In this document: piece by piece, positions 1-64,000 of the stretch
Layout of the letters: the number at the start of each line of letters is the position of its first letter
Position numbering within the stretch: the first letter of the stretch is position 1
Source: Escherichia phage Esco_phi_B-01
DNA length: 64,000 nt
Reading direction: 5' to 3' (one strand)
Sequence record: OP292222.1
Notes under the pieces: generated by a model
Seen by the model: the letters and a program-made list of their open reading frames with translations, nothing else
Databases searched by the model: none
Told to the model about the DNA's origin: nothing
Program-made: the position numbers and the translations under genes

Positions 1-183
1 CGGAAGTTTACGGTTATAATCTAGAAGACGAATTCTCCCATCCCATTGCCCGTAACGGTATTTAGGGTTAAATTTATATCCATCAGCTTCAAAGCTGAAA
101 TAGTCTCTGAGTTCGTAGAAGGTGGATTCATCACACTCAACACGAACATGACTAAAATTATCAAAATGTACTTGAATTTGCAT
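1..183 (-). CDS. uvsW: UvsW helicase, N-terminal 61 codons only (gene runs off window start)
   Basis: Minus-strand translation from ATG at 183 reads MQIQVHFDNFSHVRVECDESTFYELRDYFSFEADGYKFNPKYRYGQWDGRIRLLDYNRKLP, closely matching recalled T4 UvsW N-terminus. Confidence 0.8.
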   Translation of the reverse strand, partial: MQIQVHFDNFSHVRVECDESTFYELRDYFSFEADGYKFNPKYRYGQWDGRIRLLDYNRKLP

Positions 184-197
184 GTCTAATTCTCAGT

Positions 198-205
198 TAT
201 AAATA
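198..205 (+). promoter_or_regulatory. T4-type late promoter TATAAATA upstream of inh-like/hoc
   Basis: Exact TATAAATA 34 nt upstream of ATG 239; a minus-strand TATAAATA at 223-230 faces uvsW. Confidence 0.4.
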
Positions 206-238
206 TAATTATATTTATACACCAACAAGAGACTAATT

Positions 239-910
239 ATGGATACTCAATATATTGAAGAGCTTCGTGCACTCGAAGATAAAAAAGAAGCTAAAGCTAA
301 GTTAATCGAATACGGCGAACAATTCGGTTTAAAACTTAAGAAAACCCGTTCGTTTGATAATTTGATTATCGATATCTCTGAAGGCCTTAAAGCCTTGGCT
401 GATGAACCACTTCCAGAAACCGAAGGTTTGTCTATTTCCGATTTGATTGATGCTGCTGACGAACTCACAGGTGCTAATGAATTTGTTGATGGCGCGGAAC
501 CTGCCAAAGAAGAGGCTACCCTATTATTTGATGCCCCTGAAGCGGTAGTTGAAGTTATTGAGGTAGCCGAACTTCCTAAGGTAGAGATTATTGAAGAAGA
601 CGTCCCGTTTGTCGAAGAGAAATTCAAAGAGGCTGTAACCAAGGTTATTGAATCGGAAAAACCTGTATTCTCTTTGCCTGAAAACTTTAGCCCTAATCTT
701 TTACTCATTGGTAAAAACCCAGGGTATTGTACTGTGCCTTGGTGGATTTATCAATGGATTACCGAAACCCCTGATTGGAAAGAGCGTCCTAAAGATTTCC
801 AACACCCATCTGCCCACCAAACACTATTCAGTCTGATTTATTACATTAATCGTAATGGTTCAGTATTAGTACGTGAAACGCGTAATTCATCTTTCGTAAC
901 TTTAAAATAA
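239..910 (+). CDS. Acidic head-associated protein, candidate Inh (prohead protease inhibitor) by position and size
   Basis: 223 aa, Glu/Asp-rich, between uvsW and hoc as T4 inh (226 aa); sequence not recalled independently. Confidence 0.5.
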   Translation: MDTQYIEELRALEDKKEAKAKLIEYGEQFGLKLKKTRSFDNLIIDISEGLKALADEPLPETEGLSISDLIDAADELTGANEFVDGAEPAKEEATLLFDAPEAVVEVIEVAELPKVEIIEEDVPFVEEKFKEAVTKVIESEKPVFSLPENFSPNLLLIGKNPGYCTVPWWIYQWITETPDWKERPKDFQHPSAHQTLFSLIYYINRNGSVLVRETRNSSFVTLK

Positions 911-919
911 GGGTAAAAT

Positions 920-2329
920 ATGGCTTTTACTGTAAGTATAGCCGGCGCTGCGTCTATTAAAATAGGCGAAAGCGCCAACTACACTGCTACCGCAACAGGT
1001 GCAGCTGTAGAAGGAACCGTTACATATGTATGGACCATTGACGGTGCTTCTAATCCGGAGGCAACCAATGTTTTGAAATATACCGGTGTGGCTCCAGCTG
1101 GTAAGAAAGTTTTAAAAGTAGTAGCAACTTCTACTCCAGCCGAAGGCGAACCTGAGGTAGCTGAAAAAACTTTTGAAGTTACCGTAGCTAATAAGACCAT
1201 TGGGGCTCTTTCTTTGACCTTAGACCCTACTTCTGTTTCTAAAGAAATTGGTCAATCCCAAGTTGTTACTGCTAACGTATCGGGTGTCCCTGCTGGCGCT
1301 ACAATTACTTATGTTTGGAAACGTAATACAACTGTAATTTCAGGTCAAACTGGTAAAACTATTACCATAACCGAAGCAGCGGCAGCGAATTACACTTTGA
1401 ACTGTGAAGTTACTGTTACCGCCCCTGAATATGACCCGGCTACAGCTACTAAAGGTATTGCGGTAACTTTTGTTAAGAAAACTATATCAGGCGCTTCCGT
1501 TACTTTAACACCGGCCTCAATTAGTACAGAGAAAGGCTCATCTGCACAGTTTAAAGCGGATGTAGTTGGCGCTCCTTCCGGCGTAAATGCAACTTATTCT
1601 TGGAAGAAAAATGGTTCTATTATTCCGGGCGAAAGCAGTAATACCCTTGCTGTCGATACATCTACAGTAGGTTCTTACACTATTGAAGTTTCGGTAGTCC
1701 TAAAAGGTGCGGATTATAATGATTTAACCGTTACCAAAACCGGAAGTGTAACAATTACTAAAAAGACCATGACAGGTGTTTCTGTTACTTTAGCGCCGGC
1801 CTCTATTAATACTCCGGAAGGAACTCCAGCTTCTTTTAAAGCTACCGTAGCTGGCGCCCCTGCTGGTGCTACTTTTGCATATTCTTGGAAGAAAGATGGT
1901 TCGCCAGTCGCCGGTACCACAGATACTTTAGTAGTCGATACAAGTGCTGAAGGTTCACAGGTTATTGAAGTTTCTGTTGTGGTTTCGGCTACCGACTATA
2001 ATCCTGTGACTGTCAAAAAATCTGGTAATGTAACAATTACGCCTAAAGTCGCTCCTGAACCTGAAGGCGAACTACCTTACGTCCACCCGCTGCCGGTTCG
2101 TAATTCAGCGTATATTTGGGCCGGTTGGTGGGTTATGGATGAAATCCAGAAAATGACACTTGAAGGTAAAGATTGGAAAACTGATGACCCTGATAGCAAT
2201 TATTATCTCCATCGCTATACTCTTCAAAAAATGGTTGCCGATTATCCAGAGGTTGATGTACAAGAATCACGAAATGGAAGAATTATCCATCGTTCGGCTC
2301 TTGACACAGGTATAATTTATTTTTACTAA
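920..2329 (+). CDS. hoc: Hoc outer capsid decoration protein, four Ig-like repeats plus C-terminal capsid-binding domain
   Basis: 469 aa; four repeats of pattern TY.WK..G....G...TL.V.....G.Y..EV.V; C-terminal WAGWWVMDEIQ...YPEVDVQESRNG. Confidence 0.8.
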   Translation: MAFTVSIAGAASIKIGESANYTATATGAAVEGTVTYVWTIDGASNPEATNVLKYTGVAPAGKKVLKVVATSTPAEGEPEVAEKTFEVTVANKTIGALSLTLDPTSVSKEIGQSQVVTANVSGVPAGATITYVWKRNTTVISGQTGKTITITEAAAANYTLNCEVTVTAPEYDPATATKGIAVTFVKKTISGASVTLTPASISTEKGSSAQFKADVVGAPSGVNATYSWKKNGSIIPGESSNTLAVDTSTVGSYTIEVSVVLKGADYNDLTVTKTGSVTITKKTMTGVSVTLAPASINTPEGTPASFKATVAGAPAGATFAYSWKKDGSPVAGTTDTLVVDTSAEGSQVIEVSVVVSATDYNPVTVKKSGNVTITPKVAPEPEGELPYVHPLPVRNSAYIWAGWWVMDEIQKMTLEGKDWKTDDPDSNYYLHRYTLQKMVADYPEVDVQESRNGRIIHRSALDTGIIYFY

Positions 2330-2343
2330 TTTTGGCTAAATAA

Positions 2344-2372
2344 AAACGGGAGAGCGAAAGCTCTCCCGTTTT
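2344..2372. terminator. Bidirectional hairpin terminator between convergent hoc and hoc-like gene
   Basis: cgggagagc-gaaa-gctctcccg stem-loop flanked by A and T runs. Confidence 0.6.
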
Positions 2373-2373
2373 G

Positions 2374-3234
2374 TTATATGACATTTAATGTCAGGTGCTT
2401 CCTATTCAAAATATACCCATTTCTTGATTCCTGTATTTCTACATCAGGATATCGTGACAAAAGTTCTGCCACTTTTGCGAGCTCACACTTATACCTAAAA
2501 TTGCTATCTTCTATATTGATAGCCCAATCCTGGTTTTTATCAAGGGCACCTTTTATCTCATCCAACACCCACCAGCCTATCCACATGTGGGCCCTATTTC
2601 GGCCACCTGGATAAGACAAATACTGATTTAAATCATGTGAGTATATAAATGGACACACTTCAGGTTCAGGTAAATCACCATCCATAGGCATAATATCTAC
2701 CGTAACTATATCATGATACGGATTATAAGCACCTTCGGCTGTGGCAGAGACATTAAGAGAATATGTCCCATACATAGAAGGCTTTATATCAACATCTAAA
2801 TCCTTTACATTTGAAACCATTTTATCATATTTCCACCATTCACACTCTACTTCGGCCCAGGGTGTGGTACCCATAGAAATTAAAGGTTGTAAAGAAACTT
2901 TTTGACCTATTTCAGCCTTTATGATAGCATCTAAATTTTCTATGGAAATAACTATATCTCTAGGCTCTATCCCGATTTCCAAAACAAAATCTTCGCTTTG
3001 AAAAGTCTCTTGTGTTAGCTTATCAGTGGCTATCGCATAATAAGTCCCTGCTGCAGGAAACCCTACATCCCAAAGATTTAGATACATCGGGTCTTCTTTA
3101 TCTAATAATGGAACGTTTACACCGTTTTTGTACCATTTTATATCGACATCGGTTAAAGATTCAGATAAAACAGCCCTAAGAGTTACCGTTCTCCCAACCA
3201 ATTCATAATGAGGTCCATTTACTTGTATAGACAT
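2374..3234 (-). CDS. Hoc-family paralog: Ig-like N-terminal domains plus Hoc-type C-terminal domain
   Basis: 286 aa; C-terminal HMWIGWWVLDEIK...YPDVEIQESRNGYILNR aligns with Hoc C-terminus in this window; Ig-like motifs IKWYKNG, AGTYYAIATD. Confidence 0.75.
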   Translation of the reverse strand: MSIQVNGPHYELVGRTVTLRAVLSESLTDVDIKWYKNGVNVPLLDKEDPMYLNLWDVGFPAAGTYYAIATDKLTQETFQSEDFVLEIGIEPRDIVISIENLDAIIKAEIGQKVSLQPLISMGTTPWAEVECEWWKYDKMVSNVKDLDVDIKPSMYGTYSLNVSATAEGAYNPYHDIVTVDIMPMDGDLPEPEVCPFIYSHDLNQYLSYPGGRNRAHMWIGWWVLDEIKGALDKNQDWAINIEDSNFRYKCELAKVAELLSRYPDVEIQESRNGYILNRKHLTLNVI

Positions 3235-3245
3235 GCTACCTCCAA

Positions 3246-4253
3246 TTAATAAGGGAAACTAACCATTTTAACCAATATAGGTTTATTAGAATCTACACTG
3301 CGCCCGTGTTGAAATACCGTTATTTCTGAAATTGTTTTAGAACCCCATTCCTTTAAGGTTATATTAATAGGACGTAGCCCGTTATATGCCGCACTTACTA
3401 TAACAAATGAGCCTGTAGGAGACAAAGTCTTAGTTCCGCCACCGGTAGTAACCGTTCCACCCGAAACACTAGGAGCAACAAAGTGATAATCACAATATCG
3501 GGTAGTCCCACCTTTACTTAAAATGCTGTATTCTATTTGGTTGTTAACCAATCTAACTCTAAGAACCGTATTGGCGACCCCAGGTATTTTTATTTCGCCG
3601 TACCCAGCAGCAACGTTGGTATACTTATGGAATGAAAACAAATCTGTACCATCTTTACCAGGTTCGCCTTGAGGACCCTGAGGACCTAGAGGGCCAGTAG
3701 CTCCGTCAAGTCCATCAATCCCATCCACCCCAGGAGGACCTTGAACACCTTGCGGACCCTGCTCACCATCTTTACCCGGGATACCCTGTTCGCCTTGTGC
3801 ACCCTGAGAAGCCAATAAGGCCCAGTAAAGGCTGTTTTCTTCAGCAGGATTATTACCGGTAGAATCCTGAACGCAAAAATAAGAAGCCCCATTGTACCCT
3901 ACTGCATCATCCTTAACATAGGCTGTTGCAGCACTCCATGTTCCTTTCCAATTTAGACCCACAGGGCCTACAGGACCAGCCGGGCCTCTCGGTCCTACAA
4001 TGCTTTCACCTTTAGGGCCAGGGATACCAGGGGATAACATTTCTTCGGATATCCCCAAATGAGCCAGAACTTCAGCTCTTCCGGATTTACTAACCAAGCC
4101 TAAGCCATACGAATTACTCCCTACCAATCTTGCCGGGTTTATAAGACTTTCTTTAGTAAGAATTTTTTCAAAAGGGATAACAGTATCCGATTCCTTTAAA
4201 GCAATACCGGAAAAGGTCCCTCGACCGTCATGACCAAAAATAGAATCTGCCAT
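3246..4253 (-). CDS. Collagen-like repeat protein with embedded CBM5/12-like carbohydrate-binding motif
   Basis: 335 aa; Gly-X-Y runs (GIPGPKGESIVGPRGPAGPVGPVG and about 17 triplets GAQGEQGIPGKDGEQGPQGVQGPPGVDGIDGLDGATGPLGPQGPQGEPGKDG) flanking W..TAY..DAVGYNGASYFCVQ...W; GGAG RBS. Confidence 0.75.
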   Translation of the reverse strand: MADSIFGHDGRGTFSGIALKESDTVIPFEKILTKESLINPARLVGSNSYGLGLVSKSGRAEVLAHLGISEEMLSPGIPGPKGESIVGPRGPAGPVGPVGLNWKGTWSAATAYVKDDAVGYNGASYFCVQDSTGNNPAEENSLYWALLASQGAQGEQGIPGKDGEQGPQGVQGPPGVDGIDGLDGATGPLGPQGPQGEPGKDGTDLFSFHKYTNVAAGYGEIKIPGVANTVLRVRLVNNQIEYSILSKGGTTRYCDYHFVAPSVSGGTVTTGGGTKTLSPTGSFVIVSAAYNGLRPINITLKEWGSKTISEITVFQHGRSVDSNKPILVKMVSFPY

Positions 4254-4292
4254 TTAATACTCCTGTTTACAAGTTAAAAATCCTATGTTAAG

Positions 4293-4535
4293 ATGGCTTT
4301 ACCAAACTCAACAAGAGAATTTGTTATGGATAAGGTTAAAGTACATTTTTTACATGAATCTGGACTTAATTTTATAGAAATTGCTAAAAAATTAGGTGGT
4401 ACTGCTAAAGACATGGCTAAAGCATGGGTTGATGTGGAACAGGCCAAGGCCAAATTTAAGTCAAAAGAGAAAGTAGTATATCGCAAACGTCTAATCAATA
4501 AGGTTCGGCGCAAAGCGCGTTCTAGTTCAAAGTAA
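4293..4535 (+). CDS. Small basic protein, possible helix-turn-helix
   Basis: 80 aa, Lys/Arg-rich C-terminus; weak RBS, start uncertain (alternative ATG 4326). Confidence 0.4.
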   Translation: MALPNSTREFVMDKVKVHFLHESGLNFIEIAKKLGGTAKDMAKAWVDVEQAKAKFKSKEKVVYRKRLINKVRRKARSSSK

Positions 4536-4563
4536 TATGCTTTAAATTTAGGTGTGTTATAAT
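4536..4563 (+). promoter_or_regulatory. Candidate T4 middle promoter (MotA box TGCTTTA plus extended -10 TGTTATAAT) for rnlB
   Basis: ATGCTTTA at 4537-4544, TATAAT at 4558-4563 with TGn, 13 bp apart. Confidence 0.3.
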
Positions 4564-4649
4564 GGGTCTAGGTCCTTCCGTTAAACCATTTGGCTTGGTG
4601 ACAGAAGATTACTAGCTCTTCTATTTAATTATATTTATTATGGTGATTT

Positions 4650-5657
4650 ATGTTCAAGAAATATAGCAGTCTGGAAAACCACTACAACAGTAAGTTTATC
4701 GAAAAACTCCGTACCAATGGTTTGACTGGTGGCGAATGGGTAGCACGTGAGAAGATTCATGGAACCAACTTTAGTTTAATCATAGAACGTGACGCAGTCA
4801 CATGCGCCAAGCGCACGGGTCCAATTCTCCCTGCTGAAGATTTCTATGGTTATGAAATTGTACTTAAGAACTATGCTGATTCTATTAAATCCGTACAAGA
4901 TATTATGGAAACTTCGGCAGCCGTATCTTATCAAGTTTTCGGTGAATTCGCTGGAACAGGCATTCAGAAGAACGTTGATTACGGTGATAAAGATTTTTAT
5001 GTATTTGACATTATTGTTACAACCGAAAGTGGCGATGTGACTTATGTCGACGATTATATGATGGAATCATTTTGTAAGACGTTCAAATTTAAAACGGCGC
5101 CACTTTTAGGTCGTGGTAAATTTGAAGACCTTATTAAATTGCCAAATGATTTGGATTCCGTCCTTCCTGATTATAATTTTACAGTAGATAATGTCGGGCT
5201 AGCCGAAGCTAATGCTCATGTGTGGAATGCTGAAGCAAAAGGCGAAGTATTTACCGCTGAAGGGTACGTATTAAAACCTTGTTATCCACTTTGGCTCCCT
5301 AATGGAAATCGTGTAGCGATTAAATGTAAGAACTCTAAATTCAGCGAGAAGAAAAAGTCTGATAAGCCTATTAAAGTTGCAGTAGTATTATCTCAAGACG
5401 ATTTAGATTTATTACAACAATTCACTGATTATGTGACTGTTAACCGTATTAACAACGTTATCAGTAAGATTGGTGAAGTATCACCTAAAGATTTCGGAAA
5501 GGTAATGGGACTGACGGTCCAAGATATTTTGGAAGAGGCAGCCCGTGAAGAATTAGAATTAACCGATGCAGAAAACCCTGTTGAAGTTAAAAAGCAGCTC
5601 GTTGAGTGTGTAAAAGATACGCTACGGGCCGTGTGGATTGAATTAGTATCCAAATAA
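4650..5657 (+). CDS. rnlB: RNA ligase 2 (Rnl2)
   Basis: 335 aa; near-colinear with recalled T4 Rnl2 ([20 protein letters not shown]..., KIHGTN adenylyltransferase motif I). Confidence 0.9.
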
Positions 5658-5662
5658 ACAGT

Positions 5663-5692
5663 AAAGGGACCTTACGGTCCCTTTTATTTTTC
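5663..5692. terminator. Bidirectional hairpin terminator between rnlB and gp24 paralog
   Basis: gggacc-ttac-ggtccc then T-run. Confidence 0.6.
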
Positions 5693-6964
5693 TAGTGGTG
5701 GAAGTTTAACACCAAGATAAGAACTCAACTGGCTTTGGTTAGCCATTTTGTCCATATCAGAGCCATCAATAATGCGGGCTTCTTTATCGTCCTTAGCGAC
5801 GGTATAAGGGTTTGCAGTCAATGCATAACGAGCAAGCAATGCTACTGTAGGTTGTAAGCTTTCCGGGTCAACAATAACCTTAAATTCACCTACTGAAGTA
5901 TCACCTTCTTCATCAACCACATCCAAACCTTCCGTATAAGGCGCATAATATAAAGATGCGACCGTCTGTCCTTCACCCATCTGGGCATTTACACCAACAA
6001 TAACATAATCACATGGACTATTCATATCAGCATAAAGAGGCAGACCATTCTTTAATACACCATAGGCCAATTCGTCTTGGTCTTCCTTTTTCTCAACCCA
6101 ACCGGAAGCGGCGAGAATAGCAGCACAACGAGAACTAGCTACTGCATAAGTCCCAGCGAAAGAAGTTTGACGTTGGACGGCAGAGTTCATCTCACACATG
6201 TAATAATATAATGTACGAGCACGGTCCTGGGCGTTATCGTAACGTGGGTTGGTAAGGTCTAATACACCTTTTTCAGAAACACCTTGGACTTTAAAACGAG
6301 AACTCACCGTAATTAATGACTGTAATACATCCTTATTAATTTCTTCTGCCATTTGGATGCCTAGCAGATTTTCAACGAAATTAGGAGCATTAAACCCGTT
6401 TGATTCTAGGTCCTGGGCTAATTCGACTGTCAATGAAGTTTTCAGTTTACGTGATTTAACTTCAGATTGCCATTTATCAATACGGAAGCCTGCTTCAGCA
6501 ATTTCAGGATGGCCTTGTTCGAATTTAGAAGTAATAGCAGCATCCGATACCATACGAATATGTCCGGCTGCCACTGCTTCAGAAATAACTTCACCGAGGT
6601 CGGTTTCTGTGGTTCCAGCGAAAGGAGATGCTTCTAGAACTTTAAACACCACACTTTCAAACTGGAACATATCGCCGGCTGCATAAGCTGTAGACGAATC
6701 GGCAAATTCAGGAATATTTTCACGTTCCGACATACCAATCTGGCCCGCAAATGTAGCACCACCAAGATAAGTCATTTTGTCGTCAGGGTTAAGTACACGA
6801 ACCCCGTACAGAGCAGCAACAGGTTGGCTTGTTTTTTGTTCAGCAACTAGGGCTTTAAAGATTCGTTTATTAGTTGCTTGGGTGTATGAAAGAAGAGCAG
6901 GACGGCCAACCGAGTTGGCAGCCGTCAATGTGGATTCTTTAATTAGGTCTATAATCTTAGACAT
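5684..6964 (-). CDS. Second gp24-family head vertex protein (diverged paralog)
   Basis: 426 aa; gp24/gp23 fold motifs shared with adjacent gp24 (RIDKWQSEVKSRKLKT, ELAQDLESNGF, EINKDVLQSLITVS) but strongly diverged. Confidence 0.85.
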   Translation of the reverse strand: MSKIIDLIKESTLTAANSVGRPALLSYTQATNKRIFKALVAEQKTSQPVAALYGVRVLNPDDKMTYLGGATFAGQIGMSERENIPEFADSSTAYAAGDMFQFESVVFKVLEASPFAGTTETDLGEVISEAVAAGHIRMVSDAAITSKFEQGHPEIAEAGFRIDKWQSEVKSRKLKTSLTVELAQDLESNGFNAPNFVENLLGIQMAEEINKDVLQSLITVSSRFKVQGVSEKGVLDLTNPRYDNAQDRARTLYYYMCEMNSAVQRQTSFAGTYAVASSRCAAILAASGWVEKKEDQDELAYGVLKNGLPLYADMNSPCDYVIVGVNAQMGEGQTVASLYYAPYTEGLDVVDEEGDTSVGEFKVIVDPESLQPTVALLARYALTANPYTVAKDDKEARIIDGSDMDKMANQSQLSSYLGVKLPPLEK

Positions 6965-8247
6965 TAATCAGCCTCGTAAATAATTGCTGGAAGTTTAACA
7001 CCAAGCAGATAAGACATATTACTCTGTCCGGCCATTAAATCCATATTGGTGGCATCGATAACACGAGCTTCTTTATCGTCTTTAGCTACGGTGTACGGGT
7101 TAGCGGACAGTGCATAACGAACCATCAGAGAAATAGAAGGCTGTAATGAATCCGGGTCGACAATAACCTTATAAGCACCAACGTGTTCTGGGTCGTCTAA
7201 ATCCAGGCCTTCTGTATACGGGGCATAGAAAATAGAACCGACAACTTCATTACCGCCATAGTTCTCTTTAACACCTACGATAACATAATCCAATGGGCTG
7301 TTAACGTCACAGAACAATGGTAATCCATTCAACAAATAACCATAGGCAGTTTCTGGGAGCCAATTATTATCTTCAGGTCTATGTTTTAACCAGCCAGAAC
7401 CTGCAAGCATTGCAGCCACACGACTTGAAGCCACAACAAACGTACCGGAATAAGAAGTAGTTTTCTGGATTTCAGAATTCATCTCACAAACAATTTCATA
7501 AAGTTTACGTGCAGATTCTGGAGCACTATCATAAGTCAAATCGATGATGCCATTATCAGATACACCCGTAACTTTATAGCGTTTAGATACGGTTATCAGA
7601 GATTGCAGAACGTCTTTATTAATTTCATCTGCCATTACTGTAGCCAGGAGGTCTTCTAAGAATGCAGGGGCGTCGAAGCCATTTGATTCCATATCCTGGG
7701 CCAATTCTACAGTCAAAGCAGTCTTCAATTTACGGGTCTTAACAGGAGCATTCCATTTATTAACCTGGAATACAGCATCAGAGATTTCTACATTACTCGC
7801 TTCGAATTTAGTGGTATGGGCTGCATCAGGAACCAGACGACATGTTAATGACACCAAACCTTCTTGAAGGGCATCAGCCAATCCTGTAGCGCTAGTGGAT
7901 GCGAGTGGGCTTGCTTGAAGAGCCTTATAAACCACATTCTGATACTTAAAGTAGTCACCCTTGGCAATCGCCTGGGCTTTATCTGTGAGTTCTGGGATAG
8001 TTTCACGGTCTTTAGAACCAACTTCACCACCATAAACAGCACCAGTTTGGAAACTGAATTCATTATCAGGGGTAAGATATTTGACACCGTACAATGCAGC
8101 AATAGGCTGACTAGTACGTTGTTCAGCGATGATATCGCGATAAATTAGTTTAGTGGTAGCACGGGTCAAAGCAACAAGATTAGGGCGACCCAATGAGTTG
8201 CTGGTAGTAGTTGTTGACTCGCGCAGTAATTCGTTAATCTTTGCCAT
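6964..8247 (-). CDS. 24: Head vertex protein gp24
   Basis: 427 aa; MAKINELLRESTTT... matches recalled T4 gp24; stop overlaps start of paralog at 6964. Confidence 0.9.
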   Translation of the reverse strand: MAKINELLRESTTTTSNSLGRPNLVALTRATTKLIYRDIIAEQRTSQPIAALYGVKYLTPDNEFSFQTGAVYGGEVGSKDRETIPELTDKAQAIAKGDYFKYQNVVYKALQASPLASTSATGLADALQEGLVSLTCRLVPDAAHTTKFEASNVEISDAVFQVNKWNAPVKTRKLKTALTVELAQDMESNGFDAPAFLEDLLATVMADEINKDVLQSLITVSKRYKVTGVSDNGIIDLTYDSAPESARKLYEIVCEMNSEIQKTTSYSGTFVVASSRVAAMLAGSGWLKHRPEDNNWLPETAYGYLLNGLPLFCDVNSPLDYVIVGVKENYGGNEVVGSIFYAPYTEGLDLDDPEHVGAYKVIVDPDSLQPSISLMVRYALSANPYTVAKDDKEARVIDATNMDLMAGQSNMSYLLGVKLPAIIYEAD

Positions 8248-8275
8248 TGCGCTTTCCTTATTGAGGGTATATGTT

Positions 8276-8283
8276 TATTTATA
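8276..8283 (-). promoter_or_regulatory. Late promoter TATAAATA (minus) for gene 24
   Basis: Reverse complement of tatttata, about 30 nt upstream of gp24 start. Confidence 0.45.
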
Positions 8284-8288
8284 AAGTT

Positions 8289-8340
8289 GTTTACAGCAAG
8301 GTTCTCACGTGTTACTATAGTCCTATCAAAACACGAGGAG
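8289..8340 (+). promoter_or_regulatory. Early promoter with stem-loop (PeSL-like) driving the 88-aa ORF
   Basis: GTTTAC, 18-bp spacer, TACTAT, then conserved AGTCCTATCAAAAC. Confidence 0.5.
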
Positions 8341-8347
8341 ATTAAAA

Positions 8348-8614
8348 ATGAACAAATTAAACTTTATCCGTACCACGCTTTCTAACCTTGACAAAGACAT
8401 CAAAGCTCTGGTAGAAAAATTTGGTACCAATCCTAACGGTAATGCAGTTAATGCATTGGTTAAGAAATACGAAGCTCTGGCTTATGAAACCGACTTCTGG
8501 TGGAACGGCGAATACTCTACCCATACCAAAGACAAATATGGTAACTGGCTGAAAATCCAAGAAAATCGTATTGACTTCCGTGATATCATCAACCGTCGAG
8601 TTAAGATTGCATAG
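8348..8614 (+). CDS. Hypothetical protein at the position occupied by segD in T4
   Basis: 88 aa; GGAG RBS; own promoter and downstream terminator. Confidence 0.5.
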   Translation: MNKLNFIRTTLSNLDKDIKALVEKFGTNPNGNAVNALVKKYEALAYETDFWWNGEYSTHTKDKYGNWLKIQENRIDFRDIINRRVKIA

Positions 8615-8629
8615 TACAGAAACAAGAAT

Positions 8630-8647
8630 GGGAGACCGAAGTCTCCC
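8630..8647. terminator. Hairpin terminator (tetraloop) shared by gp23 and the 88-aa ORF
   Basis: gggagac-cgaa-gtctccc. Confidence 0.6.
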
Positions 8648-8663
8648 ATAATAAGGTTAGGTA

Positions 8664-10223
8664 TTAGATACCTTTAACATAAACGCGACGGAAGTAACCA
8701 TTCAGACCGAGGCTGTTAACGATGTCAGGCATACCGCTCTGAATACGTTTGGTAGGAGCCTGTGCAGACGGGTCAGCGAACGGGTTAATACCGATACCGT
8801 AACGAGTTTTGAAGCCCATTACCGGCTGGAAGTTCTTCGGATCGGAACCGCGCAGTGGGGTAAGTGCAACGTAAGGAGCGTAGTAGATACCTGCGTCCAT
8901 TTCGTTGGAACCTTTATAACCGATGGTGAAGTAATCAGCACGGGCATACTGGTCGATGTAAACGCGATATTTACCACCAAGAACACCGGCAAATACTGCT
9001 TTAGTGGTGTCAACGTTGAAACCTTGACCCAGACCTTGAGCTGCATAACTTACAGAAGTATCAACTGCAGCCAGTACGTTAACTACGTTACGGGAAGCGA
9101 TGATGAAGTTACCAGCACCACGACCGGTCTGACGAGCGATTTCGGCTGCTTCTTTATCAATCTGGAACAGAAGGGCTTTAAAGCTCTCACCGGCCCAACG
9201 AGCACCACGGATATCAATCGGGTCCTGGAAGTCAAACACACCAGCTTTAGCGCCAACGGTGTTGGTCATACCAGATTTACCAACCTGTGCAGAGTAGTTA
9301 ATCCAATCGATAACTTCACGGTTGATTTCGAGCATAATTTCGGTAGCAAGGATACCGGACAGTTCAGCATCTGCATCCATACCGTGTACTGCACGAAGGT
9401 CCTGTGCCAGTTCGATGGAATAGCTTGCTTTCAGCTGACGGGATTTAGCTTCGATAACTTGTTTATCGATACGGAAGCCCATTTCGTTCCACGGGTTATC
9501 CTGAGAACCGTTAAAGCCTTCCTGAAGTTCAGCGATAGAAGTAGCCATACCTTCAGCCAATTCAGCCAGCTGACCAGCTTCCAACAGAGCAGTTACGGCA
9601 ACATCCAGTTTAGCGGCATCAGTAGCAGCAGCATCAACGGTTACGGCTTCAACAGCCTGGAAGTGTGCAGCACCGGTAGCTTCGAAGAAGTGAGAATAAA
9701 TTTTACCAACTTCCAGAACTTTACCTGCAGCCAGTGCTTCAAAAGTCTGAGCAGCGCCCTGACCAGAGAACATAGCGTTCGGAGCATACATCGGGTGGAA
9801 AGCTTCTTTAGCGCCAGCAGCGATAGGGTCTTTACCGTATACTGCACGCAGTGCAAATACCTGGCCGGTAGGGTTATTCAGAGGCTGAACACCACAAATA
9901 TCAAAAGCAATCAGATGAGGAATAGCACGACGAACCATACCCATTACTGCCGGCCCAATCTGAGTTACAGCACCAGAGGTCTGGCCAGCTGCGATATTGG
10001 TAGCATCATAACCGTGGTCACCACCGATTTCAGCTTCGGTCAGGAAAGAACCAAATGCTTCAGAGATTTTTTCGTCACGATATTCAGGAGCGGTCAGAAT
10101 ATCTTGTTCCTGGTTTTCGAAAATTTTAGCGATGATAGCTTGTTTAGAAGCACCAACGATTTCAGGAAGAGCTTCGTTTTCCAGCAGAGCGGACCATTTT
10201 TGAACTAATGCATTCTTTTTCAT
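8664..10223 (-). CDS. 23: Major capsid protein gp23
   Basis: 519 aa; long stretches identical to recalled T4 gp23 (AEIGGDHGY..., QIGPAVMGMVRRAIP, DNPWNEMGFRIDKQVIEAKSRQLKA). Confidence 0.97.
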   Translation of the reverse strand: MKKNALVQKWSALLENEALPEIVGASKQAIIAKIFENQEQDILTAPEYRDEKISEAFGSFLTEAEIGGDHGYDATNIAAGQTSGAVTQIGPAVMGMVRRAIPHLIAFDICGVQPLNNPTGQVFALRAVYGKDPIAAGAKEAFHPMYAPNAMFSGQGAAQTFEALAAGKVLEVGKIYSHFFEATGAAHFQAVEAVTVDAAATDAAKLDVAVTALLEAGQLAELAEGMATSIAELQEGFNGSQDNPWNEMGFRIDKQVIEAKSRQLKASYSIELAQDLRAVHGMDADAELSGILATEIMLEINREVIDWINYSAQVGKSGMTNTVGAKAGVFDFQDPIDIRGARWAGESFKALLFQIDKEAAEIARQTGRGAGNFIIASRNVVNVLAAVDTSVSYAAQGLGQGFNVDTTKAVFAGVLGGKYRVYIDQYARADYFTIGYKGSNEMDAGIYYAPYVALTPLRGSDPKNFQPVMGFKTRYGIGINPFADPSAQAPTKRIQSGMPDIVNSLGLNGYFRRVYVKGI

Positions 10224-10244
10224 GTGTTGTATAACCTTATTAAA

Positions 10245-11060
10245 TTAAGAAATTCGAGATGCTGCGATTGCAGACAGGTCCGCGAAGGACAGGGTAGGCT
10301 TAGCGCCTTTTTCTTCAACTGCTTCCGAAATATAATTCAGTGCTGCAGCATCGTCTTCAGTTTTATTTATAGCGGCTTCGGTGATTGGTTTTTCAACGTC
10401 AGTCTGGCCTTTAACCATTTCAACGATAGCGCCAATTTTTTTACCAAATGCATCGGAATAATCCATGCCTTCTACCAGAGAACTAACTTTTTCTTTCTGA
10501 GATTCAGTCAGGTCTTTAGTTGCTTCAGTCAACGCAACTTCACGCTGTACGTAATTAATATATGCGTCACGCTTACCAACTTCTTCGAACAGACGAGCGG
10601 TTTCATCTTTCTGCTCTTGGAGTTCTTCTTCCATTTCAGCAACAACATCCACTGCTTCTTCTGGAACAACCACATTGTGTTCAACAAACAGTTCTTTCAT
10701 ACCCATCAACATGGATTCGAACAGTTCGGCTTTAATACCTTTATCAACAGCCAGCTGGTTTTCAGCCATCCATTCTTTAGCGACGTGGTCAAGGAAACGA
10801 CCGGCAGCTTCTTGGATTTTCTTATCAGCTTTTTCTTCAGCTTCTTCTTTATTTTTCTCAACTTCTTCTTCCGCTTTTTCAGCGATTTTAGCGATGTGAG
10901 ATTCAGCCAGTTTAACGGCGTGTTGCTTGACGGTAGCTTCGAATACAGTGCCGAAAGTTTCTTTTGCTTCCGGAGAAATATTAACTGATTCGAAAATACT
11001 GTCAAGAGCAACGGAAGCATCAATATTCTGTGCTTCGGCAATCAGTTGTTCTTTAAGCAT
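10245..11060 (-). CDS. 22: Prohead core scaffold protein gp22
   Basis: 271 aa, acidic coiled-coil, between gp21 and gp23. Confidence 0.85.
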   Translation of the reverse strand: MLKEQLIAEAQNIDASVALDSIFESVNISPEAKETFGTVFEATVKQHAVKLAESHIAKIAEKAEEEVEKNKEEAEEKADKKIQEAAGRFLDHVAKEWMAENQLAVDKGIKAELFESMLMGMKELFVEHNVVVPEEAVDVVAEMEEELQEQKDETARLFEEVGKRDAYINYVQREVALTEATKDLTESQKEKVSSLVEGMDYSDAFGKKIGAIVEMVKGQTDVEKPITEAAINKTEDDAAALNYISEAVEEKGAKPTLSFADLSAIAASRIS

Positions 11061-11090
11061 TTTGTAGTCCTGTTGTTTAGATAATAATAT

Positions 11091-11726
11091 TTATAACGCT
11101 TTTTTCATGGCCTCTGCGAGAGCCATAAAGGCGTCATCGGCACTGGTATCGGTATCTACCGTTTGTGATTCTGTAATTTGTTTAGGAGTTACATAAGCAT
11201 CAGGAGCAGATGGACCCCATACTGCATCAACACCGACGGTTAATTTATAACCTTCGTTTACACGCTTATATCCTTTATTGGTTTCGGTTAAAGAACCTAG
11301 ACCACGAGAACTAACACCAGGCACCCAACCAGCTCTAATATTAGCAGCTAGTTTATCACCAGGACCATGGTCGCCTTCAATAATACGAGCACGTCCATAA
11401 ACGTCATTACCTTTCCACCACATATCTTCAATAATAATAGCGGCTTGCATAGGGTCGACGTTAGCACGAGGCGGATGATTTAATTCTCCTAAAGCTTGTT
11501 TAGTAGCAACCTGTTCTGCCATATAATCGGCAACAGCTTTTTCCAAAATAGGTTTTGGATAAAGGCGTTTATTACGGTTAACCACTTCGGCTTGCATGAA
11601 TATGCCTTCTATATAAAGGCCCGGGGCAAGTCCAGAATCTTTTCCATCATGAGATTCCAACATCGGAACCCCATCGATAATTTCACCTGGTTGTCCCCAA
11701 TGTTCGATGAGCAATTCAGGTTTCAT
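11091..11726 (-). CDS. 21: Prohead core protease gp21
   Basis: 211 aa; matches recalled T4 gp21 (GEIIDGVPMLESHDGKD, NHPPRANVDPMQAAIIIEDMWWKGNDVYGRAR). Confidence 0.95.
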   Translation of the reverse strand: MKPELLIEHWGQPGEIIDGVPMLESHDGKDSGLAPGLYIEGIFMQAEVVNRNKRLYPKPILEKAVADYMAEQVATKQALGELNHPPRANVDPMQAAIIIEDMWWKGNDVYGRARIIEGDHGPGDKLAANIRAGWVPGVSSRGLGSLTETNKGYKRVNEGYKLTVGVDAVWGPSAPDAYVTPKQITESQTVDTDTSADDAFMALAEAMKKAL

Positions 11727-12154
11727 TAGTTAAGTCCAAAGGCTTTACGTTTAGAACGAGCTTTCTTACGCTTACGTTCAGCACGTACTTGAGTAGACGG
11801 GTTAGCACGTTTGGTTTTAGACGCTTTGCGAGCGATCTGACGGCGTTTTGCTTTAGACAACCCAGTCGTTTGATAAGCGTTGCGTTGACGGGTTTTAATA
11901 TCTTTAGTACGAGTAAGCTCACCTTTAGAAGAGACGTGCTTAACGATAAATTCGTTAAGAGCCATATTTTCATTCAAAGAGGCAATGGCAATAGCTGTAT
12001 CGATATCACCATCAGCAATCATGTTCTCTACAAGATTATTTATATCGCTTTTCTCGAGGGCTTCAGAAAGAGTAGCAAAACGTCCCTGTGCTTCTGGAAT
12101 TTTGGCCTCTACGCTTTCTAGAGTTAATTCGTAATCATCAGGGATAAGGAACAT
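11726..12154 (-). CDS. 68: Prohead core protein gp68
   Basis: 142 aa; position between gp67 and gp21; basic C-terminus. Confidence 0.7.
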
Positions 12155-12429
12155 TATTCGTCGTCCTCGTCGTCTTCATCGTCGTCATCACCTTCATCCG
12201 CATCGTCAGATTCTTTTTTGTCTTTCTTATCTGCTTTATCGGATTTTTCGTCTTTATCTTCGTCTTCGTCATCTTTATCAGCTTCTTCGCCTTCAATCAT
12301 AACGGAGCGAGCAATTTCTGCTTTACGGGCTTCAATCAAAGCGGCTACTCGAGATTCGATAAGCGGGCCTGCTGCTTTACGAACTGCTACGAGGTCGTTT
12401 GATTTAATAGCTTCGATTAAATCTTCCAT
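12154..12429 (-). CDS. 67: Prohead core protein gp67
   Basis: 91 aa, poly-Asp/Glu tail; directly downstream of gene 20. Confidence 0.65.
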
Positions 12430-14003
12430 TAGAAATCCTCTTCTTCTTCATCTGGGTTTTGGAAACGAGCCTCTTTAGACTCTTCTTCAATTTGCTTAGC
12501 TTCTTGATTAATTTCTTCGTCAGTCATCTGAAGGAAATCTTTCATAGCCGTTTGATGTGAAATATACTTACCAATAAATGGTTCAGCCATCGTTAGCATA
12601 TTGATTCTGCGTTCCATGATTTCCGCATCTTTCATTTCACTGAAATAGCTATCACGGTTGAACGTAACTTTAATATTATTTATTTCTCTTTCCCACTCAT
12701 CTTCTGTAATAATCTTTTTAAGAATGAGGTTTGTTTTTAATGGGTCTAAGAAAATTTCTTCAAATTTATTTTGGAGCTGGCGAATCCATTTAGCAAATTT
12801 CAACTCATCGCGAGTGATTGCTGTACCGGCATCAAACATAACGCCTGAATTAGATTCACTAGGGATACGTGACTCTGGAATACGCAGTGCACGATAAAGT
12901 GCTGTGCGGAAATAAAGAACATCATCCATATCACTCATACCAGTAGCACCTGGCATTGTATCAACTTCTGTTACCGCTTTACCGTCACGACGTTGCAACC
13001 AATAGTCTTCAGTCATGGACATATTGTGTTGTTGGTTTTTAATTTTACCGGTCGAAGCATCATACACCACACGGTTTTTCATCGTGTTCATGATATGTTG
13101 CATTTGTGCTGCAGCCTTACGTGAAGGCATATTACCTGTATCGATATAAAACACACGACGGTCAGGAGCACGTGTAATACGGTAGATGACCATTGCATCT
13201 TCCATCAATTTAAGCTGGTTTGCAGGCTTAATAGCACGTTGCAAATAGCCAATGATGTTTTTACCACAACAATCTAATAATCCAGAATGTGCATAAACTA
13301 CGGCAGCACGAGGAATTTTAACTTTAGTCCCGGCTGAATAAATGCGTCCATCAGCACAATAACTTTCATGACCAGTATCGTAAACGAAAAACTCGCGGTA
13401 CCCATCTACAATTTTAACACCATCTTCCATACGTGTAACAATTTCACGAATATATTGGACTTGGCGCGGGTCTAAGCGTCGAAGCTCTTGTACGCCATCT
13501 TTCATTTTTTTAGGGTTTATAATTTTATGAAAGAATATTCTCGAGTCCACATACCAACGTTGGAAATGGTCAGTGCCTTTACGTTGGAAATTTAAAAGAT
13601 TCAAAACTTCACTAAATTCAGCCAAAATTTTATCTTTAATTGATTGACTGAAATCTGTCCCGTCTAAATTTAATGCAACTACTTCTTTATCATCCTCGTA
13701 GACAATAGCGTCAGACACAATTTCTTGAACTGCGTTATCGACTTCATAGTTGTTCATCAAATTACGGTAGGTATCAATGAGTTCCCTGGTGTTTTTAACT
13801 TCAGGCTCATTACTACCAAACATTTGTTGCATAAGAGCGTTATAAGGAATATTTTGCTCTTGGGTTTCAATTTCGCGAGCGCCATCATCAAGCTTAGGTG
13901 CAGTGACAGACTCTAAATTGTTATTAATTTGTTGTTTATATTCTTTTTCGTCTTCATTAGCCCATGGCTTAAGAAAACTTAATATTGTATTAAAGTTTGC
14001 CAT
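12429..14003 (-). CDS. 20: Portal vertex protein gp20
   Basis: 524 aa, same length as T4 gp20, conserved position. Confidence 0.93.
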
Positions 14004-14051
14004 TAGAGTCTCCGATGAATGGGATAAGGAGCCGAAGCTCCTTTATAATTC

Positions 14052-14059
14052 TATTTATA
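14052..14059 (-). promoter_or_regulatory. Late promoter TATAAATA (minus) for gene 20
   Basis: Reverse complement of tatttata about 50 nt upstream of gp20 start. Confidence 0.45.
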
Positions 14060-14060
14060 C

Positions 14061-14564
14061 TCATTCCCACCAATCGATAGCGAACGTAGATTCGAAAGTT
14101 TCTACCTCGTTGTTTGAATCCCAATCCATCTGGACTTCACCAACGTTAGTAGGCCATAAGCCATAAATTGTAACTTCTTTAGTCACAGTCTTACCGTCAC
14201 GATGGAACTGACGAACAACTGCTTGTTTCTTATATTCTGCAGGTGCTGCACCCGTAATTTCATTGGTCATACCATGGCAGAGGTTTTGCCAATCAACAAT
14301 TGCCTGACGGGTGTCATGGGCATCATCGTTATAAATGGTAATGGTCCAATCATCAAACGTACGGTCGCCAGCTACGTTAATTTTACGGTTCATGTAGCCA
14401 ACCGGTACTTTTTCTACAATGCCTGCCGGCATAGGTGCTGCTTTACATTTAAAGCTAAAGTTTTTACCAAGAAATGGAATTTCCACTTCGAAAAGGTTAG
14501 GGCGTGCAAAGTCACCTGACTCAAACGCACGAGTGATATCTGTCAACTCCATGGGATGCCTCAT
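14061..14564 (-). CDS. 19: Tail tube protein gp19
   Basis: 167 aa; TRAFESGDFARPNLF..., GLWPTNVGE...DWDSNNE match recalled T4 gp19. Confidence 0.95.
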   Translation of the reverse strand: MRHPMELTDITRAFESGDFARPNLFEVEIPFLGKNFSFKCKAAPMPAGIVEKVPVGYMNRKINVAGDRTFDDWTITIYNDDAHDTRQAIVDWQNLCHGMTNEITGAAPAEYKKQAVVRQFHRDGKTVTKEVTIYGLWPTNVGEVQMDWDSNNEVETFESTFAIDWWE

Positions 14565-14604
14565 AAGTCAGTTCCTGGCCACACCAGGAACGTTCTGATT
14601 AATT

Positions 14605-14612
14605 TATTTATA
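14605..14612 (-). promoter_or_regulatory. Late promoter TATAAATA (minus) for gene 19
   Basis: Reverse complement of tatttata in the gp18-gp19 intergenic region; hairpin gttcctgg/ccaggaac lies between it and the start. Confidence 0.45.
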
Positions 14613-14737
14613 ACAGTTGATAAATCATATTCCTGATAGTAAATCACTCCCAGGCGCAATTCTACGTGATGTACGCTGTAACCAAACACATGGTATAATG
14701 GTTTTAGGTTCTTTATATTACAGCCTGGGATAATAGA

Positions 14738-16720
14738 TTATACTAAAGGTCCAATCAATTCATCAAAATCAGCACCAGTGCTCGTTGCAACGAAGTTCAA
14801 CGTGATGTAGTTAATAGAACGAGCAGGTTTAACATAGATATTAGCAATAAACTCATTACGGTCGATAACCGCAGGGGTGTTCACTGTAGTATCACAAACC
14901 ACACGTCCTTCATAAATCCCACCAAGTGCCTTAATACCATCTAAGTACTGAGAAACTTCCATACGGAAGCTTGAACGAGTGAAGTTATCGTTCAATTCAA
15001 ACAGTTTATATTTAGAGGCATCACCGATATTTTTCTTAAGCATGTTGAACAGACGGCGAACGTTAATATGGTCCATCGGAGATGGAACTTTAGTTGCAGT
15101 CTTATCACCAAACAATACGAAACCATCACCACCAGCAAAACCAACAACTGGGTTAATAGCTTCCTGGTACATGCGGTCACGTTGTGCTTGACGTGGTTCA
15201 ATTGCCAATTTCAGAACGTTAAGAATCTGACCACGGTTATAACCGGCAGGAGACATCCAAGGCTGAGACACATCATCAGTACGTGCACACAAACCAGCCA
15301 AATCGGCAGCCAGTGGTACCCAACGGTTTACGTCGTTATATTTGTCGTATTGATATTTATAGTTACCATCAATAGCGGCATAAGTGGTACTGATGTTCAT
15401 GTTGTTGGCATCGAAATTACCGGCACCGGTACGCCAGTCGATAAGGTTATCTACTGCACGAGTTAGTGGAACGTTAACCAACAGACCTTTAGGAGGAGAA
15501 ATAAATGCTAAGCAATCCTGACGTTCATCAGCAATACTCACAACGTGTTTCTGAACAGTAGAAGCCACTTCATCGCCTTCACCAGCAACAGCACCAGCAA
15601 TAAGCAGGTTAATATGGAGTGCTTCACGGTCGGCAAACAAATCCCAACCCTGCATCAAATCACCTGCAGTAACTTTATCGTTAGCGGAAATACCACCAGA
15701 CAGATTAATGATACCGCTAAATCCTTTCGGCCAGTTCAGAGAAGTCGCATAGATGTAATTAGAAGTACCTTTAGCGAAATAGTCGTCAAGATAAATGTTA
15801 TTACCGTAAACGTCTTTTTCACCTTCTTTGGTAGAAAGTACGACGGATTCTACGATAGCGCCATCGCGACGAACGATAATGGCATATTGGTCATCTGTTT
15901 GTGGGCCGTAATTAAATACTGCCTTGGCAATAGAAGCACGGGTACCGCCACCAGGATAAACATCCAACATTTTAGAAGAACCAGCTTCATAAGCTGCTTT
16001 AGAAACGATTTCTACTTCCAGAGTAGAACCAATTTCACCAGGATAAAGAGCCACTACGCCTGGCATAGCAAATTTCTTAAGGGCCGCTTGGAATTCAAGA
16101 GAAGTAATAGCTTCTTCACTATTCTCGGCTTCGGTCAAAAGAATACCGGAATCGGTAACAATTCGGCCAACGGTAATAGTACCGGAAACACCCGAAGAGG
16201 CGGAAGTAACTTCAGCAGTCCAAGCCGGGCCTAGGGTAGGATACTGGTTTAAAGAACGTGCGTAAGCAATAATTTTTGCTGACGGAATAAACACAGAAAG
16301 AATTTTACCGTCTGTATCTACAGAAGTCACACGACCTTCAGATTCGACTACAGTTTGGTTATATTTAATATTAATTTTATCGCCTACAGCATAGTTGGAA
16401 CCAGCCGTAGTAATAGTGGTTTCGATATTACCAGCGATAGGAGATGCGTTTTTAGCAAATTCGCGACTAACGACACGAACTGTACGAAGGTCATTACCAT
16501 ACTGGAGGAAGTTCATACCAGACATAAAGTAATCTGCTACTTCGTTATTAGGACCTCCAAACAAATCAACCAGTTCAACTTCATTGGTAATCTGAGTTAC
16601 CTGGAAAGCAGGGCCCCACTGGAATTTACCAACCAGCGCTGCACGACCCGTTGCGTTACGAACGACAGTACTCTGTACGGACGTTTCTTTGAGCTCAATG
16701 CCCGGTGATAATAAAGCCAT
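14738..16720 (-). CDS. 18: Tail sheath protein gp18
   Basis: 660 aa (T4 659); conserved position. Confidence 0.93.
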   Translation of the reverse strand: MALLSPGIELKETSVQSTVVRNATGRAALVGKFQWGPAFQVTQITNEVELVDLFGGPNNEVADYFMSGMNFLQYGNDLRTVRVVSREFAKNASPIAGNIETTITTAGSNYAVGDKINIKYNQTVVESEGRVTSVDTDGKILSVFIPSAKIIAYARSLNQYPTLGPAWTAEVTSASSGVSGTITVGRIVTDSGILLTEAENSEEAITSLEFQAALKKFAMPGVVALYPGEIGSTLEVEIVSKAAYEAGSSKMLDVYPGGGTRASIAKAVFNYGPQTDDQYAIIVRRDGAIVESVVLSTKEGEKDVYGNNIYLDDYFAKGTSNYIYATSLNWPKGFSGIINLSGGISANDKVTAGDLMQGWDLFADREALHINLLIAGAVAGEGDEVASTVQKHVVSIADERQDCLAFISPPKGLLVNVPLTRAVDNLIDWRTGAGNFDANNMNISTTYAAIDGNYKYQYDKYNDVNRWVPLAADLAGLCARTDDVSQPWMSPAGYNRGQILNVLKLAIEPRQAQRDRMYQEAINPVVGFAGGDGFVLFGDKTATKVPSPMDHINVRRLFNMLKKNIGDASKYKLFELNDNFTRSSFRMEVSQYLDGIKALGGIYEGRVVCDTTVNTPAVIDRNEFIANIYVKPARSINYITLNFVATSTGADFDELIGPLV

Positions 16721-16749
16721 TTTGAATCCTCTTGGTTATGCTTTATTGT

Positions 16750-19059
<2,310 letters not shown>

Positions 19060-19063
<4 letters not shown>

Positions 19064-19929
19064 GGGTTTCTCCTTGGTGCTGGAGGTTCTGGTTCAACAG
19101 GCACCGGAATATCTTGTGAATATGTTTGAATGGATTTACCGTCCCATTCTTTTTCTTCTACACCTCTAGGAACTACTTCGCTATCAACCGATTCAAAATT
19201 ACCCTCAGGAGCGAGTTCTTTAGAGTTGGCAAAGAAATCAAGATAAATGGTTTTGATTTCGCCTTCCATTTCTTTAACAGGAGGATATAGCCATCCGTTA
19301 ACCTCAAACATCATAGACCATTCCAAGCGACGACGTGAAGTGGTATCGCCTTCTAATTGTTCATCCATTGCTATAGATTGGAACACAATACGAATATCAC
19401 GGTCAAATTTAATTTCGTTTGTATAGAGTTCGGTAATTGTTGTATTAAAGTGAGGTTGGAAATACGGCATAATTTGTTCCACAATCTGGAACATATCATC
19501 TTGAGTTCTAGTGTAAATACCCAGTTCAAAAATCATTTTTACTGGAGTAGGAGAATATTGGCTGACTCGTTTACGAGGGTCTCCATTCTCAAATTGAATT
19601 TGTGTTCTATTTTGAAGAGCTGTTTTGTATTGTGAGTTATAAAGCATGTCAACCATTTGGAGGTTCATACGTGGAAGAACAGTTTCAACCTTAGCTTTTT
19701 GTTCAGCCCTTTCTTTTGGCGTCATATTAGGATTTGGGATATTCTGTACTGCTGTCCACTTACCTAAATTAGCCATAAATCTTTCTTTAGAAGCATACGT
19801 AATAGGAACCTTAATAAATTTAAGCCCTGTATCTTCTCTTTGACGTGCTACTTGAACATGGGAAAATAAATCACCCATCAAAACAATATAGCGACGTAGC
19901 GAACTATTATACCAATGTCCAAACATCAA
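19060..19929 (-). CDS. 15: Tail completion / connector protein gp15
   Basis: 289 aa; position and size. Confidence 0.8.
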
Positions 19930-19965
19930 ACCTCCTAAAATGGCGCGGGATGCGCCATGTATTAT

Positions 19966-20739
19966 TTAATCATCTAAAAAAGCATCATCAAATGCTGTAG
20001 GAGGAGCATCTTCTCCTCTACCGTTAATCACTACATAAGGGTGTACGAATTCCGCTGCTTCAGCATTAATCTCATTAACCTCTTCATATTGGATATCAGA
20101 GATATCAGCCAACCCATCAATATTCTTAACAGGCATTAAATCAAGCTCACTGAATTCAGGAATATTAATGCCTTCATTTCTCTGTAATTCAGGACGAAGT
20201 TCTTCACCATTATAAATGAACTTGGTAGCAGTAATGCGACGCTGGACGTTTGTACCGACTTGATAGAACGGGTCGTAAGGTTGAACCCAGTTAATTTCAA
20301 ATAGGCTGTTGTCCATTGGGAAATAAATCAAATCACCCGAAACAGGTTCAGTACCGTTGCATTGATGTTTAAAAAGGTTAGGGTTAATTGTGATTGTTAC
20401 TTCATCATTAACCATCATACCGAACTTACTGAAATAAGTATTGTCACCGGAATAACCTTCAAAGGAATCCAAATAACCCGCAAACTTCCAGGCTTTAGTA
20501 AATTTGTTCTGAAGGTCTTCGCCAAATAGCTGGTCAGGATTAACGTATTCGCGTGGTATATAATAAAGCTCGATACCACGCATTTGAATAGACTCAGCAA
20601 CTAAAGCATCAGCCAATGTTTGAGTGTTCTCATGGCGATAAAAGTTGACGAAAGGGTTCATTATTTCAGTTTCGTTCGTGTTAGCATAGCCGGTGTTATT
20701 TTCCAGCTTAGCAAATAAACTCGAATCGAAAGTAGCCAT
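19966..20739 (-). CDS. 14: Neck protein gp14
   Basis: 257 aa; position and size. Confidence 0.8.
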
Positions 20740-20741
20740 AA

Positions 20742-21677
20742 TTATCCAATTAAAATAGGTGTTGGTGGGTCGAGCAAATCTAATTCTTCGCGAAGACGTT
20801 CTTTTTCTAAACGAGCTTCTTCAATCAATCGAATGCCGTCTACAGTGGTTCCGCCGGCTAATTGCATACCTTGGTGTTTGGCTAAAATATTACCATTGAC
20901 CTCTTTAACTAATGCCGTAGCGTAATCTTTGACCCAACGGTTATTATACGCGCCATCTTGTAGTCCAAGGTCCTCACCAGCTCTCATTCCAGAAATTCGA
21001 CGCGCAGGATTGTCCCAAATAGCCCCAGGACTCCATTCATTTTCGTCACAGCCACCAGAAGCATATCCATATCCTGCTGTATTCCCAACCATGGAATCAA
21101 CGCCATTAAATGAACGGGTATAAACTTCAATTACAATAAAGTCGCCTTTAACAAAGTTGCCCATTACCTTCAATTGTTCAGTGGCATCATTATACCAATA
21201 ATCAGGCAGCGGAACCAAAAGGTCCTGCATCATAGAACGATATTGCATTAATTGTGTAAAATAGCCAAGGTCGGCGCCGAAGGCATTAGGTCCAAAACTA
21301 TTACATGAAGACCCAAGACCACCATTAATACCTGCCAAACCTAGTACAAAATCTGTAAACCATGGATAAGTTGCTTGCCCGTCCATAGATGTTAAAGAGC
21401 CAACGTTAGTTCTCAAAATTTGTGTTACTGCAAATATATTACGTCCTTTAAGGTCGAATACGCCATTACGGAATTTTTCTTCATCGTCATGGCCAATATA
21501 AAAAGCCTGATAACCTTTGTTATACCCGTTATAATGGTATTCGCCGTAGAGCTCCAGGGCGCGCTGGATGCAATCGTATACTTGGTCAGTAGTTACTTCA
21601 ATATTTGTAATCGGTGCACCCAGGCGGCGCAGAATAGCGTCCTTGAGTTGCTTAGGGTTATATGATTCACTTGCCAT
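20742..21677 (-). CDS. 13: Neck protein gp13
   Basis: 311 aa; position and size. Confidence 0.8.
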
Positions 21678-21698
21678 GTTTTATTCCTCTAATAACCG

Positions 21699-21706
21699 TA
21701 TTTATA
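21699..21706 (-). promoter_or_regulatory. Late promoter TATAAATA (minus) for gene 13
   Basis: Reverse complement of tatttata between the wac terminator hairpin and gp13 start. Confidence 0.45.
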
Positions 21707-21710
21707 GCAA

Positions 21711-21728
21711 AAAAAGGGCCGAAGCCCT
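21711..21728 (-). terminator. Hairpin terminator downstream of wac
   Basis: agggc-cgaa-gccct flanked by A/T runs. Confidence 0.5.
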
Positions 21729-21732
21729 TTTA

Positions 21733-24216
21733 TTATGGTGCTGAGTTTAAAGTCACAAAATCAGACAATAATACCCATGCGTTATCAACCAGAACATACG
21801 GAAGTCCATCTGCGGCAGGAGCCACCGGTGGACGTTTAGATAATTCTGTTTCTAAGGCTGTAATTTTACCTTCGGCAGCGGTTAAACGGGTTCCTAAGTC
21901 AGCAACTTTATCAGATTCAACTTTAACATCATCCAAACCTGTTTCAAGAGTACCAACTTTACCTTCGACCGTGCCTAAACGGGTATTAATACCTGCTACC
22001 TTATCGGATTCGACTTTAACAGCAGCTAAACCTGTTTCAAGAGTACCAACTTCACCTTCAACAGCGGTTAAACCAGACTCAAGGGTAGTTATTTTACCTT
22101 CTGCCGTAGTTATTTTACCTTCAGCCGTACCTAAACGGGTATTGATTCCTGCCACTTTGTCAGATTCAACTTTAACTGCTGCTAAACCAGACTCAAGGGT
22201 AGTTATTTTGCCTTCAGCTGTACCTAATCGAGTATCAATTCCTTCTACTTTATCGGATTCAACTTTAACATCATCCAAACCTGTTTCAAGGGTAGTTACA
22301 CGAGTTGTTAAAGGAGCTATTTTAGCAGTATCAACTTTAACTGCAGCCAAATCAGACTGAAGGGTAGTTATTTTACCTTCAGCTGTGGTCACACGAGTTG
22401 TTAAAGGAGCTATTTTAGCGGTATCTAATTTAATATCAGTAATTTCGCCTTCATTAGCTGCTACTCGCCCGGTTAAAGTAACGATATCACCTTTATTCTT
22501 GGTTATATCGGCTTTAATAGGGGTTAATTGTGATTCTATAGAACTCACATCTAAAGCCAAAGCCGTAACATCAGAATCGGTTGTATCCGTCTTGGTTTCC
22601 AATGCGGTTATTTTGCCATTAATAGTTACGTCACTTTCTTCCAAAGCAGTAATACGATTATCTTGCTCGGTGTCTTTGGATTTTAGCAAAACGACATCTG
22701 CTTTAATTTCTCCTACCGAAGTGTTTAAAGCACCAGTTCTAGTATCAAGAGAAGAAATGGAGGCGTCATTAGTATCGACTCTGGAAGTTAAAGCGGTCAC
22801 TTTACCATTGGTAACAACCAAATCGGCTTTAACAGTTTCTATTTCTGTGGAATTATTAACAACTTCGGCCCATGCCGCATTTCGACGTGCATAGAGTTTA
22901 CCATCAGAAGGCGCGTCACCTAATTTACCTTGCATCTGGGTTTCTAAAGAAGTAACCGCATTAATAAGACCACGTTCTTCTACGGTAGCTCCGTTAGGGT
23001 TCGTTCCGTCAACCTTATTTGTGAGCTTAAGCAAAGTACCTTTTATACCGGATTGGTTGTTACCAATTTCTACCTGAATATCCTGGATGGACGAGGTAGA
23101 TTGGTTTGCTTGAATAATAACATCATTCAAACGCTTATTAATTGTGCCAGCAGCAGGAGACACTTCACTACCAAGGCGTCGATTAATATCGGAAACCTGG
23201 AAACGAAGCCCTTCACTAGAACTATTACCAACAACGGTTTTTAAATCATTTACATCAGTACGAAGCCCACTTAAACGTCCATTAATAGATGCTGGTGCAG
23301 ACTCAGAACCGATTTGAGTTTCTATAGAAGTTACTCTAGGTTTTAAATCATCATTAACCGAATTTTCTAAGGTAAAGGTTTTGCTTTCTAAAGTAGTTAC
23401 TCGGTCCTTTATAGGCATACCAGAGAAATCAATATTATCCTTAATTTCGTCAATAGCTGTATTAAAATTAACTGCAGCCGTTTCTAATACTGAAATTCGG
23501 GTATATGCAGGTTGTTTACCTACCGTATCAGAATGTGGTCCTAATTCGGCGCGAATTTCATTTAATTTAATACCCAATTGTCCAACATCAGAATCTTCAT
23601 AGTTTCTTTCAAGGGTATCAATACGAAGACGATGGTCCACCAATTCAGTGGTATTATCCATGATGCGGCGTTTTATACCAGTGGCTTCGCTAGTTTCACC
23701 CGGAGGTAAAGGATTGCCGTTTATATCCTGGTCCTCATAGTGACCAATTTCATTTTTAAGAAGAACAATATTTTCACGTACAGTTAAATATGGGCCGTCT
23801 TGTAAAGGGTCATGATATCCAACATCTTCACGCAAGAAATCAAAATTGGTTGTTAAGGTGTCCAATTTTTCTGTTGTATCTTCGGTGACTTTTTTAAGGT
23901 CTACAATATCAACACGGTTTTTCTCTATTTGTTGAATGATGGAAATATCTGTTGACATTTCTAAAGCGTCATTGATATTATTAACGTTTTCTATAAGCTC
24001 ATTAACTTTATCAGCAGTTTTTAAATCGTTGGCATCAAGAGCTTCTACGTTTTTCTGAACTCCTAAAGCAGCAGCGTTCAAATTACCTTCATTGCCGTAT
24101 TTTGTTTTTGCTGCAGACATACAATCACCCTCGCGTATCCATTGGATACGCTTTTGAGGAGCATCAGGTACGCCGTCAACAAATGGTAACTCACTAAGTT
24201 CCAATTTGTTAATCAT
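21733..24216 (-). CDS. wac: Fibritin (whisker) with expanded coiled-coil and C-terminal foldon-like motif
   Basis: 827 aa; N-terminal ELPFVDG, TVEERGL, VEIGNNQSGIKG, C-terminal DGLPYVLVDNAWVLLSDF resemble T4 fibritin. Confidence 0.85.
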   Translation of the reverse strand: MINKLELSELPFVDGVPDAPQKRIQWIREGDCMSAAKTKYGNEGNLNAAALGVQKNVEALDANDLKTADKVNELIENVNNINDALEMSTDISIIQQIEKNRVDIVDLKKVTEDTTEKLDTLTTNFDFLREDVGYHDPLQDGPYLTVRENIVLLKNEIGHYEDQDINGNPLPPGETSEATGIKRRIMDNTTELVDHRLRIDTLERNYEDSDVGQLGIKLNEIRAELGPHSDTVGKQPAYTRISVLETAAVNFNTAIDEIKDNIDFSGMPIKDRVTTLESKTFTLENSVNDDLKPRVTSIETQIGSESAPASINGRLSGLRTDVNDLKTVVGNSSSEGLRFQVSDINRRLGSEVSPAAGTINKRLNDVIIQANQSTSSIQDIQVEIGNNQSGIKGTLLKLTNKVDGTNPNGATVEERGLINAVTSLETQMQGKLGDAPSDGKLYARRNAAWAEVVNNSTEIETVKADLVVTNGKVTALTSRVDTNDASISSLDTRTGALNTSVGEIKADVVLLKSKDTEQDNRITALEESDVTINGKITALETKTDTTDSDVTALALDVSSIESQLTPIKADITKNKGDIVTLTGRVAANEGEITDIKLDTAKIAPLTTRVTTAEGKITTLQSDLAAVKVDTAKIAPLTTRVTTLETGLDDVKVESDKVEGIDTRLGTAEGKITTLESGLAAVKVESDKVAGINTRLGTAEGKITTAEGKITTLESGLTAVEGEVGTLETGLAAVKVESDKVAGINTRLGTVEGKVGTLETGLDDVKVESDKVADLGTRLTAAEGKITALETELSKRPPVAPAADGLPYVLVDNAWVLLSDFVTLNSAP
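21850..22450 (-). repeat. Intragenic tandem repeats (about 29-aa units) in the wac C-terminal coiled-coil
   Basis: About five units of VKVESDKVAGINTRLGTAEGKITTLESGLAA; also seen as the repetitive antisense ORF 21662-22360. Confidence 0.6.
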
Positions 24217-24225
24217 TTTTTACCC

Positions 24226-25752
24226 TTATTCTACTTTAATAATAAAAAGAACGGACATTGTCCAAGGACGTGTTTCATTTGCAATAAGTCCTTCACTATT
24301 CAGTGTGGTATGGCCGTCACGGTTCCAAGGTTCAGTGGTCTCAAAACCTTCGTTAGTATAATAACTACGGTTATCCCAGTCAAGTCCTTTACGAGTACCG
24401 ACATATCCAGAGTTAGCAGTGTTACCAAAAGCGCCATAGTTATCATGTTCACCAAAACCACCAGCATGTTTATGATAACGTAATGCTTGGGCTTGAACAG
24501 AAGATTGCGGGAACGAACCTACACCGTTACCTAAACGGGCTTTACCTTTACCGTCTTCTCCTCGGTTACCTGCAATATGTGGGTTAACTTCACCTTCAGA
24601 ATATCCACCAACCATGTTAGCACCACGAGGATATAATCCACGGAAATCTGGAATAGCACCCCACCATCCCCAACGTCCACCGACAGCATTTAAATATGCA
24701 CCACCGGTATAAGTTCCACCTACACAAGCTCGCCATTTGCCTGGGATATTACCTTCATGTCCACCCCACATACAAATAGTACCTACAGGAACGCTATCTG
24801 ATAATTGGTCATGGGTAACAACATCAACACCATTACGACGTAATGCGCCATTAACGTTTAAAGTACCCCATATTTCACCGCCCGAAGTAGAAATAACGTT
24901 AGCATTATAAGCCAGGGCCGTATTACCATCGCCTTGACCTACTGTAGTAGTTAAACGCACTAAGCCAATTCGTCCTGTATTACCTGTACGAGCTAGCAAA
25001 GATGCCGGAGTAACAGCGGCAGTATGGTCAGTACCATTAGATACCATATCCCAACCTGCGAGTTTAATAATACCGCTTCGTTCTTCGGTGGAAGTTAATG
25101 TGGCCAATCCCGCTGGAGAAATAGCAATACCTATAGAAAGATTTCCATTACCAACTTCAGCATTAGTCGCTAAACGAACTAAACCTTCATTTGTAGTCGT
25201 TGCCGTAGAATAAACCGGTAACGCCGCTGTCGCTGCACCAATTGCTTGCGATACTTTAAGTGGGGTCATCGCCGTGGTATCGTCGGTACCAGCTAATGCA
25301 GCAGGTGTAGTTGAAATCTTGATAACGCCTGTAGTGTTCTCTGTTGATAAACGGTTCTCAAATGTATAATCCATTACCGCTTTCAAAGAGGTTGCTACGA
25401 TTGCAGCCTGGGGCTCTGTGCCTGCTATAGCTTCAGCGTTAGTAGCATAACGGGTAATACCTACATAAGTTTCTGTTGCCTGAGTAGGAATATCTAAACG
25501 TGCTTTTAAAGTTGCAGGGGTCACTGCACTATAGGCATCCAACCCATCCATTACTTCTTGTGTTGTGGCAAGACGAATAATACCTTGGGATGTTTCTGTG
25601 GCTGAAGGAACATTACCTGTGACACCGATTAATGAAATAGCCGCCAATGCTTCTTGAACATTAGTAATATCAGGTGGGAAATTCGACCCAGTAGGGTCGA
25701 ATGATTTGAATTCCGATTTATCACTAATGTGTTTTAGTGTGTTTGTTGACAT
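24226..25752 (-). CDS. 12: Short tail fiber protein gp12
   Basis: 508 aa; position between gp11 and wac; C-terminal Gly/Trp-rich receptor-binding region. Confidence 0.85.
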   Translation of the reverse strand: MSTNTLKHISDKSEFKSFDPTGSNFPPDITNVQEALAAISLIGVTGNVPSATETSQGIIRLATTQEVMDGLDAYSAVTPATLKARLDIPTQATETYVGITRYATNAEAIAGTEPQAAIVATSLKAVMDYTFENRLSTENTTGVIKISTTPAALAGTDDTTAMTPLKVSQAIGAATAALPVYSTATTTNEGLVRLATNAEVGNGNLSIGIAISPAGLATLTSTEERSGIIKLAGWDMVSNGTDHTAAVTPASLLARTGNTGRIGLVRLTTTVGQGDGNTALAYNANVISTSGGEIWGTLNVNGALRRNGVDVVTHDQLSDSVPVGTICMWGGHEGNIPGKWRACVGGTYTGGAYLNAVGGRWGWWGAIPDFRGLYPRGANMVGGYSEGEVNPHIAGNRGEDGKGKARLGNGVGSFPQSSVQAQALRYHKHAGGFGEHDNYGAFGNTANSGYVGTRKGLDWDNRSYYTNEGFETTEPWNRDGHTTLNSEGLIANETRPWTMSVLFIIKVE

Positions 25753-26417
25753 TAATATAATCTCTTATAGTAATATAAAGGAATCGTGCCGTTAACTGTA
25801 CCACCTGCTAACGATTGGGTAGAGTTACCTAAGTATTCCCACTTACCATATCCGGCCCTTGGCTGCTGGACTATAGTATGGGAAATTGTACAACCCGATT
25901 GTTTATATGGTGAAAAAATATGATTCTGATAGTCATTGTATTTAATATTCAAGGTAGATTGGTCTAAGGCGTCAATAGACGTTTCGGCTAAAATATAGCT
26001 ATTAGCAATGGCGTCTAAAAATACATCATTTACTTTAGATGCAACCAATACAGATGAATCACCAACTAAGACCTCTACAGGAAGTCCAAACACTTTAATA
26101 ATAACCGGGTCGCCAAGTTCGCCGCCTGAAGAAATAGAACCGGTAAATGTAATTTTATCAGATTGTTGGATAAATCCGGGTGCTCTGTTTTCTGTGGTAA
26201 TAATAACAGAGTTCACAGGAAGCTCTGTTCTAAATGCAATATCATCTATTGCACTTTGGACTGTAGGAAAATAAACGCCCTTCTGGGTTTGGTTTGCAGA
26301 AGGGCCACCGATAGGTCGTTGGTCAGCAACAGCAGTAGGCTTGTCACTGGTGTAAGATAATTCCAAATAGTCAGCTAAGCGGGATTTTAACCCGCTTTTC
26401 ATTTCAGTTAAAGTCAT
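25752..26417 (-). CDS. 11: Baseplate wedge protein gp11
   Basis: 221 aa (T4 219); position. Confidence 0.8.
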   Translation of the reverse strand: MTLTEMKSGLKSRLADYLELSYTSDKPTAVADQRPIGGPSANQTQKGVYFPTVQSAIDDIAFRTELPVNSVIITTENRAPGFIQQSDKITFTGSISSGGELGDPVIIKVFGLPVEVLVGDSSVLVASKVNDVFLDAIANSYILAETSIDALDQSTLNIKYNDYQNHIFSPYKQSGCTISHTIVQQPRAGYGKWEYLGNSTQSLAGGTVNGTIPLYYYKRLY

Positions 26418-28228
26418 TATGCAATCCTCATCCAGCGATGAACAGTTAAGTATGGTGGTAGAGTATTAACCGGGATAGGAGTGGTCCCTTGAGCCTTATT
26501 AATACTGGCTTTATCTTCACGATATTTTGTATAAGCCGGTCCTTGTGAATCAGGGTCAACTAAACATCCACCTACAAAAATAGGGCCATCATTATCAGCA
26601 ATAAGGACTTTATCATCTGTATTAAGTTCTGGGATATTCTCATATTTCAAATTAGCCACATGAGCACCACCAGTCCCGCCTGCAGTTGATTGTGGAACAC
26701 CCGCTGAATCCAGGTCGTTATTATTTGCATTAAACAAAGAACTAGCGTCAGGAGACCAACCTACCAAGAACACATCAGATAAACGCTTCCATGAACCAAA
26801 GCCCATATAAGTTTTAGGGTTATTAGGGTTCACCGTGTTCTCATAGATGGTTCCTACAGGGTAAATTAAATCAAAAAATGTCGATGCCGTATCTATTGTA
26901 ATATTAGATGGGGCGACAGGTTCAACGTTAGGTGCAAAAGGATTATCTACATCAGTGATACGAACCTGGCCTGATATATCAATAGAAGGGCCTTTAGAAA
27001 TATAGATGTTATTGGTATAATCCAAAATCTCATCAATTTCCATGGTAGTGCCGATATCGTTATTGTACCAAATTACCGTAAGAATATCGCCATGTTCAAA
27101 GTCACGTCCAAATTCGATGGATTCAATCTTATCTTCAGGGGTCAAATTAAAAATATAGTCTGATTTAGATTGAGTCCATTGCCCACCTGCATTAAAACAC
27201 TCGGTAGCAGTACGTCCGTCGGCACCTTCACAATAAAACGAAGGAAGGCCAGCAGTACCAGCTTGATGAAGTAATGTGCTATTAAGCATGACTTGGCAAG
27301 CATTTGGGTTGATAGGACTGTTAACGGAAATATTCAAATCAGCTGCTGATATAACATGTGAAGTACTCAAATCGCCCACGAAAGAAGAACCAGGAACAGA
27401 AACGTCTTTAGTCAATTCTGAACTTTTGATTGTTATATCACGGCGGTTATAAGAACTGCGCCATTGGGCAAGTCCGTCATTATACGATTTGATAATAACA
27501 GTATCACCTGCTTCGCATGGATATTTTAAACGGATGTCCTTACCATTCAAGGCAACCAATTCACCTGGTTGAGCACCCGGAGAACCAAACTCTGCGGTAG
27601 CTGCATCAAAAATATCATCAACACCATAGAACAAATTGTTACCACGTTGTGAAACGCTTAAACTTGCTACGTTGTAAGAAAGGCCAGGGAAAACATCTAG
27701 AAAATCTGTTTGACCTTCAGTGGCAATAAACTGCTTAGTTGCTACAGTAGCAAGGTCGTTATTTGGGATACGGTTTACTTGCTTATTTTCAACATATTCC
27801 CAACGACCAGGTGCACAATAAACTAATTCAAGGTCAGAGAAGTTGCGAGCAATTTCAACTGGAGTAGCTGAACCTTTAATGGTATCACCTGTGGCAGGGA
27901 TTAAGGTTACCGGGTTAGCTTGCCATGAAGAATACACGTCACGTACACGGATGACAAAGTTATATTCTTCAGGAGAGCCTTTAGGAAGCTGGACGTTAAT
28001 ACGCCCACCCTGGGTATTAAGGGTGTAGCTATGACCCATTACGGCATTCAACAAAGCACCGTCTTCAGTAGAATGTTGTTTCCAAGCGCCTGCGGCATGT
28101 GGGTTATTGCCGTCGCCTAATTGGTAATAAAGCTCATTGAAGTTGTTATTAATTTTAAGACCACCTGCGCGCAGGTAATCACCGGACCCGTCATCAACAG
28201 CGGAACCTACTTTTAAGTCTTGTTTCAT
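26417..28228 (-). CDS. 10: Baseplate wedge protein gp10
   Basis: 603 aa (T4 602); position. Confidence 0.85.
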   Translation of the reverse strand: MKQDLKVGSAVDDGSGDYLRAGGLKINNNFNELYYQLGDGNNPHAAGAWKQHSTEDGALLNAVMGHSYTLNTQGGRINVQLPKGSPEEYNFVIRVRDVYSSWQANPVTLIPATGDTIKGSATPVEIARNFSDLELVYCAPGRWEYVENKQVNRIPNNDLATVATKQFIATEGQTDFLDVFPGLSYNVASLSVSQRGNNLFYGVDDIFDAATAEFGSPGAQPGELVALNGKDIRLKYPCEAGDTVIIKSYNDGLAQWRSSYNRRDITIKSSELTKDVSVPGSSFVGDLSTSHVISAADLNISVNSPINPNACQVMLNSTLLHQAGTAGLPSFYCEGADGRTATECFNAGGQWTQSKSDYIFNLTPEDKIESIEFGRDFEHGDILTVIWYNNDIGTTMEIDEILDYTNNIYISKGPSIDISGQVRITDVDNPFAPNVEPVAPSNITIDTASTFFDLIYPVGTIYENTVNPNNPKTYMGFGSWKRLSDVFLVGWSPDASSLFNANNNDLDSAGVPQSTAGGTGGAHVANLKYENIPELNTDDKVLIADNDGPIFVGGCLVDPDSQGPAYTKYREDKASINKAQGTTPIPVNTLPPYLTVHRWMRIA

Positions 28229-29088
28229 TATACTGGAACTCCAATAGTTTGGGTTTCTACGACCTTAATTGCAAGCCTCATAGGATTGACAGAAGAAGCG
28301 GTCGCGATAATATAGTTTGATGTATCGAATTTAAAATCTAGAGAATAAATTTCGTCATCATCTGAAGTTTGTCCACGTTTAATAACTGCATATTCAGTGG
28401 AATAAATCTTTTTAGCTTGGTTGTCGATAAACACAAGATATTCTGAAGCTTTGTAAATGGTTTCGTTGGCATTCACTGCAGTAACTAAAAGTTTGACCAA
28501 TGAATACTGACCTGAATAAACCAGCGGGATATCACGAGCGACAGAAGATATATTATATGTCTTATTTAATGGAACTCGTTTATCACCAAACATGCTTTCA
28601 ATTGAATAATCCCATACCGCAACACCGTTTGTATCTGATACACACCATAAAAGAACTCGGGTATAAGGTGTTACAATACGTAGGGTTGAAGTAGGATGAC
28701 TTGCAAAAGTATCTAATATACGGATTTCAAGATAGTTGGTAGACGAAATACTTCCGTTAGAGTTGATAATCTCAATTCCTTCACCAACTGCACCCTTTAC
28801 AGTGGTTAATACGATAGAACCGCTAGAAGCATCGATATCCACCAAAGAGCCTAAATCAACCGAGCTTGCTTGGTCCATATCACCAAATTTTTGATAATAC
28901 CCTGTAGCGTGTAATTTCTGGCCGGTCAATTCGCCGGTTAAAGCGGTTTTACGTTGGTCGCCGAAAGTATTATAGATGTTGTTTAAGTCAGTGTTCAGTT
29001 TAACACCGCCGTCATAAAGAATGTCGCCGGTGCTGGCATTACCAATTTCACCGACGTCAATTAGTTCTTTACCAGTTTGCTTAATCAT
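28228..29088 (-). CDS. 9: Baseplate wedge protein gp9 (long tail fiber socket)
   Basis: 286 aa (T4 288); position. Confidence 0.8.
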   Translation of the reverse strand: MIKQTGKELIDVGEIGNASTGDILYDGGVKLNTDLNNIYNTFGDQRKTALTGELTGQKLHATGYYQKFGDMDQASSVDLGSLVDIDASSGSIVLTTVKGAVGEGIEIINSNGSISSTNYLEIRILDTFASHPTSTLRIVTPYTRVLLWCVSDTNGVAVWDYSIESMFGDKRVPLNKTYNISSVARDIPLVYSGQYSLVKLLVTAVNANETIYKASEYLVFIDNQAKKIYSTEYAVIKRGQTSDDDEIYSLDFKFDTSNYIIATASSVNPMRLAIKVVETQTIGVPV

Positions 29089-29149
29089 AGGTATGCCTCA
29101 TTATTGATATACTGTATTTATTAAACCCGAAAGGGCCTTGCGGCCCTTA

Positions 29150-30154
29150 TTAGAATTCGAAGACAATGTTAATTTCTTCTGTTTGGTCCATGGAACGAAT
29201 AACCGGAGGACGGTTTTCCATATAAATCATTTCACCGGAGTGGCGGGAGAGGTCTATAACATCATAGTACTCTTTTTCGGCTTTAATGATCGGATCGGAT
29301 GGGTAGGCTTTAGCTTCTAACGGGTTAGAAATTATCGAAAGCTGTCTAAAACCTTTGTTTCCCGGCAAACTAAATTCAGGGAAATAAACCGAATCTAAGA
29401 ATGCTTTAAAGCGAATAGTATTGGCTTTAATACGGTAAATTAATCCATAATCGTCTTGTTGCCAAGTGAGGTTATTCTCGTATCCCCAACGTTCAGGGTC
29501 CTCAGCAATTTCTTCTGGCCATGGAACTACAATATATTCATTAGTGCATCGGTTAATACTTACATCAGGTGGAATCTCATACAAATATTCCCAGAGATAT
29601 CCATCACCAGTATCCACCATACCTTCCGTATCACCCTGTCCTGCCGGGGCTTTAACTGATTGCACATTTGAAGTCCATTTGCCACCAAGTTTAATACACT
29701 CAGTTTTATTATCAAGGGACAAGATAGAACATGTACCTGATTCAGGAATATCTACACAACGATAAACCATCCACCCGGCACCTACATCAGTACGGTTTTG
29801 TGGCTGGCTATTCGCTACTACAATTTCACCGATCTGGAAAGTAAATGGGTTAGGATAAGTTGTGTCACCCCAGTCTTTGCGTGGGACAACACAATCCAGC
29901 ATACTCTTATAAACCTTAACACAACCCATCATGTTGGTCCAGACGTCTTCTACGCCTTCAGAATCATCTACAGGATAGGGTGGTGCAAAACCAGGGTCAT
30001 TTTCGTTATCGGCCCACGGTCGGGCCCTTCCGAAAGATACATACATAGTGTTCTGGTCTTCGCCATCACCTATTGTTCTGTAAAAGTTGTACATTTTTTC
30101 CGTTCTAAATTTTGAAGTAACAATAGAACGATAAACTACTGTAGAATTAATCAT
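29150..30154 (-). CDS. 8: Baseplate wedge protein gp8
   Basis: 334 aa (T4 334); position. Confidence 0.85.
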   Translation of the reverse strand: MINSTVVYRSIVTSKFRTEKMYNFYRTIGDGEDQNTMYVSFGRARPWADNENDPGFAPPYPVDDSEGVEDVWTNMMGCVKVYKSMLDCVVPRKDWGDTTYPNPFTFQIGEIVVANSQPQNRTDVGAGWMVYRCVDIPESGTCSILSLDNKTECIKLGGKWTSNVQSVKAPAGQGDTEGMVDTGDGYLWEYLYEIPPDVSINRCTNEYIVVPWPEEIAEDPERWGYENNLTWQQDDYGLIYRIKANTIRFKAFLDSVYFPEFSLPGNKGFRQLSIISNPLEAKAYPSDPIIKAEKEYYDVIDLSRHSGEMIYMENRPPVIRSMDQTEEINIVFEF

Positions 30155-33100
30155 TAATTTTTACCTGAGTTGGAACTTTAGGGTCTCTAGGATTTCCAAT
30201 ATCGTCTTTAAGACGCTTATCAACCAGTGCACGCCAATTGGCAAAAGTCACAGCACTTTGGTCAAACAATGGACTATGCTTTTTAATACGTTCGTGTGGT
30301 AATTGACCTTGGAATACAGAGAAATCATTTTCTGCATCATAATCGGCAGGAATATCAAACGGTTCACCCGCTTTAGGTCCAACGTTGTACATCGGAGCAC
30401 CTGTACGAGGGTCTCGTTCTATATTACCATCAAAACCTATTACAGCAACTCTATCATACCATTCAGATGGCAAACCTGAGTCCCATTTATAGTTCTTAAG
30501 GATATTAATAATGGTTTCTGTATGTTTTAGTGTTAAACCAACGTTAACAAACATAGAAAGCAAAGTTATACCTATAAAGCCGAAACCTACCGGGTGAACA
30601 AATCTCAAAACGTCGTTGCGATAACGAGAGGTTGGGAGATTAGACTTAATAGTCATCACATAGTAAGAACGGTTACGGTTGATATAATCGATATTGTTAC
30701 TCAAAAGCTCTTTACCGCGAACGCCTTGAACAATCATACCCTTAAATGAAGTACGTTCAGATTTGATTTCCTGACCGACTATAAAACGACCTAAAAGATT
30801 ATGAATGGTTAAACGCCATTGCAATTTACCATCTTTGTAATTTCGTTCTATATAAGTAACATTACTTCTTCCTGTAGGAGTATAAATCGTTTGGCCTACG
30901 ATATCTTCACTGATATTGTCGGATTCTACGATGATATCATATTCGATAGAGTTCTTGGACTCGATATCAATTTCGACATCTTCATTATAAAGCAATTTAA
31001 ACAGGAATTTATATGAAGCTTCAGTACCTTTAGTTGACCAAAAATCAGACTGACGAGCTTGGAAAAATCTAACAACTTCGTCGCGTTTTTCTTTTGACAA
31101 ATAGATATTACGTTTATAAATTTCAGACCATAGGTATTCCCATGAGTCTTCTTCACGAGGATACTGATTTCGAATAAGGTTTAACAAATTATTATAATGA
31201 GTGCCAGAACCATCACTAATAAACTGTAGATAATATTCGCAGAATTTTTCAAAATTGGAATCTTGGAGTAAATAACTATCCGGGACCATTTTGACCAATA
31301 ATGGTTTCAAATCAGGGTCTTGTTCGCCGGTCTCTTCTTTAGGGGCCCATGGAATTTCATGTTCTTGGTTTTGGAGCTCTGCCGTAAACATAATTTCTTT
31401 AGGCTTCCAAATAACACGGACTTCATCACGCACACGATAGTCGAATTCAAAATAACCAACTAATTCACCGGTAGATTTGTGAATCATCATACCAGAGGAA
31501 TATTTTTTAAAGCCATTAAATTCGATATTAGGGGATGTAACTTTGCAAAATCCTTTATTCCAAATCTCATGAACAATACGTTCTGGCGATGAACCACTAT
31601 TAAGGTCGATTACTTTCTGATACAAAGCATCGTTATAAACAACCATCGCATGGTCACCTGTAGTAATCCAAGAACGGGTTCCATCACGACGTGACCAACT
31701 GAAGAATGGTTCAGCATAATAAGCCATACGACCTGGTTTAAATTCTTTAAAATCTGATTTAGAGTTAGACCTAAAGCTCATCATCAAATAATGTTTATTA
31801 TGAATCCACTGTTCGTCTTTAACGTATTTAACGGCCGAAGTAACAATTTCAGGATATTTCCAAGGAAGTTCAGAATCAACCTCTACTTCATATCTAAAGT
31901 TGCTTGAACTGAAAAATAACTCTTCGCCATCTGTAGACATGCTAGTATATCCATGCTCTATACGACGACGTTCTTCTTCAGTATTTCCGAATACACGAGT
32001 CCAAGTATCTGTTTCTACATCCAACCAATAGACACCTTTAGATTCAGAATCAATTACGTTAGCCTCTACTGTAGGGTCCATTTTTTCTTCTTTAACTTCG
32101 CCTGTAATTAAAGCAAACGTATGCCCTTGGATAGAATCTAATTTATAGCAAACAGCTTTAGGGTTCCCTGTGATAGTTGAATATCCGCTTTCAAATATCT
32201 TCTCGCCGTAAGTTGGTGAGCTAGGGTCAGTGTCTATAGGGGCCTCGGATGTTTTTGCTTTATAAACTCTGTCTCTACCCGCAACATAAATGAAATCGTC
32301 AGAAGCACACATAGCTTCGGCAATAGTGGAAATAGGCAGTGGGAGTTTTGCATATGACCCAAATATTTCTATTTCAAACGGAAGGTCGATATCACTACCG
32401 ATTTTAGCAAATGTTACATCCTGAGAACTAAAGCGAACGTCATCAGCGGACCATCTAATATCACTTGATTTACGCCCGTAAAATATTTGGTCGTAACCTA
32501 GTACGTATGTAGTAGTTTCTGTTTGGTAATGCGCCGTTCTAGATACTGGATTACCTACTCTATCGTTAAACAATCTAATATAGTGCCAGTTTTGTCCTTT
32601 ATCATTAGAAACTTTAGCTGTGCTTTGGAATCTTTCTAAAAGATACAGAACTCCACCAAGTTCCATTAAAATAGAACGTTTAGGGTCTTTACAAACTGCT
32701 TGAATGCTTCCTTGGATTTCATGGAATCGGTCGGCTTTTAAAACATAATTTGATATAGATGACAAATGCGAATACGCCGGCGTAAAGTTAAAATCTTCCG
32801 TCATTAAGGAAGCCATAATGGCATCAGTATTAAAGTTCACATAATTCTGATTATTTTTTGTGAATTTTTCTTCAATAAATTTATTAGACAATGTGAATTC
32901 GCGCATATGCTCAAATGTATATGCGTTGGTAGAGAAAGTTTCAAATTCTTCAGTGTAAACCCACTCAGACTGCTCAAACCCTTGAGCAGCTACCGCAACT
33001 CGCATTTTATAAAATGAATTAGGAGAAATGAATGCCTCTTCAAACCATTCGTTATTAGGGGTGTAACCTAAATTTCTCCAAAATAATCTATCGTCGGGAA

Positions 33101-33242
33101 TTTCTACACCCGCATCCTTCGTTTGGGCCAGTTCTACGAAATAATAGAAGTTGGCGCCTACGTCATCCCAAAGAATGCTCACATGGTTAGCCGAGAGCTT
33201 ATCAATTCTCAGACTAGTAACATAAGGCGCTTGTACAGACAT
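30147..33242 (-). CDS. 7: Baseplate wedge protein gp7
   Basis: 1031 aa (T4 1032); position. Confidence 0.85.
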   Translation of the reverse strand: MSVQAPYVTSLRIDKLSANHVSILWDDVGANFYYFVELAQTKDAGVEIPDDRLFWRNLGYTPNNEWFEEAFISPNSFYKMRVAVAAQGFEQSEWVYTEEFETFSTNAYTFEHMREFTLSNKFIEEKFTKNNQNYVNFNTDAIMASLMTEDFNFTPAYSHLSSISNYVLKADRFHEIQGSIQAVCKDPKRSILMELGGVLYLLERFQSTAKVSNDKGQNWHYIRLFNDRVGNPVSRTAHYQTETTTYVLGYDQIFYGRKSSDIRWSADDVRFSSQDVTFAKIGSDIDLPFEIEIFGSYAKLPLPISTIAEAMCASDDFIYVAGRDRVYKAKTSEAPIDTDPSSPTYGEKIFESGYSTITGNPKAVCYKLDSIQGHTFALITGEVKEEKMDPTVEANVIDSESKGVYWLDVETDTWTRVFGNTEEERRRIEHGYTSMSTDGEELFFSSSNFRYEVEVDSELPWKYPEIVTSAVKYVKDEQWIHNKHYLMMSFRSNSKSDFKEFKPGRMAYYAEPFFSWSRRDGTRSWITTGDHAMVVYNDALYQKVIDLNSGSSPERIVHEIWNKGFCKVTSPNIEFNGFKKYSSGMMIHKSTGELVGYFEFDYRVRDEVRVIWKPKEIMFTAELQNQEHEIPWAPKEETGEQDPDLKPLLVKMVPDSYLLQDSNFEKFCEYYLQFISDGSGTHYNNLLNLIRNQYPREEDSWEYLWSEIYKRNIYLSKEKRDEVVRFFQARQSDFWSTKGTEASYKFLFKLLYNEDVEIDIESKNSIEYDIIVESDNISEDIVGQTIYTPTGRSNVTYIERNYKDGKLQWRLTIHNLLGRFIVGQEIKSERTSFKGMIVQGVRGKELLSNNIDYINRNRSYYVMTIKSNLPTSRYRNDVLRFVHPVGFGFIGITLLSMFVNVGLTLKHTETIINILKNYKWDSGLPSEWYDRVAVIGFDGNIERDPRTGAPMYNVGPKAGEPFDIPADYDAENDFSVFQGQLPHERIKKHSPLFDQSAVTFANWRALVDKRLKDDIGNPRDPKVPTQVKIND

Positions 33243-33269
33243 TAAATCTCCTTAAACCTCCGAAGAGGC

Positions 33270-35228
33270 TTATATTGTAATTGGTTCCAACTCTATAGTT
33301 GTGTACTGAGGACGAAGGTCATCTTCAAATACGATTAAAGAACCGTCTTTGGTAAAGATGTTGTCTTGGTCTGGTCCTGCATAAAGTTCAATAGACTGGA
33401 CTTCAAAACGGTCGGAAGTAAGGCCTATCGCGGCGATATCCCAGAAAATAAAGTCTGAGTAATAATCAATTTCGCCAATAACATAGTAGACCGATTGGTC
33501 TGCAGGAGCTGCCATTTTATCGAAGTCATCTCCGGTATAAGGTTGGATGTATTGGTTTTCAATTACATCACCTGGACGGAAAGGACCTATAACCATTTTA
33601 CCATCGCCTCGTTCGTCTTTATCTGTGGCAACAATACGTACGTTATAAGATTTAATATCATCCGATACGTTTGTTGGGACGAACTCAAATTCACTAGAAG
33701 TTACAGAACGGTTGGTGTATTGATTATAGTATTTAATACCTGCTTCAGGTGTTTTGAAGAAGTTTAATACCTCGCGAACCATTGTTACCGTAGCCGAAGA
33801 GCCAAGGATACTGTGGTCTGCATTATCAATATAAGTCAGCATTTTAGACTTGGCAAATCCATGGTTGAATATTTCAACTTCGTTAATATAATAACGGTCT
33901 ATTTGAGAAAGGATTTGAGCCGTTAGCCATTGTTCGGATTCCTGTAATTTGTTCAGTGCATATGAAACCTTAATTTTATGCTTTAAGAACAAGTAGTCTG
34001 GAGAAATAACCGAAGGAGTAATAGGCGCCAAGTTAAATTCTGAAAGATAATTTTGGATATCTTCACGTTGAACCGCAGTCAAATACAATCCTGATTTAGG
34101 TTTAATAGTAACAAAGGCGTAACCTGGTTTATTTGGGTCCGTAAAGGTTTGTACTGCTTGTACAATAGAACCAAATCGCTCTGAAACGAATGTATCATAA
34201 TCCGTACCAGTTACGGCACGCATCTGGGCTTCGCGTTTAACTACAGCTAGTTCACGAATACGTTCGATATCTTCAGGGTCACCGCCACCATCAGCACCTA
34301 CATAATCCGGATTCCCATCATAGTTTTCTGTAATTTTTTCAACCGTAATATATGCCAAAGAATCCGCATAACTAAAGTCCACTGCGCCGTTAGCAACTTC
34401 ACCATCGGTACGAAGATATTCTATAACAATGGTAGCATCTTTAACAGGTTTTAAACCGCCAATATAATTAGCTTCTAATACACCGCCCGCAACTGATTTT
34501 TCGGCAACGCCTTCACCAAAGAAGAATTCGGTATTACCATCTACGGTTTCACGCATATAGTAAATGGTTGATGTACTACCGGCATGAACCATGGATTTAT
34601 TAGTCCAGTTAGTCCATTCTGCACCATCGACATAAAGTTTAACTTCTTGTCTATCAATATCCGGGTCACGAATAAGAATAGGGGTTTTAGGGTCGTACTT
34701 AAGTTCGGTACGAATAATACGACCTTGTGCTAAAGATACAATAGGGAGATATTGGTTATTAACATCACGTACGGCAATAACGTTTTCCGTGGTAACAAAA
34801 GCATACGGGTCTGCCGAAGTATCACGAGCATAGGCCAAGAATTTAGTACCACGTGGGATACGAATATTCTTTTCATTCAGGGCCTGAGTACAGGTCAACA
34901 TAATACTTGTTTTTGCCGCGGATTTGGAACTAGGAAGGTATCCGTTATCTTGTGCAGCCTGGACAACCGAAGAACGAAGGTTTGCCGTTCCTATAAAAGA
35001 CTCGTATAAAGCTGTGTTAGCAAATTGCTGTATATAAAGAGTATTATAAGCAAGCATATCAATAAGGATATTCATTCGAGAACCAACGAAATCATAATCC
35101 TTAAATTCTTCCTGGCTGGAAAGCCAATCGATAATATTCTTTTTAATTTCTTCAAACGTAGCTCCCACAAATACTTTTGGGATAGCGTTAACGGTTCTTG
35201 TTAATTGGTAATTCGTAGGAGTAGCCAT
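33270..35228 (-). CDS. 6: Baseplate wedge protein gp6
   Basis: 652 aa (T4 660); position. Confidence 0.85.
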   Translation of the reverse strand: MATPTNYQLTRTVNAIPKVFVGATFEEIKKNIIDWLSSQEEFKDYDFVGSRMNILIDMLAYNTLYIQQFANTALYESFIGTANLRSSVVQAAQDNGYLPSSKSAAKTSIMLTCTQALNEKNIRIPRGTKFLAYARDTSADPYAFVTTENVIAVRDVNNQYLPIVSLAQGRIIRTELKYDPKTPILIRDPDIDRQEVKLYVDGAEWTNWTNKSMVHAGSTSTIYYMRETVDGNTEFFFGEGVAEKSVAGGVLEANYIGGLKPVKDATIVIEYLRTDGEVANGAVDFSYADSLAYITVEKITENYDGNPDYVGADGGGDPEDIERIRELAVVKREAQMRAVTGTDYDTFVSERFGSIVQAVQTFTDPNKPGYAFVTIKPKSGLYLTAVQREDIQNYLSEFNLAPITPSVISPDYLFLKHKIKVSYALNKLQESEQWLTAQILSQIDRYYINEVEIFNHGFAKSKMLTYIDNADHSILGSSATVTMVREVLNFFKTPEAGIKYYNQYTNRSVTSSEFEFVPTNVSDDIKSYNVRIVATDKDERGDGKMVIGPFRPGDVIENQYIQPYTGDDFDKMAAPADQSVYYVIGEIDYYSDFIFWDIAAIGLTSDRFEVQSIELYAGPDQDNIFTKDGSLIVFEDDLRPQYTTIELEPITI

Positions 35229-35236
35229 TTTAATTC

Positions 35237-35530
35237 CTATTTTATGAATACTTTAGATGAGGCTTGTGCGACTGTATCTCCGCACGAAATAGGGTCTGCC
35301 ATTTGGACAGCCTTTTTGCCTGTAACATATACCTTTGATGTTCTAGGTTGGGTTACCCCACCGTGGGTTTTATATGGTTTTTTAATTTCTGTATGAGGAG
35401 TTATTGGGTCCCCATCGACTAATACAGGAATGCCGCCTGTAAATACTTTACCCTGGGTGGCATTTATTACTGTAGGAGGCCATGCTTCATGACCTGCTGT
35501 TACGCATTGATTATAACTTAAGCCCGACAT
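35237..35530 (-). CDS. 5.4: PAAR-repeat spike tip protein gp5.4
   Basis: 97 aa (same as T4 gp5.4); immediately upstream of gene 6. Confidence 0.75.
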
Positions 35531-36111
35531 TATGGCCTCGCATATACATATTCTCTGAGTTGATTAGCCCATTTACTCCAATTACCCACTATAACCTTGG
35601 TATAAACCTTAGTAAGAGTTTTTCTTACCGGTGCTGGAGGAGGGTCGGTTTCGTTACCGGCTCTAGAATTACTTCCTCCTGAGTTCCCTGTATCACCTCC
35701 TGATGACTCTTCCTGAAAGTCATAGATTAATGTGACGGTATAGGAAAAAGTCTTCTGAAGATTACCAGGGGCTTTCCAGAGGTATAATTGAGTGCTCTTG
35801 TCCTCTGGTAAATCTTTCCATGAACCTGCTGTTTTAAATTCATCACCTAATCGATATTTTAACGCATCTTCAGAAAATCCGAATACCGATTCATAGGTTC
35901 CGTATAAACGAGCCCCATCGACAATAATGCCTTCTGTTGGCTCATATTCTGTTATATTTATTTCAACTAATGTTTCGTTTGTTTCTAATTGAGCGGTAAA
36001 CGTAACATCGATTGAGGCTCCTTCCATGGAGTCTCCTAAATCTGTGCTCATAGGTAAAATATTAGCCAATGTCAATCCTCGAACCATCAATAGTATATTG
36101 ACCGGACGCAA
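35530..36111 (-). CDS. Hypothetical protein between gene 5 and gene 5.4 (gp5.1-like position)
   Basis: 193 aa in track; 5' end overlaps gp5 by about 50 nt so true start may be an internal ATG (about 36051). Confidence 0.55.
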
Positions 36112-37804
36112 TAGAACTCATAGTCGACATAGTTTCAGACCAATTACCCGCAACGGTCATATCGACGTTTCCGTTTACCGACCACTTAACATTTCCATTT
36201 ACTGTATAATCATGGTTGCCTTCGACTAAGGTTTTTGCATCACCTTTAACAGTTATATCGGCATTGCCTTCAACAATAACCGTAACATTTCCTTTAACAA
36301 TAAGGGTCCCGTCGCCTTCTACCGTTTTGGTTTCATTACCACGAATATGGATGCTTTCAGAACCGTCGGTTTGACGACGAACGTTTGCCATATTATAATA
36401 GGTTTCATCGCCACCTATATTGACTTTATTATTACCACCAACATAAGTATTAGAATCGCCTTGGGTCATATAATACCCGTCGGCTACTGTCTTAGAAGTT
36501 TTACGTCCGTCAGGAGCGACTTCTTCGTAACTACCTGTAGGGTGGATTAATCGGTAACGTTCTTGCCCTGGGGTGTTATCGAATTCTTGGATATGCCCAC
36601 CTTCAGTTTGCATGGTTTGGACATATGGGTATTCGCCTTTATAACTAGAATCCGGCTCTTTAAAAAGAATCCTTGTATCTTCCGGAGTCCACGGGTCGGC
36701 AGGGTCAGAATTTGTAGGGGCTGCAAAGGTTTGAATCATCCTATAAGAACGGCCATTAAATTCTCTTTCTTTAGGGGCCATAATACCGTATGATTCCATA
36801 TTACCTGTAAGGATAATCATTGATACCCTTGATGCTCGGCCTTTAGTTTGGTTGAACCATACTGAATTGCGAGCTTCCTCAAATGCCTTTTTATAATCAC
36901 CTATTAGCATTGCACTGAGCATACCACGGAATTTAGCAAGCCCACCTAAACCCATTTGGAAGGCCATGTTTTCAAGAGCCATTTGTCTTGAACGGTTTTC
37001 TTTATTGTAAACAGGACCTACAACACTATGCCTGCCTATATCGTTTTGAACTTTTTTAAGGTCTTCTTGGAATAATTTAGAGGCCTCGTCCATTGATATT
37101 GCACCCGGGTTTCCTTTAACTTCACGACCTATTTGATTAGATAATATTTTGTTTATCTGATTCATATCTCTAATAGGTTGTGGTGTAATAAGGTGACCTA
37201 TACCAATAGTAGGGTATCCTTCGGTATCCCAATATACCTTCAGACGAAGACCCTCATCACGATGAAGCATGTTTTCTATTGTGAAATTAGGATTATCATC
37301 AGGCTTAACTTGGCTTAAATCTAATCCATCCGGATTAATACCTACATCAGTGTTTGCATCTTGTATTACGTTAGAAGTGGCATCATATCCAACTTCACCA
37401 CCTCGGTTTAGTGCAGCGGCATCATTACCTAAATAAAGTGGATACTGCCCTGTAGGGTCACTAAAACCTTCGTTTGGATTTGCCTTTTGTTTTGAAGCCG
37501 AACCATATGTGCCGAGGACAAGCCCGTTTAATTTCCACTTATCAAGAAAGTGTCCGTAAACTTGTGTACCTGGGACCATACCAGTCATAGCGGTTTGGAT
37601 ACCTGAAACAGAGGCGGAAGATGTAGGCATTAATACCGACATCCATGGTAAATCTTCTGTACGAAGGCCTTTTACAGGACCTTGTACTTTTTCATATGGA
37701 TGCATACCCCAGACGCGTACGCGTACTCGGCCCTGTTTGAGTGGGTCCATTCGGTCTTCAACTACACCGACGAACCAACTTAAATTATCAGACATGTTAA
37801 TCAT
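36062..37804 (-). CDS. 5: Baseplate hub / tail lysozyme gp5
   Basis: 580 aa (T4 575); internal lysozyme domain LHRDEGLRLKVYWDTEGYPTIGIGHLI; C-terminal beta-helix repeats (VxGN pattern). Confidence 0.9.
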   Translation of the reverse strand: MINMSDNLSWFVGVVEDRMDPLKQGRVRVRVWGMHPYEKVQGPVKGLRTEDLPWMSVLMPTSSASVSGIQTAMTGMVPGTQVYGHFLDKWKLNGLVLGTYGSASKQKANPNEGFSDPTGQYPLYLGNDAAALNRGGEVGYDATSNVIQDANTDVGINPDGLDLSQVKPDDNPNFTIENMLHRDEGLRLKVYWDTEGYPTIGIGHLITPQPIRDMNQINKILSNQIGREVKGNPGAISMDEASKLFQEDLKKVQNDIGRHSVVGPVYNKENRSRQMALENMAFQMGLGGLAKFRGMLSAMLIGDYKKAFEEARNSVWFNQTKGRASRVSMIILTGNMESYGIMAPKEREFNGRSYRMIQTFAAPTNSDPADPWTPEDTRILFKEPDSSYKGEYPYVQTMQTEGGHIQEFDNTPGQERYRLIHPTGSYEEVAPDGRKTSKTVADGYYMTQGDSNTYVGGNNKVNIGGDETYYNMANVRRQTDGSESIHIRGNETKTVEGDGTLIVKGNVTVIVEGNADITVKGDAKTLVEGNHDYTVNGNVKWSVNGNVDMTVAGNWSETMSTMSSIASGQYTIDGSRIDIG

Positions 37805-38406
37805 TAGAGGGCTTTCTCCATTTCACGAATAAGAGCAGAAATAAAAGACTCAATATCATTAGGGTCTATAATTTTTATTTCGCGCTTATATTCATTTTTG
37901 CGAATAGCATCCTCGTAAATATCTACTGCGGCCAATGGGCCTTCGTATTGAGGATAACGTTTTTCTGTATCGCCTTTATCATACCAAGTATACGGATTTT
38001 CTGGTGTGTTGACAAGATTCCAGAATTTCTCGCCTTTTTCGTTTACATGGTAAAGGACCTGGTTTCCACCAGCTGTAGAATATCTTTGGATGGCTGCTTG
38101 GTAGGCGGCTTCTTGGCCGGTAATCCATCCATAATACGGGTCGTATATATTATTACACATCAGTAGAACCCAATATAATTGGACATTGCCATAAAGAAGA
38201 TGGGCTAATTCTTCCGGACGCGGGGCTCCATTGATATAATAAGTTTTTAGTGTATAATTTTTAGCCACTCTATCAAAGTATTCTTTATAATTTCTAAATA
38301 TATCAGTCATCGGCACGCTCAATACATCGGCATTTGTTAATGAGCCCGAATCTGGCTTGACTGTTTTTGATTCGTAATCGATAGGATCGAAAAATGAGAA
38401 GAGCAT
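37804..38406 (-). CDS. 53: Baseplate wedge protein gp53
   Basis: 200 aa (T4 196); upstream of gene 5. Confidence 0.75.
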   Translation of the reverse strand: MLFSFFDPIDYESKTVKPDSGSLTNADVLSVPMTDIFRNYKEYFDRVAKNYTLKTYYINGAPRPEELAHLLYGNVQLYWVLLMCNNIYDPYYGWITGQEAAYQAAIQRYSTAGGNQVLYHVNEKGEKFWNLVNTPENPYTWYDKGDTEKRYPQYEGPLAAVDIYEDAIRKNEYKREIKIIDPNDIESFISALIREMEKAL

Positions 38407-38418
38407 AGGGCCTCCGAG

Positions 38419-38426
38419 TATAAATA
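38419..38426 (+). promoter_or_regulatory. Late promoter TATAAATA for gene 4
   Basis: Exact TATAAATA 27 nt upstream of ATG 38453. Confidence 0.45.
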
Positions 38427-38433
38427 ATATTAA

Positions 38434-38441
38434 TATTTATA
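38434..38441 (-). promoter_or_regulatory. Late promoter TATAAATA (minus) for gene 53
   Basis: Reverse complement of tatttata; divergent with the gene 4 promoter. Confidence 0.45.
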
Positions 38442-38452
38442 AGGAGGCAACT

Positions 38453-38902
38453 ATGGCTTACTCAGGGAAATTTAAACCTACCAACTTACAAAAATATAAA
38501 GGTGACTGGAAGAAAATCCAATATCGTTCCTCATGGGAAGCATGGCTCATGCGTTGGCTTGACAACCATCCTAACGTAGTCCAATGGAACTCTGAAGAGG
38601 TAGTTATTCCGTATTTTAGTAATGCAGATGGAAAGAAACGTCGATATTTTATGGACTTCTGGGTTAAGTTTGATAATGGCCAACAATTCTTTTTTGAAGT
38701 CAAACCTTTTAAAGAAACCCATCCTCCAGCGGCTCCTGCTAAAATGACTACAGCTGCTAAAAAAAGATATATCAACGAACATTATACATGGAGTGTAAAT
38801 AAAGATAAATGGAAAGCTGCTAAAGCTACAGCAGATAAAATGGGAATCAATTTTAGATTGATAACTGAAAACTCACTGAAAAAATTAGGATGGAAAGGAT
38901 GA
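38453..38902 (+). CDS. 4: Head completion protein gp4
   Basis: 149 aa (T4 150); AGGAGG RBS; position. Confidence 0.7.
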
Positions 38903-39726
38903 GTATATTTTCCTACATCAATGAGGCTACTGAAACCACAAAAGGTTCTAAGCCTACTCGTTCAGAACAACAATGGATAGCTTTAGGTGTTGAATATGCC
39001 AAAGCTAAGGCCAAAGGTGTCTCGGCTAAGAAATTCGCTGAAGATAAAGGCATTAAGTATTCTAGCTTTACATCTGCGATGTCTCGATACTCGAGTCGAA
39101 TTAAAACTGCTGTACAGGTCGAAAAACTCCAGAAGAAACCTGGCAATAAATTGACCAAAGCCGAACGCCAATTAATTTTGGTGAATAGTTTTAGAAAGAG
39201 TATTCGTGATAAGATTGCTAACGAAGGCGCTGCTGTAAACAATAAATCAGCTAAATGGTTTACAGAAACATTAAAGAAAGGAATTCGTGGACACCAGGTA
39301 TCTAAACCATCTCCTGGCAAGCTTTATGCTTATATCTATGATGCTAAACACAAGGACACATTACCCTACTGGGACAAATATCCTTTAATCATTTATCTTG
39401 GACTTGGTAAGCATAATCTGATGTACGGGTTGAACTTACACTATATTCCGCCTAAAGCGCGCCAACAATTTCTAGAAGAATTGCTGAAGCAATACGCGAG
39501 TACGCCTACCATTACAAACTCGACTAAATTAAAAATCGATTGGAGTAAGGTAAAAGGATTCGCTGGCGCCGACGTGATGATTAAGGCTTATATCCCTGGA
39601 AATATCAAGGGTCCTTTAGTAGAGATAAAACCTTCTGATTGGGCTAATGTCGTAATGATGCCTCTCCAGCAGTTCATGTCTAAAGGTAAGCGTTACTCAG
39701 CTCAGAAAGTATGGAAGAACGCATAA
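38890..39726 (+). CDS. 2: DNA end protector protein gp2
   Basis: 278 aa (T4 274); overlaps gp4 stop; position. Confidence 0.7.
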
Positions 39727-39811
39727 TAATCTATTATACCAGCCAGTTATTGAATGGAACAGACCTAGGACCATTATACACTGTCTGGGACTTAAGCAAT
39801 ATAGGAATCCT

Positions 39812-40402
39812 ATGAACGGTTTATTTAACCAAACTAACACTACCAACTTTATCTTAGAGGTTAGTGACTCAGGAATGACGCAGTCATTCAAATTGAACGT
39901 GCAAGATGTAACACTACCAGGTATCCATATTCCTATCTCAGACGTCCCAGGATCGACCCAGGGCATACATCGTGCTAAACTGCCAGGTTCTACTGTAGAA
40001 TTCGACCCTTTGATTGTGAACTTTCTTGTAGACCGCGAATTGAAATCATGGCTGGATGTTTATAAATGGATGCTATCATTAAACAACTATGTAACACATG
40101 AATCTGAAGCCTGGCATCCTAAAGGTCAGCCTGAGGCTATCACCCTCCACATTCTTGATAACAACAAACAGAAAATCGTAATGAGCATTCATTACTACGG
40201 CGGTTGGCCATCCGACCTTTCAGAGATTCAGTACTCTTATAAAGAAGATTCCGACCCTGCGATAATCGCTACAGCAACCTTCAACTTCAAATCGTTTGCT
40301 GTAGAAATAGATGGTACAATAGTTACAGGTCGTCCACAAATTGATTCGTATGCCGAACAACGTGTGGCTCGTATGTCTATGCATCCATCTATGAGAAAAT
40401 AA
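39812..40402 (+). CDS. 3: Tail completion / sheath stabilizer gp3 (start may be internal ATG 39875)
   Basis: 196 aa by longest ORF, 175 aa from second ATG (T4 176); position. Confidence 0.55.
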   Translation: MNGLFNQTNTTNFILEVSDSGMTQSFKLNVQDVTLPGIHIPISDVPGSTQGIHRAKLPGSTVEFDPLIVNFLVDRELKSWLDVYKWMLSLNNYVTHESEAWHPKGQPEAITLHILDNNKQKIVMSIHYYGGWPSDLSEIQYSYKEDSDPAIIATATFNFKSFAVEIDGTIVTGRPQIDSYAEQRVARMSMHPSMRK

Positions 40403-41155
40403 TGAAACTAATATCAATTGTAGGAATCAAACGTAGCGGTAAGGATACCGTTGCTAACTATGTAATTGAGAATATGGATTCCGTAAAATTCCAACTCGCT
40501 GGTCCTATTAAAAAGTATCTGGCTGAAGCTTATGAATACATATCTGATGACCCTGTATTCGACCGTAGTTATATGCCTAAACTTGATTTTAACTGTTTTG
40601 AAGGTATCGGTTACGACCGTGAAGAAATCCTTCCTTTAAAATCATATGATGTGGTTGATATTTTTGAAAATGCTATTGTTAAGCTGAATAATATCCTTCC
40701 TATTCCAGGAATTGATGTTCGTACCGCATATCATTATGGTCTTACCCCGGTCCAGTATCTGTCTGAAGAAACAAAAGACCAGCTATTTGAAGTAATAAAT
40801 AAAAATAACAATTGGTCAGTACGTCGTCTCATGCAGACCCTTGGGACTGATATTATTGTTAACCAATTTGATAAGATGTATTGGGTTAAGTTGTTCGCTT
40901 TAGACTATTTTGATAAAATATACTCTGATGCGAAATACTATGTCGTACCTGATGTTCGTCAAACACATGAAATTGATTCGCTCAGAGCGATGGGTGCTAC
41001 GATTATTCATGTAGTTCGCGCTGAAACCGGTCAAGTACAAGACTCGCACATCACTGAAGCGGGTCTACCAATTTTACCTGGTGACGTTGTTGTTGAAAAT
41101 AACGGCACTCTTTCTGAACTATACACTACTATTGATAAATTATTAGGAAATAAAA

Positions 41156-41163
<8 letters not shown>
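40402..41163 (+). CDS. 1: Deoxynucleoside monophosphate kinase gp1
   Basis: 253 aa; N-terminal P-loop GIKRSGKDT; position upstream of 57A. Confidence 0.85.
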
Positions 41164-42062
<899 letters not shown>

Positions 42063-42080
42063 TTTAAACTAAGGAACAAA

Positions 42081-42335
42081 ATGAAAACTTACTCTGAATT
42101 TTCTGAAAAATCTCTAACTGAATCCTCACATGGTATGGAAGTAAAACTTGGTACGGCTTTGGCTGAAGCCGAACGTTTGTTCGCGCGTATTAAAGAACTT
42201 GCTGATTCTGTTGACCCGGGTTCCTTTAAAGGTGACCAGACTAAAGTTAAAGCTCTTTTGGCTCTGTGTTCTGATGCCGGTGAAATTGCTAAGAATGGCT
42301 CTAAGATGAAGAAACGTCTGGAAGACCTAAAATAA
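42081..42335 (+). CDS. Internal (capsid-targeted) protein, CTS-bearing
   Basis: 84 aa; N-terminal MKTYSEFSEKSLTE. Confidence 0.6.
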   Translation: MKTYSEFSEKSLTESSHGMEVKLGTALAEAERLFARIKELADSVDPGSFKGDQTKVKALLALCSDAGEIAKNGSKMKKRLEDLK

Positions 42336-42347
42336 TTTAAAAAAGAT

Positions 42348-42395
42348 GTTTACAAGGTCTATAGGCATGATACTATAGACCTATCAAAACAAACT
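42348..42395 (+). promoter_or_regulatory. PeSL-type early promoter
   Basis: GTTTAC, 17 bp, TACTAT, AGACCTATCAAAAC; palindrome ggtctatag/ctatagacc spans the -10. Confidence 0.55.
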
Positions 42396-42413
42396 AACCA
42401 CATGGAACCCAAA

Positions 42414-42638
42414 ATGAAAACTTATCAAGAATTTATTACAGAAGCTAAAAAGCACGAAGACCAGCTGCCGGTTGTTACAAAAACCTTTGATGGTACACTG
42501 GCCGATTTTAAAAAAATCCCTAGTGATAAACTTGCTAAATTGACCGGAAGCATCAGCGAAAAAGATGGCAAGGTTACGTTTTCTGCCCAAGGCACCGCCA
42601 ATCTTAAAAAACTTTTGAAAGCCGCTGGTGCAGAATAA
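42414..42638 (+). CDS. Internal (capsid-targeted) protein, CTS-bearing
   Basis: 74 aa from MKTYQEFITEA (track ORF starts 12 nt earlier). Confidence 0.6.
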   Translation: MKTYQEFITEAKKHEDQLPVVTKTFDGTLADFKKIPSDKLAKLTGSISEKDGKVTFSAQGTANLKKLLKAAGAE

Positions 42639-42646
42639 AAATAATT

Positions 42647-42700
42647 GTTTACAACGGGCCTTAGTGATGATACTATAGCCCTATCAAAACAAATGAGTGA
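42647..42700 (+). promoter_or_regulatory. PeSL-type early promoter
   Basis: GTTTAC, 18 bp, TACTAT, AGCCCTATCAAAAC. Confidence 0.55.
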
Positions 42701-42712
42701 TTGGAGAATAAA

Positions 42713-42898
42713 ATGAAACGATGCGAATTAATTAGAAATGTTACTGCACTGGCCGCCGTTACTGCTTTTGGCTTTAGTATGTTTGCAGGATTCATGTTGG
42801 ATTTGCTTACAACTTCCGAGAATACAATCTCTTTAGTAGTGGCATTCTTAATTGGTTCAATCTCTTTCGTTATGGATAAAATCTCTAAAGGTGAATAA
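42713..42898 (+). CDS. Small membrane protein (two predicted TM helices)
   Basis: 61 aa from ATG 42713 with GGAGA RBS; hydrophobic segments. Confidence 0.5.
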   Translation: MKRCELIRNVTALAAVTAFGFSMFAGFMLDLLTTSENTISLVVAFLIGSISFVMDKISKGE

Positions 42899-43299
42899 TG
42901 AACGTTGAATATTATGTATATGCGGATTACGAAAATAATCCGTCTAAAGATGAAGATAACCGTTTAGGTGTGGATGCTTTTGAATCCCCTGCAGCGGCAT
43001 GGCAATGGGTTGAAAGAACTGATATTCCTTACCGTTATATTGAAGTGGTCGACCACGCAGGAAACAAGTATCCAAAGGAAGCCTATATCCCTTCTGGGAA
43101 GGTAAATTTCCTTTTGTTCGCGGGTGATAATTATTATCCACGTGGCGGGTATACCGATTTAATCGCTAAGGCATTTTCTGAAGACGAACTACGTAATATC
43201 ATTAAAGAAAACGAGAATAAGCCTCTTTACGGTTCTAATCGTTTTGGCTGGTGGCAGATTGTTAATGCCAATACCCACACTATTGTAGACGAGGGTTAA
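42898..43299 (+). CDS. Hypothetical protein
   Basis: 133 aa; ATGA overlap with upstream gene. Confidence 0.5.
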   Translation: MNVEYYVYADYENNPSKDEDNRLGVDAFESPAAAWQWVERTDIPYRYIEVVDHAGNKYPKEAYIPSGKVNFLLFAGDNYYPRGGYTDLIAKAFSEDELRNIIKENENKPLYGSNRFGWWQIVNANTHTIVDEG

Positions 43300-43590
43300 A
43301 TGTTATACGTTAAGGTTACTAATCCAGAGAATGGCTATAAATCCGATCAGGTTGCAGCTGAGTTGTTGATTCGAAATTACGGCAAAGATGCTGTGCTTGA
43401 TGTTCAACAGGTTAATATTGGCCGTAGTTCAAGCGATGTTAAACTCAAAGTTAACAGCCAACGCTATAATTCTGTTAACTTTACTTTTTATACGGCAAAT
43501 GAAAATGGGTTGGTCGAATATGACATCTTTAAAAATCCTTTGAAAATTGCTTCTATTAAACTTGATTACATTAATATGTGGCCACAATGA
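43300..43590 (+). CDS. Hypothetical protein
   Basis: 96 aa; tightly packed. Confidence 0.5.
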   Translation: MLYVKVTNPENGYKSDQVAAELLIRNYGKDAVLDVQQVNIGRSSSDVKLKVNSQRYNSVNFTFYTANENGLVEYDIFKNPLKIASIKLDYINMWPQ

Positions 43591-44063
43591 ATATTAAATT
43601 CGGACAAATTATCCCTAAAGGTTATGCAATTGAAATTGAAACCTGGGAAAATGATGGCGATAACTATAAAACCCAGACTGTATTTGGCGTAGAAGAACAT
43701 GAAATCCAACAGTACAAATATATCCTAGAACTTTTCCATGGTTCGCATTGCAACAACCCGGATAAATGCGGTAATTCGGAATGGGACGTAGTTAAGCATT
43801 TGGTTATTGCTCACATTGAATCTGGTGTAAAATCAGGCCAATTGACTCCTGAATTTTTAGATAAAGTCCTCGGTATCCAAGACTTGGAAGCCTTGCTGAA
43901 CGATGACGAAGAAGAATACTACTTGAATGAAGCCCTTACTGAGCTCCTTGGTATGGCTTGTGAATATGGTGGCGATTTTATCCGTGCAATTTCTTATGTC
44001 AAGCTGTATATCATTGAAGAAGAAATTAAAATCCCTGATGTGAAAGCACTTGATATGCTTTAA
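43587..44063 (+). CDS. Hypothetical protein
   Basis: 158 aa from ATG 43587 overlapping upstream stop (ATGA). Confidence 0.5.
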   Translation: MNIKFGQIIPKGYAIEIETWENDGDNYKTQTVFGVEEHEIQQYKYILELFHGSHCNNPDKCGNSEWDVVKHLVIAHIESGVKSGQLTPEFLDKVLGIQDLEALLNDDEEEYYLNEALTELLGMACEYGGDFIRAISYVKLYIIEEEIKIPDVKALDML

Positions 44064-44148
44064 GAATTATGTGATAATATTACTCTATCATTAATACCCT
44101 CTATTACCAAAGGTTCTTCCCTCAAAGAGCCTTTCATAATAGAATTAA

Positions 44149-44222
44149 GGCCCTGTAGCTGGACGGTCAAGCGAGCGACTCATAATCGCTGGATGGTGGT
44201 TCGATTCCACCCAGGGCCACCA
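44149..44222 (+). tRNA. tRNA with CAU anticodon (Met or lysidine-modified Ile)
   Basis: Hand-folded cloverleaf: acceptor ggccctg/cagggcc, anticodon stem agcga/tcgct, loop cuCAUaa, T-arm ggtgg-ttcgatt-ccacc, encoded CCA. Confidence 0.8.
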
Positions 44223-44226
44223 ATTT

Positions 44227-44301
44227 GGATGTGTAGCTCAGTGGTAGAGCAGTTGACTGTTAATCAATTGGTCCATGGTTCGAATCCATGCATGTCCGCC
44301 A
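44227..44301 (+). tRNA. tRNA-Asn (GUU)
   Basis: D-arm gctc-agtggta-gagc, anticodon loop cuGUUaa, T-arm catgg-ttcgaat-ccatg, 7-bp acceptor with two G-U pairs, encoded CCA. Confidence 0.8.
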
Positions 44302-44305
44302 AATA

Positions 44306-44381
44306 CGAGGCATAGCTCAGAAGGAAGAGCAACGGTCTTCTAAACCGTAGGTCGTAGGTTCGATCCCTACTGTCTCGACCA
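44306..44381 (+). tRNA. tRNA-Arg (UCU)
   Basis: Anticodon stem acggt/accgt, loop cuUCUaa, T-arm gtagg-ttcgatc-cctac, encoded CCA. Confidence 0.85.
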
Positions 44382-44550
44382 AACAAGAAACCGGGTCGCT
44401 ACCGGTAAGTCGTCGGACTGAAGTTCCCTGAATAAGACCCGACTTTAAGGAGTACATGAGTTCCTCTTAAAGTCCCTTATCTCACAGCTGAAACGGCGCA
44501 CAGAACACTTGCCTAGCAGGTGGAACCCCGACAAGGTTACCCTAGGTTAA
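44382..44550 (+). ncRNA. Candidate small stable RNA downstream of the tRNA cluster (analogous position to T4 stable RNA species)
   Basis: About 170 nt non-coding, several short hairpins, ends at terminator; no ORF. Confidence 0.3.
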
Positions 44551-44551
44551 A

Positions 44552-44579
44552 GGCCCTTCCGAAAGGTTGGGCCTTTTTT
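44552..44579 (+). terminator. Intrinsic terminator ending the tRNA/small RNA unit
   Basis: ggccc-ttccgaaaggtt-gggcc then TTTTTT. Confidence 0.6.
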
Positions 44580-44580
44580 G

Positions 44581-44588
44581 TATAAATA
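44581..44588 (+). promoter_or_regulatory. Late promoter TATAAATA
   Basis: Exact TATAAATA 27 nt upstream of ATG 44615. Confidence 0.45.
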
Positions 44589-44614
44589 TACAGTAAACTA
44601 ACTTAGGAAATAAT

Positions 44615-45169
44615 ATGAAACTTTTAAAATATTTGAGTTGGATTCTGTTGGTCCCACTAGATTTTATCTCTATGGTTCTGGCTGTTATCCTTGCACCTTT
44701 TGTAGTTCCTTTCCACAATAAAAAGACTGGTAAATTGCCATACGGTTTTGATTGGATGATGACATACGATAATCCAATTGACGGTGATAAAGGTCATATT
44801 AAACGTTGGGCTAAAATCAGGAAAATGCCTGGTGGTGTTTATCTCCAGAGAGTAGCTTGGCTATGGCGAAATAAAGCTTATAACTTTGCTTATCATAAAC
44901 TAGGACGTGATTGTAGTTCAGAATTCCATTATCGTGGTAATCCTGACGTAGAATCAGGTTCTCCTGATAAAGCCCACCATGGTTGGTTATGGATGTGGAA
45001 TGATGATGCCTGGGGTGTATTTGCTTCAGTTCCTTATCTTAAGGTCGGCGGAATCACATTTTACCTTCGCGTGTACTGTGGATGGAAGCTTAAGAGCCTT
45101 TTGTCTCGTAAAATCCCTAAAGCTATGTTAGCCTTCCACGTGAACCCGTTCCGGTTCTACAAGAACTGA
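44615..45169 (+). CDS. Hypothetical protein with N-terminal transmembrane segment
   Basis: 184 aa; Trp/His-rich; AGGAAA RBS. Confidence 0.55.
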   Translation: MKLLKYLSWILLVPLDFISMVLAVILAPFVVPFHNKKTGKLPYGFDWMMTYDNPIDGDKGHIKRWAKIRKMPGGVYLQRVAWLWRNKAYNFAYHKLGRDCSSEFHYRGNPDVESGSPDKAHHGWLWMWNDDAWGVFASVPYLKVGGITFYLRVYCGWKLKSLLSRKIPKAMLAFHVNPFRFYKN

Positions 45170-45176
45170 TTTACGG

Positions 45177-45203
45177 CCCTTCCGAAAGGTTGGGCCTTTT
45201 TGT
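45177..45203 (+). terminator. Intrinsic terminator (second copy of the 44552 hairpin)
   Basis: Same ggccc-ttccgaaaggtt-gggcc hairpin and T-run. Confidence 0.55.
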
Positions 45204-45210
45204 ATAAATA
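45203..45210 (+). promoter_or_regulatory. Late promoter TATAAATA
   Basis: Exact TATAAATA 29 nt upstream of ATG 45239. Confidence 0.45.
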
Positions 45211-45238
45211 GATAAGTTAATTAACACAGGAAACAATA

Positions 45239-45862
45239 ATGAAAACTTACAATGAATTTTTGAACGAAAGCGTTCTGAGTGAAGCCGGCTTGCGCATGAC
45301 TAAAGATATGTGGCAAGCTGCTTATGATAAAATTTCCGGGACTAAAACCACTACCGAGTTCTTTAAAAACGTTTATGATATGTATGGTTTTGATACTAGT
45401 AGCCAGAAAGAATATTACAAAGCTTCCAAAGCTTTTAAAGATATCGTAGCCGGTGGCGCTACTAAGCCTGCTAAACCAGCTAAAGCTCCTGTTGCTAAAC
45501 CTGCAGCCCCAACCAAAGTTGCACCACCTAAACCTGCTGCAGCGCCTAAAGCAGAGCCTGTAAAAGAAGCTCCTAAATCTAAAATCAAGTTTGACACCAC
45601 TACTATTGTTAAAAAATATAACCAGCTGGCTTCTTTGGTTTCTGAAATCGAAACTGAAACTAAACATCTCGTTCGAGAATTCAACGCTCTTCGTAACGGA
45701 CAGCACATTAACAACCTAGATACCCCAGACCTTTATCGCCTCTATCTGACGGTTGAAGGCCTTAAGTATACCCAGCCTATGCATGAAGAAATTGATAACA
45801 AACTTCGTCAAGCCCGCCGCCTTGCAGGTGACGCAGCACAGTTCGAAAAGACTCGTAAATAA
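45239..45862 (+). CDS. Internal-protein-like capsid-targeted protein with Pro/Ala/Lys-rich linker
   Basis: 207 aa; N-terminal MKTYNEFLNES CTS-like; low-complexity PAKPAKAPVAKPAAPTKVAPPKPAAAPKAEP. Confidence 0.6.
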   Translation: MKTYNEFLNESVLSEAGLRMTKDMWQAAYDKISGTKTTTEFFKNVYDMYGFDTSSQKEYYKASKAFKDIVAGGATKPAKPAKAPVAKPAAPTKVAPPKPAAAPKAEPVKEAPKSKIKFDTTTIVKKYNQLASLVSEIETETKHLVREFNALRNGQHINNLDTPDLYRLYLTVEGLKYTQPMHEEIDNKLRQARRLAGDAAQFEKTRK

Positions 45863-45866
45863 TGAA

Positions 45867-45884
45867 AGGAGACTTCGGTCTCCT
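45867..45884 (+). terminator. Hairpin terminator
   Basis: aggagac-ttcg-gtctcct then TTTT. Confidence 0.55.
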
Positions 45885-45921
45885 TTTAGGGGGTTTAGAC
45901 CAAAAATAATTTCACAAAGTT

Positions 45922-45975
45922 GTTTACACCTCCTTTAAACATGATACTATAGACCTATCAAAACAACAGTGTGAA
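45922..45975 (+). promoter_or_regulatory. PeSL-type early promoter
   Basis: GTTTAC, 17 bp, TACTAT, AGACCTATCAAAAC. Confidence 0.55.
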
Positions 45976-45985
45976 GGAGAGTAAA

Positions 45986-46249
45986 ATGGATAATTATGGC
46001 GAATTGTTTAATTTCTTTATGAAATGCGTTCCTGAAGAATTTGGTGCTACTGTTAACGATATTAAGGTTATAGGTGATGACCATCCCATATTTGAAACTT
46101 ACGCAGTAATGGGTAATGATGATGGACAATGGTACACCGTAAAGGTTGTGGTTAATATGTTTGCCGCCGAAGGTTATGTTAAATTGTCTACCAAAGTTTA
46201 CCATGATAACGATTTTGATGCGGAAGATTATTTCAATAATATGAAATAA
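45986..46249 (+). CDS. Hypothetical protein
   Basis: 87 aa from ATG 45986 with AGGAGA RBS. Confidence 0.5.
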   Translation: MDNYGELFNFFMKCVPEEFGATVNDIKVIGDDHPIFETYAVMGNDDGQWYTVKVVVNMFAAEGYVKLSTKVYHDNDFDAEDYFNNMK

Positions 46250-46305
46250 TTGTTACACGGGCTCATGATTGAGATATTATGAGCCTATAATTTGAGGAGA
46301 GCATA

Positions 46306-46704
46306 ATGAATATCGAAGATAAAGAAATGCAAGAGTTGTATAATTCATTAACACCCGAACAACAAAAAGCTGCCAAAGAATTAGAGAAAGCTCTTACTTT
46401 CAGCTTGGCAAAAACTGATTGGGCCGCCATGTATGAAGAAAAAAGGAGATCGGAAATTGAAGCTGCCGAGAGAAATGAATGGATTGTAGAAACCAAGATT
46501 TCTGATGGTGGTTGCTCTGTTGAGGTGTCAGCTGTGGTTAAAGGTACTCATGGTGAAAAATCACTAGGTTGGCATAATGAGGCAAACAAATATATTGTTC
46601 TCTCAACGTCAAAAACTTATGGTCAAAAGGTTCCTGTATCCAAAGCTATTATTAAGCAAGCTCAATGGGAAGCCAATGAAATCTGCCTCGCCAAAATGAA
46701 ATAA
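46306..46704 (+). CDS. Hypothetical protein
   Basis: 132 aa; GAGGAGA RBS. Confidence 0.5.
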   Translation: MNIEDKEMQELYNSLTPEQQKAAKELEKALTFSLAKTDWAAMYEEKRRSEIEAAERNEWIVETKISDGGCSVEVSAVVKGTHGEKSLGWHNEANKYIVLSTSKTYGQKVPVSKAIIKQAQWEANEICLAKMK

Positions 46705-46706
46705 AT

Positions 46707-46750
46707 GTTTACAACCCTCAGAGGACAGGGTATAATGTCCTCATGGATTA
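46707..46750 (+). promoter_or_regulatory. Early promoter (GTTTAC, 18 bp, TATAAT) with flanking inverted repeat
   Basis: Consensus -10 TATAAT at 46731-46736; gaggaca/tgtcctc inverted repeat around it. Confidence 0.5.
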
Positions 46751-46779
46751 CAAAATACCAACCGACTGAAGGAAATACT

Positions 46780-47373
46780 ATGAATACTTTAAAGAAAATT
46801 GTTGAGTTCATCCGTTCTAAACTGGGTACCGCGATGACTCAGAACCTGTCAATCGAAGACCAGTATACTAAAGCTGCTTCTACCCTGATTGATAAAATTA
46901 CCGAACTCCAGACTGCTCATGTTAAGTCTGTGAATGAAGAAAAACGCATTCGTGCATTGGCAAATGAAAAAGACCAACTGGCTGCTTCTAAAGAACGCGA
47001 AATTCGTAAACTGATTGCCGAAGGCGCCGATGTCCAGGTGCATGCTAAACTTGGCCTCCTTTATCGTCGTACAGCCACTCAACTTCGTAAGAAAGCTGAC
47101 GATTATATCGAAATGCGTAATGAAATTAAACTGAAGGTCAAGGAACTTGATGACTCTCGACAGGAACTGGCTGTTAAGCTCGAGTACATCCGTGAAACTC
47201 GTAATATGGCTGCCCTTGGTATTGCTACTGCCGATGATGTGGTTGAAATCGCTGCACTGACTAAGATTGATATTGAAGATACCCTGCTGCGTGTAGAAAC
47301 GTTTAAAGGCCCACAAGTTGGAATGGATACGACTTCTGCCGATATAGACGACTACATTAATTCACTTAAGTAA
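46780..47373 (+). CDS. Coiled-coil protein, weak PspA/IM30-like pattern
   Basis: 197 aa from ATG 46780 (AAGGAA RBS); heptad-rich; similarity to PspA judged by eye only. Confidence 0.45.
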
Positions 47374-47380
47374 TGTTACT

Positions 47381-47398
47381 GGGAGACTTCGGTCTCCC
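47381..47398 (+). terminator. Hairpin terminator
   Basis: gggagac-ttcg-gtctccc. Confidence 0.5.
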
Positions 47399-47421
47399 TA
47401 TTTGGAGGAGAGGAGAATATT

Positions 47422-47964
47422 ATGAGTTTATATGATGACCTGATATCAAATGTCGATTGGTTTAAACATAGTGGTCTTTCCCATGAAACTAATGCAGTTC
47501 TTTATAGAATTCGCCAAGACTTAGGTTATTCCAATGATTTCTTAAGTCGAACAAGCAGACGTGGGCATACTACCAAATTACCTTTTATCTTTGCTTTAGC
47601 TGAAGACCTTTCTTTTGCAGAAGCTTTAGAAATTATTGACGTAAATCTGGGTATTCAACGGGTGGAATTCGCTGGACTACGTTATTCAGTATACTCTTTA
47701 AATGAACCAAGCGATTATAAACAGCTTGTTGATGCTGATGATGATTATCACTTGGTATGCTATTTGATGTTAGAAAACGGTGACCACTTTGGTATGGTAG
47801 ACCGTCGTCCGAGTTATTCGGATATTAAAAATTACGATAAAGATGAGCTTATTATTTTAGCCAACGAATATACATCAGAGAGTCGTAAACAACAACGGAA
47901 GCTTAATCGCTTTATTGCTGAATGCCGTGAATACGCTAAAGAGGTTCAAAATGGAACGGCCTAG
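47422..47964 (+). CDS. Hypothetical protein
   Basis: 180 aa; GGAGGAGAGGAG RBS. Confidence 0.5.
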   Translation: MSLYDDLISNVDWFKHSGLSHETNAVLYRIRQDLGYSNDFLSRTSRRGHTTKLPFIFALAEDLSFAEALEIIDVNLGIQRVEFAGLRYSVYSLNEPSDYKQLVDADDDYHLVCYLMLENGDHFGMVDRRPSYSDIKNYDKDELIILANEYTSESRKQQRKLNRFIAECREYAKEVQNGTA

Positions 47965-48304
47965 TCTTTCATCGCATGTTTATCAATTGGCTGAATATGA
48001 TATTGCTATTTCCTTATTCACGGGAATTGTCACAGGTATGCTCGGCGGTCTGGTTGGTCTGGTAATGACCACAGTTATGGCTGCAATCGAAGGAGTCATG
48101 CCTATTGAGATGGGTTTCTATATGATAATTGCTCCGGCTGTCGTGGCTTATTTTATCCCTCTCGTGTATGATATTTGCCATACAAATGCTTTGAATGCTC
48201 CCATCCGTAAGAGATATGCTTTAGAGATGGCTAATTATAATGAGTATGTAAAACAAACCAAACGTAATGACCTTGAAACCTTTATTAAGGAATGTAAATC
48301 ATGA
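47951..48304 (+). CDS. Small membrane protein
   Basis: 117 aa from ATG 47951; two hydrophobic helices. Confidence 0.45.
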   Translation: MERPSLSSHVYQLAEYDIAISLFTGIVTGMLGGLVGLVMTTVMAAIEGVMPIEMGFYMIIAPAVVAYFIPLVYDICHTNALNAPIRKRYALEMANYNEYVKQTKRNDLETFIKECKS

Positions 48305-48591
48305 ATAAAATTGAAATTGAAATCCCTGAATACAACGACGAGAAATCTGCAGAAAAAGCTATCTATGCTCTTCTGAATAAAGTAGATACCATCGAACATG
48401 AATGTGAAGCTATTGCCGATAAGTACGGTATTCAATTCGGAACAGGTGATTATGGCTCAGGACGTACATACTACCCTGTTGGTTATGAATGCTCCCAGTG
48501 GTTTAAAGATGAAATTGAAAACAATGGTGGTGAAGTTGAAAATGGCGTCGTTACAGTTGGTGCCTGGATTTCCTCTTCAGCAATGTGCTAA
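48301..48591 (+). CDS. Small protein, member 1 of tandem paralog array (C-terminal WISSSAMC)
   Basis: 96 aa; conserved C-terminal tail and gene junction shared with next three ORFs. Confidence 0.55.
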   Translation: MNKIEIEIPEYNDEKSAEKAIYALLNKVDTIEHECEAIADKYGIQFGTGDYGSGRTYYPVGYECSQWFKDEIENNGGEVENGVVTVGAWISSSAMC

Positions 48592-48600
48592 GGAAACGCT

Positions 48601-48882
48601 ATGATGAATGATAACCATAACCACCCAGAGCTTCTGGCCGCAGTAAAAGAAATTCATGAAGCTATTCGTCGTGCCGAGGAAATTGCAGACAAATATGAGA
48701 CTCATTTTAATATATACCCTGCTCGCGGTATGGGCGGTGACTATTATTCTCCTGGTGCCTTGAAAGCTGACCTTGCCCATTGGGAAGAAGATGGTCATCC
48801 TGAATGGGCTATTGTTAATACTCATGACTATACAACTGACCTGGAAAATGGTGGTTGGGTGTCCTCTTCTTCTGAATGTTAA
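48601..48882 (+). CDS. Small protein, member 2 of tandem paralog array (C-terminal WVSSSSEC)
   Basis: 93 aa; same junction TAAGGAAA-N-ATG. Confidence 0.55.
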   Translation: MMNDNHNHPELLAAVKEIHEAIRRAEEIADKYETHFNIYPARGMGGDYYSPGALKADLAHWEEDGHPEWAIVNTHDYTTDLENGGWVSSSSEC

Positions 48883-48891
48883 GGAAATATT

Positions 48892-49089
48892 ATGTCTCGT
48901 GAATTAGATTGTGCAATCCGAACTGCCGCGGCGGCTATTGAAAACGTTATCCAGATTTGCAAAGAAGAACGTGAAGAAGCTGATATCTATATCGATGGTG
49001 TTCGTGACTTAGAACGACATATCACGCTTTATAACGGTTGTATTACTATTAGTGGTACCTCTTGGGTATCATCCTCTTACGAATGCTAA
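48892..49089 (+). CDS. Small protein, member 3 of tandem paralog array (C-terminal WVSSSYEC)
   Basis: 65 aa. Confidence 0.55.
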   Translation: MSRELDCAIRTAAAAIENVIQICKEEREEADIYIDGVRDLERHITLYNGCITISGTSWVSSSYEC

Positions 49090-49099
49090 GGAATAAAAA

Positions 49100-49324
49100 A
49101 TGACTGATATTGATGAATTAGAAAAAGCTGCTCTTGAACTGGCTGCATTGTATAAGAAAGTAAAAGATATGGCTTCTGCTCAAAGTTTTGGTGTTGAGTT
49201 AGACGATTACGATGGTGAAGTTCGTCTTGAAGATTGGCTGAATAGCTCTTGTTACGGCGAAGAAGCTGGCCGAACCTTCGTTGCTCGTCCCGATGGTAAA
49301 ATCTGGTACCCGAGCTCATGCTAA
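49100..49324 (+). CDS. Small protein, member 4 of tandem paralog array (C-terminal WYPSSC)
   Basis: 74 aa. Confidence 0.5.
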   Translation: MTDIDELEKAALELAALYKKVKDMASAQSFGVELDDYDGEVRLEDWLNSSCYGEEAGRTFVARPDGKIWYPSSC

Positions 49325-49545
49325 AATTAAAGAAAAGATACATTCGTAAAATAAACGGTCTTCGTGATTATGCCAAAGGTTGGCCGTTAAGTATTATTAT
49401 GGCTGATAGACACCCACGTTATAATACTGAGATGACCTATTACAAAAAGTATGATTCATATTGTCGGTCTAAAGCAGGTCGTTTAGATGGTTCTTATGAA
49501 GAATACTTTGGTAAAAAACCTACTCGTATTTCGTTAGGAAAATAA
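49318..49545 (+). CDS. Hypothetical basic protein
   Basis: 75 aa; no clear RBS. Confidence 0.35.
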   Translation: MLKLKKRYIRKINGLRDYAKGWPLSIIMADRHPRYNTEMTYYKKYDSYCRSKAGRLDGSYEEYFGKKPTRISLGK

Positions 49546-49575
49546 TTTAGCCACATGGATGTGGTAGGAGGACTT

Positions 49576-49905
49576 ATGCATAAAGATTCAGTATTCAAAT
49601 ACCTTTTGAAAACGGATAAAGAATTCTATATGAATGGGCAAGCTTTCTTGTTCATTCGTGGTAAACGTGAGATGTTTTATAAATGCGACCTCTCAATGCA
49701 TCACCATATGTATCATACCCATGGCGAGTCTATACTAGGGTTCTCTAGTGACGAGACTAGACACATAGCTATGTACTACGACCATTTTAAGCTCAATGAT
49801 TGTGGTGACAACGCTTTGGTCTGGAATCCATCTTGGCGACGTTGGGATATGGTAGACAACGATAAATTATTTTTAGAATATTGTAGAAGTGATGTACAAC
49901 TCTAA
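49576..49905 (+). CDS. Hypothetical protein (His/Cys-rich)
   Basis: 109 aa from ATG 49576 with AGGAGG RBS. Confidence 0.5.
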   Translation: MHKDSVFKYLLKTDKEFYMNGQAFLFIRGKREMFYKCDLSMHHHMYHTHGESILGFSSDETRHIAMYYDHFKLNDCGDNALVWNPSWRRWDMVDNDKLFLEYCRSDVQL

Positions 49906-49948
49906 AAACTTGTGTTACTATTACCCTACACAAACATGAGGAGAACAT

Positions 49949-50188
49949 ATGTGGTATTACTCTCCGCTGTCTGATAAGTCTGATGAGCCGGTACGAATTA
50001 GTCGTGCTAAGTTTAAAAAGATTTATGGCTTTGCCTATAAGAAGTCTGATTATGGTGTTCGTTTTGAAGATGCCCACTGTATCAATGACCCTTATGCGGA
50101 AGAAATCTCTAATGAGATAATTCCTATCGTTAAGAATAATTCTGATGATATGTGGGAATTGCATAACGATTACGTTGCTGAAATTTAA
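49949..50188 (+). CDS. Hypothetical protein
   Basis: 79 aa; GAGGAGA RBS. Confidence 0.5.
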   Translation: MWYYSPLSDKSDEPVRISRAKFKKIYGFAYKKSDYGVRFEDAHCINDPYAEEISNEIIPIVKNNSDDMWELHNDYVAEI

Positions 50189-50207
50189 GTTTACTGAGGA
50201 AAATATT

Positions 50208-51167
50208 ATGATGCTAGTTATTGGTTCTCGTGCACTGCACCACGCCGGTCTGATTGAAAGTAAGTATATCGAAAATTCTGATTGGGATTTTATTGCCGAC
50301 CAAGGCTCATGGAATCACTTTAAAGCCCGGATGTTCGGCGCTCATGTGCACGTAGACAACCCAGACGTCCAGGCTTTTAAATGCATGCACAACGGTAAAG
50401 AAACCTATTTTGAAGCTTATATCGTCCGCGCCTTGACTAACGTACGTGAAATTACCGGCGAGCTTCAGGACGAAGATTTAACCTCAAGTTATCGACTCCT
50501 GAAATACGCCGAAAATCATATTAAAAAGGATCGTCTTACAGGTTTCTATTGGGCAACGCCTGATATCTGTCTGGCTATCAAAATGAGCCATCGTTATTTG
50601 AAGAACCACCCTTTCTTTTTGAAGACGATGTCCCACATCAAATATCTTCGTAATAAAGGTGTAACCTTGAATGAAGAGCTCCAAGAAATCATGCTGCAAC
50701 GCCAGAAAGAAACGTTGAGCTATTCTCATCCTAAATTGGATGTAAACAAATCATCATTCTTTAATGATACCATTTATACATTAGACCATGACTCCATCCA
50801 CGAAGCTGTGGCATTGGCTGGACGCCCTGCATATACCTTTTATATGAAAGATGGTTCTGAAGTCATGACCTCACGTGAGAAGTTTGAAGCTTTGCCTGAA
50901 GCTATTAAACTGGCTGGCGTATATGAAGAAACTTGTGTGTTGGCCCTAGAACGTTCACAGGTTCCTAACGACTTTAATATTTCACCATCATTAAGTTTCT
51001 ATATGGCTCTTGAGAAAGTGTGTACCTCAATCACTTCAGGCTGGTTCCGCACTTATGCCTGGGAAAACTACCAAGCTGTAGTGAATATGTATAAGACGCT
51101 AGGTGAAAATGACTACATCAAGCGGTTCCAAGATAACCAACATTTAATTCGTCCTTTCACAAAATAA
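50208..51167 (+). CDS. Putative nucleotidyltransferase-fold protein
   Basis: 319 aa from ATG 50208 (GAGGAAA RBS); N-terminal IGSRALHHAGL...SDWDF resembles GS...DxD motif, with atypical spacing. Confidence 0.5.
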   Translation: MMLVIGSRALHHAGLIESKYIENSDWDFIADQGSWNHFKARMFGAHVHVDNPDVQAFKCMHNGKETYFEAYIVRALTNVREITGELQDEDLTSSYRLLKYAENHIKKDRLTGFYWATPDICLAIKMSHRYLKNHPFFLKTMSHIKYLRNKGVTLNEELQEIMLQRQKETLSYSHPKLDVNKSSFFNDTIYTLDHDSIHEAVALAGRPAYTFYMKDGSEVMTSREKFEALPEAIKLAGVYEETCVLALERSQVPNDFNISPSLSFYMALEKVCTSITSGWFRTYAWENYQAVVNMYKTLGENDYIKRFQDNQHLIRPFTK

Positions 51168-51179
51168 TTGCATAAAACA

Positions 51180-51235
51180 GTATACAAGGTCTATAGGTGT
51201 GATACTATAGACCTATCAAAACAACAGAGTGAAAT
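51180..51235 (+). promoter_or_regulatory. PeSL-type early promoter (degenerate -35 GTATAC)
   Basis: GTATAC, 17 bp, TACTAT, AGACCTATCAAAAC; palindrome ggtctatag/ctatagacc. Confidence 0.45.
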
Positions 51236-51245
51236 GGAGAATAAA

Positions 51246-51458
51246 ATGAAACTTTCTAACCAAGCAATCAACATGTTAAACGAAGTTCGTGCAGCTGGTG
51301 CTAAATGCCTGATGGTTAACACTCGTGACGGTGACCTTCGTCAAGCATTTGGTGAATTGAAATCTGCTGACCTGGTTAAATGTTCAGTTGGTATCGGTAA
51401 CGCACTTCGTGTATCTTTATCCCCTAAAGGTAAAATGTACTTTTTCAACAAAAAGTAA
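51246..51458 (+). CDS. Hypothetical protein
   Basis: 70 aa from ATG 51246 with GGAGA RBS. Confidence 0.5.
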   Translation: MKLSNQAINMLNEVRAAGAKCLMVNTRDGDLRQAFGELKSADLVKCSVGIGNALRVSLSPKGKMYFFNKK

Positions 51459-51472
51459 TTGAGGAAAATATT

Positions 51473-52159
51473 ATGAACAGCCCGAAAACTTTTAATTCTC
51501 AAGCTCGTGCAGTAGGTAGTTTTGCCGGTAAAATTTCTAACGATAAAATCAAAAACGAAACTATGTTCTTCAACAGCTCGTTGGCTTTCGCTTTTGATAA
51601 TGGTGGCCCTATTACTCGCAGCTTCATCATGAACCTGCCGGATGATTGGAACACTGACCAGGTTGTATTTGATTCTCGAGTTCATATGCTTATGCCTGGT
51701 TGGTATCCTGCTATCCCAGGTTATCATCATGATGATGTACCACGTCCGGATATTCCGGTTGGTCAACACTTTATTACTGCAGGGCAACCTGATTATGATA
51801 ATCCTCGATACCATTCTGAACATATTCTTGGTCTTGTTAACGCTGATGTGTGTCCTACTTATTTTGCAACCGGAACTGCACAATTTAGCCAGATTCCTGA
51901 TGGCGAACTTATCTATCGCCGGTGGCATAAAGAAGTTCTGGAAAAAATCGAGTCCAATGAATTAACCAAGTGGGATGCTCCTGACCGCACATTGCTCCAG
52001 TTTGATTGGCAGACATGGCATACAGGTTCTCGTGCAGTAAGTAATGGCTGGCGCTGGTTTGGTCGTGTGTCTCGTAATACCGACCGTGTTAAAAAGATTA
52101 CAAATGAAATCCGCGTTAATGCTCAAGTATATCTGGAATTCCCTATGGAGGGCTGGTAA
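51473..52159 (+). CDS. Hypothetical protein
   Basis: 228 aa; GAGGAAA RBS; His/Asp-rich central region. Confidence 0.5.
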   Translation: MNSPKTFNSQARAVGSFAGKISNDKIKNETMFFNSSLAFAFDNGGPITRSFIMNLPDDWNTDQVVFDSRVHMLMPGWYPAIPGYHHDDVPRPDIPVGQHFITAGQPDYDNPRYHSEHILGLVNADVCPTYFATGTAQFSQIPDGELIYRRWHKEVLEKIESNELTKWDAPDRTLLQFDWQTWHTGSRAVSNGWRWFGRVSRNTDRVKKITNEIRVNAQVYLEFPMEGW

Positions 52160-52746
52160 TGGCCCTTTATGAACCTGGTTGCATGGGTGTTGATGTAAAC
52201 TTCATCCGTCGGTCAGAAAATGCCGGAATCATTATCCCAAGTGGTGAACATATGATTATTAAAAAGTCCTGGCGAAATATTGATGATGGGGATGAAGGAA
52301 TTTCAGCCAGTACAATAGATTGGTCGGGTTGTACTGCTGAAATGAAACAACTTTTAATTGAGGAATATAAAATGGGCTATATCGTAAATGGTTGGCAACC
52401 GGAACCCCATAAAGAACAGACACCAGACCCATTGATTTGTTATAGCAAAAAATACGGCTTTCGTACATGGAGTGATGAATACGACAAATTAGTGAGTTCT
52501 AGGTTCTATGTTTGGATGGGTATATTATTTTTCCCACTCCTAGGGTTTTTCCTGACAACAGATAATGACTTACCCATTAGTGTATTCGCTTCAGCGATGT
52601 CTGCAGCTATCTTAGGACTTATCGCATCATTTTTATGGACTGCAGTTATTGAAGTACCTTTTCGTATTTCTAAAGTTAAAAAGGTATATGACGATATCAC
52701 TAAGAAAAATACATTAAACTCTTTTATTGAGGAATGCCGTAAATGA
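52159..52746 (+). CDS. Hypothetical protein with C-terminal TM helices
   Basis: 195 aa; GGAGGG RBS. Confidence 0.5.
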   Translation: MALYEPGCMGVDVNFIRRSENAGIIIPSGEHMIIKKSWRNIDDGDEGISASTIDWSGCTAEMKQLLIEEYKMGYIVNGWQPEPHKEQTPDPLICYSKKYGFRTWSDEYDKLVSSRFYVWMGILFFPLLGFFLTTDNDLPISVFASAMSAAILGLIASFLWTAVIEVPFRISKVKKVYDDITKKNTLNSFIEECRK

Positions 52747-52979
52747 GTATTGCTATTTACATTAAATCCGAATCGTGTGATTCATATCTGTATTCCTACG
52801 ACACAGGAACATCAGAAGAGAAAATCAAAGAAGATTTAGAAAGCGACTTGGATATGTTCCGACCTATTTCTGATTATATGGTCCAAATATCTGATAGTGA
52901 AAGTCCGTCAACAGAAACGTGTGTTGAAATTATTATACGAGATATTTTTGAACAATCATGGAAACGAGACGATGAGTAA
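52743..52979 (+). CDS. Small acidic hypothetical protein
   Basis: 78 aa. Confidence 0.4.
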   Translation: MSIAIYIKSESCDSYLYSYDTGTSEEKIKEDLESDLDMFRPISDYMVQISDSESPSTETCVEIIIRDIFEQSWKRDDE

Positions 52980-53418
52980 AGTTAAAGAATTATCTGCTGG
53001 TATTTTGTTCATGACCGCCGATAAAGAACTAGTTATGGGTCGTGTAACAGGCTCTCGTAATCCAGAGAACATGCGTCATAAATGGGACATTCCTAAAGGT
53101 CATGTCGAACCGGGTGAAGAGCCTATTCAAGCAGCAATGCGTGAAACCGAAGAAGAGATTGGATTCACAGCATACGATCCTGCGTTCCTGAAAGACCTAG
53201 GTGAGTTCAAATATTCAAGCAATAAGAATCTACATCTGTTCTTATATACTGTGCCTGTCGAACACGAGCAGTTCAAGAATTGCAAATGTACAGCTTACCA
53301 TACGTTCCCTGATGGTCGTACGATTCCTGAATTCGATGCTTTTGCCTTAATTAAACGTCCACAATGGAAATACGTCATGGGCCCGTCGATGTTTAAGGTT
53401 TTAGATTCACTCTTTTGA
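52972..53418 (+). CDS. nudE: Nudix hydrolase
   Basis: 148 aa from ATG 52972; Nudix box [23 protein letters not shown]; adjacent to e as T4 nudE. Confidence 0.8.
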
Positions 53419-53426
53419 TATAAATA
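53419..53426 (+). promoter_or_regulatory. Late promoter TATAAATA for lysozyme gene e
   Basis: Exact TATAAATA; predicted start falls inside the SD-sequestering hairpin. Confidence 0.5.
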
Positions 53427-53448
53427 CCTCCTATAATCAGGAGGTATT
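53422..53448 (+). promoter_or_regulatory. Hairpin sequestering the e ribosome-binding site in upstream-initiated transcripts
   Basis: Inverted repeat aaatacctcc/ggaggtattt with loop tataatca; the 3' arm contains AGGAGG immediately before ATG 53450. Confidence 0.6.
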
Positions 53449-53449
53449 T

Positions 53450-53938
53450 ATGGATATTTTTGATATGTTACGTCAAGACGAAGGTCTTGATTTAAATCTT
53501 TATAAAGACACCGAAGGTTATTGGACTATTGGTATAGGCCAGTTAGTTACCAAGAACCCATCTAAAGATGTTGCTCGCGCTGAACTTGATAAGCTTATGG
53601 GGCGAGTTTGTAATGGTCGTATTACTATGGCTGAAGCTGAACAGCTCTTTAACCGTTCAGTGGAAAATGCTCGTAGAGCTATAATGCGTAATCCTAAATT
53701 GAAACCGGTTTATGATGTGCTGGACGAAGTTCGTCGTTGCGCATTGATTAATATGGTCTTCCAAATGGGCGAAGCTGGTGTAGCAGGATTTACCAACTCT
53801 CTGCGTATGCTCCAACAGAAACGTTGGGATGATGCAGCAGTTAACCTGGCACAGTCTCGTTGGTACAAGCAAACCCCGAATCGTGCCAAGCGTGTTATCG
53901 CCACCTTTAAAACCGGTACTTGGGCTGCTTATAGATAA
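53450..53938 (+). CDS. e: Lysozyme (endolysin)
   Basis: 162 aa; [13 protein letters not shown]...[13 protein letters not shown] matches recalled T4 lysozyme. Confidence 0.95.
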
Positions 53939-53942
53939 AGCA

Positions 53943-53990
53943 GTTTACATCTCCTAGAATTGTGATAGTATATCTACAGTTACTTGAACA
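53943..53990 (+). promoter_or_regulatory. Early promoter (GTTTAC, 18 bp, TAGTAT), diverged PeSL
   Basis: GTTTAC at 53943; -10-like TAGTAT. Confidence 0.4.
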
Positions 53991-54021
53991 AACTAATTAA
54001 ATTTACATTTGAAGGACCCGT

Positions 54022-54618
54022 ATGAAAACGTATAAAGAATTTATCACCGAAGCTACTGCAGGAAAGGTCAAAGGCATTAATAAAGATGAGTGGACTTACC
54101 GAGGAAACGGTGTTGACCGCATAGGAAACGGCTTTGACGCTAAAACAGCTCCTATTGAACGATACTTAGCTACAAAGGCTTCCGACTTTAAAGCTTTCGC
54201 TTGGGAAGGACTTCGCTGGCGTAACGATTTGAATATTGAAGCTGATGGACTTAAATTTGGCCATATTCAAGATGTTGTTGCTAGTAACTTAGACTCGGAC
54301 TTTATTAAAGCTGATGAATCCCTTCGTCGCTGGAATTTAAAACTGTTCTCTAAACAGAAAGGTCCGGTGTTTGTACCTAAAGCAGGTAAATGGACTATTG
54401 ATAATAAATTGGCTAAGGCTGTCAACTTCGCCGGACTTGAATTTGCCAAGCATAAATCAGCATGGAAAGGTCTTGATGCAATGGCTTTTCGTAAAGAATT
54501 TGCCGATGTTATGACTAAAGCCGGCTTTAAGGCAGAACTAGATACCTCTAAAGGTACGTTTAAAGACGCTAATATTCAGTACGCTTACGCCGTTGCTAAT
54601 GCAGCCCGTGGTAATTAA
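54022..54618 (+). CDS. ipIII: Internal protein III-like capsid-targeted protein
   Basis: 198 aa (T4 IPIII 193); N-terminal MKTYKEFITEA CTS; adjacent to e as in T4. Confidence 0.55.
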   Translation: MKTYKEFITEATAGKVKGINKDEWTYRGNGVDRIGNGFDAKTAPIERYLATKASDFKAFAWEGLRWRNDLNIEADGLKFGHIQDVVASNLDSDFIKADESLRRWNLKLFSKQKGPVFVPKAGKWTIDNKLAKAVNFAGLEFAKHKSAWKGLDAMAFRKEFADVMTKAGFKAELDTSKGTFKDANIQYAYAVANAARGN

Positions 54619-54644
54619 TAAAGTCCTCTTATAGATAAAAAGTT

Positions 54645-54699
54645 GTTTACTTCTCCTGTAGGCATGATACTATAGACCTATCAACTACAGGAGATTAAA
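54645..54699 (+). promoter_or_regulatory. PeSL-type early promoter
   Basis: GTTTAC, 18 bp, TACTAT, AGACCTATCAA; stem ctcctgtag/ctacaggag pairs the spacer with the SD region. Confidence 0.55.
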
Positions 54700-55116
54700 A
54701 TGACTCGTATCAACCTTACCTTAGTATCTGAATTGGCTGACCAACACTTAATGGCCGAATATCGTGAATTACCACGTGTTTTCGGTGCAGTTCGTAAGCA
54801 TGTTGCTAACGGTAAACGTGTTCGTGATTTTAAAATCAGCCCTACTTTTATCCTTGGCACAGGCCATGTTACATTCTTTTATGATAAGCTTGAATTTTTA
54901 CGTAAGCGTCAAATTGAGCTTATAGCCGAATGTTTAAAACGTGGCTTTAATATCAAGGATACTACAGTCCAGGACATTAGTGATATTCCTCAGGAATTCC
55001 GTGGTGATTATGTTCCTCACGAAGCTTCTATCGCTATTTCACAAGCCCGTTTGGATGAAAAAATTGCACAACGCCCTACCTGGTACAAACATTATGGTAA
55101 GGCGATTTATGCATAA
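54700..55116 (+). CDS. denV: Endonuclease V (pyrimidine dimer DNA glycosylase)
   Basis: 138 aa; essentially identical to recalled T4 endoV ([34 protein letters not shown]...). Confidence 0.95.
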
Positions 55117-55254
55117 GGGAGCAACCTGGACCTCACAATTCTGTGAGGGACTCCCGCCAACCTGTAATAAGGTCGAGCCCAAGTGCGGTAATGGGTAAAT
55201 GCAGAAATGGATGAATTAATGTGCCAAGGAGTGGCCCACAACTAAGAGACAATT

Positions 55255-55800
55255 ATGAAAACGTTTTTAACTGGTAGTTACCTATCCCTGATGAATGCTT
55301 TTGCAAACCATTCTGATGCTAGAGTAGAACACATTTGTAATAGTGGGTTTTATGTACCTGATTCACAAACCCTGTTTAAAGAATGCTGCACCCTAAAACT
55401 TGATGGTGGGCGCCAATCTGGTAAAACAAGGGCAGTATCCATTTTTGCGTCTGATTGGCTCGCAGGTGGTGGGACTGTAATTATTTTGTCTAATTGCGCC
55501 GCGTATGCTAATGTTTCGGCTACTGCAATCCGAAAGGAATATTTTAATAACCATACAGAAAGTATTAAGTACCGTTTGTACACTGATTCTGTTCGTAGTT
55601 TTATTGGTAACACTGCATGTAAATTCCGTGGATTATCACTTTCACGGGTTCTGTATATAATTGATGAGCCTGTTAAAACACCCGATATGGATAAGATTTA
55701 TGATGCCCATATAAAGGTGGTGCAACATTGCTGTCGTGCATCATGTGAAGAAAGCAATCAAACTACTCGCCCTCTGTTCTTTGTGATAGGAATGCAATGA
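55255..55800 (+). CDS. Small P-loop-containing protein
   Basis: 181 aa; Walker A-like GGRQSGKT; hydrophobic strand then DE (YIIDEP). Confidence 0.5.
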   Translation: MKTFLTGSYLSLMNAFANHSDARVEHICNSGFYVPDSQTLFKECCTLKLDGGRQSGKTRAVSIFASDWLAGGGTVIILSNCAAYANVSATAIRKEYFNNHTESIKYRLYTDSVRSFIGNTACKFRGLSLSRVLYIIDEPVKTPDMDKIYDAHIKVVQHCCRASCEESNQTTRPLFFVIGMQ

Positions 55801-56093
55801 TGACCGATGAAGAACTTTTTGAGTTCTGTTATTTCTCACGTAAGGTTCGAAGAGAGGACCTTACTACAAACTTTGAGCATGCTTATTTCTACCCATTAGA
55901 ATATGTATTCATGTCAGGGCCCTTTAAGGGCTCTCGTTTTAGATGCCACGCTCCTAGTATCCGATTAATGAAACAGGTTCCTTACTTCACCCTCGAGTTC
56001 ATCTCTGGGCCTTGTAAGGGTATTATTACTCGCAGTCTCTTGACGTATGACCAAGAGATTCATATGATTTCTGACTGGAAAAAATATGTCTAA
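55797..56093 (+). CDS. Hypothetical protein
   Basis: 98 aa; ATGA overlap. Confidence 0.45.
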   Translation: MMTDEELFEFCYFSRKVRREDLTTNFEHAYFYPLEYVFMSGPFKGSRFRCHAPSIRLMKQVPYFTLEFISGPCKGIITRSLLTYDQEIHMISDWKKYV

Positions 56094-56304
56094 ATTGACA
56101 ATTGAAGGCTCTGATGAAGCTTTGAAGATGTTTGTTGACTGGTTCCATGAACAAGGCGAACAAGGCTTTATGGAATGTTGGGACGGCGGCCAATGGAATG
56201 GTAAAGAAACTGTTTACCCGACTACGTATATCTCTGTTAGTGGTGGATATGACGGCCTTCGTTTTGTAGAATATGATATTGCATCTGATGAGGAAGTGAA
56301 ATGA
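56086..56304 (+). CDS. Hypothetical protein
   Basis: 72 aa. Confidence 0.45.
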   Translation: MSKLTIEGSDEALKMFVDWFHEQGEQGFMECWDGGQWNGKETVYPTTYISVSGGYDGLRFVEYDIASDEEVK

Positions 56305-56579
56305 TTGAAGATATCAAAGGTTACAAGCCACATACCGACGATAAAATCAGTAAAGTGAATGCCATTAAAGATGCTGAAGTTCGATTAGGCTTAATCTTTA
56401 AAGCATTAGAAGAAGAATACGTTGAAGCCTTTACATGCTCAGGTGTTGATAAAATGAGTGATGAAGAATTCGACCTCACTCATGAACGTCTCGCCCAGAT
56501 TCGTACGGCAATCGAACGCTTGAAAGAAGCTTCTATGTGGGCCTGCCGTTCCGTTTTCCAACCTGAAGAAAAATACTAA
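56301..56579 (+). CDS. Hypothetical protein
   Basis: 92 aa. Confidence 0.45.
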   Translation: MIEDIKGYKPHTDDKISKVNAIKDAEVRLGLIFKALEEEYVEAFTCSGVDKMSDEEFDLTHERLAQIRTAIERLKEASMWACRSVFQPEEKY

Positions 56580-56584
56580 AAGCA

Positions 56585-56641
56585 GTTTACATCTCCTGTA
56601 GACGTGGTACTATAGACCTATCAACTACAGGAGATTACAAA
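56585..56641 (+). promoter_or_regulatory. PeSL-type early promoter
   Basis: GTTTAC, 18 bp, TACTAT, AGACCTATCAA; stem tctcctgtag/ctacaggaga. Confidence 0.55.
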
Positions 56642-57100
56642 ATGTCAGAAATTAATTCAGAAGTATTCATCCGCCGCAACAAATTACGTCGTCAGTTCGA
56701 AACCGAATTTCGTGAACTTAACGCGTCCATCAAAAAAGCCGCCATTAAGAGCGGTGTCCCAGCTTTCTTTATTAAGTACTCTAATCACTTGTTGGACCGT
56801 GCTATCCAACGTGAAATTGACGAAAAATATGTTTTCTCTTTGTTCAAGAAGCTCCATAATCATGTTAAAGAAATCCATGAATTTTTAATCCAGGAGCCTC
56901 TTCCTGACGTAGAATCTGAAATTATCCCAGGTAAGGTGTATCGTCCACTGCGTCTCGAGATTACCGATAAAACCTTATGGTTGGGTATGACCGTAGATCG
57001 TAAACATCCTGATAAAGGATATTCATTAAAATGTCGTATGGCATTTGTTAACTCTAAACGTTTAGAAGGTAAAACCAGCACGAAAGTAATCTATCTTTAA
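56642..57100 (+). CDS. regB: RegB site-specific endoribonuclease
   Basis: 152 aa (T4 153); EVFIRRNKLRR, HLLDRAIQREIDE, RLEITD match recalled T4 RegB. Confidence 0.8.
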   Translation: MSEINSEVFIRRNKLRRQFETEFRELNASIKKAAIKSGVPAFFIKYSNHLLDRAIQREIDEKYVFSLFKKLHNHVKEIHEFLIQEPLPDVESEIIPGKVYRPLRLEITDKTLWLGMTVDRKHPDKGYSLKCRMAFVNSKRLEGKTSTKVIYL

Positions 57101-57112
57101 TAATGAGGTCTC

Positions 57113-57652
57113 ATGAAAAAAGTATTAGCCACTTTACTATTGACAGTTAGTATGTCTGCCTATAGCGTAGAGCCTACTTTCAGTAATGAACAACTCGATA
57201 ATTTACATTATGCGTATGCTTTCGGTGAACAATACCAAAAGTCGGGAAAGTTCAAAGAAAACCCTAATCAAAAAGGATTAGGATATATAATGGCCGGATT
57301 ATTATGGCAGGAATCGTCTGCCGGAATTAATCAAGGTTTAAATAAAGATAAGCACCATGCTTATGGCATGTTCCAAAATTACTTGCCTACGTTAAGAAGT
57401 CGTGTTCAACAGGTAGGTTGGAAGATGTCAGACAAAGAAATAATTCGTATGGTCCAAAAACGACAGAACAGTGCCTCTTGGGCCTACATTGAGCTGTCTT
57501 ATTGGATTAATGTTCACAAAGGTGACCTGAGAAAAGCGATTGCTTCTTATAATGCGGGCTGGAATGTCAAAGCAGGCAGTAAATATGCTTCCGAAGTTCT
57601 AGAAAAGGCCAATTACCTAAAATCTAAAAAGATGTTTGAGGCGGTATATTAA
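57113..57652 (+). CDS. Secreted protein with lytic-transglycosylase-like YNAGWN motif
   Basis: 179 aa; N-terminal signal-peptide-like MKKVLATLLLTVSMSAYS. Confidence 0.5.
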   Translation: MKKVLATLLLTVSMSAYSVEPTFSNEQLDNLHYAYAFGEQYQKSGKFKENPNQKGLGYIMAGLLWQESSAGINQGLNKDKHHAYGMFQNYLPTLRSRVQQVGWKMSDKEIIRMVQKRQNSASWAYIELSYWINVHKGDLRKAIASYNAGWNVKAGSKYASEVLEKANYLKSKKMFEAVY

Positions 57653-58009
57653 ATGATTAAACAGATGACTATAGCGCTTATGTTGATTGCTCCGGGAGTA
57701 TTAGCATCACAGGTTGATGATACAAATAATTCAATTGTCGAGTATGCCACCCGTACAGCAAAAGATTATTGTCATCCGAGTAATACTGAATGTGTTATTG
57801 AATTCAGTTCAAAAATAACAGCTGCTTTTAAAGATGGACAGAACGACGTCGAGCATCGCCGAATGAAAGAGAAAACTCTTTCTAAAAGATACGAGCAACG
57901 TCTAAACGTTACTGAATGTGTTCCGTCTGATAAAAAGTACAAAGAAATGTGCGCGTCTATGGTAGACAGACTCGTTGACTCTTACAACCGAGGGCTAAAC
58001 TCTAAATGA
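57653..58009 (+). CDS. Small secreted protein
   Basis: 118 aa; signal-peptide-like N-terminus; four Cys. Confidence 0.45.
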   Translation: MIKQMTIALMLIAPGVLASQVDDTNNSIVEYATRTAKDYCHPSNTECVIEFSSKITAAFKDGQNDVEHRRMKEKTLSKRYEQRLNVTECVPSDKKYKEMCASMVDRLVDSYNRGLNSK

Positions 58010-58485
58010 TTATTGATTATATTAAGGGCGATATCGTCGCCCTGTTTCTTCAAGGTAATATTATTGCACACGGGTGCAACTGTTTTCATACTATGGGTTC
58101 AGGTGTTGCCGGTCAATTAGCAAGGGCCTATCCTAAAATATTAGAAATTGATAAGACCACTACTGAATACGGTTCTCGTGATAAATTAGGCGACATGTCT
58201 ATTGTTTTTAAACATAAGCCTAATGGATTTGCAATGTGCTATAATTTATACACCCAATACGAACCAGGCCCTAATCTTGATTACGGTGCTTTAGTAAACT
58301 GTATGATAGAATTAAATCTACAAGCAAACGACCTTTTGTTTAAACCAAGAATTTATATTCCTCGTATAGGTTGTGGTATTGCTGGCGGTGATTGGGACAA
58401 GGTTTCTAAATTAATCGACATGTTTACTCCTGATATTGATTTAATAGTGGTGGATTATGAAAGCACATTACCCACATCCGTTTGA
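58006..58485 (+). CDS. Macro domain protein (ADP-ribose binding / hydrolase fold)
   Basis: 159 aa; IAHGCNCFHTMGSGVAGQLAR and PRIGCGIAGGDW resemble macro-domain Gly-rich loops. Confidence 0.65.
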   Translation: MIIDYIKGDIVALFLQGNIIAHGCNCFHTMGSGVAGQLARAYPKILEIDKTTTEYGSRDKLGDMSIVFKHKPNGFAMCYNLYTQYEPGPNLDYGALVNCMIELNLQANDLLFKPRIYIPRIGCGIAGGDWDKVSKLIDMFTPDIDLIVVDYESTLPTSV

Positions 58486-58669
58486 CCCTAAAAACAAAGC
58501 GGAAATTATTCGGCACTGGACCGAAACCCGAGTAACTAAATGCCCTATAAAAAGTCAGCATAACACCGATAAATGGTATATTGGTGAATACGTTGAATAT
58601 ACTTTTATAGATAAAAATAAACGTAAACAGCATGTAGAAGAATATTGCTTAAAGGTGCAATGGTTATGA
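58457..58669 (+). CDS. Hypothetical protein
   Basis: 70 aa. Confidence 0.4.
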   Translation: MKAHYPHPFDPKNKAEIIRHWTETRVTKCPIKSQHNTDKWYIGEYVEYTFIDKNKRKQHVEEYCLKVQWL

Positions 58670-58872
58670 GCCAAGCCCGAATTCTTAAAACGGCCAAATG
58701 TGAAAAATGCGAATGGCCAGTAATAGCCGCTTTATGCAACGATGAAATGGAATGTGAATTTGATTACTGGTGGTACTGTTCTAATAAAGGATGTTCTAAT
58801 CATAAGGGTGAAGGTTTTCATTCCGGTTATTGCGAACATCCTAAATTTGTGCGATATGGGGAACCCAAATGA
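58645..58872 (+). CDS. Cys-rich small protein (possible zinc ribbon)
   Basis: 75 aa; CEKCEW...CNDEMEC...YCSNKGCSNH...YCEH. Confidence 0.45.
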   Translation: MLKGAMVMSQARILKTAKCEKCEWPVIAALCNDEMECEFDYWWYCSNKGCSNHKGEGFHSGYCEHPKFVRYGEPK

Positions 58873-59051
58873 GTTTGAGTAAAGAACAGAAAGACAAATT
58901 GTTTGAGCTTATCCATGAGCTCATGGAACTTAATATAGAATGTGAATTTGATAACTCTCTGGACTGGGATTGGAGAGGTGACGAAGAGGATGAGTTTTCT
59001 AAAAAGGAAAACGAATTAATAGCTTATGTGAATACGCTTTAAGAAGGTAAT

Positions 59052-59624
59052 ATGGCTCAACTTTATTTTCATTATGCGGCAATGAACTCAGGTAAGACCG
59101 CTTCATTGCTAACGGCCGCTCATAACTACAAAGAACGCGGTATGGGCGTGCTCCTTTTAAAGCCTGCGATAGACAATAGAGAATCAAGCCATACCATTTC
59201 GTCTCGTATAGGGATTAGTCAAGAGGCTAATGCAGTGACTCCGGATATGGACCTATACGAGTTCTATCGTTGGGCTGAATCTCAAAAAGATATCCACTGT
59301 GTGTTTGTGGATGAAGCCCAGTTCTTAGAACCTGCACAGATAAAACAACTGGCAAAGATAGTAGACAATTATAATGTTCCGGTTATGTGTTACGGGCTAA
59401 GAACTGATTTTCAGGGTAAACTGTTTCCTGGTTCTGCTGAATTACTCGCTACGGCAGATAAACTCGTTGAGTACAAAGGTGTGTGCCATTGCGGCCGTAA
59501 AGCTACTATGACTGCTAGGGTCCAAGATGGTGTCGCAATTAAGGACGGAGCCCAAGTTTCTATAGGTGGCAACGATTCTTACGTGTCATTGTGCAGGAAG
59601 CACTGGATAGAAATAACGAGTTGA
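59052..59624 (+). CDS. tk: Thymidine kinase
   Basis: 190 aa; P-loop AAMNSGKT, VFVDEAQF, CHCGRKA zinc motif; matches recalled T4 Tk. Confidence 0.9.
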   Translation: MAQLYFHYAAMNSGKTASLLTAAHNYKERGMGVLLLKPAIDNRESSHTISSRIGISQEANAVTPDMDLYEFYRWAESQKDIHCVFVDEAQFLEPAQIKQLAKIVDNYNVPVMCYGLRTDFQGKLFPGSAELLATADKLVEYKGVCHCGRKATMTARVQDGVAIKDGAQVSIGGNDSYVSLCRKHWIEITS

Positions 59625-59631
59625 GGGTACT

Positions 59632-59910
59632 ATGGACCTAAATTCAAAGATTTTAATTCTAGCGTTCGCTGTGGCCATCTCTTATATTGTTCTTTCGCCC
59701 ATCATGGATGATGCGGCTTACAAAAGAGAGATAGAAGTTGTAGCAGCGACGTATAATGCTAATAATAAAGAATGTCCTAATAAAAATGGAGTGGATTTAA
59801 TTAAAGCACATTATATGCTTTCTATTACCTCGCCTATACAGAGGAATTGGGTTGAATATAATTTTAACGACGTGTTCTATTCTTATTGTCGTAAGCTTAA
59901 AAAGCTATAA
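59632..59910 (+). CDS. Small membrane-anchored protein
   Basis: 92 aa; N-terminal TM helix. Confidence 0.45.
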   Translation: MDLNSKILILAFAVAISYIVLSPIMDDAAYKREIEVVAATYNANNKECPNKNGVDLIKAHYMLSITSPIQRNWVEYNFNDVFYSYCRKLKKL

Positions 59911-60003
59911 ATAGTAATACTAACCGTAGAGCTTTAGCTTTTGGTAATCGCTATCGGTTAAGGCCGAAAGGCAAATTCGTATAAAATAACAAAGGACTTT
60001 TGT

Positions 60004-60297
60004 ATGGGTATTTTCCGTACAGTGGCTTGTATCCTTATGATTGGATGTTTAAGCCCGACATCTTCACTAGCAAACAAATCCGACCCTAAATTGATGGACG
60101 CCTTTGCTAGTAGTGCGATGCCAGTTTATGCGCAAATGAGTAAACCTAGTGTAAAGGCCTCCGAAGACTACTGGGCTTATGTAACTGCTTCTTGGAAAAT
60201 TTCAAATTGCAATACAATAGAGTCTTGCTCGATTGAAGGTCGGGCTATCGGAGAACGATACGCTAAACTAATGAAGGTAGATGATGAAATTCAATGA
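60004..60297 (+). CDS. Small secreted/periplasmic protein (possible rI-like by position)
   Basis: 97 aa; N-terminal hydrophobic signal; near tk as T4 rI. Confidence 0.4.
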   Translation: MGIFRTVACILMIGCLSPTSSLANKSDPKLMDAFASSAMPVYAQMSKPSVKASEDYWAYVTASWKISNCNTIESCSIEGRAIGERYAKLMKVDDEIQ

Positions 60298-60667
60298 TTT
60301 CGTACTTAGTCGAGGGACTGAAGTAGATTCTTATATTGGTTGGCTGTTGGTTTCTTTAGCCTATTTTAAGTCAGCCCATTTGGAAACCAAAAGCTATGCA
60401 AGACACAAAGCATATGACTTCTATTATACAGAAGTTCAAGGACCACTAGACCAGTTCAGTGAACAGTATTTAGGATTTAGTGGCAAAGAATATAAAGCAT
60501 CACTACCATCTGCTTCAGAACTGCCTAAAGACCCCATAGATTTTCTTGATGAACTTATTAAAGCGTCTGATAAAATCTACAAAAATCTTCCTAAGGCCAT
60601 CCAATCGACTTTGGACGACATCACTGGTGTCTTTTACCAGACTAAGTATTTGTTAACGTTAGAATAA
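60281..60667 (+). CDS. Hypothetical protein
   Basis: 128 aa. Confidence 0.45.
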   Translation: MMKFNDFVLSRGTEVDSYIGWLLVSLAYFKSAHLETKSYARHKAYDFYYTEVQGPLDQFSEQYLGFSGKEYKASLPSASELPKDPIDFLDELIKASDKIYKNLPKAIQSTLDDITGVFYQTKYLLTLE

Positions 60668-60672
60668 TCAAA

Positions 60673-60698
60673 GGTCTCACTTCGGTGGGACCTTTTTT
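60673..60698 (+). terminator. Intrinsic terminator
   Basis: ggtctcac-ttcg-gtgggacc then TTTTTT. Confidence 0.6.
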
Positions 60699-60707
60699 CG
60701 TTTTAGT

Positions 60708-60764
60708 GTTTACATCCTCTAGGAACGTGATACTATAGACCTATCAACTAATGAGGAGAAAGTT
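60708..60764 (+). promoter_or_regulatory. PeSL-type early promoter
   Basis: GTTTAC, 17 bp, TACTAT, AGACCTATCAA. Confidence 0.55.
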
Positions 60765-60947
60765 ATGTTAACTACCGAACAGATTGAGAAAATTATTAAA
60801 CTCGCCCAGCATATTGAAAACGCATCCAATGACCTAGCTGTTGAATATTGTGAAGGCTATTCATATTCCGGAATAGAGCAGTGTAAACGAGATTTGGCTA
60901 ACTCTAAAGCAGCCTTGGTTGAGTATCTTAATGAGTTGAAAGCATAA
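60765..60947 (+). CDS. Hypothetical protein
   Basis: 60 aa; GAGGAGA RBS. Confidence 0.45.
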   Translation: MLTTEQIEKIIKLAQHIENASNDLAVEYCEGYSYSGIEQCKRDLANSKAALVEYLNELKA

Positions 60948-61204
60948 TGGCTGTTGGATTTGCTAAGGACGGAGCTGAACAGCTCGAAATGGAAGCGGTC
61001 GTTCAGGCCGCTATAGTACACGCCCGTAAGCAAGTAGCAGTTGAACGTGAATCGGCTAAATATTGTTTTGATTGTGATGAAGAGATTCCTGAAGCACGAC
61101 GTCAAGCTATCAAAGGTGTGATATATTGTATAGGTTGTCAGTCAATGCATGATGAAATTTTTAAACGTGAGCCACGTAACTGTTGGCACAGGAGCATGAG
61201 ATGA
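60947..61204 (+). CDS. DksA/TraR-family C4 zinc-finger protein
   Basis: 85 aa; CFDC-x17-CIGC. Confidence 0.6.
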   Translation: MAVGFAKDGAEQLEMEAVVQAAIVHARKQVAVERESAKYCFDCDEEIPEARRQAIKGVIYCIGCQSMHDEIFKREPRNCWHRSMR

Positions 61205-61295
61205 TTTACTATCTTGAACCTTGGGCTTGGCTTACAATGCTTATTGGTCCAGTTTTAATGGGTTTATTCTTTTCATGGTTAGCGAGGAAACTGTA

Positions 61296-61493
61296 ATGTT
61301 ATACGACCCGAGTGGTAATTCTGAAGATGGTATTATTGTCCTTTTGGCAGATGTTGAAGAGTCTGACGATGACATCTTTGTTAAAGATTGGGAAGAAAAA
61401 GGCGGAATCACGCTCCAACAAGAAAATGATATGATTTGTCTGAATGCAAGCCAAGTCGAAGAACTTTATAGTATTTTAAAACATAACCGTTGA
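61296..61493 (+). CDS. Small acidic hypothetical protein
   Basis: 65 aa from ATG 61296 with GAGGAAA RBS. Confidence 0.4.
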   Translation: MLYDPSGNSEDGIIVLLADVEESDDDIFVKDWEEKGGITLQQENDMICLNASQVEELYSILKHNR

Positions 61494-61503
61494 GGAACAG
61501 AAA

Positions 61504-62064
61504 ATGATTATTGAAACAACTGAATTGTTTGGTGAACTGACCGCTGAAGTAGTTGATAATGCAATTGTGCTTTCACAAGAAGACGATAAAATCGTACTAA
61601 CTATCCAAGATATTAAACCACTTTATGATTTAAAGGTTTTGGATAAAGATGGGTATCTTGATGGACGCCATAGAGCATCGTTTGATATTAACGACGATGT
61701 ATGGGCCCAGATTTATAAAAATGAAGACGGATTTAATATCGAAACTGATACGGAATGTCTAAGCATTAGGAATTCTAGTAATTTCTTTAAATGTATTTTT
61801 AAACTGTTCCAGGAAGAATGCAAGCCTGAAGTTGAATGGAAAGTTCCAGGTCAAGATGCGGTGATTCGTTCTAGTGAAACATTTGAAGGTGATGAAGAAG
61901 AAATGGATTATGATACCGAACTAACCGTGTATCAACACCAGGGCCGTGATTTGCTATCCTTGGTCCAAAGACACGACGGTGAAAGTGAATTGGTATTTAC
62001 TAAAGACGAGCTAAAAGTTTTAGTCTCTTATCTGAACTCTGTTATCCCAACTATGAACTCTTAA
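61504..62064 (+). CDS. Hypothetical acidic protein
   Basis: 186 aa. Confidence 0.5.
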   Translation: MIIETTELFGELTAEVVDNAIVLSQEDDKIVLTIQDIKPLYDLKVLDKDGYLDGRHRASFDINDDVWAQIYKNEDGFNIETDTECLSIRNSSNFFKCIFKLFQEECKPEVEWKVPGQDAVIRSSETFEGDEEEMDYDTELTVYQHQGRDLLSLVQRHDGESELVFTKDELKVLVSYLNSVIPTMNS

Positions 62065-62074
62065 GGAAAATATT

Positions 62075-62527
62075 ATGATTATCAATTCAAACTCTTGGCA
62101 CGTTAAATTACACGACCGTTTTTACGACCGTCATTCTCGACCACACTCTTTGTGTGCTTATTTCTGGAAAATGGTTTGGGCTTGTTTTGCTTGTGCAGTT
62201 GTTGCAGGTAGTACGCTTTTTGGATTAACTGTTGCAGGAGCTGGTGTATTAGAGCATTTCTTTGTATTAAGTACTCCCGTTCTGTTGAGCCTCGGGTTTG
62301 TTTTAGGGTTGACTGCAATAGCTCTTATTATTGCGCTATCCATCGGTTTGGCATTCGGTGCGATGAATTTACACGCATGGTATGATGCCCGTAAAGAAGA
62401 AAAGGAATGGGAACGAATTAAAGCTAAACGTGAAGGAAAGGAAATTAAAGAAAATATAGTCGTCCAATACATTAAAGCTCGTAAATCTAAGATGTGTCCT
62501 GTAATTCACTTCGAGAACAAAGAATGA
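62075..62527 (+). CDS. Membrane protein (multiple TM helices)
   Basis: 150 aa; AAGGAAA RBS. Confidence 0.5.
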   Translation: MIINSNSWHVKLHDRFYDRHSRPHSLCAYFWKMVWACFACAVVAGSTLFGLTVAGAGVLEHFFVLSTPVLLSLGFVLGLTAIALIIALSIGLAFGAMNLHAWYDARKEEKEWERIKAKREGKEIKENIVVQYIKARKSKMCPVIHFENKE

Positions 62528-63534
62528 GAACAGTTATGAAAGGCTACTTCGGTAGCCATCTTTATGGAACAAGTACTCCGGAATCCGATGTCGATTTTAA
62601 AGAAATCTTTGTTCCACATCCGCGTGATATTCTGTTAGGTACGGCAATGAACCATACCAACCTGAACACGAATAACACTGCTTCCAAAAACACTAAAGAT
62701 GATGTTGACCATGAGCTTTACAGCCTGAAATATTTCTTTAAACTGGCTGCTGAAGGCGAAACCGTTGCTCTGGATATGCTCCACACTCCACCTGAACTAG
62801 TGGTTAAATCTGATTTACCTGATGTATGGAAATTTATCCAAGATAACCGTTCACGTTTCTATACAACTAACATGAAAGCCTATTTAGGGTACGTCCGTAA
62901 GCAAGCTTCTAAATATGGTGTTAAGGGTTCTCGATTGGCTGCTCTGCGTGGTGTACTGGCAATTGTTAACCAGATTCCTGAACAGTGGGTCGATTATCAA
63001 GAAGGCATTCCAGATCGTTTACGTCGGACTAAGGTAGAAGATATCAAGCACAGGCTCCCTGAAAACGAGTTTTGCGAATGGGTATTTCATAACCATGAGA
63101 AAACAGGTCCTCAAACGTTCTATACTGTCCTCGGACGTAAGTACCAAACTACTTTGTCATTGGTCGAGCTTAAGCAATCTCTGAATAAACTCGATGCCGA
63201 ATATGGCGAACGTGCTCGTAAGGCTGAAGCCAATGAAGGTATTGACTGGAAAGCTCTGAGCCATGCTTATCGTGCCGGGTACCAATTGATGGAAATCTAC
63301 CAAACTGGTGACTTGGTATTCCCATTGCGTGAAGCCTCTATCATTAAGCTGATTAAAGCTGGTGAATTACCATTTAAAGAAGTTCAAGAACTTCTTGAAG
63401 ATACTGTCGATTTAGTTGAAGTTCTGGCCATCCAGGCAGCTAAGAATGGTATGCCTGCGAAGGTGGACATGAAGTTCTGGGACAAGTTCGTCGAAGAGGT
63501 GTACCTTGACAACCACAACTCTTATTACCGTTAA
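62521..63534 (+). CDS. Putative Pol-beta-type nucleotidyltransferase-domain protein
   Basis: 337 aa from ATG 62521; N-terminal YFGSHLYGTSTPESDVDF matches hG[GS]x9-13[DE]h[DE]h. Confidence 0.55.
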   Translation, partial: RMRTVMKGYFGSHLYGTSTPESDVDFKEIFVPHPRDILLGTAMNHTNLNTNNTASKNTKDDVDHELYSLKYFFKLAAEGETVALDMLHTPPELVVKSDLPDVWKFIQDNRSRFYTTNMKAYLGYVRKQASKYGVKGSRLAALRGVLAIVNQIPEQWVDYQEGIPDRLRRTKVEDIKHRLPENEFCEWVFHNHEKTGPQTFYTVLGRKYQTTLSLVELKQSLNKLDAEYGERARKAEANEGIDWKALSHAYRAGYQLMEIYQTGDLVFPLREASIIKLIKAGELPFKEVQELLEDTVDLVEVLAIQAAKNGMPAKVDMKFWDKFVEEVYLDNHNSYYR

Positions 63535-63542
63535 CTAAATTT

Positions 63543-63566
63543 AGGACCCTTCGGGGTCCTTTTTTG
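63543..63566 (+). terminator. Intrinsic terminator
   Basis: aggaccc-ttcg-gggtcct then TTTTTT. Confidence 0.6.
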
Positions 63567-63584
63567 GGTTTAGTGCAAAAAAGA

Positions 63585-63650
63585 GTTTACACTCTCGTAG
63601 AGCATGTTATTATGGACCTATCAAATCTACTGAGTGAAACGGAGAATATA
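63585..63650 (+). promoter_or_regulatory. PeSL-type early promoter
   Basis: GTTTAC, 17 bp, TATTAT, GGACCTATCAA. Confidence 0.5.
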
Positions 63651-64000
63651 ATGTTAACTATCAAAATCAACAAAGGTATCTATCGCGGTAATGAAATCTC
63701 TGGTACGTTCATGAGTTCAGGTAAAACCTGGTTCCCTAATAAAATTCATGAATCCGAAGCTCATCTCGGTGATGGCAAGGTATTTGTACAGATTGATGGT
63801 GTTGAACGTGGTGTGTGGGTGTTCAAATGCGACATCGAAATGGAAGGTGCTGAAGCTCATGCAATGGTTACTGAATCCTCTGAAGAAATGAAACATCGCA
63901 TCAACAAACGTTTTAAAGTAATGAACATGATGACTAACGGAATCATCGATGGTAAAATTCGTTCCCTTATCATCTCTGGTGCCGCAGGTATTGGTAAAAC
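63651..64000 (+). CDS. Hypothetical protein, N-terminal part only (runs off window end); P-loop-like GAAGIGK at the end
   Basis: ATG 63651 with GGAGAA RBS; open to position 64000. Confidence 0.4.
   Translation, partial: MLTIKINKGIYRGNEISGTFMSSGKTWFPNKIHESEAHLGDGKVFVQIDGVERGVWVFKCDIEMEGAEAHAMVTESSEEMKHRINKRFKVMNMMTNGIIDGKIRSLIISGAAGIGK

Follow-up and report, generated by a model that had tools for sequence, protein, structure and literature searches.

How does a T4-like phage come to carry a plus-strand gene with an early-type promoter among its late, minus-strand head genes, and what is that gene? The question is raised by a 64,000-nt stretch of Escherichia phage Esco_phi_B-01 (OP292222.1), the window analysed here. 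The source is a JS10-like Dhakavirus, with 98.6% nucleotide identity to JS10 over 8200-8700 and 98.2% over 5601-10300. Two tandem gp24 paralogues are encoded on the minus strand (5684-6964 and 6964-8247), and a spacer of 416 nt separates the 6964-8247 copy, the first of the pair, from gene 23. The spacer holds a promoter, a leader and an ORF on the plus strand, followed by a hairpin (Table 1). An original prediction had described an ORF, a promoter and a hairpin between genes 23 and 24, antisense to both neighbours, and every one of these features is in place, with the ORF on the plus strand and the two flanking genes on the minus strand. The arrangement supports a self-contained unit, an early-type promoter and gene lying antisense within the late head-gene block. 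We regard it as probable that a non-essential accessory gene is carried here in an autonomous cassette for early expression, which lies antisense in a hotspot with the gene 24 late promoter on one side and the gene 23 terminator on the other.

Table 1. Features of the spacer between genes 24 and 23 and of its flanks (window coordinates)
Feature	Position	Strand	Basis
Gene 24 (copy a), capsid vertex protein, 427 aa	6964-8247	-	ORF list and JS10 annotation (98% nt)
Gene 24 T4-type late promoter TATAAATA	8276-8283	-	exact match
-35 element GTTTACA (TTTACA 8290-8295)	8289-8295	+	promoter scan, motif count
Extended -10, TGT 8310-8312 and TACTAT 8313-8318; 17-nt spacer from the -35	8310-8318	+	promoter scan
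Leader AGTCCTATCAA (8319-8329) and Shine-Dalgarno GAGGAG (8335-8340), 7 nt before ATG	8319-8347	+	sequence, motif statistics
Accessory gene, ATG start, 88 aa, 10.4 kDa, pI 9.4, PHROG 6003	8348-8614	+	ORF list, profile match, dN/dS, fold model
Unoccupied segD insertion point TAG/TACAG/AAACAAG	8615-8619		junctions in source genome, G28, F2, IME08
Gene 23 intrinsic terminator AUGGGAGAC-UUCG-GUCUCCCAU; U-rich tail 8627-8618	8628-8649	-	terminator scan, folding
Gene 23, major capsid protein, 519 aa	8664-10223	-	ORF list, JS10 annotation

The late promoter of gene 24 lies in a column block that is identical in all seven aligned phages, T4 included, and the SA20RB annotation names this block as a late promoter. 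It occupies the A/T-rich upstream (UP-element) position of the plus-strand promoter. The whole of 8265-8288 (GGTATATGTTTATTTATAAAGTT) is A/T-rich, and the same bases double as the minus-strand late promoter. A 12-nt imperfect inverted repeat around the cassette (8256-8267 and 8645-8656) was taken as chance because its left arm is the ribosome-binding region of gene 24. Rfam gave no match in 8000-8900.

The 88-codon gene and its product

The ORF matches PHROG 6003 over its full length (E = 1.9e-48, residues 1-88 against profile positions 1-88 of 90). A tblastn search located it in 227 phage records. More than 200 coliphage genomes list its product as a hypothetical protein, which in JS10 is EpJS10_0170. 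Pairwise Nei-Gojobori comparison of the 88-codon alleles gave dN/dS of 0.04-0.13 when they were read in the annotated frame. Of the remaining five frames, four have a ratio exceeding 1; one reverse frame, which shares third codon positions with the gene, gave 0.08-0.29. The alleles differ mostly at the third codon position, for example 5, 4 and 20 differences by position. The ORF is a real gene under strong purifying selection. The original prediction had tied the ORF to its conservation in at least one relative, and the 227 phage records together with the selection on its sequence bear it out on this point. A chance open frame beside a coincidental promoter-like site has nothing to speak for it beyond the small size and the lack of an annotated function. 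It is refuted by the conservation and the substitution pattern (the PHROG 6003 match, the records, dN/dS, a fold model with a pLDDT of 94 and the promoter statistics given below), and practically no weight is left for it.

The protein is basic, hydrophilic and soluble. An AlphaFold2 model built with 16 family members has a pLDDT of 94 and a pTM of 0.79. The predicted fold consists of a helix (residues 3-25), a second helix (31-48), a beta hairpin (52-61/67-71) and a C-terminal helix (77-87). The residues F6, L21, N30-G31-N32-A33, A45, W51 and Q71 are invariant. Pfam has no family for the 88-aa protein at E <= 10, GIY-YIG being absent as well; PADLOC and NCBIfam returned matches at chance level, and the PDB sequence profile search gave nothing significant. 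The basic helix-helix-beta-beta-helix layout invites an HU/IHF-like reading, which was rejected; IHF appears in Foldseek at E = 8.7 with a TM score of 0.29. These searches gave no relative with a known function, whether sequences or folds were compared.

Where else the family occurs was followed by an exhaustive profile search of 1.84 billion representative proteins, which gave 10 matches. First, an 87-aa homologue, with its closest relative in the Vequintavirinae phage ABPH49, sits in an array of small ORFs on the same strand. Second, an 84-aa homologue adjoins a GpJ-type tail-fibre gene on a siphovirus contig. Two giant repeat proteins (P0022 and P0024), matched in 9-11 short stretches, were dismissed as repeat or composition artefacts, and a single weak, partial match in a Flavobacteriales MAG from a scan of bacterial genomes was disregarded. 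Calls that are frameshifted or shortened also exist, in 310Ecol104PP and as RB69ORF188c, which is 41 aa long. The family is thus a rare small accessory protein of enterobacterial phages and is not tied to capsid genes. A literature search on the gene found no transcript, transcription-start, proteomic or genetic data, and one on RB69ORF188c, the locus tags, PHROG 6003, segD and RB69 transcriptomes found nothing usable.

Promoter, leader and hairpin

The promoter ahead of the ORF (8289-8318) has nine of 12 consensus matches plus the TG, and it is the sole sigma-70-like site that the scan found in 7800-9100. Its GTTTAC (8289-8294) and TACTAT are those that the original prediction had picked out. 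The leader reads AGTCCTATCAAAACAC, followed by the Shine-Dalgarno GAGGAG, and transcription is predicted to start near 8325-8326. T4 early promoters are defined by UP, -35, TGn and -10 elements (PMC2988021), and the promoter consensus of the T4/PST promoter-early stem-loop cassettes is TTTACW-N17-TAYWAT (PMC4122927). The site fits TTTACW-N17-TAYWAT with a TGn, and so has the -35, spacer, TGn and -10 of a T4-type early promoter. Neither a plus-strand late promoter nor a MotA box was found ahead of the ORF.

The same cassette recurs in the early region, as had been claimed, and it does so far above chance. GTTTAC-N12-15-TGnTAnnnT occurs 10 times in the 64-kb window against 0.12 expected. The -10 and leader motif TAYWATAGNCCTATCAA occurs nine times against 0.02 expected, all nine on the plus strand, eight of them within 42-64 kb and one at 8313. 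The family motif [AG]TG[ATG]TA[CT]TAT[AG]GNCCTATCAA, which stands on the plus strand ahead of a Shine-Dalgarno and an ATG, is present at this locus. A weight matrix was trained on the eight other copies, leaving 8313 out, and 127,958 positions were scored. The 8313 site came out as the top non-training site with 28.5 bits; the best site outside the family had 14.8 bits. The genes that follow the sister cassettes are homologues of denV and regB from T4, a gene for an internal protein, and several unknown small ORFs. Genes of the denV and regB type are prereplicative. On these motif statistics the promoter is a member of the phage's own early-promoter family, and we infer early timing for transcription of the ORF. 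The cassette shares its promoter and leader family with those of regB and denV, also small early genes, and lies on the strand of the prereplicative genes; it differs from them in its isolation among the late head genes, the nearest copy of the -10 and leader motif (42371) being about 34 kb away. A looser early-type match lies at 4265, upstream of rnlB.

The spacers next to gene 24 were aligned among relatives. The late promoter, the -35 and a -10 in the same position are common to all phages in this alignment. The -35 GTTTACA is conserved in the Dhakavirus, Tequatrovirus, Gaprivervirus and Mosigvirus copies, and T4 has ATTTACA. The TGn and the leader motif are common to the Dhakaviruses, Tequatroviruses and Mosigviruses that bear the ORF or segD; the T4 version is more divergent and VR26 is without them. 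Sequestration of the Shine-Dalgarno by the promoter spacer in read-through RNA was tested and set aside for this locus, where RNAalifold gives only a weak 6-bp helix of -1.5 kcal/mol with at most two compensatory pairs. Such sequestration is strong in other cassettes of the genome.

The hairpin starts 13 nt past the ORF and folds about equally well on both strands (-18.9 and -19.8 kcal/mol; z = -4.2). The terminator scan calls it on the minus strand alone, where the stem with its UUCG loop is followed by UCUUGUUUCU. On the plus strand no U-run follows the hairpin, the tail being AAUAAGG, and no plus-strand terminator is evident. The hairpin is therefore assigned as the terminator of gene 23, since only its minus-strand version is terminator-like, and the description of it as bidirectional has no support in this genome. 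The equivalent hairpin of the Gaprivervirus VR26 has T-runs on both sides, with TTTTT on the plus side. Elsewhere in the window an 18-nt element of the hairpin recurs as a plus-sense terminator at 47381 and a near-identical one at 45867. Among relatives, the 22-nt hairpin block AATGGGAGACCGAAGTCTCCCA is identical in 13 loci of four genera whichever genes precede it. It follows loci with the ORF only, with the ORF and segD, and with an endonuclease only; the empty-site phages, T4 and VR26 have other hairpins.

A promoter that points into gene 23, with no plus-strand U-tract past the hairpin, could also act through its RNA. Early antisense transcription across the hairpin would then damp premature capsid expression and the ORF would be incidental. 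T4 has long been known to make early "anti-late" RNA, complementary to its late genes, which fits such a role. However, the strong purifying selection on the protein sequence and the confident fold prediction speak for a protein product, the ORF family is found also in unrelated phages away from capsid genes, and most Tequatroviruses and several other genera do without the promoter. We consider the RNA-level role very unlikely.

Regulatory cassettes of the promoter-early stem-loop (PeSL) kind have been described in T4-type phages (Arbiol et al. 2010, PMC2839356; Comeau et al. 2014, PMC4122927), and the locus resembles them in several ways. It has a sigma-70-type promoter of the form TTTACW-N17-TAYWAT, an A/T-rich upstream region, a Shine-Dalgarno and ATG, and many copies in the genome, and it adjoins a small non-essential ORF that is variably present among relatives. 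It differs in three respects. First, the defining upstream stem-loop is absent, with no inverted repeat in the 5-6 nt between the late promoter and the -35. Second, the sole hairpin lies downstream of the ORF and is the minus-strand terminator of gene 23. Third, the locus is within a conserved head-gene block rather than a hyperplastic region. Shuffling of the PeSL type, that is homologous recombination, possibly through a mini-circle, between repeated early-promoter/stem-loop cassettes, could have brought the cassette in. Eight other cassettes of the genome have almost the same promoter and leader, which gives about 20-40 nt of homology, and a true stem-loop and promoter with the same hairpin sequence exists at 45867-45950. 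PeSLs are also reported to flank variable ORFs and in core regions to accompany plastic, non-essential genes (PMC4122927; PMC2839356). Against this, no stem-loop stands ahead of the promoter, and AAAGTT alone lies between it and the gene 24 late promoter; the single hairpin faces the minus strand; and with one promoter cassette at the locus there is no repeat pair for excision. Arrival by this route is unlikely.

States of the locus and history of the cassette

Among the relatives compared, the spacer between genes 23 and 24 is found in four states: empty, ORF only, ORF with segD, and segD only. The view of this spacer as a plasticity hotspot is confirmed by these states. In the empty state, seen in the Tequatrovirus SA20RB and the Jiaodavirus Mineola, a few bases separate the late promoter from the hairpin that terminates gene 23, and no early promoter is found between the two. 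A short spacer of about 90 nt with no annotated gene is present in the Pseudotevenvirus Miller and the Marfavirus F48. Most Tequatroviruses look empty because the T4 flank matches span only about 470 nt. The ORF alone is carried by the source genome, JS10, JS98, some Tequatroviruses (G28), the Gaprivervirus VR26 and the Mosigvirus JS09/RB69ORF188c, the products of the last two being 63% and 32% identical in amino acid sequence to that of the source genome. The ORF and segD stand in tandem on the same strand in F2-like Tequatroviruses and the Dhakavirus IME08; 38 records have this state at >=80% coverage. segD alone is present in T4, T6 and about 50 other records, and in the Erwinia phage Gravdalen (Winklervirus) the site is taken by a segD-like gene. 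Compared with the empty-site phages, the extra sequence starts directly after the gene 24 late promoter and reaches to the gene 23 terminator hairpin or stops just short of it. These alignments show the cassette to be an insertion/deletion unit relative to the empty-site T-even phages.

T4 segD is a free-standing GIY-YIG homing endonuclease gene between genes 23 and 24 (Edgell et al. 2010, PMC2988022), a position that we confirmed in T4. The locus shares with it the site, the antisense orientation, a homologous late and early-type promoter, the leader and the position of the terminator hairpin. The source genome, however, has no endonuclease there; the 88-aa protein is unrelated in sequence to SegD (219-223 aa) and has no Pfam or GIY-YIG match; and some relatives carry both genes in tandem. 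In the segD-bearing relatives the whole segD ORF is lodged between the stop codon of the 88-codon ORF and AAACAAGAAT. The segD ATG stands 3 nt past that stop codon in the F2-like phages and in IME08, and the block of AAACAAGAAT and hairpin sits after segD too. The F2 and T4 SegD proteins are 59% identical. In T4 the promoter reads ATTTACA-N-TGATATTAT and segD follows directly; the 90-bp spacer from gene 24 to segD lies at about 107233-107322 of NC_000866, with the -10 at 107254-107259. The original prediction that the ORF stands where T4 has segD is right as to the site. The ORF is not a plain alternative to segD, as the tandem arrangement in the F2-like phages and IME08 and the retention of the promoter in T4 make clear.

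According to a review of 2010 (PMC2988022), a promoter specific to segD could not be identified, and none of the homing-endonuclease genes of T4 is driven by an early promoter. The promoter scan finds a site with 10 of 12 matches plus TG ahead of T4 segD and one with 11 of 12 in Gravdalen. The TTTACA-17-TAYWAT with TGn that is conserved on the segD strand in T4, the F2-like phages, IME08 and the Erwinia phage suggests an early-type promoter for segD. The comparison of the loci shows the cassette serving also as a putative expression platform for segD, with segD in T4 replacing the ORF behind the same promoter.

The cassette has a history of its own. Nucleotide identity to the source genome was determined segment by segment. 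With the Tequatrovirus G28 it is 69% in gene 24, 94% in the promoter spacer, 89% in the ORF, 92% in the spacer between the ORF and gene 23, and 79% in gene 23; with F2, a Tequatrovirus that has segD, the corresponding values are 68, 80, 94, 95 and 81%. For the Gaprivervirus VR26 they are 82, 58, 64, 52 and 90%. VR26 is thus nearer than the Tequatroviruses by its flanks and yet far more divergent in the cassette, a reversed pattern. In sliding windows the identity switches abruptly at about 8250 and about 8650. Against Tequatrovirus, dS is 0.23-0.51 for the ORF, 0.6-0.9 for gene 23 and 2-3 for gene 24. Against VR26 it is saturated for the ORF and 0.44-1.0 for the flanks. The ORF alleles form two groups, one uniting the source genome and JS10 with F2 and 005 (about 95%) and the other JS98 and IME08 with G28 (95-97%). 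Each group spans Dhakavirus and Tequatrovirus, and at least two transfers between genera are therefore required. Judged by its alleles, the cassette is shown to have been exchanged laterally between genera, at least twice. The divergent Mosigvirus and Gaprivervirus alleles fit either old vertical descent or separate acquisitions.

One way for the ORF to travel is as a passenger of a segD-type homing element. The ancestral unit would have been promoter-(ORF)-segD-hairpin, spread by double-strand-break repair with co-conversion of the flanks, and segD would since have been lost here; this concerns the origin of the ORF and is compatible with a working gene. Several observations point this way. 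In F2 and IME08 the promoter is followed by the ORF and then, after 3 nt, by segD; a promoter of the same type stands directly ahead of segD in T4 and of the segD-like gene in Gravdalen. The AATGGGAGACCGAAGTCTCCCA block is common to ORF-only, ORF-segD and endonuclease-only loci and the empty sites differ. The TA(C/T)AG kept in alleles lacking segD corresponds to the last bases of segD, and the ORF alleles cross genus lines. Co-conversion of flanking markers by Seg endonucleases is known from references given in PMC2330249 and PMC10448857. On the other side, most carriers of the ORF are without segD, including all five Mosigvirus or Gaprivervirus loci examined, and the distant homologues in Vequintavirinae and on siphovirus contigs have no adjoining endonuclease. 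The shared hairpin is weak evidence, since it is a general terminator element of the genome. On balance the segD-borne origin is possible but doubtful.

Expression, movement and meaning of the cassette

Units that consist of a promoter, a gene and a terminator and lie between the genes of late operons are known from the lambdoid phages as morons (Hendrix and co-workers). The cassette is like a moron in being an independently transcribed, dispensable gene between conserved structural genes, with sharp borders and a history unlike that of its flanks. It differs in that it belongs to a virulent T-even phage, in its predicted expression early in lytic growth instead of from a prophage, and in the lack of an evident terminator of its own.

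We return to the early-expression cassette as the favoured explanation. Unmodified host sigma-70 RNA polymerase would fire the promoter immediately after infection, and the short unstructured leader with its strong Shine-Dalgarno should give efficient translation of the 88-codon message. The plus-strand transcript would then run into the hairpin of the gene 23 terminator in the wrong orientation and probably end there inefficiently. Alternatively it may end shortly beyond the hairpin, through Rho, in untranslated antisense gene 23 RNA. Three candidate routes could account for movement of the unit: co-conversion driven by segD, recombination of the PeSL type between promoter and hairpin repeats, and ordinary recombination within the conserved late promoter and the terminator when two phages infect the same cell.

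As for the protein, the small early proteins of T-even phages serve as the model for a guess at a host-directed role. By this analogy it may be an early accessory factor that binds a host target in take-over or counter-defence, a tentative assignment to which we give somewhat less than even weight. A bolder combination would make promoter-ORF-(segD)-hairpin a horizontally mobile module of the T-even phages of enterobacteria, its promoter the "missing" segD promoter and its 88-aa cargo a host-range or counter-defence factor. We hold this as a whole to be improbable. If true, such a cargo would explain how the cassette outlasted the loss of the endonuclease, the reported absence of early promoters from T4 homing-endonuclease genes would have an exception in endonucleases of the segD type, and the locus would be a natural system for studying how endonucleases bring cargo genes into the capsid operon.

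The locus is an ordinary accessory early-gene cassette and homing-endonuclease landing site, a hotspot of a kind well documented in T4-like genomes. The comparison with segD bears on a small open point in T4 biology, a possible early-type promoter of segD. A hypothetical protein of more than 200 coliphage genomes is now a defined, laterally exchanged gene with a confident fold model, and it is a reasonable candidate for host-range or anti-defence screens.

Promoters of the early type near genes 23 and 24

According to a 2010 review (PMC2988022) a promoter for segD, the homing endonuclease gene in the T4 gene 23-24 spacer, could not be found. Immediately 5' of T4 segD lies the sequence TTTACA-17-TATTAT with a TG extension, and this sequence and the promoter preceding the 88-codon ORF (8289-8318 of the window) are homologous. 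The segD-like gene of Gravdalen, an Erwinia phage, has TTTACA-17-TATAAT, positioned as in T4. A further early-type match in the window, GTTTACA-N-TGtTAAGAT, lies 5' of the plus-strand 24.x/rnlB genes and lacks the conserved CCTATCAA leader.

Positions of the features (window coordinates unless a locus is named)
Feature	Position	Strand
18-nt hairpin	8630-8647	
18-nt hairpin	45867-45884	
18-nt hairpin	47381-47398	
Gene 24 copies	5684-6964; 6964-8247	-
Putative promoter before T4 segD	T4 locus L006 5254-5282 (~NC_000866 107253-107281)	-
Putative promoter of segD-like gene	Gravdalen locus L025 428-456	
Cassette with spacer-leader complementarity	45922-45992	
Cassette with spacer-leader complementarity	54645-54705	
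Cassette with spacer-leader complementarity	56585-56647	
Cassette with spacer-leader complementarity	60708-60770	
Further promoter match	4265-4294	+
Inverted repeat arms	8256-8267; 8645-8656	

Hairpins of the early cassettes

The 18-nt hairpin GGGAGAC-TTCG-GTCTCCC recurs in the window as a terminator, ending gene 23 on the minus strand and early genes on the plus strand. The copy at 45867 is located just 5' of the early promoter at 45922 and thus forms a true promoter-early stem-loop (PeSL) arrangement.

Several early cassettes have a promoter spacer (e.g. TCTCCTGTAG) and a leader, Shine-Dalgarno sequence included (CTACAGGAGA), that are reverse complements of each other. In RNA reading through from upstream, the ribosome-binding site would be masked in a predicted hairpin of -8 to -18 kcal/mol; cassette RNA initiated at its own promoter is unstructured. 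The pairing is weak at the 8289 cassette.

Gene 24 duplication and the cassette flanks

The capsid vertex protein gene 24 is present as tandem duplicates that are ~64% identical to each other at the nucleotide level. JS10, IME08 and VR26 also have the tandem pair, as does L021, a phage contig of 173 kb from a metagenome. A 12-nt imperfect inverted repeat (10/12 complementary), its left arm partly coinciding with the gene 24 ribosome-binding region, lies on both sides of the 8289 cassette and is probably due to chance.

Variant database versions of the ORF

In one source, a family protein of 90 aa bears the name "NADPH-dependent curcumin reductase CurA", evidently a misannotation, and a 160-aa ENA protein that joins a 32-aa ORF fragment to unrelated sequence is probably an assembly chimera (P0017 / P0020 entries). 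In some genomes the ORF is called in frameshifted or shortened form: P0007 (310Ecol104PP), RB69ORF188c (41 aa in BFVD) and P0018/P0019 of phage mogra (51 aa). Judged from protein sequence, a frameshift is apparent in P0007 alone, and the 41-aa and 51-aa calls could be gene-calling differences. The frameshifted and shortened calls are consistent with a dispensable ORF.

What the first reader, a model, noticed from the sequence alone, without database searches (positions are those of the whole stretch)
42348..63650. Eleven copies of a conserved early promoter plus stem-loop cassette (PeSL-like)
A roughly 50-bp element recurs at 8289, 42348, 42647, 45922, 46707, 51180, 53943, 54645, 56585, 60708 and 63585. 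It consists of GTTTAC, a 17-18 bp spacer, TACTAT and a near-invariant AGACCTATCAA(AAC). In several copies a palindrome spans the -10 (ggtctatag/ctatagacc); in others the spacer pairs with the downstream SD (ctcctgtag/ctacaggag). Matches the promoter-early stem-loop elements described in T4-type phages as regulatory cassettes and recombination substrates for module shuffling.
Basis: partly seen in the sequence, partly recalled or inferred. Interest (0 to 1): 0.6.

Follow-up and report, generated by a model that had tools for sequence, protein, structure and literature searches.

The report
T4-type early promoter cassettes (PeSL-like)
The repeated 60-base element is the standard early promoter of a JS98-like (T4-type) coliphage, packaged with a conserved start site, a ribosome-binding site and often a hairpin. 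It marks the points where related phages have swapped small genes, which is a known kind of element and not a new one.

Summary
All 11 listed copies exist, all on the + strand and each 55-79 nt upstream of an ORF start. A profile built from them finds no other strong copy. I found one degenerate copy that was missed (46250) and one doubtful one (49892).

The window is a Dhakavirus (JS98-like) hyperplastic early region running from gene 57B to nrdC.10. The element is the T4-type sigma-70 early promoter: UP element, GTTTAC, TGn, TACTAT, then N4-CTATCAA around an A start, usually with a RegB-type GGAG Shine-Dalgarno. T4, RB69 and SP18 carry the same family at orthologous sites, and T4's denV promoter is almost identical.

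About half the copies have a hairpin whose 5' arm lies in the promoter spacer. Its 3' arm lies either in the discriminator or over the Shine-Dalgarno. The complementarity is significant and covaries between orthologues.

Alignment breaks against five relatives fall at 9 of 10 cassette junctions versus 17 of 48 other junctions. JS10 has a single ORF flanked by two cassette copies where the window has one copy. The discriminator is more uniform within a genome than between orthologues.

This matches the T-even-type PeSL of Repoila 1994, Arbiol 2010 and Comeau 2014. It is a new member of a known kind and of modest interest.

The parts
8289..8350 (+). Early-promoter cassette (GTTTAC-N18-TACTAT-AGTCCTATCAA, SD GGAG). 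It drives an 88-aa ORFan (8348-8614) that lies between the late genes 24 and 23 and is oriented opposite to them.
42348..42416 (+). Cassette with a class A hairpin (AGGTCTATAG/CTATAGACCT spanning the -10). It drives an internal-protein-like ORF 42414-42638 (MKTYQEFITEA...).
   Evidence: (z=-5.7)
42647..42715 (+). Cassette upstream of trna.4. The discriminator is AGCCC and the spacer carries a matching GGGC. The SD, GGAGAATAAAA, is a perfect match to the RegB consensus.
45865..45886 (+). Intrinsic terminator (UUCG loop) directly upstream of cassette 45922. The scan reported this hairpin as a hit on the - strand. I read it as a + strand terminator by eye from the sequence; the T-run after the stem is only four T's.
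45922..45988 (+). Cassette upstream of e.8. The spacer CCTCCTT pairs with the SD AAGGAGAG (class B).
   Evidence: SD unpaired 0.64 in own transcript vs 0.01 in read-through
46250..46308 (+). Missed, degenerate copy. The -35 is GTTACA, the -10 is TATTAT, and an 11-bp hairpin GGGCTCATGAT/ATTATGAGCCT encloses the -10. It is the orthologue of the T4 e.7 promoter and precedes ORF 46306-46704.
   Evidence: (E=0.68)
46707..46782 (+). Divergent copy upstream of e.6 (TATAAT -10, no AGACCTATCAA). GAGGAC/GTCCTC brackets the -10.
49892..49951 (+). Doubtful degenerate copy (ATGTAC-N18-TACTAT-TACCCTACACAA) upstream of ORF 49949-50188.
   Evidence: (E=4.9)
51180..51248 (+). Cassette (GTATAC -35) with a class A hairpin and the SD GGAGAATAAAA. 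It drives a 70-aa ORF 51246-51458.
53943..54024 (+). Divergent copy upstream of ipIII (TAGTAT -10).
54645..54702 (+). denV promoter cassette with a class B hairpin, TCTCCTGTAG/CTACAGGAGA, that masks the SD in read-through RNA.
   Evidence: (T4 orthologue 51 bits)
56585..56644 (+). regB promoter cassette with the same class B hairpin.
   Evidence: (PF10715, E=2e-69)
60670..60695 (+). Intrinsic terminator directly upstream of cassette 60708.
60708..60767 (+). Cassette upstream of a mobD.3-like 60-aa ORF (DUF7438). Its 3' end, at about 60741-60760, is the boundary of insertions in relatives.
63543..63560 (+). Intrinsic terminator directly upstream of cassette 63585.
63585..63653 (+). Cassette upstream of nrdC.10 (TATTAT, GGACCTATCAA). 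JS10 has two cassette copies flanking an extra ORF at this position.

Best explanation
Each copy is a sigma-70-dependent T4-type early promoter cassette of a Dhakavirus (JS98-like) phage. Reading 5' to 3', it consists of:
- an A/T-rich UP region that usually contains the stop codon of the gene before it;
- GTTTAC at -35;
- a 17-18 nt spacer ending in TGn;
- TACTAT at -10;
- a discriminator and start block, AGAC-CT-A(+1)TCAA;
- a short leader, and usually a GGAG Shine-Dalgarno of the type cut by the phage RegB nuclease.

Host RNA polymerase fires these promoters immediately after infection. They drive small accessory genes (internal proteins, trna.4, e.8, e.6, denV, regB, mobD.3, nrdC.10 and ORFans).

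In about half the copies the spacer is complementary to sequence downstream of the -10, so a hairpin can form only in RNA that reads through from an upstream promoter. Where the 3' arm covers the Shine-Dalgarno (45922, 54645, 56585), the read-through RNA should be untranslatable and protected from RegB. The promoter's own transcript lacks the 5' arm and stays open.

Because about 40-60 nt are nearly identical among many copies in one orientation, the cassettes also act as portable homology for the phage's recombination system. Single ORFs or small modules are gained, lost or replaced at cassette edges, and the copies are homogenised within a genome.

What is shown here: sequence family, orthology to T4 promoters, complementarity with covariation, breakpoint association, and within-genome homogenisation. 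What is inferred: promoter activity and the +1 position, masking of read-through RNA, and recombination as the cause of the breakpoints.
For: Motif statistics and completeness of the set.

The window is a Dhakavirus early region. The gene order 57B-ip-trna.x-tRNAs-e.x-e-ipIII-denV-vs.x-regB-tk-mobD-nrdC is annotated in five relatives. denV and regB are confirmed by Pfam.

The same element sits at orthologous sites in five Dhakaviruses and in T4, RB69 and SP18. The T4 denV promoter scores 51 bits against the profile.

Literature:
- T4 early promoters are UP/-35/TGn/-10 promoters with additional consensus regions (PMC2988021).
- GTTTAC lies at -36 to -31 and there is a C preference at -3 to -1 (PMC1524935).
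- regB has a typical early promoter and a GGAG SD that RegB cuts. The consensus is GGAGRAYARAA, and secondary structure protects against cleavage (PMC3014915).

Hairpins:
- Spacer versus downstream duplex against shuffled spacers gives Fisher-combined p = 2e-12 for the window set and 1.4e-7 for the T4 set.
- Cognate partners beat non-cognate partners at p = 1.5e-4 and 0.007.
- In an alignment of 8 denV/regB/nrdC.8 promoters from Dhakavirus, T4 and RB69, 88.6% of cells are paired (0 of 500 shuffles reach this). Five of 11 pairs change on both sides, and slid controls give 39-58%.
- The sense strand folds better than the antisense strand, p = 0.02.
- The predicted unpaired probability of the SD falls from 0.64, 0.34 and 0.08 to 0.01 or less in read-through context for 45922, 54645 and 56585.

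Recombination:
- 9 of 10 cassette junctions versus 17 of 48 other junctions carry alignment breaks against five relatives (Fisher p = 0.002).
- 41 of 116 HSP ends fall in 3.7% of the sequence.
- In JS10, two 39-nt identical cassette copies flank one 79-aa ORF where the window has a single copy.
- The same 5' halves are found joined to different 3' halves across IMG/VR genomes.
- Discriminator identity is 0.66 between paralogues within a genome (0.92 in the Dhakavirus) versus 0.51 between orthologues across genera, permutation p = 2e-4.
- There are about 14 exact core copies per ~170-kb JS98-like genome, all on one strand.
Against: No transcript data exist for this phage, so promoter activity and +1 rest on orthology.

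The hairpin is not universal. Of 50 distinct cassettes with the exact core in IMG/VR, about 44 have a -35 at the proper spacing. Twenty-one of the 50 reach z < -2, and about 15-18 show no complementarity at all. In the window, only 4 of 11 have whole-region fold z below -3.7.

SD masking is predicted clearly for only 3 of 11 copies. The class A hairpins, whose 3' arm lies in the discriminator, mask nothing identifiable, so their role is unexplained.

The breakpoint counts pool five related genomes and are not independent. Transcription-unit boundaries might be preferred module borders whatever mechanism creates the breaks.

Within-genome uniformity of the discriminator could reflect lineage-specific selection and not gene conversion.

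Many breakpoints (17 junctions) have no cassette. Some of these involve homing endonucleases or other short repeats.
Confidence: 0.75

Rival explanations
1. These are plain early promoters and nothing more. All the similarity reflects selection for optimal contacts with RNA polymerase, the stems are incidental, and the association with mosaic boundaries only reflects the fact that modules are transcription units.
For: T4 early promoters are known to have extended consensus beyond the hexamers (PMC2988021). N4-CTATCAA is shared by four genera that use the same host polymerase. About a third of cassettes have no stem.
Against: The arm sequences differ between promoters while complementarity is kept. 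Discriminators are more alike within a genome than between orthologues, although all four phages use a closely related enterobacterial sigma-70 polymerase. Tandem cassette-ORF-cassette versus a single cassette, and breaks placed exactly at cassette edges, are not explained by polymerase contacts.
Confidence: 0.15
2. The promoter-spanning stem-loops are transcription terminators or attenuators that insulate each cassette, as shown for the RB49 PeSL211/210 stem.
For: Arbiol 2010 measured terminator activity for an RB49 stem-loop, with stems often placed between -35 and -10 or over the -10.
Against: The stems here are AT-rich, 6-11 bp, and are followed by ATCAAAAC or TTAAAATG with no T-run. The terminator scan does not pick them up. 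Canonical GC-rich UUCG terminators are present as separate elements upstream of only 3 copies.
Confidence: 0.08
3. The near-invariant TACTATAGACCTATCAA block is a recognition site for a lineage-specific phage factor. It could be a DNA site used to shut off early promoters, or a signal at the 5' end of the RNA.
For: The mechanism that shuts down T4 early promoters is not understood (PMC2988021, PMC3014915). The block is far more uniform in Dhakavirus (0.92) than in T4 (0.46).
Against: There is no candidate factor and no dyad symmetry common to all copies. T4 and RB69 carry the same AGACC version at a few promoters alongside other versions, which fits exchange of cassettes better than a dedicated factor.
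Confidence: 0.07
4. The inverted repeats act at the DNA level. They might extrude as a hairpin or cruciform that exposes the -10, or act as a target for structure-specific nucleases that start recombination.
For: The -10 lies in or next to the loop in most stems. Arbiol 2010 speculated about a DNA-binding protein for PeSL stems.
Against: The stems contain G-T pairs that are favourable only in sense RNA, and the sense strand folds better than the antisense strand. Arms of 6-11 bp with 6-10 nt loops extrude poorly. In class B the 3' arm follows the Shine-Dalgarno and not a fixed promoter position.
Confidence: 0.05

Closest known systems
Bacteriophage T4 early promoters (Pe) and their orthologues in RB69 and other T-even-type phages
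   Same: They share GTTTAC at -35, a 17-18 nt spacer, TGn, TA(C/T)(A/T)AT at -10, an A/T-rich UP region, a C-rich -3 to -1 and an A start. They occupy the same positions upstream of regB, denV, ip genes, trna.4, e.8, e.6, nrdC.8 and nrdC.10. The T4 denV promoter is nearly identical.
   Different: In this lineage the block after the -10 is almost fixed as AGACCTATCAA. T4 mixes ACAAC, TACC, AGACC and TTTT versions.
T-even-type PeSL / IP-locus elements (Repoila 1994; Comeau 2014 for T4/PST)
   Same: They are composite early promoter plus stem-loop plus SD/start cassettes. They are concentrated in hyperplastic regions, next to ORFans and internal-protein genes, and lie at indel and replacement boundaries between close relatives. 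The promoter consensus TTTACW-N17-TAYWAT fits.
   Different: Comeau 2014 draws the stems just upstream of the promoter. Here only 3 copies have such an upstream terminator-like stem, and most stems bracket the -10. Whether mini-circles form was not tested.
RB49/phi1 PeSL (Arbiol 2010)
   Same: The stem position (between -35 and -10, or over the -10), the association with ORFans and with insertion/deletion/replacement events, and the cassette-ORF-cassette arrangement are all shared.
   Different: The RB49 elements have near-consensus TTGACA/TATAAT and polyG/polyC stems that terminate transcription. The elements here have GTTTAC/TACTAT and AT-rich stems without U-tracts. The authors themselves call the T-even elements analogues and not homologues.
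SD-masking leader hairpins of T4 genes e, soc, 49 and I-TevI
   Same: A promoter lies within or at the 5' arm of a hairpin whose 3' arm contains the Shine-Dalgarno, so only the promoter-proximal transcript is translatable. The gene e version itself is present in the window at 53419-53452.
   Different: In those cases the internal promoter is a late promoter (TATAAATA) and the logic is temporal. Here it is an early promoter inside an early polycistronic region, and the masked SD is also a RegB site.

Membership tests
T4-type early promoter | GTTTAC-like -35 hexamer at -36 to -31 | tested here: met
   10 of 11 copies have GTTTAC and one has GTATAC.
T4-type early promoter | 17-18 nt spacer ending in TGn (extended -10), followed by TAnnAT | tested here: met
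   All 11 copies have a 17 or 18 nt spacer and TAnnAT. Ten of 11 have TGn, and 46707 has GGG.
T4-type early promoter | A/T-rich UP region upstream of the -35 | tested here: met
   The upstream 12-30 nt are A/T-rich in all copies (for example aaaaataatt, tttcacaaagtt). The tttcacaaagtt version is shared with T4 promoters.
T4-type early promoter | Located upstream of, and co-oriented with, orthologues of T4 early genes, at the sites of T4 promoters | tested here: met
   The copies precede regB, denV, ipIII, trna.4, e.8, e.6 and nrdC.10. The matching T4, RB69 and SP18 elements are, the relatives' annotation, and the Pfam hits.
T4-type early promoter | Transcription starts immediately after infection, by unmodified host polymerase, without phage protein synthesis | not testable with these tools
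   No transcript data are available for this phage. A literature search for T4 5'-end maps found nothing usable.
PeSL sensu Arbiol 2010 (RB49/phi1) | Near-perfect sigma-70 consensus TTGACA-N17-TATAAT | tested here: not met
   The hexamers are GTTTAC and TACTAT. Only 46707 has TATAAT.
PeSL sensu Arbiol 2010 (RB49/phi1) | Stable stem-loop, usually polyG/polyC, with terminator activity | tested here: not met
   The stems are AT-rich with variable sequence and no T-run. Terminator activity itself could not be tested.
PeSL sensu Arbiol 2010 (RB49/phi1) | Stem between -35 and -10, or overlapping the -10 | tested here: met
   The 5' arm lies in the spacer and the 3' arm in the -10/discriminator or the leader.
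T-even-type PeSL (Comeau 2014; Repoila 1994) | Promoter TTTACW-N17-TAYWAT with an SD and start codon at the 3' end | tested here: met
   The consensus is quoted from PMC4122927.
T-even-type PeSL (Comeau 2014; Repoila 1994) | Associated stem-loop structure | tested here: inconclusive
   The complementarity is significant overall. However, upstream terminator-type stems occur at only 3 copies. Roughly half of the copies have a clear promoter-spanning stem, and about a third of the 50 distinct cassettes show no complementarity at all.
T-even-type PeSL (Comeau 2014; Repoila 1994) | Concentrated in hyperplastic regions and found at indels or replacements between close relatives | tested here: met
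   Ten of 11 copies lie in the 42-64 kb mosaic region. Breaks occur at 9 of 10 cassette junctions versus 17 of 48 others, p = 0.002. A cassette-ORF-cassette arrangement is present in JS10.
T-even-type PeSL (Comeau 2014; Repoila 1994) | Recombination between copies yields deletions or mini-circles | not testable with these tools
   This needs inverse PCR or long-read data from infected cells.
SD-masking hairpin with internal promoter (T4 e/soc/49/I-TevI type) | The SD or AUG is paired in the long transcript and free in the promoter-proximal transcript | tested here: inconclusive
   This is predicted strongly for 45922, 54645 and 56585, weakly for 51180, 53943 and 60708, and not at all for the other five. 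It is a prediction only.
SD-masking hairpin with internal promoter (T4 e/soc/49/I-TevI type) | The internal promoter is a late promoter (TATAAATA) | tested here: not met
   The internal promoter here is of the early type. The true gene e example, with TATAAATA, is at 53419-53452.

The most novel reading that the evidence does not exclude
A hairpin that encloses the -10 element may be a selected, covarying feature of early promoters across at least four genera of T4-type coliphages. Its 5' arm lies in the spacer and its 3' arm lies in the discriminator or over the Shine-Dalgarno. It would work as a read-through filter: in densely packed tandem early units, each gene is translated, and exposed to RegB, only from the transcript started at its own promoter. 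The start-site block would be kept uniform within a genome by gene conversion among the copies. The reviews available here list this kind of masking only for late promoters (e, soc, 49, I-TevI).
Probability: 0.3. Interest if true: 0.5.

Novelty: new member of a known kind. Interest (0 to 1): 0.3.

Why it matters
It gives a ready-made early promoter map for this phage and marks the joints at which its accessory genes are exchanged. That is useful for annotation, for engineering therapeutic JS98-like phages, and for reading mosaicism in T4-type genomes. The covarying promoter-embedded hairpins and the within-genome uniformity of the start block are testable additions to the PeSL picture, but the element itself is already described in the literature.

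Tried and rejected
- Terminator role for the promoter-spanning stems. Rejected because no T-runs follow them and the terminator scan does not find them.
- A known RNA family. Rfam finds only the three tRNAs.
- A common protein operator. Rejected because the arm sequences differ from copy to copy.
- The AGTCCTATCAA match at 27309 (- strand). It lies in coding sequence with no promoter upstream, so I treated it as chance.
- The weak profile hits at 31928 and 59625. They are not cassettes; 59625 is only TACTATGGACCTA overlapping a start codon.
- Primary papers I could not retrieve: Zuber 2007 on JS98, Repoila 1994 and Miller 2003. What I say about them comes from Arbiol 2010 and the 2010 reviews.
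- A literature search for T4 5'-end maps found nothing usable.
- Pfam gave no family for 7 of the 10 downstream ORFs, which is consistent with ORFans.
- The four strongest hairpins all lack an upstream terminator. That is only a trend among 11 copies and I did not pursue it.

Full report
**Observation.** The pattern GTTTAC-N16-19-TACTAT occurs seven times exactly, all on the + strand, against 0.05 expected. AGACCTATCAA with at most one mismatch occurs ten times against 1.25 expected. Nine of those lie directly after the -10 hexamer of a listed copy. A profile built from the eleven listed copies recovers exactly those eleven, at E = 4e-17 to 2.5e-9. The next hit has E = 0.08.

All copies are on the + strand. 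Each lies 55-79 nt upstream of the start codon of a + strand ORF. Two copies (46707, 53943) share the promoter but not the AGACCTATCAA block. Four others differ from the consensus by one base in a hexamer or in the block.

A degenerate twelfth copy was missed at 46250-46308. Its -35 has lost one T, and an 11-bp hairpin of -15.7 kcal/mol encloses the -10. A doubtful thirteenth lies at 49892.

**Where the window comes from.** The region matches Dhakavirus (JS98-like) T4-type coliphages at 91-97% identity, but no record covers more than 80% of the 40-64 kb stretch in one piece. Five relatives were fetched: ABTNLS3, IME08, AnYang, MN04 and JS10. Their annotation gives the gene order 3, 1, 57A, 57B, ip, trna.4-2, three tRNAs, e.8, e.6, ORFans, e.2, nudE, e, ipIII, denV, vs.x, regB, vs, tk, rI.-1, mobD.x, nrdC.11, nrdC.10.

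Pfam confirms denV at 54700-55116 and regB at 56642-57100. Seven of the ten ORFs behind cassettes have no family. The copy at 8289 drives an 88-aa ORFan that sits between the late genes 24 and 23 and points the other way.

**What the element is.** The same element sits at the orthologous sites in all five Dhakaviruses. It is also present in T4, RB69 (Mosigvirus) and SP18 (Gaprivervirus). The T4 denV promoter scores 51 bits against the window profile and is almost identical to the copy at 54645.

The core shared by the four genera is GT(T/G)TAC, 17-18 nt ending in TGn, TAnnAT, four variable bases, then C(T/C)ATCAA. An A lies seven nt after the -10. This is the T4 early promoter:
- Reviews describe it as an UP/-35/TGn/-10 promoter with additional consensus regions (PMC2988021).
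- GTTTAC lies at -36 to -31, with a preference for C at -3 to -1 (PMC1524935).

Eight of the eleven copies have a GGAG Shine-Dalgarno. Two of them (42647, 51180) match the full strong-site consensus GGAGRAYARAA.

An exact search of IMG/VR for TACTATAGACCTATCAA finds about 14 copies per ~170-kb JS98-like genome, always on one strand.

**The stem-loops.** Two arrangements occur. In class A the spacer pairs with the end of the -10 and the discriminator. Examples are AGGTCTATAG/CTATAGACCT at 42348 and 51180, GGGC/GCCC at 42647, GAGGAC/GTCCTC at 46707, and the copy at 46250. In class B a pyrimidine-rich spacer pairs with the leader and the Shine-Dalgarno. Examples are TCTCCTGTAG/CTACAGGAGA at 54645 and 56585, and CCTCCTT/AAGGAGAG at 45922.

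Folding the whole promoter-to-start region gives z of -5.7, -4.6, -4.0 and -3.8 for four copies. The rest are weaker.

A direct test compared the duplex energy between spacer and downstream segment with that of shuffled spacers. It gives a Fisher-combined p of 2e-12 for the window set and 1.4e-7 for T4. Cognate partners beat non-cognate partners at p = 1.5e-4 and 0.007.

Orthologues keep the pairing with different sequences:
- T4 ipI has TGATGAGGTA/TACCTCATCA.
- T4 regB has TTCCTCTTGAC/GTTAAGAGGAG.
- RB69 regB has a 14-bp stem.
- nrdC.8 in Dhakavirus has TCTCCAGTAG/CTACTGGAG, an A-T swap relative to denV and regB.

On an alignment of eight such promoters, the 11-bp stem has 88.6% of cells paired (0 of 500 shuffles reach this). 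Five pairs change on both sides, and slid controls give 39-58%. The sense strand folds better than the antisense strand (p = 0.02), which favours an RNA-level structure.

The stems are not universal. Of 50 distinct cassettes with the exact core in IMG/VR, 21 reach z < -2. About a third show nothing.

**How the stems probably work.** The 5' arm lies upstream of the start site, so the hairpin cannot form in the promoter's own transcript. It can form only in RNA reading through from an upstream promoter.

For 45922, 54645 and 56585 the predicted probability that the Shine-Dalgarno is unpaired is 0.64, 0.34 and 0.08 in the own transcript. It falls to 0.01 or less in read-through RNA. The effect is small or absent for the other copies. 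This is the logic established for T4 genes e, soc, 49 and I-TevI, where a late promoter lies inside the hairpin (PMC3014915). The gene e example itself is conserved in the window at 53419-53452.

RNA structure also protects against RegB cleavage. The masked read-through RNA should therefore be both silent and uncut.

The class A stems mask nothing that I can identify, and their role remains open.

None of the promoter-spanning stems is followed by a T-run, so they are unlikely to be terminators. Canonical terminator-type hairpins with UUCG loops sit immediately upstream of three copies, at 45865-45886, 60670-60695 and 63543-63560. The scan reports the first of these as a hit on the - strand; I read it as a + strand terminator from the sequence.

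**Recombination.** I aligned the window with the five relatives and collected the HSP ends. Nine of the ten cassette-bearing gene junctions carry at least one break, against 17 of 48 other junctions (Fisher p = 0.002). Forty-one of 116 HSP ends fall within the cassettes, which make up 3.7% of the sequence.

The breaks sit at cassette edges: 42321-42327, 42638-42642, 45904, 51250, 53923-53942, 54623-54696, 56577-56579, 60741-60763 and 63534-63579.

In JS10 two 39-nt identical cassette copies flank a single 79-aa ORF where the window has one cassette (63585). In MN04 and JS10 an extra ORF follows the 60708 cassette. The internal-protein ORF between cassettes 42348 and 42647 is replaced or duplicated in relatives. 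This is the situation that Arbiol 2010 attributes to Repoila 1994.

Across IMG/VR genomes the same 5' half is found joined to different 3' halves, and the reverse.

The six bases after the -10 are more alike between different promoters of one genome (0.66, and 0.92 in the Dhakavirus) than between orthologous promoters of different genera (0.51). The permutation p is 2e-4. That fits homogenisation by exchange among copies, although lineage-specific selection is not excluded.

These counts pool related genomes and are not independent events. Many breaks (17 junctions) have no cassette. Some of those involve homing endonuclease genes or other short repeats.

**Comparison with what is known.** The elements pass every testable criterion for T4-type early promoters. 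They fail two defining features of the original RB49/phi1 PeSL: near-consensus TTGACA/TATAAT, and polyG/polyC stems with terminator activity. They share the stem position and the genomic behaviour with it.

They fit the T-even version. Arbiol 2010 describes this as analogous elements based on T4 early promoters, with weaker AT-rich stems. Comeau 2014 gives the T4/PST consensus TTTACW-N17-TAYWAT and the association with indels. Arbiol 2010 also mentions PeSL-like sequences in JS98.

**Verdict.** It is a new member of a known kind.

Three points go somewhat beyond the papers I could read:
- the covariation of promoter-enclosing stems across four genera;
- the pairing of an early promoter with a masked RegB-type Shine-Dalgarno;
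- the within-genome uniformity of the start block.

I could not access several primary T4 papers, so I cannot claim these points are new. Interest is 0.3.

Noticed in passing
window 53419-53452: This is the classic gene e (lysozyme) leader hairpin. TATAAATACCTCC pairs with GGAGGTATTTATG, so the late promoter TATAAATA lies in the 5' arm and the SD and AUG lie in the 3' arm, just as described for T4.
   Followed up: partly
window 48601-49324; repeat at 49084-49126: A run of small tandem ORFs shares conserved 3' ends and junctions (..TCCTCTTC..GAATG(C/T)TAAGGAA(A/T)..ATG). All five relatives carry an extra ~180-bp segment here, apparently one more ORF of this kind, flanked by a 43-bp repeat. These junctions may be a second, promoter-free kind of recombination linker.
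   Followed up: partly
window 50191-50210: A 20-bp overlap marks a 160-161-bp insertion in MN04 and JS10 that has no cassette nearby.
   Followed up: no
L001:15800-15870, L002:13260-13335, L003:16160-16230: denV has a second promoter allele in Dhakaviruses that carry ipII upstream: GTTTACTTTTACAACAGCTGTGATATAGTGTTCTCATACAAACACGGAGAAC. Here GTTCTC/GGAGAAC would pair within the promoter's own transcript.
   Followed up: no
window 5684-6964 and 6964-8247 (- strand): There are two adjacent paralogous ORFs of 426 and 427 aa, both resembling the gene 24 vertex protein. They are followed by the early-promoter-driven ORFan at 8348-8614, at the position where T4 has segD.
   Followed up: no
window 4265-4294: GTTTAC-N18-TAAGAT lies at a divergent junction between a - strand ORF (3246-4253) and + strand ORFs (4293-5657). 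It may be a promoter outside this family.
   Followed up: no
window 42414-42446 and 54022-54054: Both ip-type ORFs behind cassettes start with MKTY(Q/K)EFITEA. This matches, from my own knowledge, the conserved capsid-targeting leader of T4 internal proteins. If so, the homology block usable for exchange extends from the promoter into the first 11 codons.
   Followed up: no
window 44149-44381: There are three tRNA genes (Met-CAT, Asn-GTT, Arg-TCT), the same set as in JS98-like relatives.
   Followed up: yes

Follow-up and report, generated by a model that had tools for sequence, protein, structure and literature searches.

A putative late-expressed internal head protein with two helical domains and a cationic linker in a JS98-like T4-type phage

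The 207-amino-acid (aa) protein encoded at positions 45239 to 45862 (+) of the window, which here means the whole 64,000-nucleotide stretch of DNA analyzed, is probably an internal head protein of the T4 type, synthesized late, packaged by means of a capsid targeting sequence (CTS), trimmed by the gp21 protease, retained with the DNA in the head, and ejected. An earlier note had described an ORF of 207 aa starting with MKTYNEFLNES and bearing a CTS. The ORF was confirmed at these positions on the plus strand, all mapped determinants of the T4 CTS are present in its product, and the cognate gp21 protease and gp22 scaffold are encoded in the same window. The family corresponds to PHROG 2280, which carries no annotation, and the CTS reading and the domain anatomy are new for this PHROG.

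Gene, family, and locus

Over the 1.8 kb around the gene, identity is 95% to Escherichia phage JS98 and 90 to 95% to other Dhakavirus genomes, and the sequence places the window in Dhakavirus, in a JS98-like T4-type phage. The gene order is that of the T4 map from genes 4/2/3/1/57A/57B to denV. Gene 57B is followed by a cluster of small CTS ORFs, trna.4, trna.3, trna.2, three tRNAs (Met, Asn, and Arg), and the 207-aa ORF, on the 3' side of which lie e.8, e.6, and more genes up to nudE, lysozyme e, an IPIII-like gene, and denV. The locus is within the 57B-to-denV region, the home of other internal-protein genes. The head genes occupy the left part of the window on the minus strand and include two tandem genes for gp24-like vertex proteins (5684 to 6964 and 6964 to 8247), gp23 (8664 to 10223), the gp22 scaffolding core protein (10245 to 11060; phrog_237), whose N-terminal 75 residues are almost identical to those of T4 gp22, the gp21 prohead protease (11091 to 11726; phrog_207, head maturation protease), which is 89% identical to T4 gp21, and gp68 (11726 to 12154). 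Both tandem gp24-like proteins have a protease-type site at residue 10 (IKE/S and LRE/S).

The coding sequence starts with ATG and specifies a protein of 23.3 kDa (pI 9.5) whose N-terminus reads MKTYNEFLNESVLSEAGLRMTK. The ORF is the orthologue of JS98 orf135 (EpJS98_gp135), and its product matched PHROG 2280 with an E value of 3.2e-58, residues 1 to 202 aligning with positions 1 to 178 of the 178-position profile. Substitutions relative to JS98 numbered 7, 3, and 21 at codon positions 1, 2, and 3, respectively, and this bias, together with the conservation of the protein down to ~33% identity, indicates that the ORF is a real gene. Two antisense ORFs (45221 to 45706 and 45415 to 45714) were rejected as mirror images of the low-complexity coding strand; the codon-position bias favors the plus frame.

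Five ORFs in the window start with MKTYxEF (69, 84, 74, 198, and 207 aa). The 207-aa protein, previously called large, is the longest of the five, but it is only slightly longer than the IPIII-like one. The IPIII-like gene (54022 to 54618) is the orthologue of T4 IPIII, and the three small CTS ORFs of 69, 84, and 74 aa (41853 to 42062, 42081 to 42335, and 42414 to 42638, respectively) lie at the classical ipI locus between 57B and trna.4. Three of these four further ORFs match PHROG families that carry an internal head or virion protein annotation; two of the three are small ORFs, and the 69-aa ORF corresponds to phrog_23867, which is unannotated.

Orthologues were found in about 140 to 190 phage genomes (143 to 189 records), which span at least seven T4-type genera. 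In each of them the gene occupies the same locus and is annotated as hypothetical; T4 was not among the matches listed in these searches. An exhaustive profile search of 1.8 billion representatives returned 14 proteins only, suggesting that the family is narrow and has no annotated distant relative. Pfam, NCBIfam, and PADLOC gave no significant match, only a sub-threshold match to the COMP coiled coil and an irrelevant low-complexity match, and nothing was found by a sequence profile search of the PDB. No function emerged from the fold and profile searches; the former returned only generic helical hairpins, so that any activity in the host can be put forward purely by inference.

RB69 (NC_004928; positions 3429 to 3991 of the extracted locus, minus strand) carries a divergent allele at the same locus (ORF149c, MKTYAEFLTEA...), which a frameshift in the reference record divides between ORF149c and ORF148c; the frameshift reflects either a sequencing error or a pseudogene. 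In fHe-Yen9-01 (positions 2080 to 2616 of the extracted locus), a gene for a protein of 178 aa, gp153, is located directly 3' of the orthologue. This protein has a CTS-type start (MLEYSEFLKE...) and its own AKP-rich stretch near residue 78, and neither domain of the 207-aa protein has detectable similarity to it.

Domain build, targeting sequence, and likeness to internal proteins

Two domains separated by a flexible linker had been proposed for the protein, and the AlphaFold2 predictions agree with this, giving confident helical domains (pLDDT, 80 to 93) and a disordered linker (pLDDT, 33 to 46). The N-terminal domain (residues 16 to 72; 45284 to 45454, +) carries a conserved ERMTKxKWQ motif and was modeled, using the family alignment, with helices at residues 22 to 30, 38 to 49, and 56 to 71 (pLDDT, 82 to 87). 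The C-terminal domain (residues 117 to 207; 45587 to 45859, +) has three helices, at residues 121 to 152, 163 to 176, and 179 to 205 (pLDDT, 80 to 93), and is the most conserved part of the alignment (FDTS..KKY.QL...LVRE..LRNGQ..NNL.TPDLY.LYL). Residues 73 to 116 (45455 to 45586, +) form a polycationic Pro/Ala/Lys-rich linker of 44 residues, with 11 Pro, 13 Ala, and 10 Lys and a net charge of +8, in which residues 74 to 111 account for the low pLDDT values; the linker quoted in the earlier note, PAKPAKAPVAKPAAPTKVAPPKPAAAPKAEP, was found inside this segment. The predicted mature protein was computed to have about 192 to 197 residues, roughly 21.5 to 22 kDa, and a pI of 9.6 to 9.7.

Domains are exchanged among the relatives on either side of the linker: (i) P0023 and P0027 keep the CTS, the N-domain, and the linker and have unrelated C-domains, and (ii) in P0026 and P0028, the C-domain is retained and follows a different N-domain. 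These swaps confirm the predicted modular build. In 19 relatives, the linker is 24 to 50 residues long and not conserved in sequence, and its net charge is always +3 to +9. That the charge is retained while length and sequence drift points to selection acting on charge and speaks against a neutral spacer. An origin of the linker from a DNA tandem repeat was also considered and set aside; the linker-coding DNA holds only a weak trace of a 9-nt repeat in 2.6 copies.

A variant of the internal head protein reading, possible but in our view doubtful, is that the protein works as a histone-H1-like polycation that neutralizes or organizes the head DNA, with the helical domains serving only for oligomerization. 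A lysine at every third to fifth residue in a Pro/Ala context recalls the KPAA/PAKKA-type DNA-binding tails of the H1/AlgP type. The constantly positive linker in all 19 relatives is in line with this, and in the T4 head, internal proteins are reported to touch DNA phosphates through their lysines (PMC3012670). However, the folded domains, especially the NNL.TPDLY loop of the C-domain, are far more conserved than an oligomerization module needs, the C-domain has given way to unrelated domains in some relatives, a pattern seen more typically where effectors diversify, and Pro/Ala-rich stretches are also common as inert spacers.

The putative propeptide (45239 to 45283, +) consists of the CTS MKTYNEFLNE (residues 1 to 10) and a stretch ending in a second protease-type site, LSE15/A. 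The N-terminus fits M-K-T-Y-x-E-F-[IL]-x-E, the form of the CTS in T4-type internal head proteins, and compares with MKTYQEFIAE at the start of T4 IPII and IPIII. In T4 IPIII, the first ten residues suffice for packaging, of foreign proteins included, and mutagenesis has assigned residues 4 and 7 to targeting and residues 8 and 10 to processing (PMC9026906). The 207-aa protein carries Y4, F7, L8, and E10, which is every determinant mapped in IPIII, and in the family these positions are occupied by Y or F, F (I in a few members), L, I, or V, and E, respectively. Across 19 relatives, M-x-x-[YF]-x-[EDQ]-[FI]-[LIV]-x-E is retained, with a second [LIV]-x-E-[AS] after it; in some of them the two protease sites have merged into one, and none of the 19 lacks both. 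E15-A16 is invariant in an alignment of ten family members.

There are only two [LI]xE sites in the 207-aa protein, LNE10/S and LSE15/A, both within the first 15 residues, and they resemble the conserved maturation sites of gp23 (LTE/A) and gp24 (LRE/S) in the window. The protease sites are thus confined to the predicted propeptide, so that a stable mature protein would remain after cleavage. By comparison, gp22 has 15 to 16 [LI]xE sites. This difference bears on another explanation, namely, that the protein is a prohead-core or assembly accessory like gp67, gp68, and gp22, which would enter the scaffold by its CTS, aid head assembly or size determination with its coiled-coil-like C-domain, and be broken down or expelled ahead of DNA packaging without ever being injected. 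Such an accessory could have a late promoter, as structural genes do, and the long helical bundle of the C-domain, the weak COMP coiled-coil match (E value of 0.006, below the cutoff), and one BFVD match named scaffolding protein, with a nonsignificant E value of 0.9, would suit it. However, two N-terminal protease-type sites contrast with the 15 in gp22, which is degraded to peptides, and the protein has no profile similarity to gp22 (hhalign probability, 0.2%). Since T4 is not among the matches listed and the reference record shows a frameshift in the RB69 allele, the protein cannot be an essential part of assembly, and the site numbers together with the dispensability of the gene make a degraded scaffold accessory improbable.

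Outside the leader, the protein stands apart from the known internal proteins. The hhalign alignments covered residues 1 to 25 only with IPIII and residues 1 to 11 only with IPII, and beyond approximately residue 25 the mature part showed no detectable similarity to IPI, IPII, or IPIII, which indicates that the protein is not a member of any of these three families. The mature parts of the T4 internal proteins are themselves unrelated to each other, and homology does not define the class (PMC3012670). The similarity to IPIII extends past the 10-residue CTS to about residue 25 (INKDEWT versus MTKDMWQ; 45239 to 45316 of the window compared with T4 ipIII) and hints that the leader and the first helix could have been acquired together from an IPIII-like gene. 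At the DNA level, the ribosome-binding site and the CTS-coding stretch belong to a diverged repeat (family D2) that covers the first ~40 nt of the gene and recurs at the three small CTS ORFs (41843, 42071, and 42404).

These same observations, the repeat shared with other CTS ORFs and an IPIII similarity that suggests a recombinational origin, could also mean that the protein is a late cytoplasmic one that is never packaged and owes its CTS resemblance to recombination with an ip gene, but a fossil leader is quite unlikely because the CTS determinants and the L/I/V-x-E/A or S site are kept down to ~33% overall identity in numerous genera, including relatives in which the N-domain is otherwise replaced, whereas an unused leader should have decayed, and in T4 ten residues alone package foreign proteins (PMC9026906).

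The proposed internal head protein is close to IPIII (193 aa in T4, and its orthologue in the window), which shares the CTS, the protease site, the size (198 to 207 aa), the basic character, and the location in the 57B-to-denV region but has neither a Pro/Ala/Lys linker nor a two-domain helical build. IPI is likewise CTS-led, protease-trimmed, nonessential, and highly variable. Its propeptide is longer than 10 residues, and the tandem LNE/LSE sites suggest that this could also be the case for the 207-aa protein; propeptides of internal proteins have 10 to 19 residues (PMC9026906). The processed form, IPI*, is an injected inhibitor of the GmrSD restriction enzyme (PMC3012670, PMC9391042) and consists of a single compact alpha/beta domain of 76 residues, whereas the family described here is all-helical, with two domains in about 192 to 197 residues, and no sequence or fold match to IPI* was found.

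Expression signals and repeated cassettes

The gene had been described as preceded by a terminator and an exact late promoter of its own. A hairpin resembling an intrinsic terminator, GGCCCTTCCGAAAGGTTGGGCC with a T-run, is present at 45175 to 45201 (+; -15.3 kcal/mol, z -2.9); its stem-loop (GGCCC-TT-CC-GAAA-GG-TT-GGGCC at 45175 to 45196) is followed by TTTTT and was presumably missed by a simple terminator scan because of the internal 2x2 loop. An exact T4-type late promoter, TATAAATA, is located at 45203 to 45210 (+), 36 nt before the ATG, and a ribosome-binding site, AGGAAA, at 45228 to 45233 (+), 5 nt before it. On the 3' side, a UUCG-looped hairpin (45865 to 45886), together with a short T-run, was identified at 45865 to 45890 (+; -15.2 kcal/mol, z -3.4), and a similar hairpin lies 3' of the gene in JS98, HX01, CHI14, and Clarke_MM3. 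The upstream hairpin would insulate the gene from upstream transcription and the downstream one would end its transcription unit. The promoter, the ribosome-binding site, and the flanking hairpins suggest that the gene is a self-contained, hairpin-bounded late transcription unit.

On the plus strand of the 64 kb, TATAAATA was seen six times, with ~4.2 copies expected per strand, and five of the six copies are 31 to 41 nt upstream of an ORF start. As the count alone is not significant, the evidence for the promoter is its position and conservation. The exact motif is kept 27 to 36 nt upstream of the orthologues in JS98, HX01 (Mosigvirus), fHe-Yen9-01 (Tegunavirus), and PG7 (Karamvirus), and versions with one mismatch precede those in Clarke_MM3 and CHI14; thus, it is exact at five of seven orthologous loci from different genera and has one mismatch at the other two. 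A hairpin precedes the late promoter at every orthologous locus compared, despite differing surrounding sequence. T4 late transcription units have TATAAATA at about -10, 25 to 40 nt before the start codon, and the motif before the 207-aa ORF agrees with them in its distance from the ATG and its conservation.

Early-type matches (GTTTAC...TAnnnT) were found upstream of T4 ipI, ipII, and ipIII and of at least two other CTS ORFs of the window (42414 and 54022), and no TATAAATA occurs within 110 nt upstream of the T4 ip genes or the other CTS ORFs of the window. The IPIII genes therefore have an early-type promoter match and no late promoter, whereas the sole promoter of the 207-aa gene is a late one that follows a terminator. 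This contrast suggests an expression pattern unlike that of the classical internal proteins.

The late promoter belongs to a duplicated stem-loop cassette. A second copy (44547 to 44588, +) precedes the gene for a DUF7338 protein (44615 to 45169; 184 aa) and comprises an exact 22-nt copy of the hairpin (44552 to 44573; zero copies expected by chance) and a second TATAAATA at 44581. With its own late promoter and a hydrophobic N-terminal segment, the DUF7338 protein appears to be a late-expressed, membrane-associated accessory protein. The two cassette regions (44547 to 44588 and 45170 to 45210) were compared with positions 570 to 730 and 1370 to 1512 of the loci extracted from CLB_P2 (Dhakavirus) and HX01, respectively, which have a single cassette and no DUF7338 gene. 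The junction falls inside the cassette, and in CLB_P2 the left flank matches the first copy in the window and the right flank the second, indicating that the DUF7338 module, 623 bp long, is an indel with the cassette at its borders. The module is present in the window, JS98, and MN04, absent from CLB_P2 and HX01, and probably absent from dhaeg, dhabil, and IME08 (69% query coverage in two pieces).

This arrangement looks like a late-promoter analogue of the shuffling mediated by PeSL, a repeated intergenic stem-loop with an early promoter that flanks accessory genes and acts as a recombination site (Arbiol, Comeau and Krisch 2010, PMC2839356). Both systems have a repeated stem-loop and promoter cassette bounding an accessory-gene indel, but the cassette before the 207-aa gene contains TATAAATA instead of a sigma-70-type early promoter and falls outside the PeSL definition for that reason. 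The definition does fit a cassette found by a promoter scan downstream of the gene (45897 to 45966, +; GTTTACA...TG.TACTAT), which is located before e.8, would drive its expression, and may mark the right border of the module. It belongs to repeat family D1, whose copies in the window (42323 to 42392, 42623 to 42692, and 45897 to 45966) are 63 to 84% identical and precede the 74-aa CTS ORF, trna.4, and e.8, respectively. The D1 copies consist of an AT-rich stretch, GTTTACA, a TG-extended TACTAT, and ...CTATCAAAACAA, and a closely similar sequence precedes ipI in T4.

Virion data and proposed role

In a related T4-type Klebsiella phage, a protein starting with MKTYQEFLNES (10 of 11 residues identical) was represented by 66 spectra from CsCl-purified virions. 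In the published table, the only occurrences of TYQEFLNESR are within the 66 printed protein sequences, and the next tryptic peptide occurs three further times, a pattern that removal of the propeptide would produce. No family peptide or sequence string was found among the entries listed in the virion mass spectrometry supplement for ValerieMcCarty, a phage that may lack the gene or carry a variant, and a literature search found no paper mentioning the locus tags or accessions of the family. The proteome and toxicity data for phiR1-RT were discarded as irrelevant because fHe-Yen9-01 is the only Yersinia phage with the gene. For the 207-aa protein itself, we infer packaging, cleavage, DNA contact, ejection, and host activity.

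As an internal head protein, the 207-aa protein would be produced as follows. Transcription would take place only late, from its own TATAAATA between the two hairpin terminators, so that the protein would appear while proheads are being built. MKTYNEFLNE would tie it to the gp22 scaffolding core, and activated gp21 would cut after Glu10, Glu15, or both, removing a propeptide of 10 or 15 residues. As there is no other L/I-x-Glu site, a basic mature protein of 21.5 to 22 kDa would survive in the head, where the lysine-rich Pro/Ala linker would probably rest along the packaged DNA, serving as counter-ion or tether. At infection, the mature protein would leave the head with the DNA, and, once in the new host cell, its helical domains would most plausibly counter a host defense, as T4 IPI* does, or might alternatively act on the phage DNA itself. 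The protein could thus have an effector or a DNA counter-ion role, and a role in the host is suggested by the analogy with IPI* and IPIII. The domain swaps and the allelic diversity, including the RB69 allele, fit a defense-related arms race, and the conserved cationic linker fits a DNA-associated role, which does not exclude one in defense.

A broader interpretation, which we offer tentatively and consider less probable than not, is that the family is a modular delivery chassis for injected effectors, in which the CTS would load the protein, the cationic tether would ride on the DNA for early co-ejection, and the helical domains on both sides of the tether would be exchangeable and directed against different first-line defenses of the host. 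The swaps in P0023, P0027, P0026, and P0028 and the RB69 allele would then be traces of an arms race, and the stem-loop and late-promoter cassette would be the late-gene counterpart of PeSL, moving modules between T4-type phages.

Diverse CTS-led internal proteins have been known in T4-type phages for decades, and this unannotated family adds to that kind. The features worth recording are the late-only control from a repeated cassette, the two-domain build on a polycationic linker, and the natural exchange of domains. The combination of a CTS motif and a protease site offers a rule by which internal proteins can be annotated, and the duplicated late-promoter cassette suggests that cassette-mediated shuffling extends to late-expressed accessory genes too. 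The flexible cationic linker and the tolerance of domain swaps are relevant to the engineering of T4-type heads for protein delivery. Of all phage proteins, internal proteins arrive first in the host cytoplasm, and two of them are already tied to overcoming host defense: IPI*, which counters GmrSD, and IPIII, which is required on strain ECOR17 (PMC3012670, PMC9391042). Members of the family, carried by many therapeutic-type coliphages as well as by phages of Klebsiella and Enterobacter, are candidates for an injected anti-defense or DNA-protecting factor.

Follow-up and report, generated by a model that had tools for sequence, protein, structure and literature searches.

In the MenAT1 system, the 68-aa protein MenA1 is encoded upstream of MenT1, blocks this enzyme and induces its auto-phosphorylation. 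Enzymes of the AbiEii type are described by four sequence motifs, with a long x15 spacer between motifs I and II, an arginine inside motif II, a motif III of the form KLxAaxxR and a motif IV of the form +DxxD (PMC3985639). A precedent for the covalent modification of a partner protein is MntA, a minimal nucleotidyltransferase that is reported to polyadenylylate its partner HepT (PMC7641770).

Here, we investigated an array of four small genes in a 64,000-nucleotide stretch of Dhakavirus DNA (the window), together with the enzyme gene that follows it on the same strand. What is new is the near-obligate, two-way synteny of the small-protein family with an enzyme built from the domains DUF7277 and DUF7275. 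The enzyme gene is present in 733 phage records that span many genera of hosts, and the small family forms 279 clusters at 50% identity (E <= 1e-3), and for neither is there a described function, a Pfam name beyond DUF or a solved structure. The literature search found no paper mentioning PHROG 899, PHROG 4882, DUF7275 or DUF7277, and RB69 ORF names and keywords likewise returned nothing relevant. Through the pairing, two sets of "hypothetical proteins", encoded in variable early regions of large phages that include the T4-like ones, become a single module. As a whole, the locus is best explained, with a probability of roughly 0.4, by a two-part module in which one enzyme serves several tail-bearing clients, probably through covalent modification.

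A family of small proteins with a common terminal tail

The array is tightly packed and operon-like and occupies positions 48301-49324 of the + strand. ORF1 (48301-48591, 96 aa) is of a subtype marked by GDYGSGRTYYP and ends in WISSSAMC, ORF2 (48601-48882, 93 aa) is of a subtype marked by YPARGMGGDYY and ends in WVSSSSEC, and ORF3 (48892-49089, 65 aa) is of a short subtype without the Gly-rich loop and ends in WVSSSYEC. ORF4 (49100-49324, 74 aa), with the tail WYPSSC, is of a double-motif subtype (EDWLNSSC-YGE...KIWYPSSC). The lengths, coordinates and tails given by the first-pass annotation of this DNA were borne out, while the internal motif copy of ORF4, EDWLNSSCYGE, was absent from it. About 60 nt 5' of ORF1, at 48215-48241 on the + strand, lies a candidate middle promoter resembling a MotA box (TATGCTTTA-N12-TATAAT), recognized by pattern match only, and a match to an early-type sigma-70 promoter pattern (TTTACA-17-TATAAT) is found at 46708-46736. 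Terminator prediction gave none for the + strand from 45500 to 52500.

Judged by profile similarity, ORF1-4 are members of a large phage family that is catalogued as PHROG 899 and PHROG 4882, neither of which carries a functional annotation. The phrog_899 profile matches ORF1 (E 2.1e-23), ORF2 (E 3.4e-19) and ORF4 (E 2.6e-9), and the phrog_4882 profile matches ORF3 (E 2.4e-36). Almost all clusters of the family have lengths of 65-120 aa, and the match runs to the last residue. All four window ORFs show the hallmark of the family, a chain that ends in W-x(1,2)-S-S-x(0,3)-C with the cysteine as last residue; we defined this pattern ourselves from the alignments. Alignment and HMM searches, which the first-pass annotation had proposed as a check, upheld the motif: no sequence in a 35-sequence family alignment departs from W89, S92, S93 or the terminal C96 (numbered as in ORF1), and 173 of 182 family HMM hits end in cysteine. 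Tail-bearing ORFs that the HMM does not detect number 90 within 3.5 kb upstream of the partner enzyme gene versus 6 elsewhere in the same loci. Across these alignments and loci, the tail emerges as the one feature common to subfamilies with differing bodies. The double-motif subtype, in which the hairpin-plus-tail unit is duplicated, is also found in phAPEC8 (locus L087, 3413-3631), in Aeromonas phages and in others, and the subtypes are ancient and mutually diverged, each being kept across genera.

An origin of the tail by chance, named in the first-pass annotation as a finding that would overturn it, is rejected because, of the 113 + strand ORFs in the window with 60 aa or more, ORF1-4 alone end in cysteine; homologs with the same tail also occur in many phages. 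Assignment to a T4 gene family was likewise rejected: neither the syntenic e.2-e.8 region of T4 nor the 64 kb of T4 that were searched shows a member, and the enzyme gene is missing from those 64 kb as well.

The bodies of the array proteins share 24-27% pairwise identity. They are divergent, as had been claimed, but three of the four still match one profile, and they are diverged homologs (helix, hairpins, tail) rather than unrelated tagged proteins. The AlphaFold model of ORF1 (pLDDT 92) consists of a helix (residues 14-42), a small beta-sheet and a short terminal helix, with a pLDDT of 79 in the last block versus 90-97 elsewhere. This model matched no solved structure, and sequence searches with the small proteins against Pfam, NCBIfam and the PDB gave no significant match.

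Similarity between the tails could also be held at the DNA level, by gene conversion between cassettes or by the ribosome-binding-site constraint of the next gene, and the repeated junction on which this explanation draws is real. After ORF1 it reads TAA + GGAAACGCT + ATG (48589-48603, + strand), with the stop codon overlapping the Shine-Dalgarno sequence of ORF2, and equivalent + strand junctions follow ORF2 (48880-48894) and ORF3 (49087-49102). The shared TAAGGAA junction reported by the first-pass annotation stands for ORF1-3, in the form TAA-GGAA-N5-6-ATG, but the preceding "gaatg[ct]" is present only in ORF2 and ORF3, ORF1 having "caatgtgc" instead. The TAAGGAA part combines the stop codon with the Shine-Dalgarno sequence of the following gene, and the + strand of the window has 10 occurrences of TAAGGA with an ATG after it. 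The junctions are also break points of cassette loss, since the joins left by cassette deletions in sister phages fall within the junction repeats: JS98 has five cassettes, of which the fifth type is missing from the window, and ORF3 is missing from locus L007.

Against a DNA-level cause, the tail serines are encoded by different codons in the paralogs (TCC/TCT/TCA/AGC), ORF4 uses AGC and lacks a downstream Shine-Dalgarno sequence, and the amino-acid motif is kept in distant phages with unrelated downstream DNA. Comparison with orthologs gave dN/dS values of 0.02-0.18 for ORF1, 0.04-0.47 for ORF2, 0-0.10 for ORF3 and 0-0.15 for ORF4, which place all four ORFs under purifying selection and, with the differing serine codons, mark the tail as a genuine signature on which selection acts at the level of the protein. 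Ongoing gene conversion, which had been suggested earlier, does not hold, as the bodies are less than 30% identical and the synonymous sites of the tails differ. The DNA-level explanation, to which we give next to no weight, is thus refuted as the main cause and survives only for how cassettes are gained and lost.

Synteny of the small-protein family with a putative nucleotidyltransferase

The partner enzyme gene (50208-51167, + strand) encodes 319 aa comprising DUF7277 (residues 2-101, nucleotidyltransferase-like; Pfam E 3.5e-27) and DUF7275 (residues 120-305; Pfam E 2.8e-78), and its product also matches phrog_2141. When 14 ORFs of the window (47422-52976) were scanned with Pfam, no other domain exceeded the threshold. 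The protein contains the motifs V-I-G6-S7 and D25-W-D27-F, of which G6, S7, D25 and D27 do not vary among 44 homologs; 41 of the 44 have an acidic residue at position 69 (Glu in 37, Asp in 4), and the spacer between G-S and D-x-D is 10-19 residues long with modes of 15 and 17. We read these residues as the polymerase-beta nucleotidyltransferase signature (G-S...D-x-D plus a third acidic residue) with AbiEii/MenT-like spacing, and the depositors of four phage records have labelled a homolog "(putative) nucleotidyltransferase". Further invariant residues are K125, H128, K139, T140, H194, D195 and H198. A reading of the H...HD residues of DUF7275 as an HD-type phosphohydrolase was rejected, with 0/44 homologs matching the Pfam HD domain. 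Searches with the enzyme against the PDB (phmmer and profile) and NCBIfam gave no match, nor was a MenT chain found by profile, and the single-sequence AlphaFold model (pLDDT 34.5) is unusable for the fold.

Loci were collected in two ways, with an alignment of the DUF7277+DUF7275 enzyme (80 loci) and with a sub-family alignment and peptide pattern of the small family (52 loci). Small-family members detected by HMM occur in 70 of the 80 DUF7275-centred loci, all on the same strand as the enzyme gene and nearly all upstream of it, and with tail-motif ORFs added, 75 of the 80 have an upstream, same-strand member, in one to six copies. The median gap from a small-family member to the enzyme start is 308 bp in these loci. 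In the reverse direction, DUF7275 lies 217-1886 bp downstream on the same strand in 49 of the 52 loci found by the family peptide pattern, and metagenome look-ups found it downstream of the small family in all seven cases (7/7). When 84 loci from 30 lineages were compared, the small family was common to 25 lineages; every other gene cluster was found in one to four. The hosts of the module are unrelated phage groups, namely Straboviridae, Phapecoctavirus, and Pseudomonas and Acinetobacter phages.

Two observations count against a module. Phage CC31 has kept the enzyme and has no detectable small-family member within 6 kb upstream. In the window, three small + strand ORFs lie between the array and the enzyme gene, at 49318-49545 (75 aa), 49555/49576-49905 and 49949-50188 (79 aa), matching phrog_7065, 9796 and 3723; they lack the tail, are unrelated to the array and are limited to a few lineages. 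ORF1-4 form the upstream half of a two-part module that is conserved in phages. As the family is found just upstream of the enzyme gene across many unrelated phages, the two probably work together. The pairing shows that the two are functionally linked but does not give the link a direction, and the small proteins might act as regulators of the enzyme instead of serving as its substrates.

Possible roles of the tail

In the client model, the first part of the module would be one to six small acidic cytoplasmic proteins, each with an N-terminal helix, one or two beta-hairpins and the W-x(1,2)-S-S-x(0,3)-C tail, and the second a single enzyme of ~300 aa with DUF7277 and DUF7275, encoded just downstream on the same strand. 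The tail would be the site where the enzyme engages the small proteins, such that one enzyme could serve several diverged clients. Most likely, the enzyme would move a nucleotidyl or phosphoryl group onto a tail serine or cysteine, and the modification might act as an on/off switch for the clients in the early or middle stage of infection. In favour of this model, the residues conserved in the tail are small nucleophiles, and they lie at an end of the chain where model confidence is lower. Several non-redundant clients are favoured over redundant inhibitors because ancient, diverged subtypes are each kept across genera. A single fixed acceptor geometry is not obvious, since the spacing from Ser-Ser to Cys varies from 0 to 3 residues in the tails.

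The more specific proposal treats the tail as an acceptor tag written into the genes, for which the DUF7277/DUF7275 protein would be the writer, covalently modifying a terminal Ser or Cys of several small effectors; it is a possibility that we regard as somewhat doubtful. The near-obligate link to one enzyme gene makes the "shared processing or modification signal" of the first-pass annotation a reasonable reading of the tail. In the hypothesis that we offer, a writer enzyme would act on several clients through the short tag at their ends; if the enzyme does modify the tail, this would be a new phage protein modification system and a compact, usable tag-and-enzyme pair.

Alternatively, the tail could be an intrinsic metal-binding, redox or oligomerisation motif, for instance with the thiolates of two or four subunits sharing a metal, and the enzyme a neighbour from the same pathway without direct contact. 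The invariant terminal cysteine with Ser and Trp nearby would suit such a role, as would ORF2, in which the last residue is the single cysteine, and the double-motif subtype could imitate a dimer by placing two tails in one chain. However, a defined metal site is hard to build from tails that vary in the distance from serine to cysteine and keep just one conserved thiol each, and the near-absence of the family without the enzyme gene is left unexplained. We consider this explanation unlikely.

We consider it very unlikely that machinery of the host or the virion reads the tail as a signal (a degradation tag, or an export or packaging signal), as the targeting idea of the first-pass annotation would have it. 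A conserved terminal motif on diverged bodies is what such a signal would look like, and the internal proteins of T4 are a precedent for a shared targeting tag; that capsid-targeting tag, however, stands at the N terminus, where the prohead protease cuts it. The array proteins are moreover acidic (pI 4.3-4.7, with ORF1 at 4.26), and neither a signal peptide nor a membrane segment was seen on reading the sequences of the small proteins. The tail fits none of the terminal signals known to us. A phage-borne reader is favoured over a host one, since the motif is kept in phages of very different hosts alongside a phage-encoded enzyme.

Comparison with described systems

Like the precursor arrays of ribosomally synthesized peptides (RiPPs) and the internal proteins of T4, the array consists of tandem paralogs that have a short terminal element in common and differ elsewhere, next to one enzyme that is a candidate for processing them. 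The S-x-x-C carboxy terminus of ORF1-3 has the spacing of the aminovinyl-cysteine rings in epidermin-type peptides. In an extreme version of the writer proposal, nucleotidylylation would prime a tail serine for elimination and the terminal cysteine would close a lanthionine-like ring on a folded protein, which we hold to be highly improbable. Unlike RiPP precursors, the proteins of the array are confidently modelled as folded domains (ORF1, pLDDT 92), and the most conserved part is the putatively modified end rather than a leader, whereas the body varies. No LanB-, LanM- or LanD-type domains were found among the 14 Pfam-scanned window ORFs (47422-52976) or in the gene tables of related loci.

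With the type VII HEPN/MNT system (MntA-HepT), the locus shares a minimal, here putative, polymerase-beta-type nucleotidyltransferase beside a small partner, which in that system is reported to be modified covalently by MntA (PMC7641770). A mechanism of this kind is the one that we favour for the present module. It differs in that the small proteins have no HEPN domain or R-x4-6-H motif, the candidate acceptor is the Ser or Cys of the tail and each enzyme has several partners; the sequences of the two systems showed no detected relationship.

The comparison with MenAT1 and AbiE bears on another explanation, in which the small proteins are antitoxin-like regulators or inhibitors whose helix and tail plug or reshape the active site of an enzyme with its target elsewhere, such as tRNA 3' ends. 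In 9 of the 30 lineages, tRNA genes are found at a distance of up to 6 kb, and single enzyme members give weak AbiEii and nucleotidyltransferase profile matches. Against it, one inhibitor would suffice, yet two to six deeply diverged subtypes are kept side by side across genera, and the small family showed no detected similarity to known families of antitoxins. Nor is the enzyme an established member of DUF1814, the group of AbiEii and MenT: Pfam AbiEii matches none of its 44 homologs at E <= 1, and the PADLOC AbiEii model matches one of them, weakly (E 0.0029). We judge this explanation rather unlikely, less so than the metal or redox one. If the small proteins do regulate an AbiEii/MenT-like enzyme, virulent phages would carry toxin-antitoxin-like nucleotidyltransferase modules, which bears on host shut-off and counter-defence.

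Several features separate the locus from MenAT1 and AbiE. The module is found in virulent phage genomes and not in bacterial toxin-antitoxin loci, and the partner is a set of one to six diverged paralogs with a W-S-S-C tail that no described antitoxin has. In the enzyme, motif IV is not strictly matched, as K139-T140-M-x-D143 agrees with it at the first and last positions only, and the arginine of motif II, found four residues ahead of the first Asp in 21 of 43 homologs, is replaced by Ile in the window enzyme. What the systems have in common is the gene order, with a small-protein gene directly upstream of an enzyme gene for ~300 aa on the same strand. The enzyme also resembles those of the AbiEii type in hG[GS], a long spacer, DhD and a Lys-centred block (K125-[ML]-S-H128-R129-[YF]-x-[KR]132) that is similar to motif III. 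The small partner, furthermore, has a predicted long N-terminal helix, as does MenA1 by its published description (PMC10435456, PMC11375011).

An array of small acidic proteins with a cysteine-ended tail

The four tandem plus-strand open reading frames at window positions 48301–49324 (ORF1–ORF4) agree exactly in length (96, 93, 65, and 74 aa) and tail with the first-pass annotation, and ORF4 carries a second, internal copy of the motif (EDWLNSSC-YGE). The tail, W-x(1,2)-S-S-x(0,3)-C, is not a chance feature, as ORF1–ORF4 are the only Cys-ended products among the 113 plus-strand window ORFs of at least 60 aa. With dN/dS values of 0.02–0.47 against Dhakavirus orthologs, all four are therefore coding and constrained; their products are acidic (pI 4.3–4.7). 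Each is preceded by a Shine-Dalgarno sequence, which for ORF2, ORF3, and ORF4 overlaps the preceding stop codon (TAAGGAA, 5–6 nt, ATG).

Profile searches assign ORF1, ORF2, and ORF4 to phrog_899 and ORF3 to phrog_4882, both entries of unknown function. None of 57 family members matched Pfam, and NCBIfam and PDB sequence searches of the family gave no match. In an alignment of 35 sequences, an N-terminal helix bearing A..IAD leads into a Gly/Tyr-rich loop (GDYGSGRTYYP or AYGMGGTYYP) and then an acidic variable stretch; the proteins end in G-x-W-[VIL]-S-S-S-x-x-C, whose W, S, S, and C never vary. Relatives of ORF1 occur in 379 phage records (tblastn), and an exhaustive profile search yielded 279 clusters at E ≤ 1e-3, nearly all of 65–120 aa and matching the profile up to the final residue.

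The window region 47400–50200 matches the Dhakavirus phages MN04 (95.5%) and JS98 (94.9%). Its JS98 counterpart lies within the variable stretch e.6–e.2, with the tRNA cluster upstream, where the ORF1–ORF4 equivalents (orf129, orf128, orf127, and orf126) are annotated as hypothetical proteins. T4 has other genes at the corresponding place (e.2–e.5), and neither the small family nor the enzyme family described below has a member in the scanned T4 ranges (positions 1–50000 and 62000–76000). On either side of the variable region, the JS98 annotation places homologs of T4 57B and vs.4 (2898–3353 and 19092–19370 in the fetched JS98 locus, L001), which we take to be the anti-CBASS proteins Acb1 and Acb2.

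Directly 5′ of the array, window 47951–48304 holds the gene for a predicted membrane protein of 117 aa (phrog_2330), and its stop overlaps the ORF1 start (ATGA); T4 e.3 and e.4, at the matching place, are small and, judged from their sequences, apparently hydrophobic. Within this gene, about 60 nt 5′ of ORF1, pattern matching found a candidate MotA-box-like middle promoter (TATGCTTTA-N12-TATAAT, 48215–48241), and a strong early-type match (TTTACA-17-TATAAT, 46708–46736) lies 5′ of the e.6 homolog. No terminators were predicted between these candidates and the module.

The repeated junction DNA reported previously is real, except that its gaatg[ct] part is confined to ORF2 and ORF3; its TAAGGAA combines a stop codon with the ribosome-binding site for the following gene. 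Gene conversion, which had been proposed to keep the motif, does not maintain it, because the tail Ser codons differ among the paralogs. The junctions matter instead for cassette turnover. JS98 has five tail-bearing cassettes, the fifth (69 aa, ending GFWFSSSMSC; L001 10700–10909, NC_010105 65283–65492 complement; unannotated in the record) lying between ORF3 and ORF4. It is missing from the window, ORF3 is missing from an IMG/VR genome (L007), and both deletions join within the repeated TG[CT]-TAA-GG[AT]AAT...ATGACT junction.

A two-gene module with a DUF7277+DUF7275 protein

Three distant metagenomic family members each lie one small gene upstream of a ~300-aa DUF7277+DUF7275 protein, and four further metagenome look-ups agreed (7/7). 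The same protein is encoded at window 50208–51167 (E = 3.5e-27 for DUF7277 and 2.8e-78 for DUF7275). The link was tested both ways. Among 80 IMG/VR loci fetched via this enzyme, HMM-detected members occurred in 70, all on the enzyme strand and nearly all upstream; with tail-motif-only ORFs included, 75 loci had 1–6 upstream copies (median gap to the enzyme start, 308 bp). Tail-only ORFs numbered 90 within 3.5 kb upstream versus 6 elsewhere in the same loci. Conversely, of 52 loci fetched via the peptide pattern YGMGG[TSR]Yx[PGS], 49 had the enzyme on the same strand, 217–1886 bp downstream; two of the remaining three are contig ends. The two sets have some contigs in common.

The IMG/VR loci are phylogenetically non-independent, with lineage grouping the sole correction. 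All plus-strand ORFs of 84 loci were clustered across 30 lineages (enzyme identity below 60% between lineages). The small family, present in 25 lineages, was the sole widely shared gene, other clusters each spanning 1–4. The two genes form a module with the same orientation, tight packing, and often translational coupling, which extends beyond T4-like phages to phAPEC8 (three members, one with an ORF4-type double motif), Pseudomonas phage SYP, and Acinetobacter phage AM101.

An exception is Enterobacter phage CC31 (L029): it keeps the enzyme, yet the 6 kb upstream hold no detectable family member, whereas one is present in L028, L030, and L035, which are closely related to it. Four short-form enzymes from Gordonia, Streptomyces, Vibrio, and Alteromonas phages (L147 2429–3223; L090 3851–4597; L149 2656–3417; L148 2812–3963) lack profile positions ~30–95 while keeping the C-terminal domain as well as G-S...D-x-D; no ORF with the tail lies within 3–4 kb of them. 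The missing segment may engage the small proteins.

A putative nucleotidyltransferase and its possible clients

Mechanical ORF calling puts the enzyme start at 50145 (340 aa), but both the alignment of the family and the annotation of JS98 back 50208 (319 aa), a start preceded by GAGGAAAATATT. Further 3′, a 228-aa ORF (51473–52159; phrog_1843) with a His/Asp-rich stretch (PGYHHDDVPRPD) has no Pfam match and is confined to one lineage in the ORF clustering.

All functional statements on the enzyme are drawn from its motifs. Across 44 homologs, G6, S7, D25, and D27 never change, and 41 have an acidic residue at position 69. By sequence, this is the polymerase-beta-type nucleotidyltransferase signature, hG[GS]...DhD...[DE], and four depositors labeled a homolog as a (putative) nucleotidyltransferase. 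Three features are reminiscent of AbiEii/DUF1814 motifs I to III (definitions from PMC3985639): a spacer with length peaks of 15 and 17 residues; an Arg at the fourth position ahead of the first Asp (21/43 homologs; absent from the window protein); and a downstream K-[ML]-S-H-R-[YF]-x-[KR] block. Profile evidence is weak: one of the 44 homologs matched the PADLOC AbiEii model (E = 0.0029), one matched Pfam DUF6036 (E = 0.053), and none matched Pfam AbiEii or PDB chains. We therefore do not file the enzyme within DUF1814 and propose that it probably works like AbiEii and other polymerase-beta-type nucleotidyltransferases.

How the small proteins and the enzyme meet is the part of our proposal that we infer. 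One enzyme would act on several clients through the tail as a common acceptor tag, a reading to which we give a probability of roughly 0.4. The main rival, which we consider rather unlikely, follows MenA1/MenT1, where a short helical protein from an upstream gene blocks and re-programmes a nucleotidyltransferase (PMC10435456, PMC11375011). For it speaks the mild hint of a tRNA-related target, as 27 of 84 loci and 9 of 30 lineages (raw counts) carry tRNA genes no farther than 6 kb from the enzyme. The window has tRNA-Met, tRNA-Asn, and tRNA-Arg at 44149–44381, 3.9 kb 5′ of ORF1, and 0.9 kb separates the enzyme gene of Gordonia phage OneUp from a tRNA cluster. However, several deeply diverged subtypes, sharing only helix, hairpin, and tail, are kept together across genera, and the tail presents small nucleophiles at a terminus of lower model confidence; both fit one enzyme with several clients better than redundant inhibitors. 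A metal or redox role of the tail appears improbable, and a targeting signal read by the host more improbable still.

The small proteins are already catalogued without description; we found no paper on the family, its PHROG numbers, DUF7275, or DUF7277, and, judging by our searches, its pairing with the enzyme has gone unreported. We regard the module as akin to the known systems that combine a nucleotidyltransferase with a small partner protein, without placing it in any of their families.
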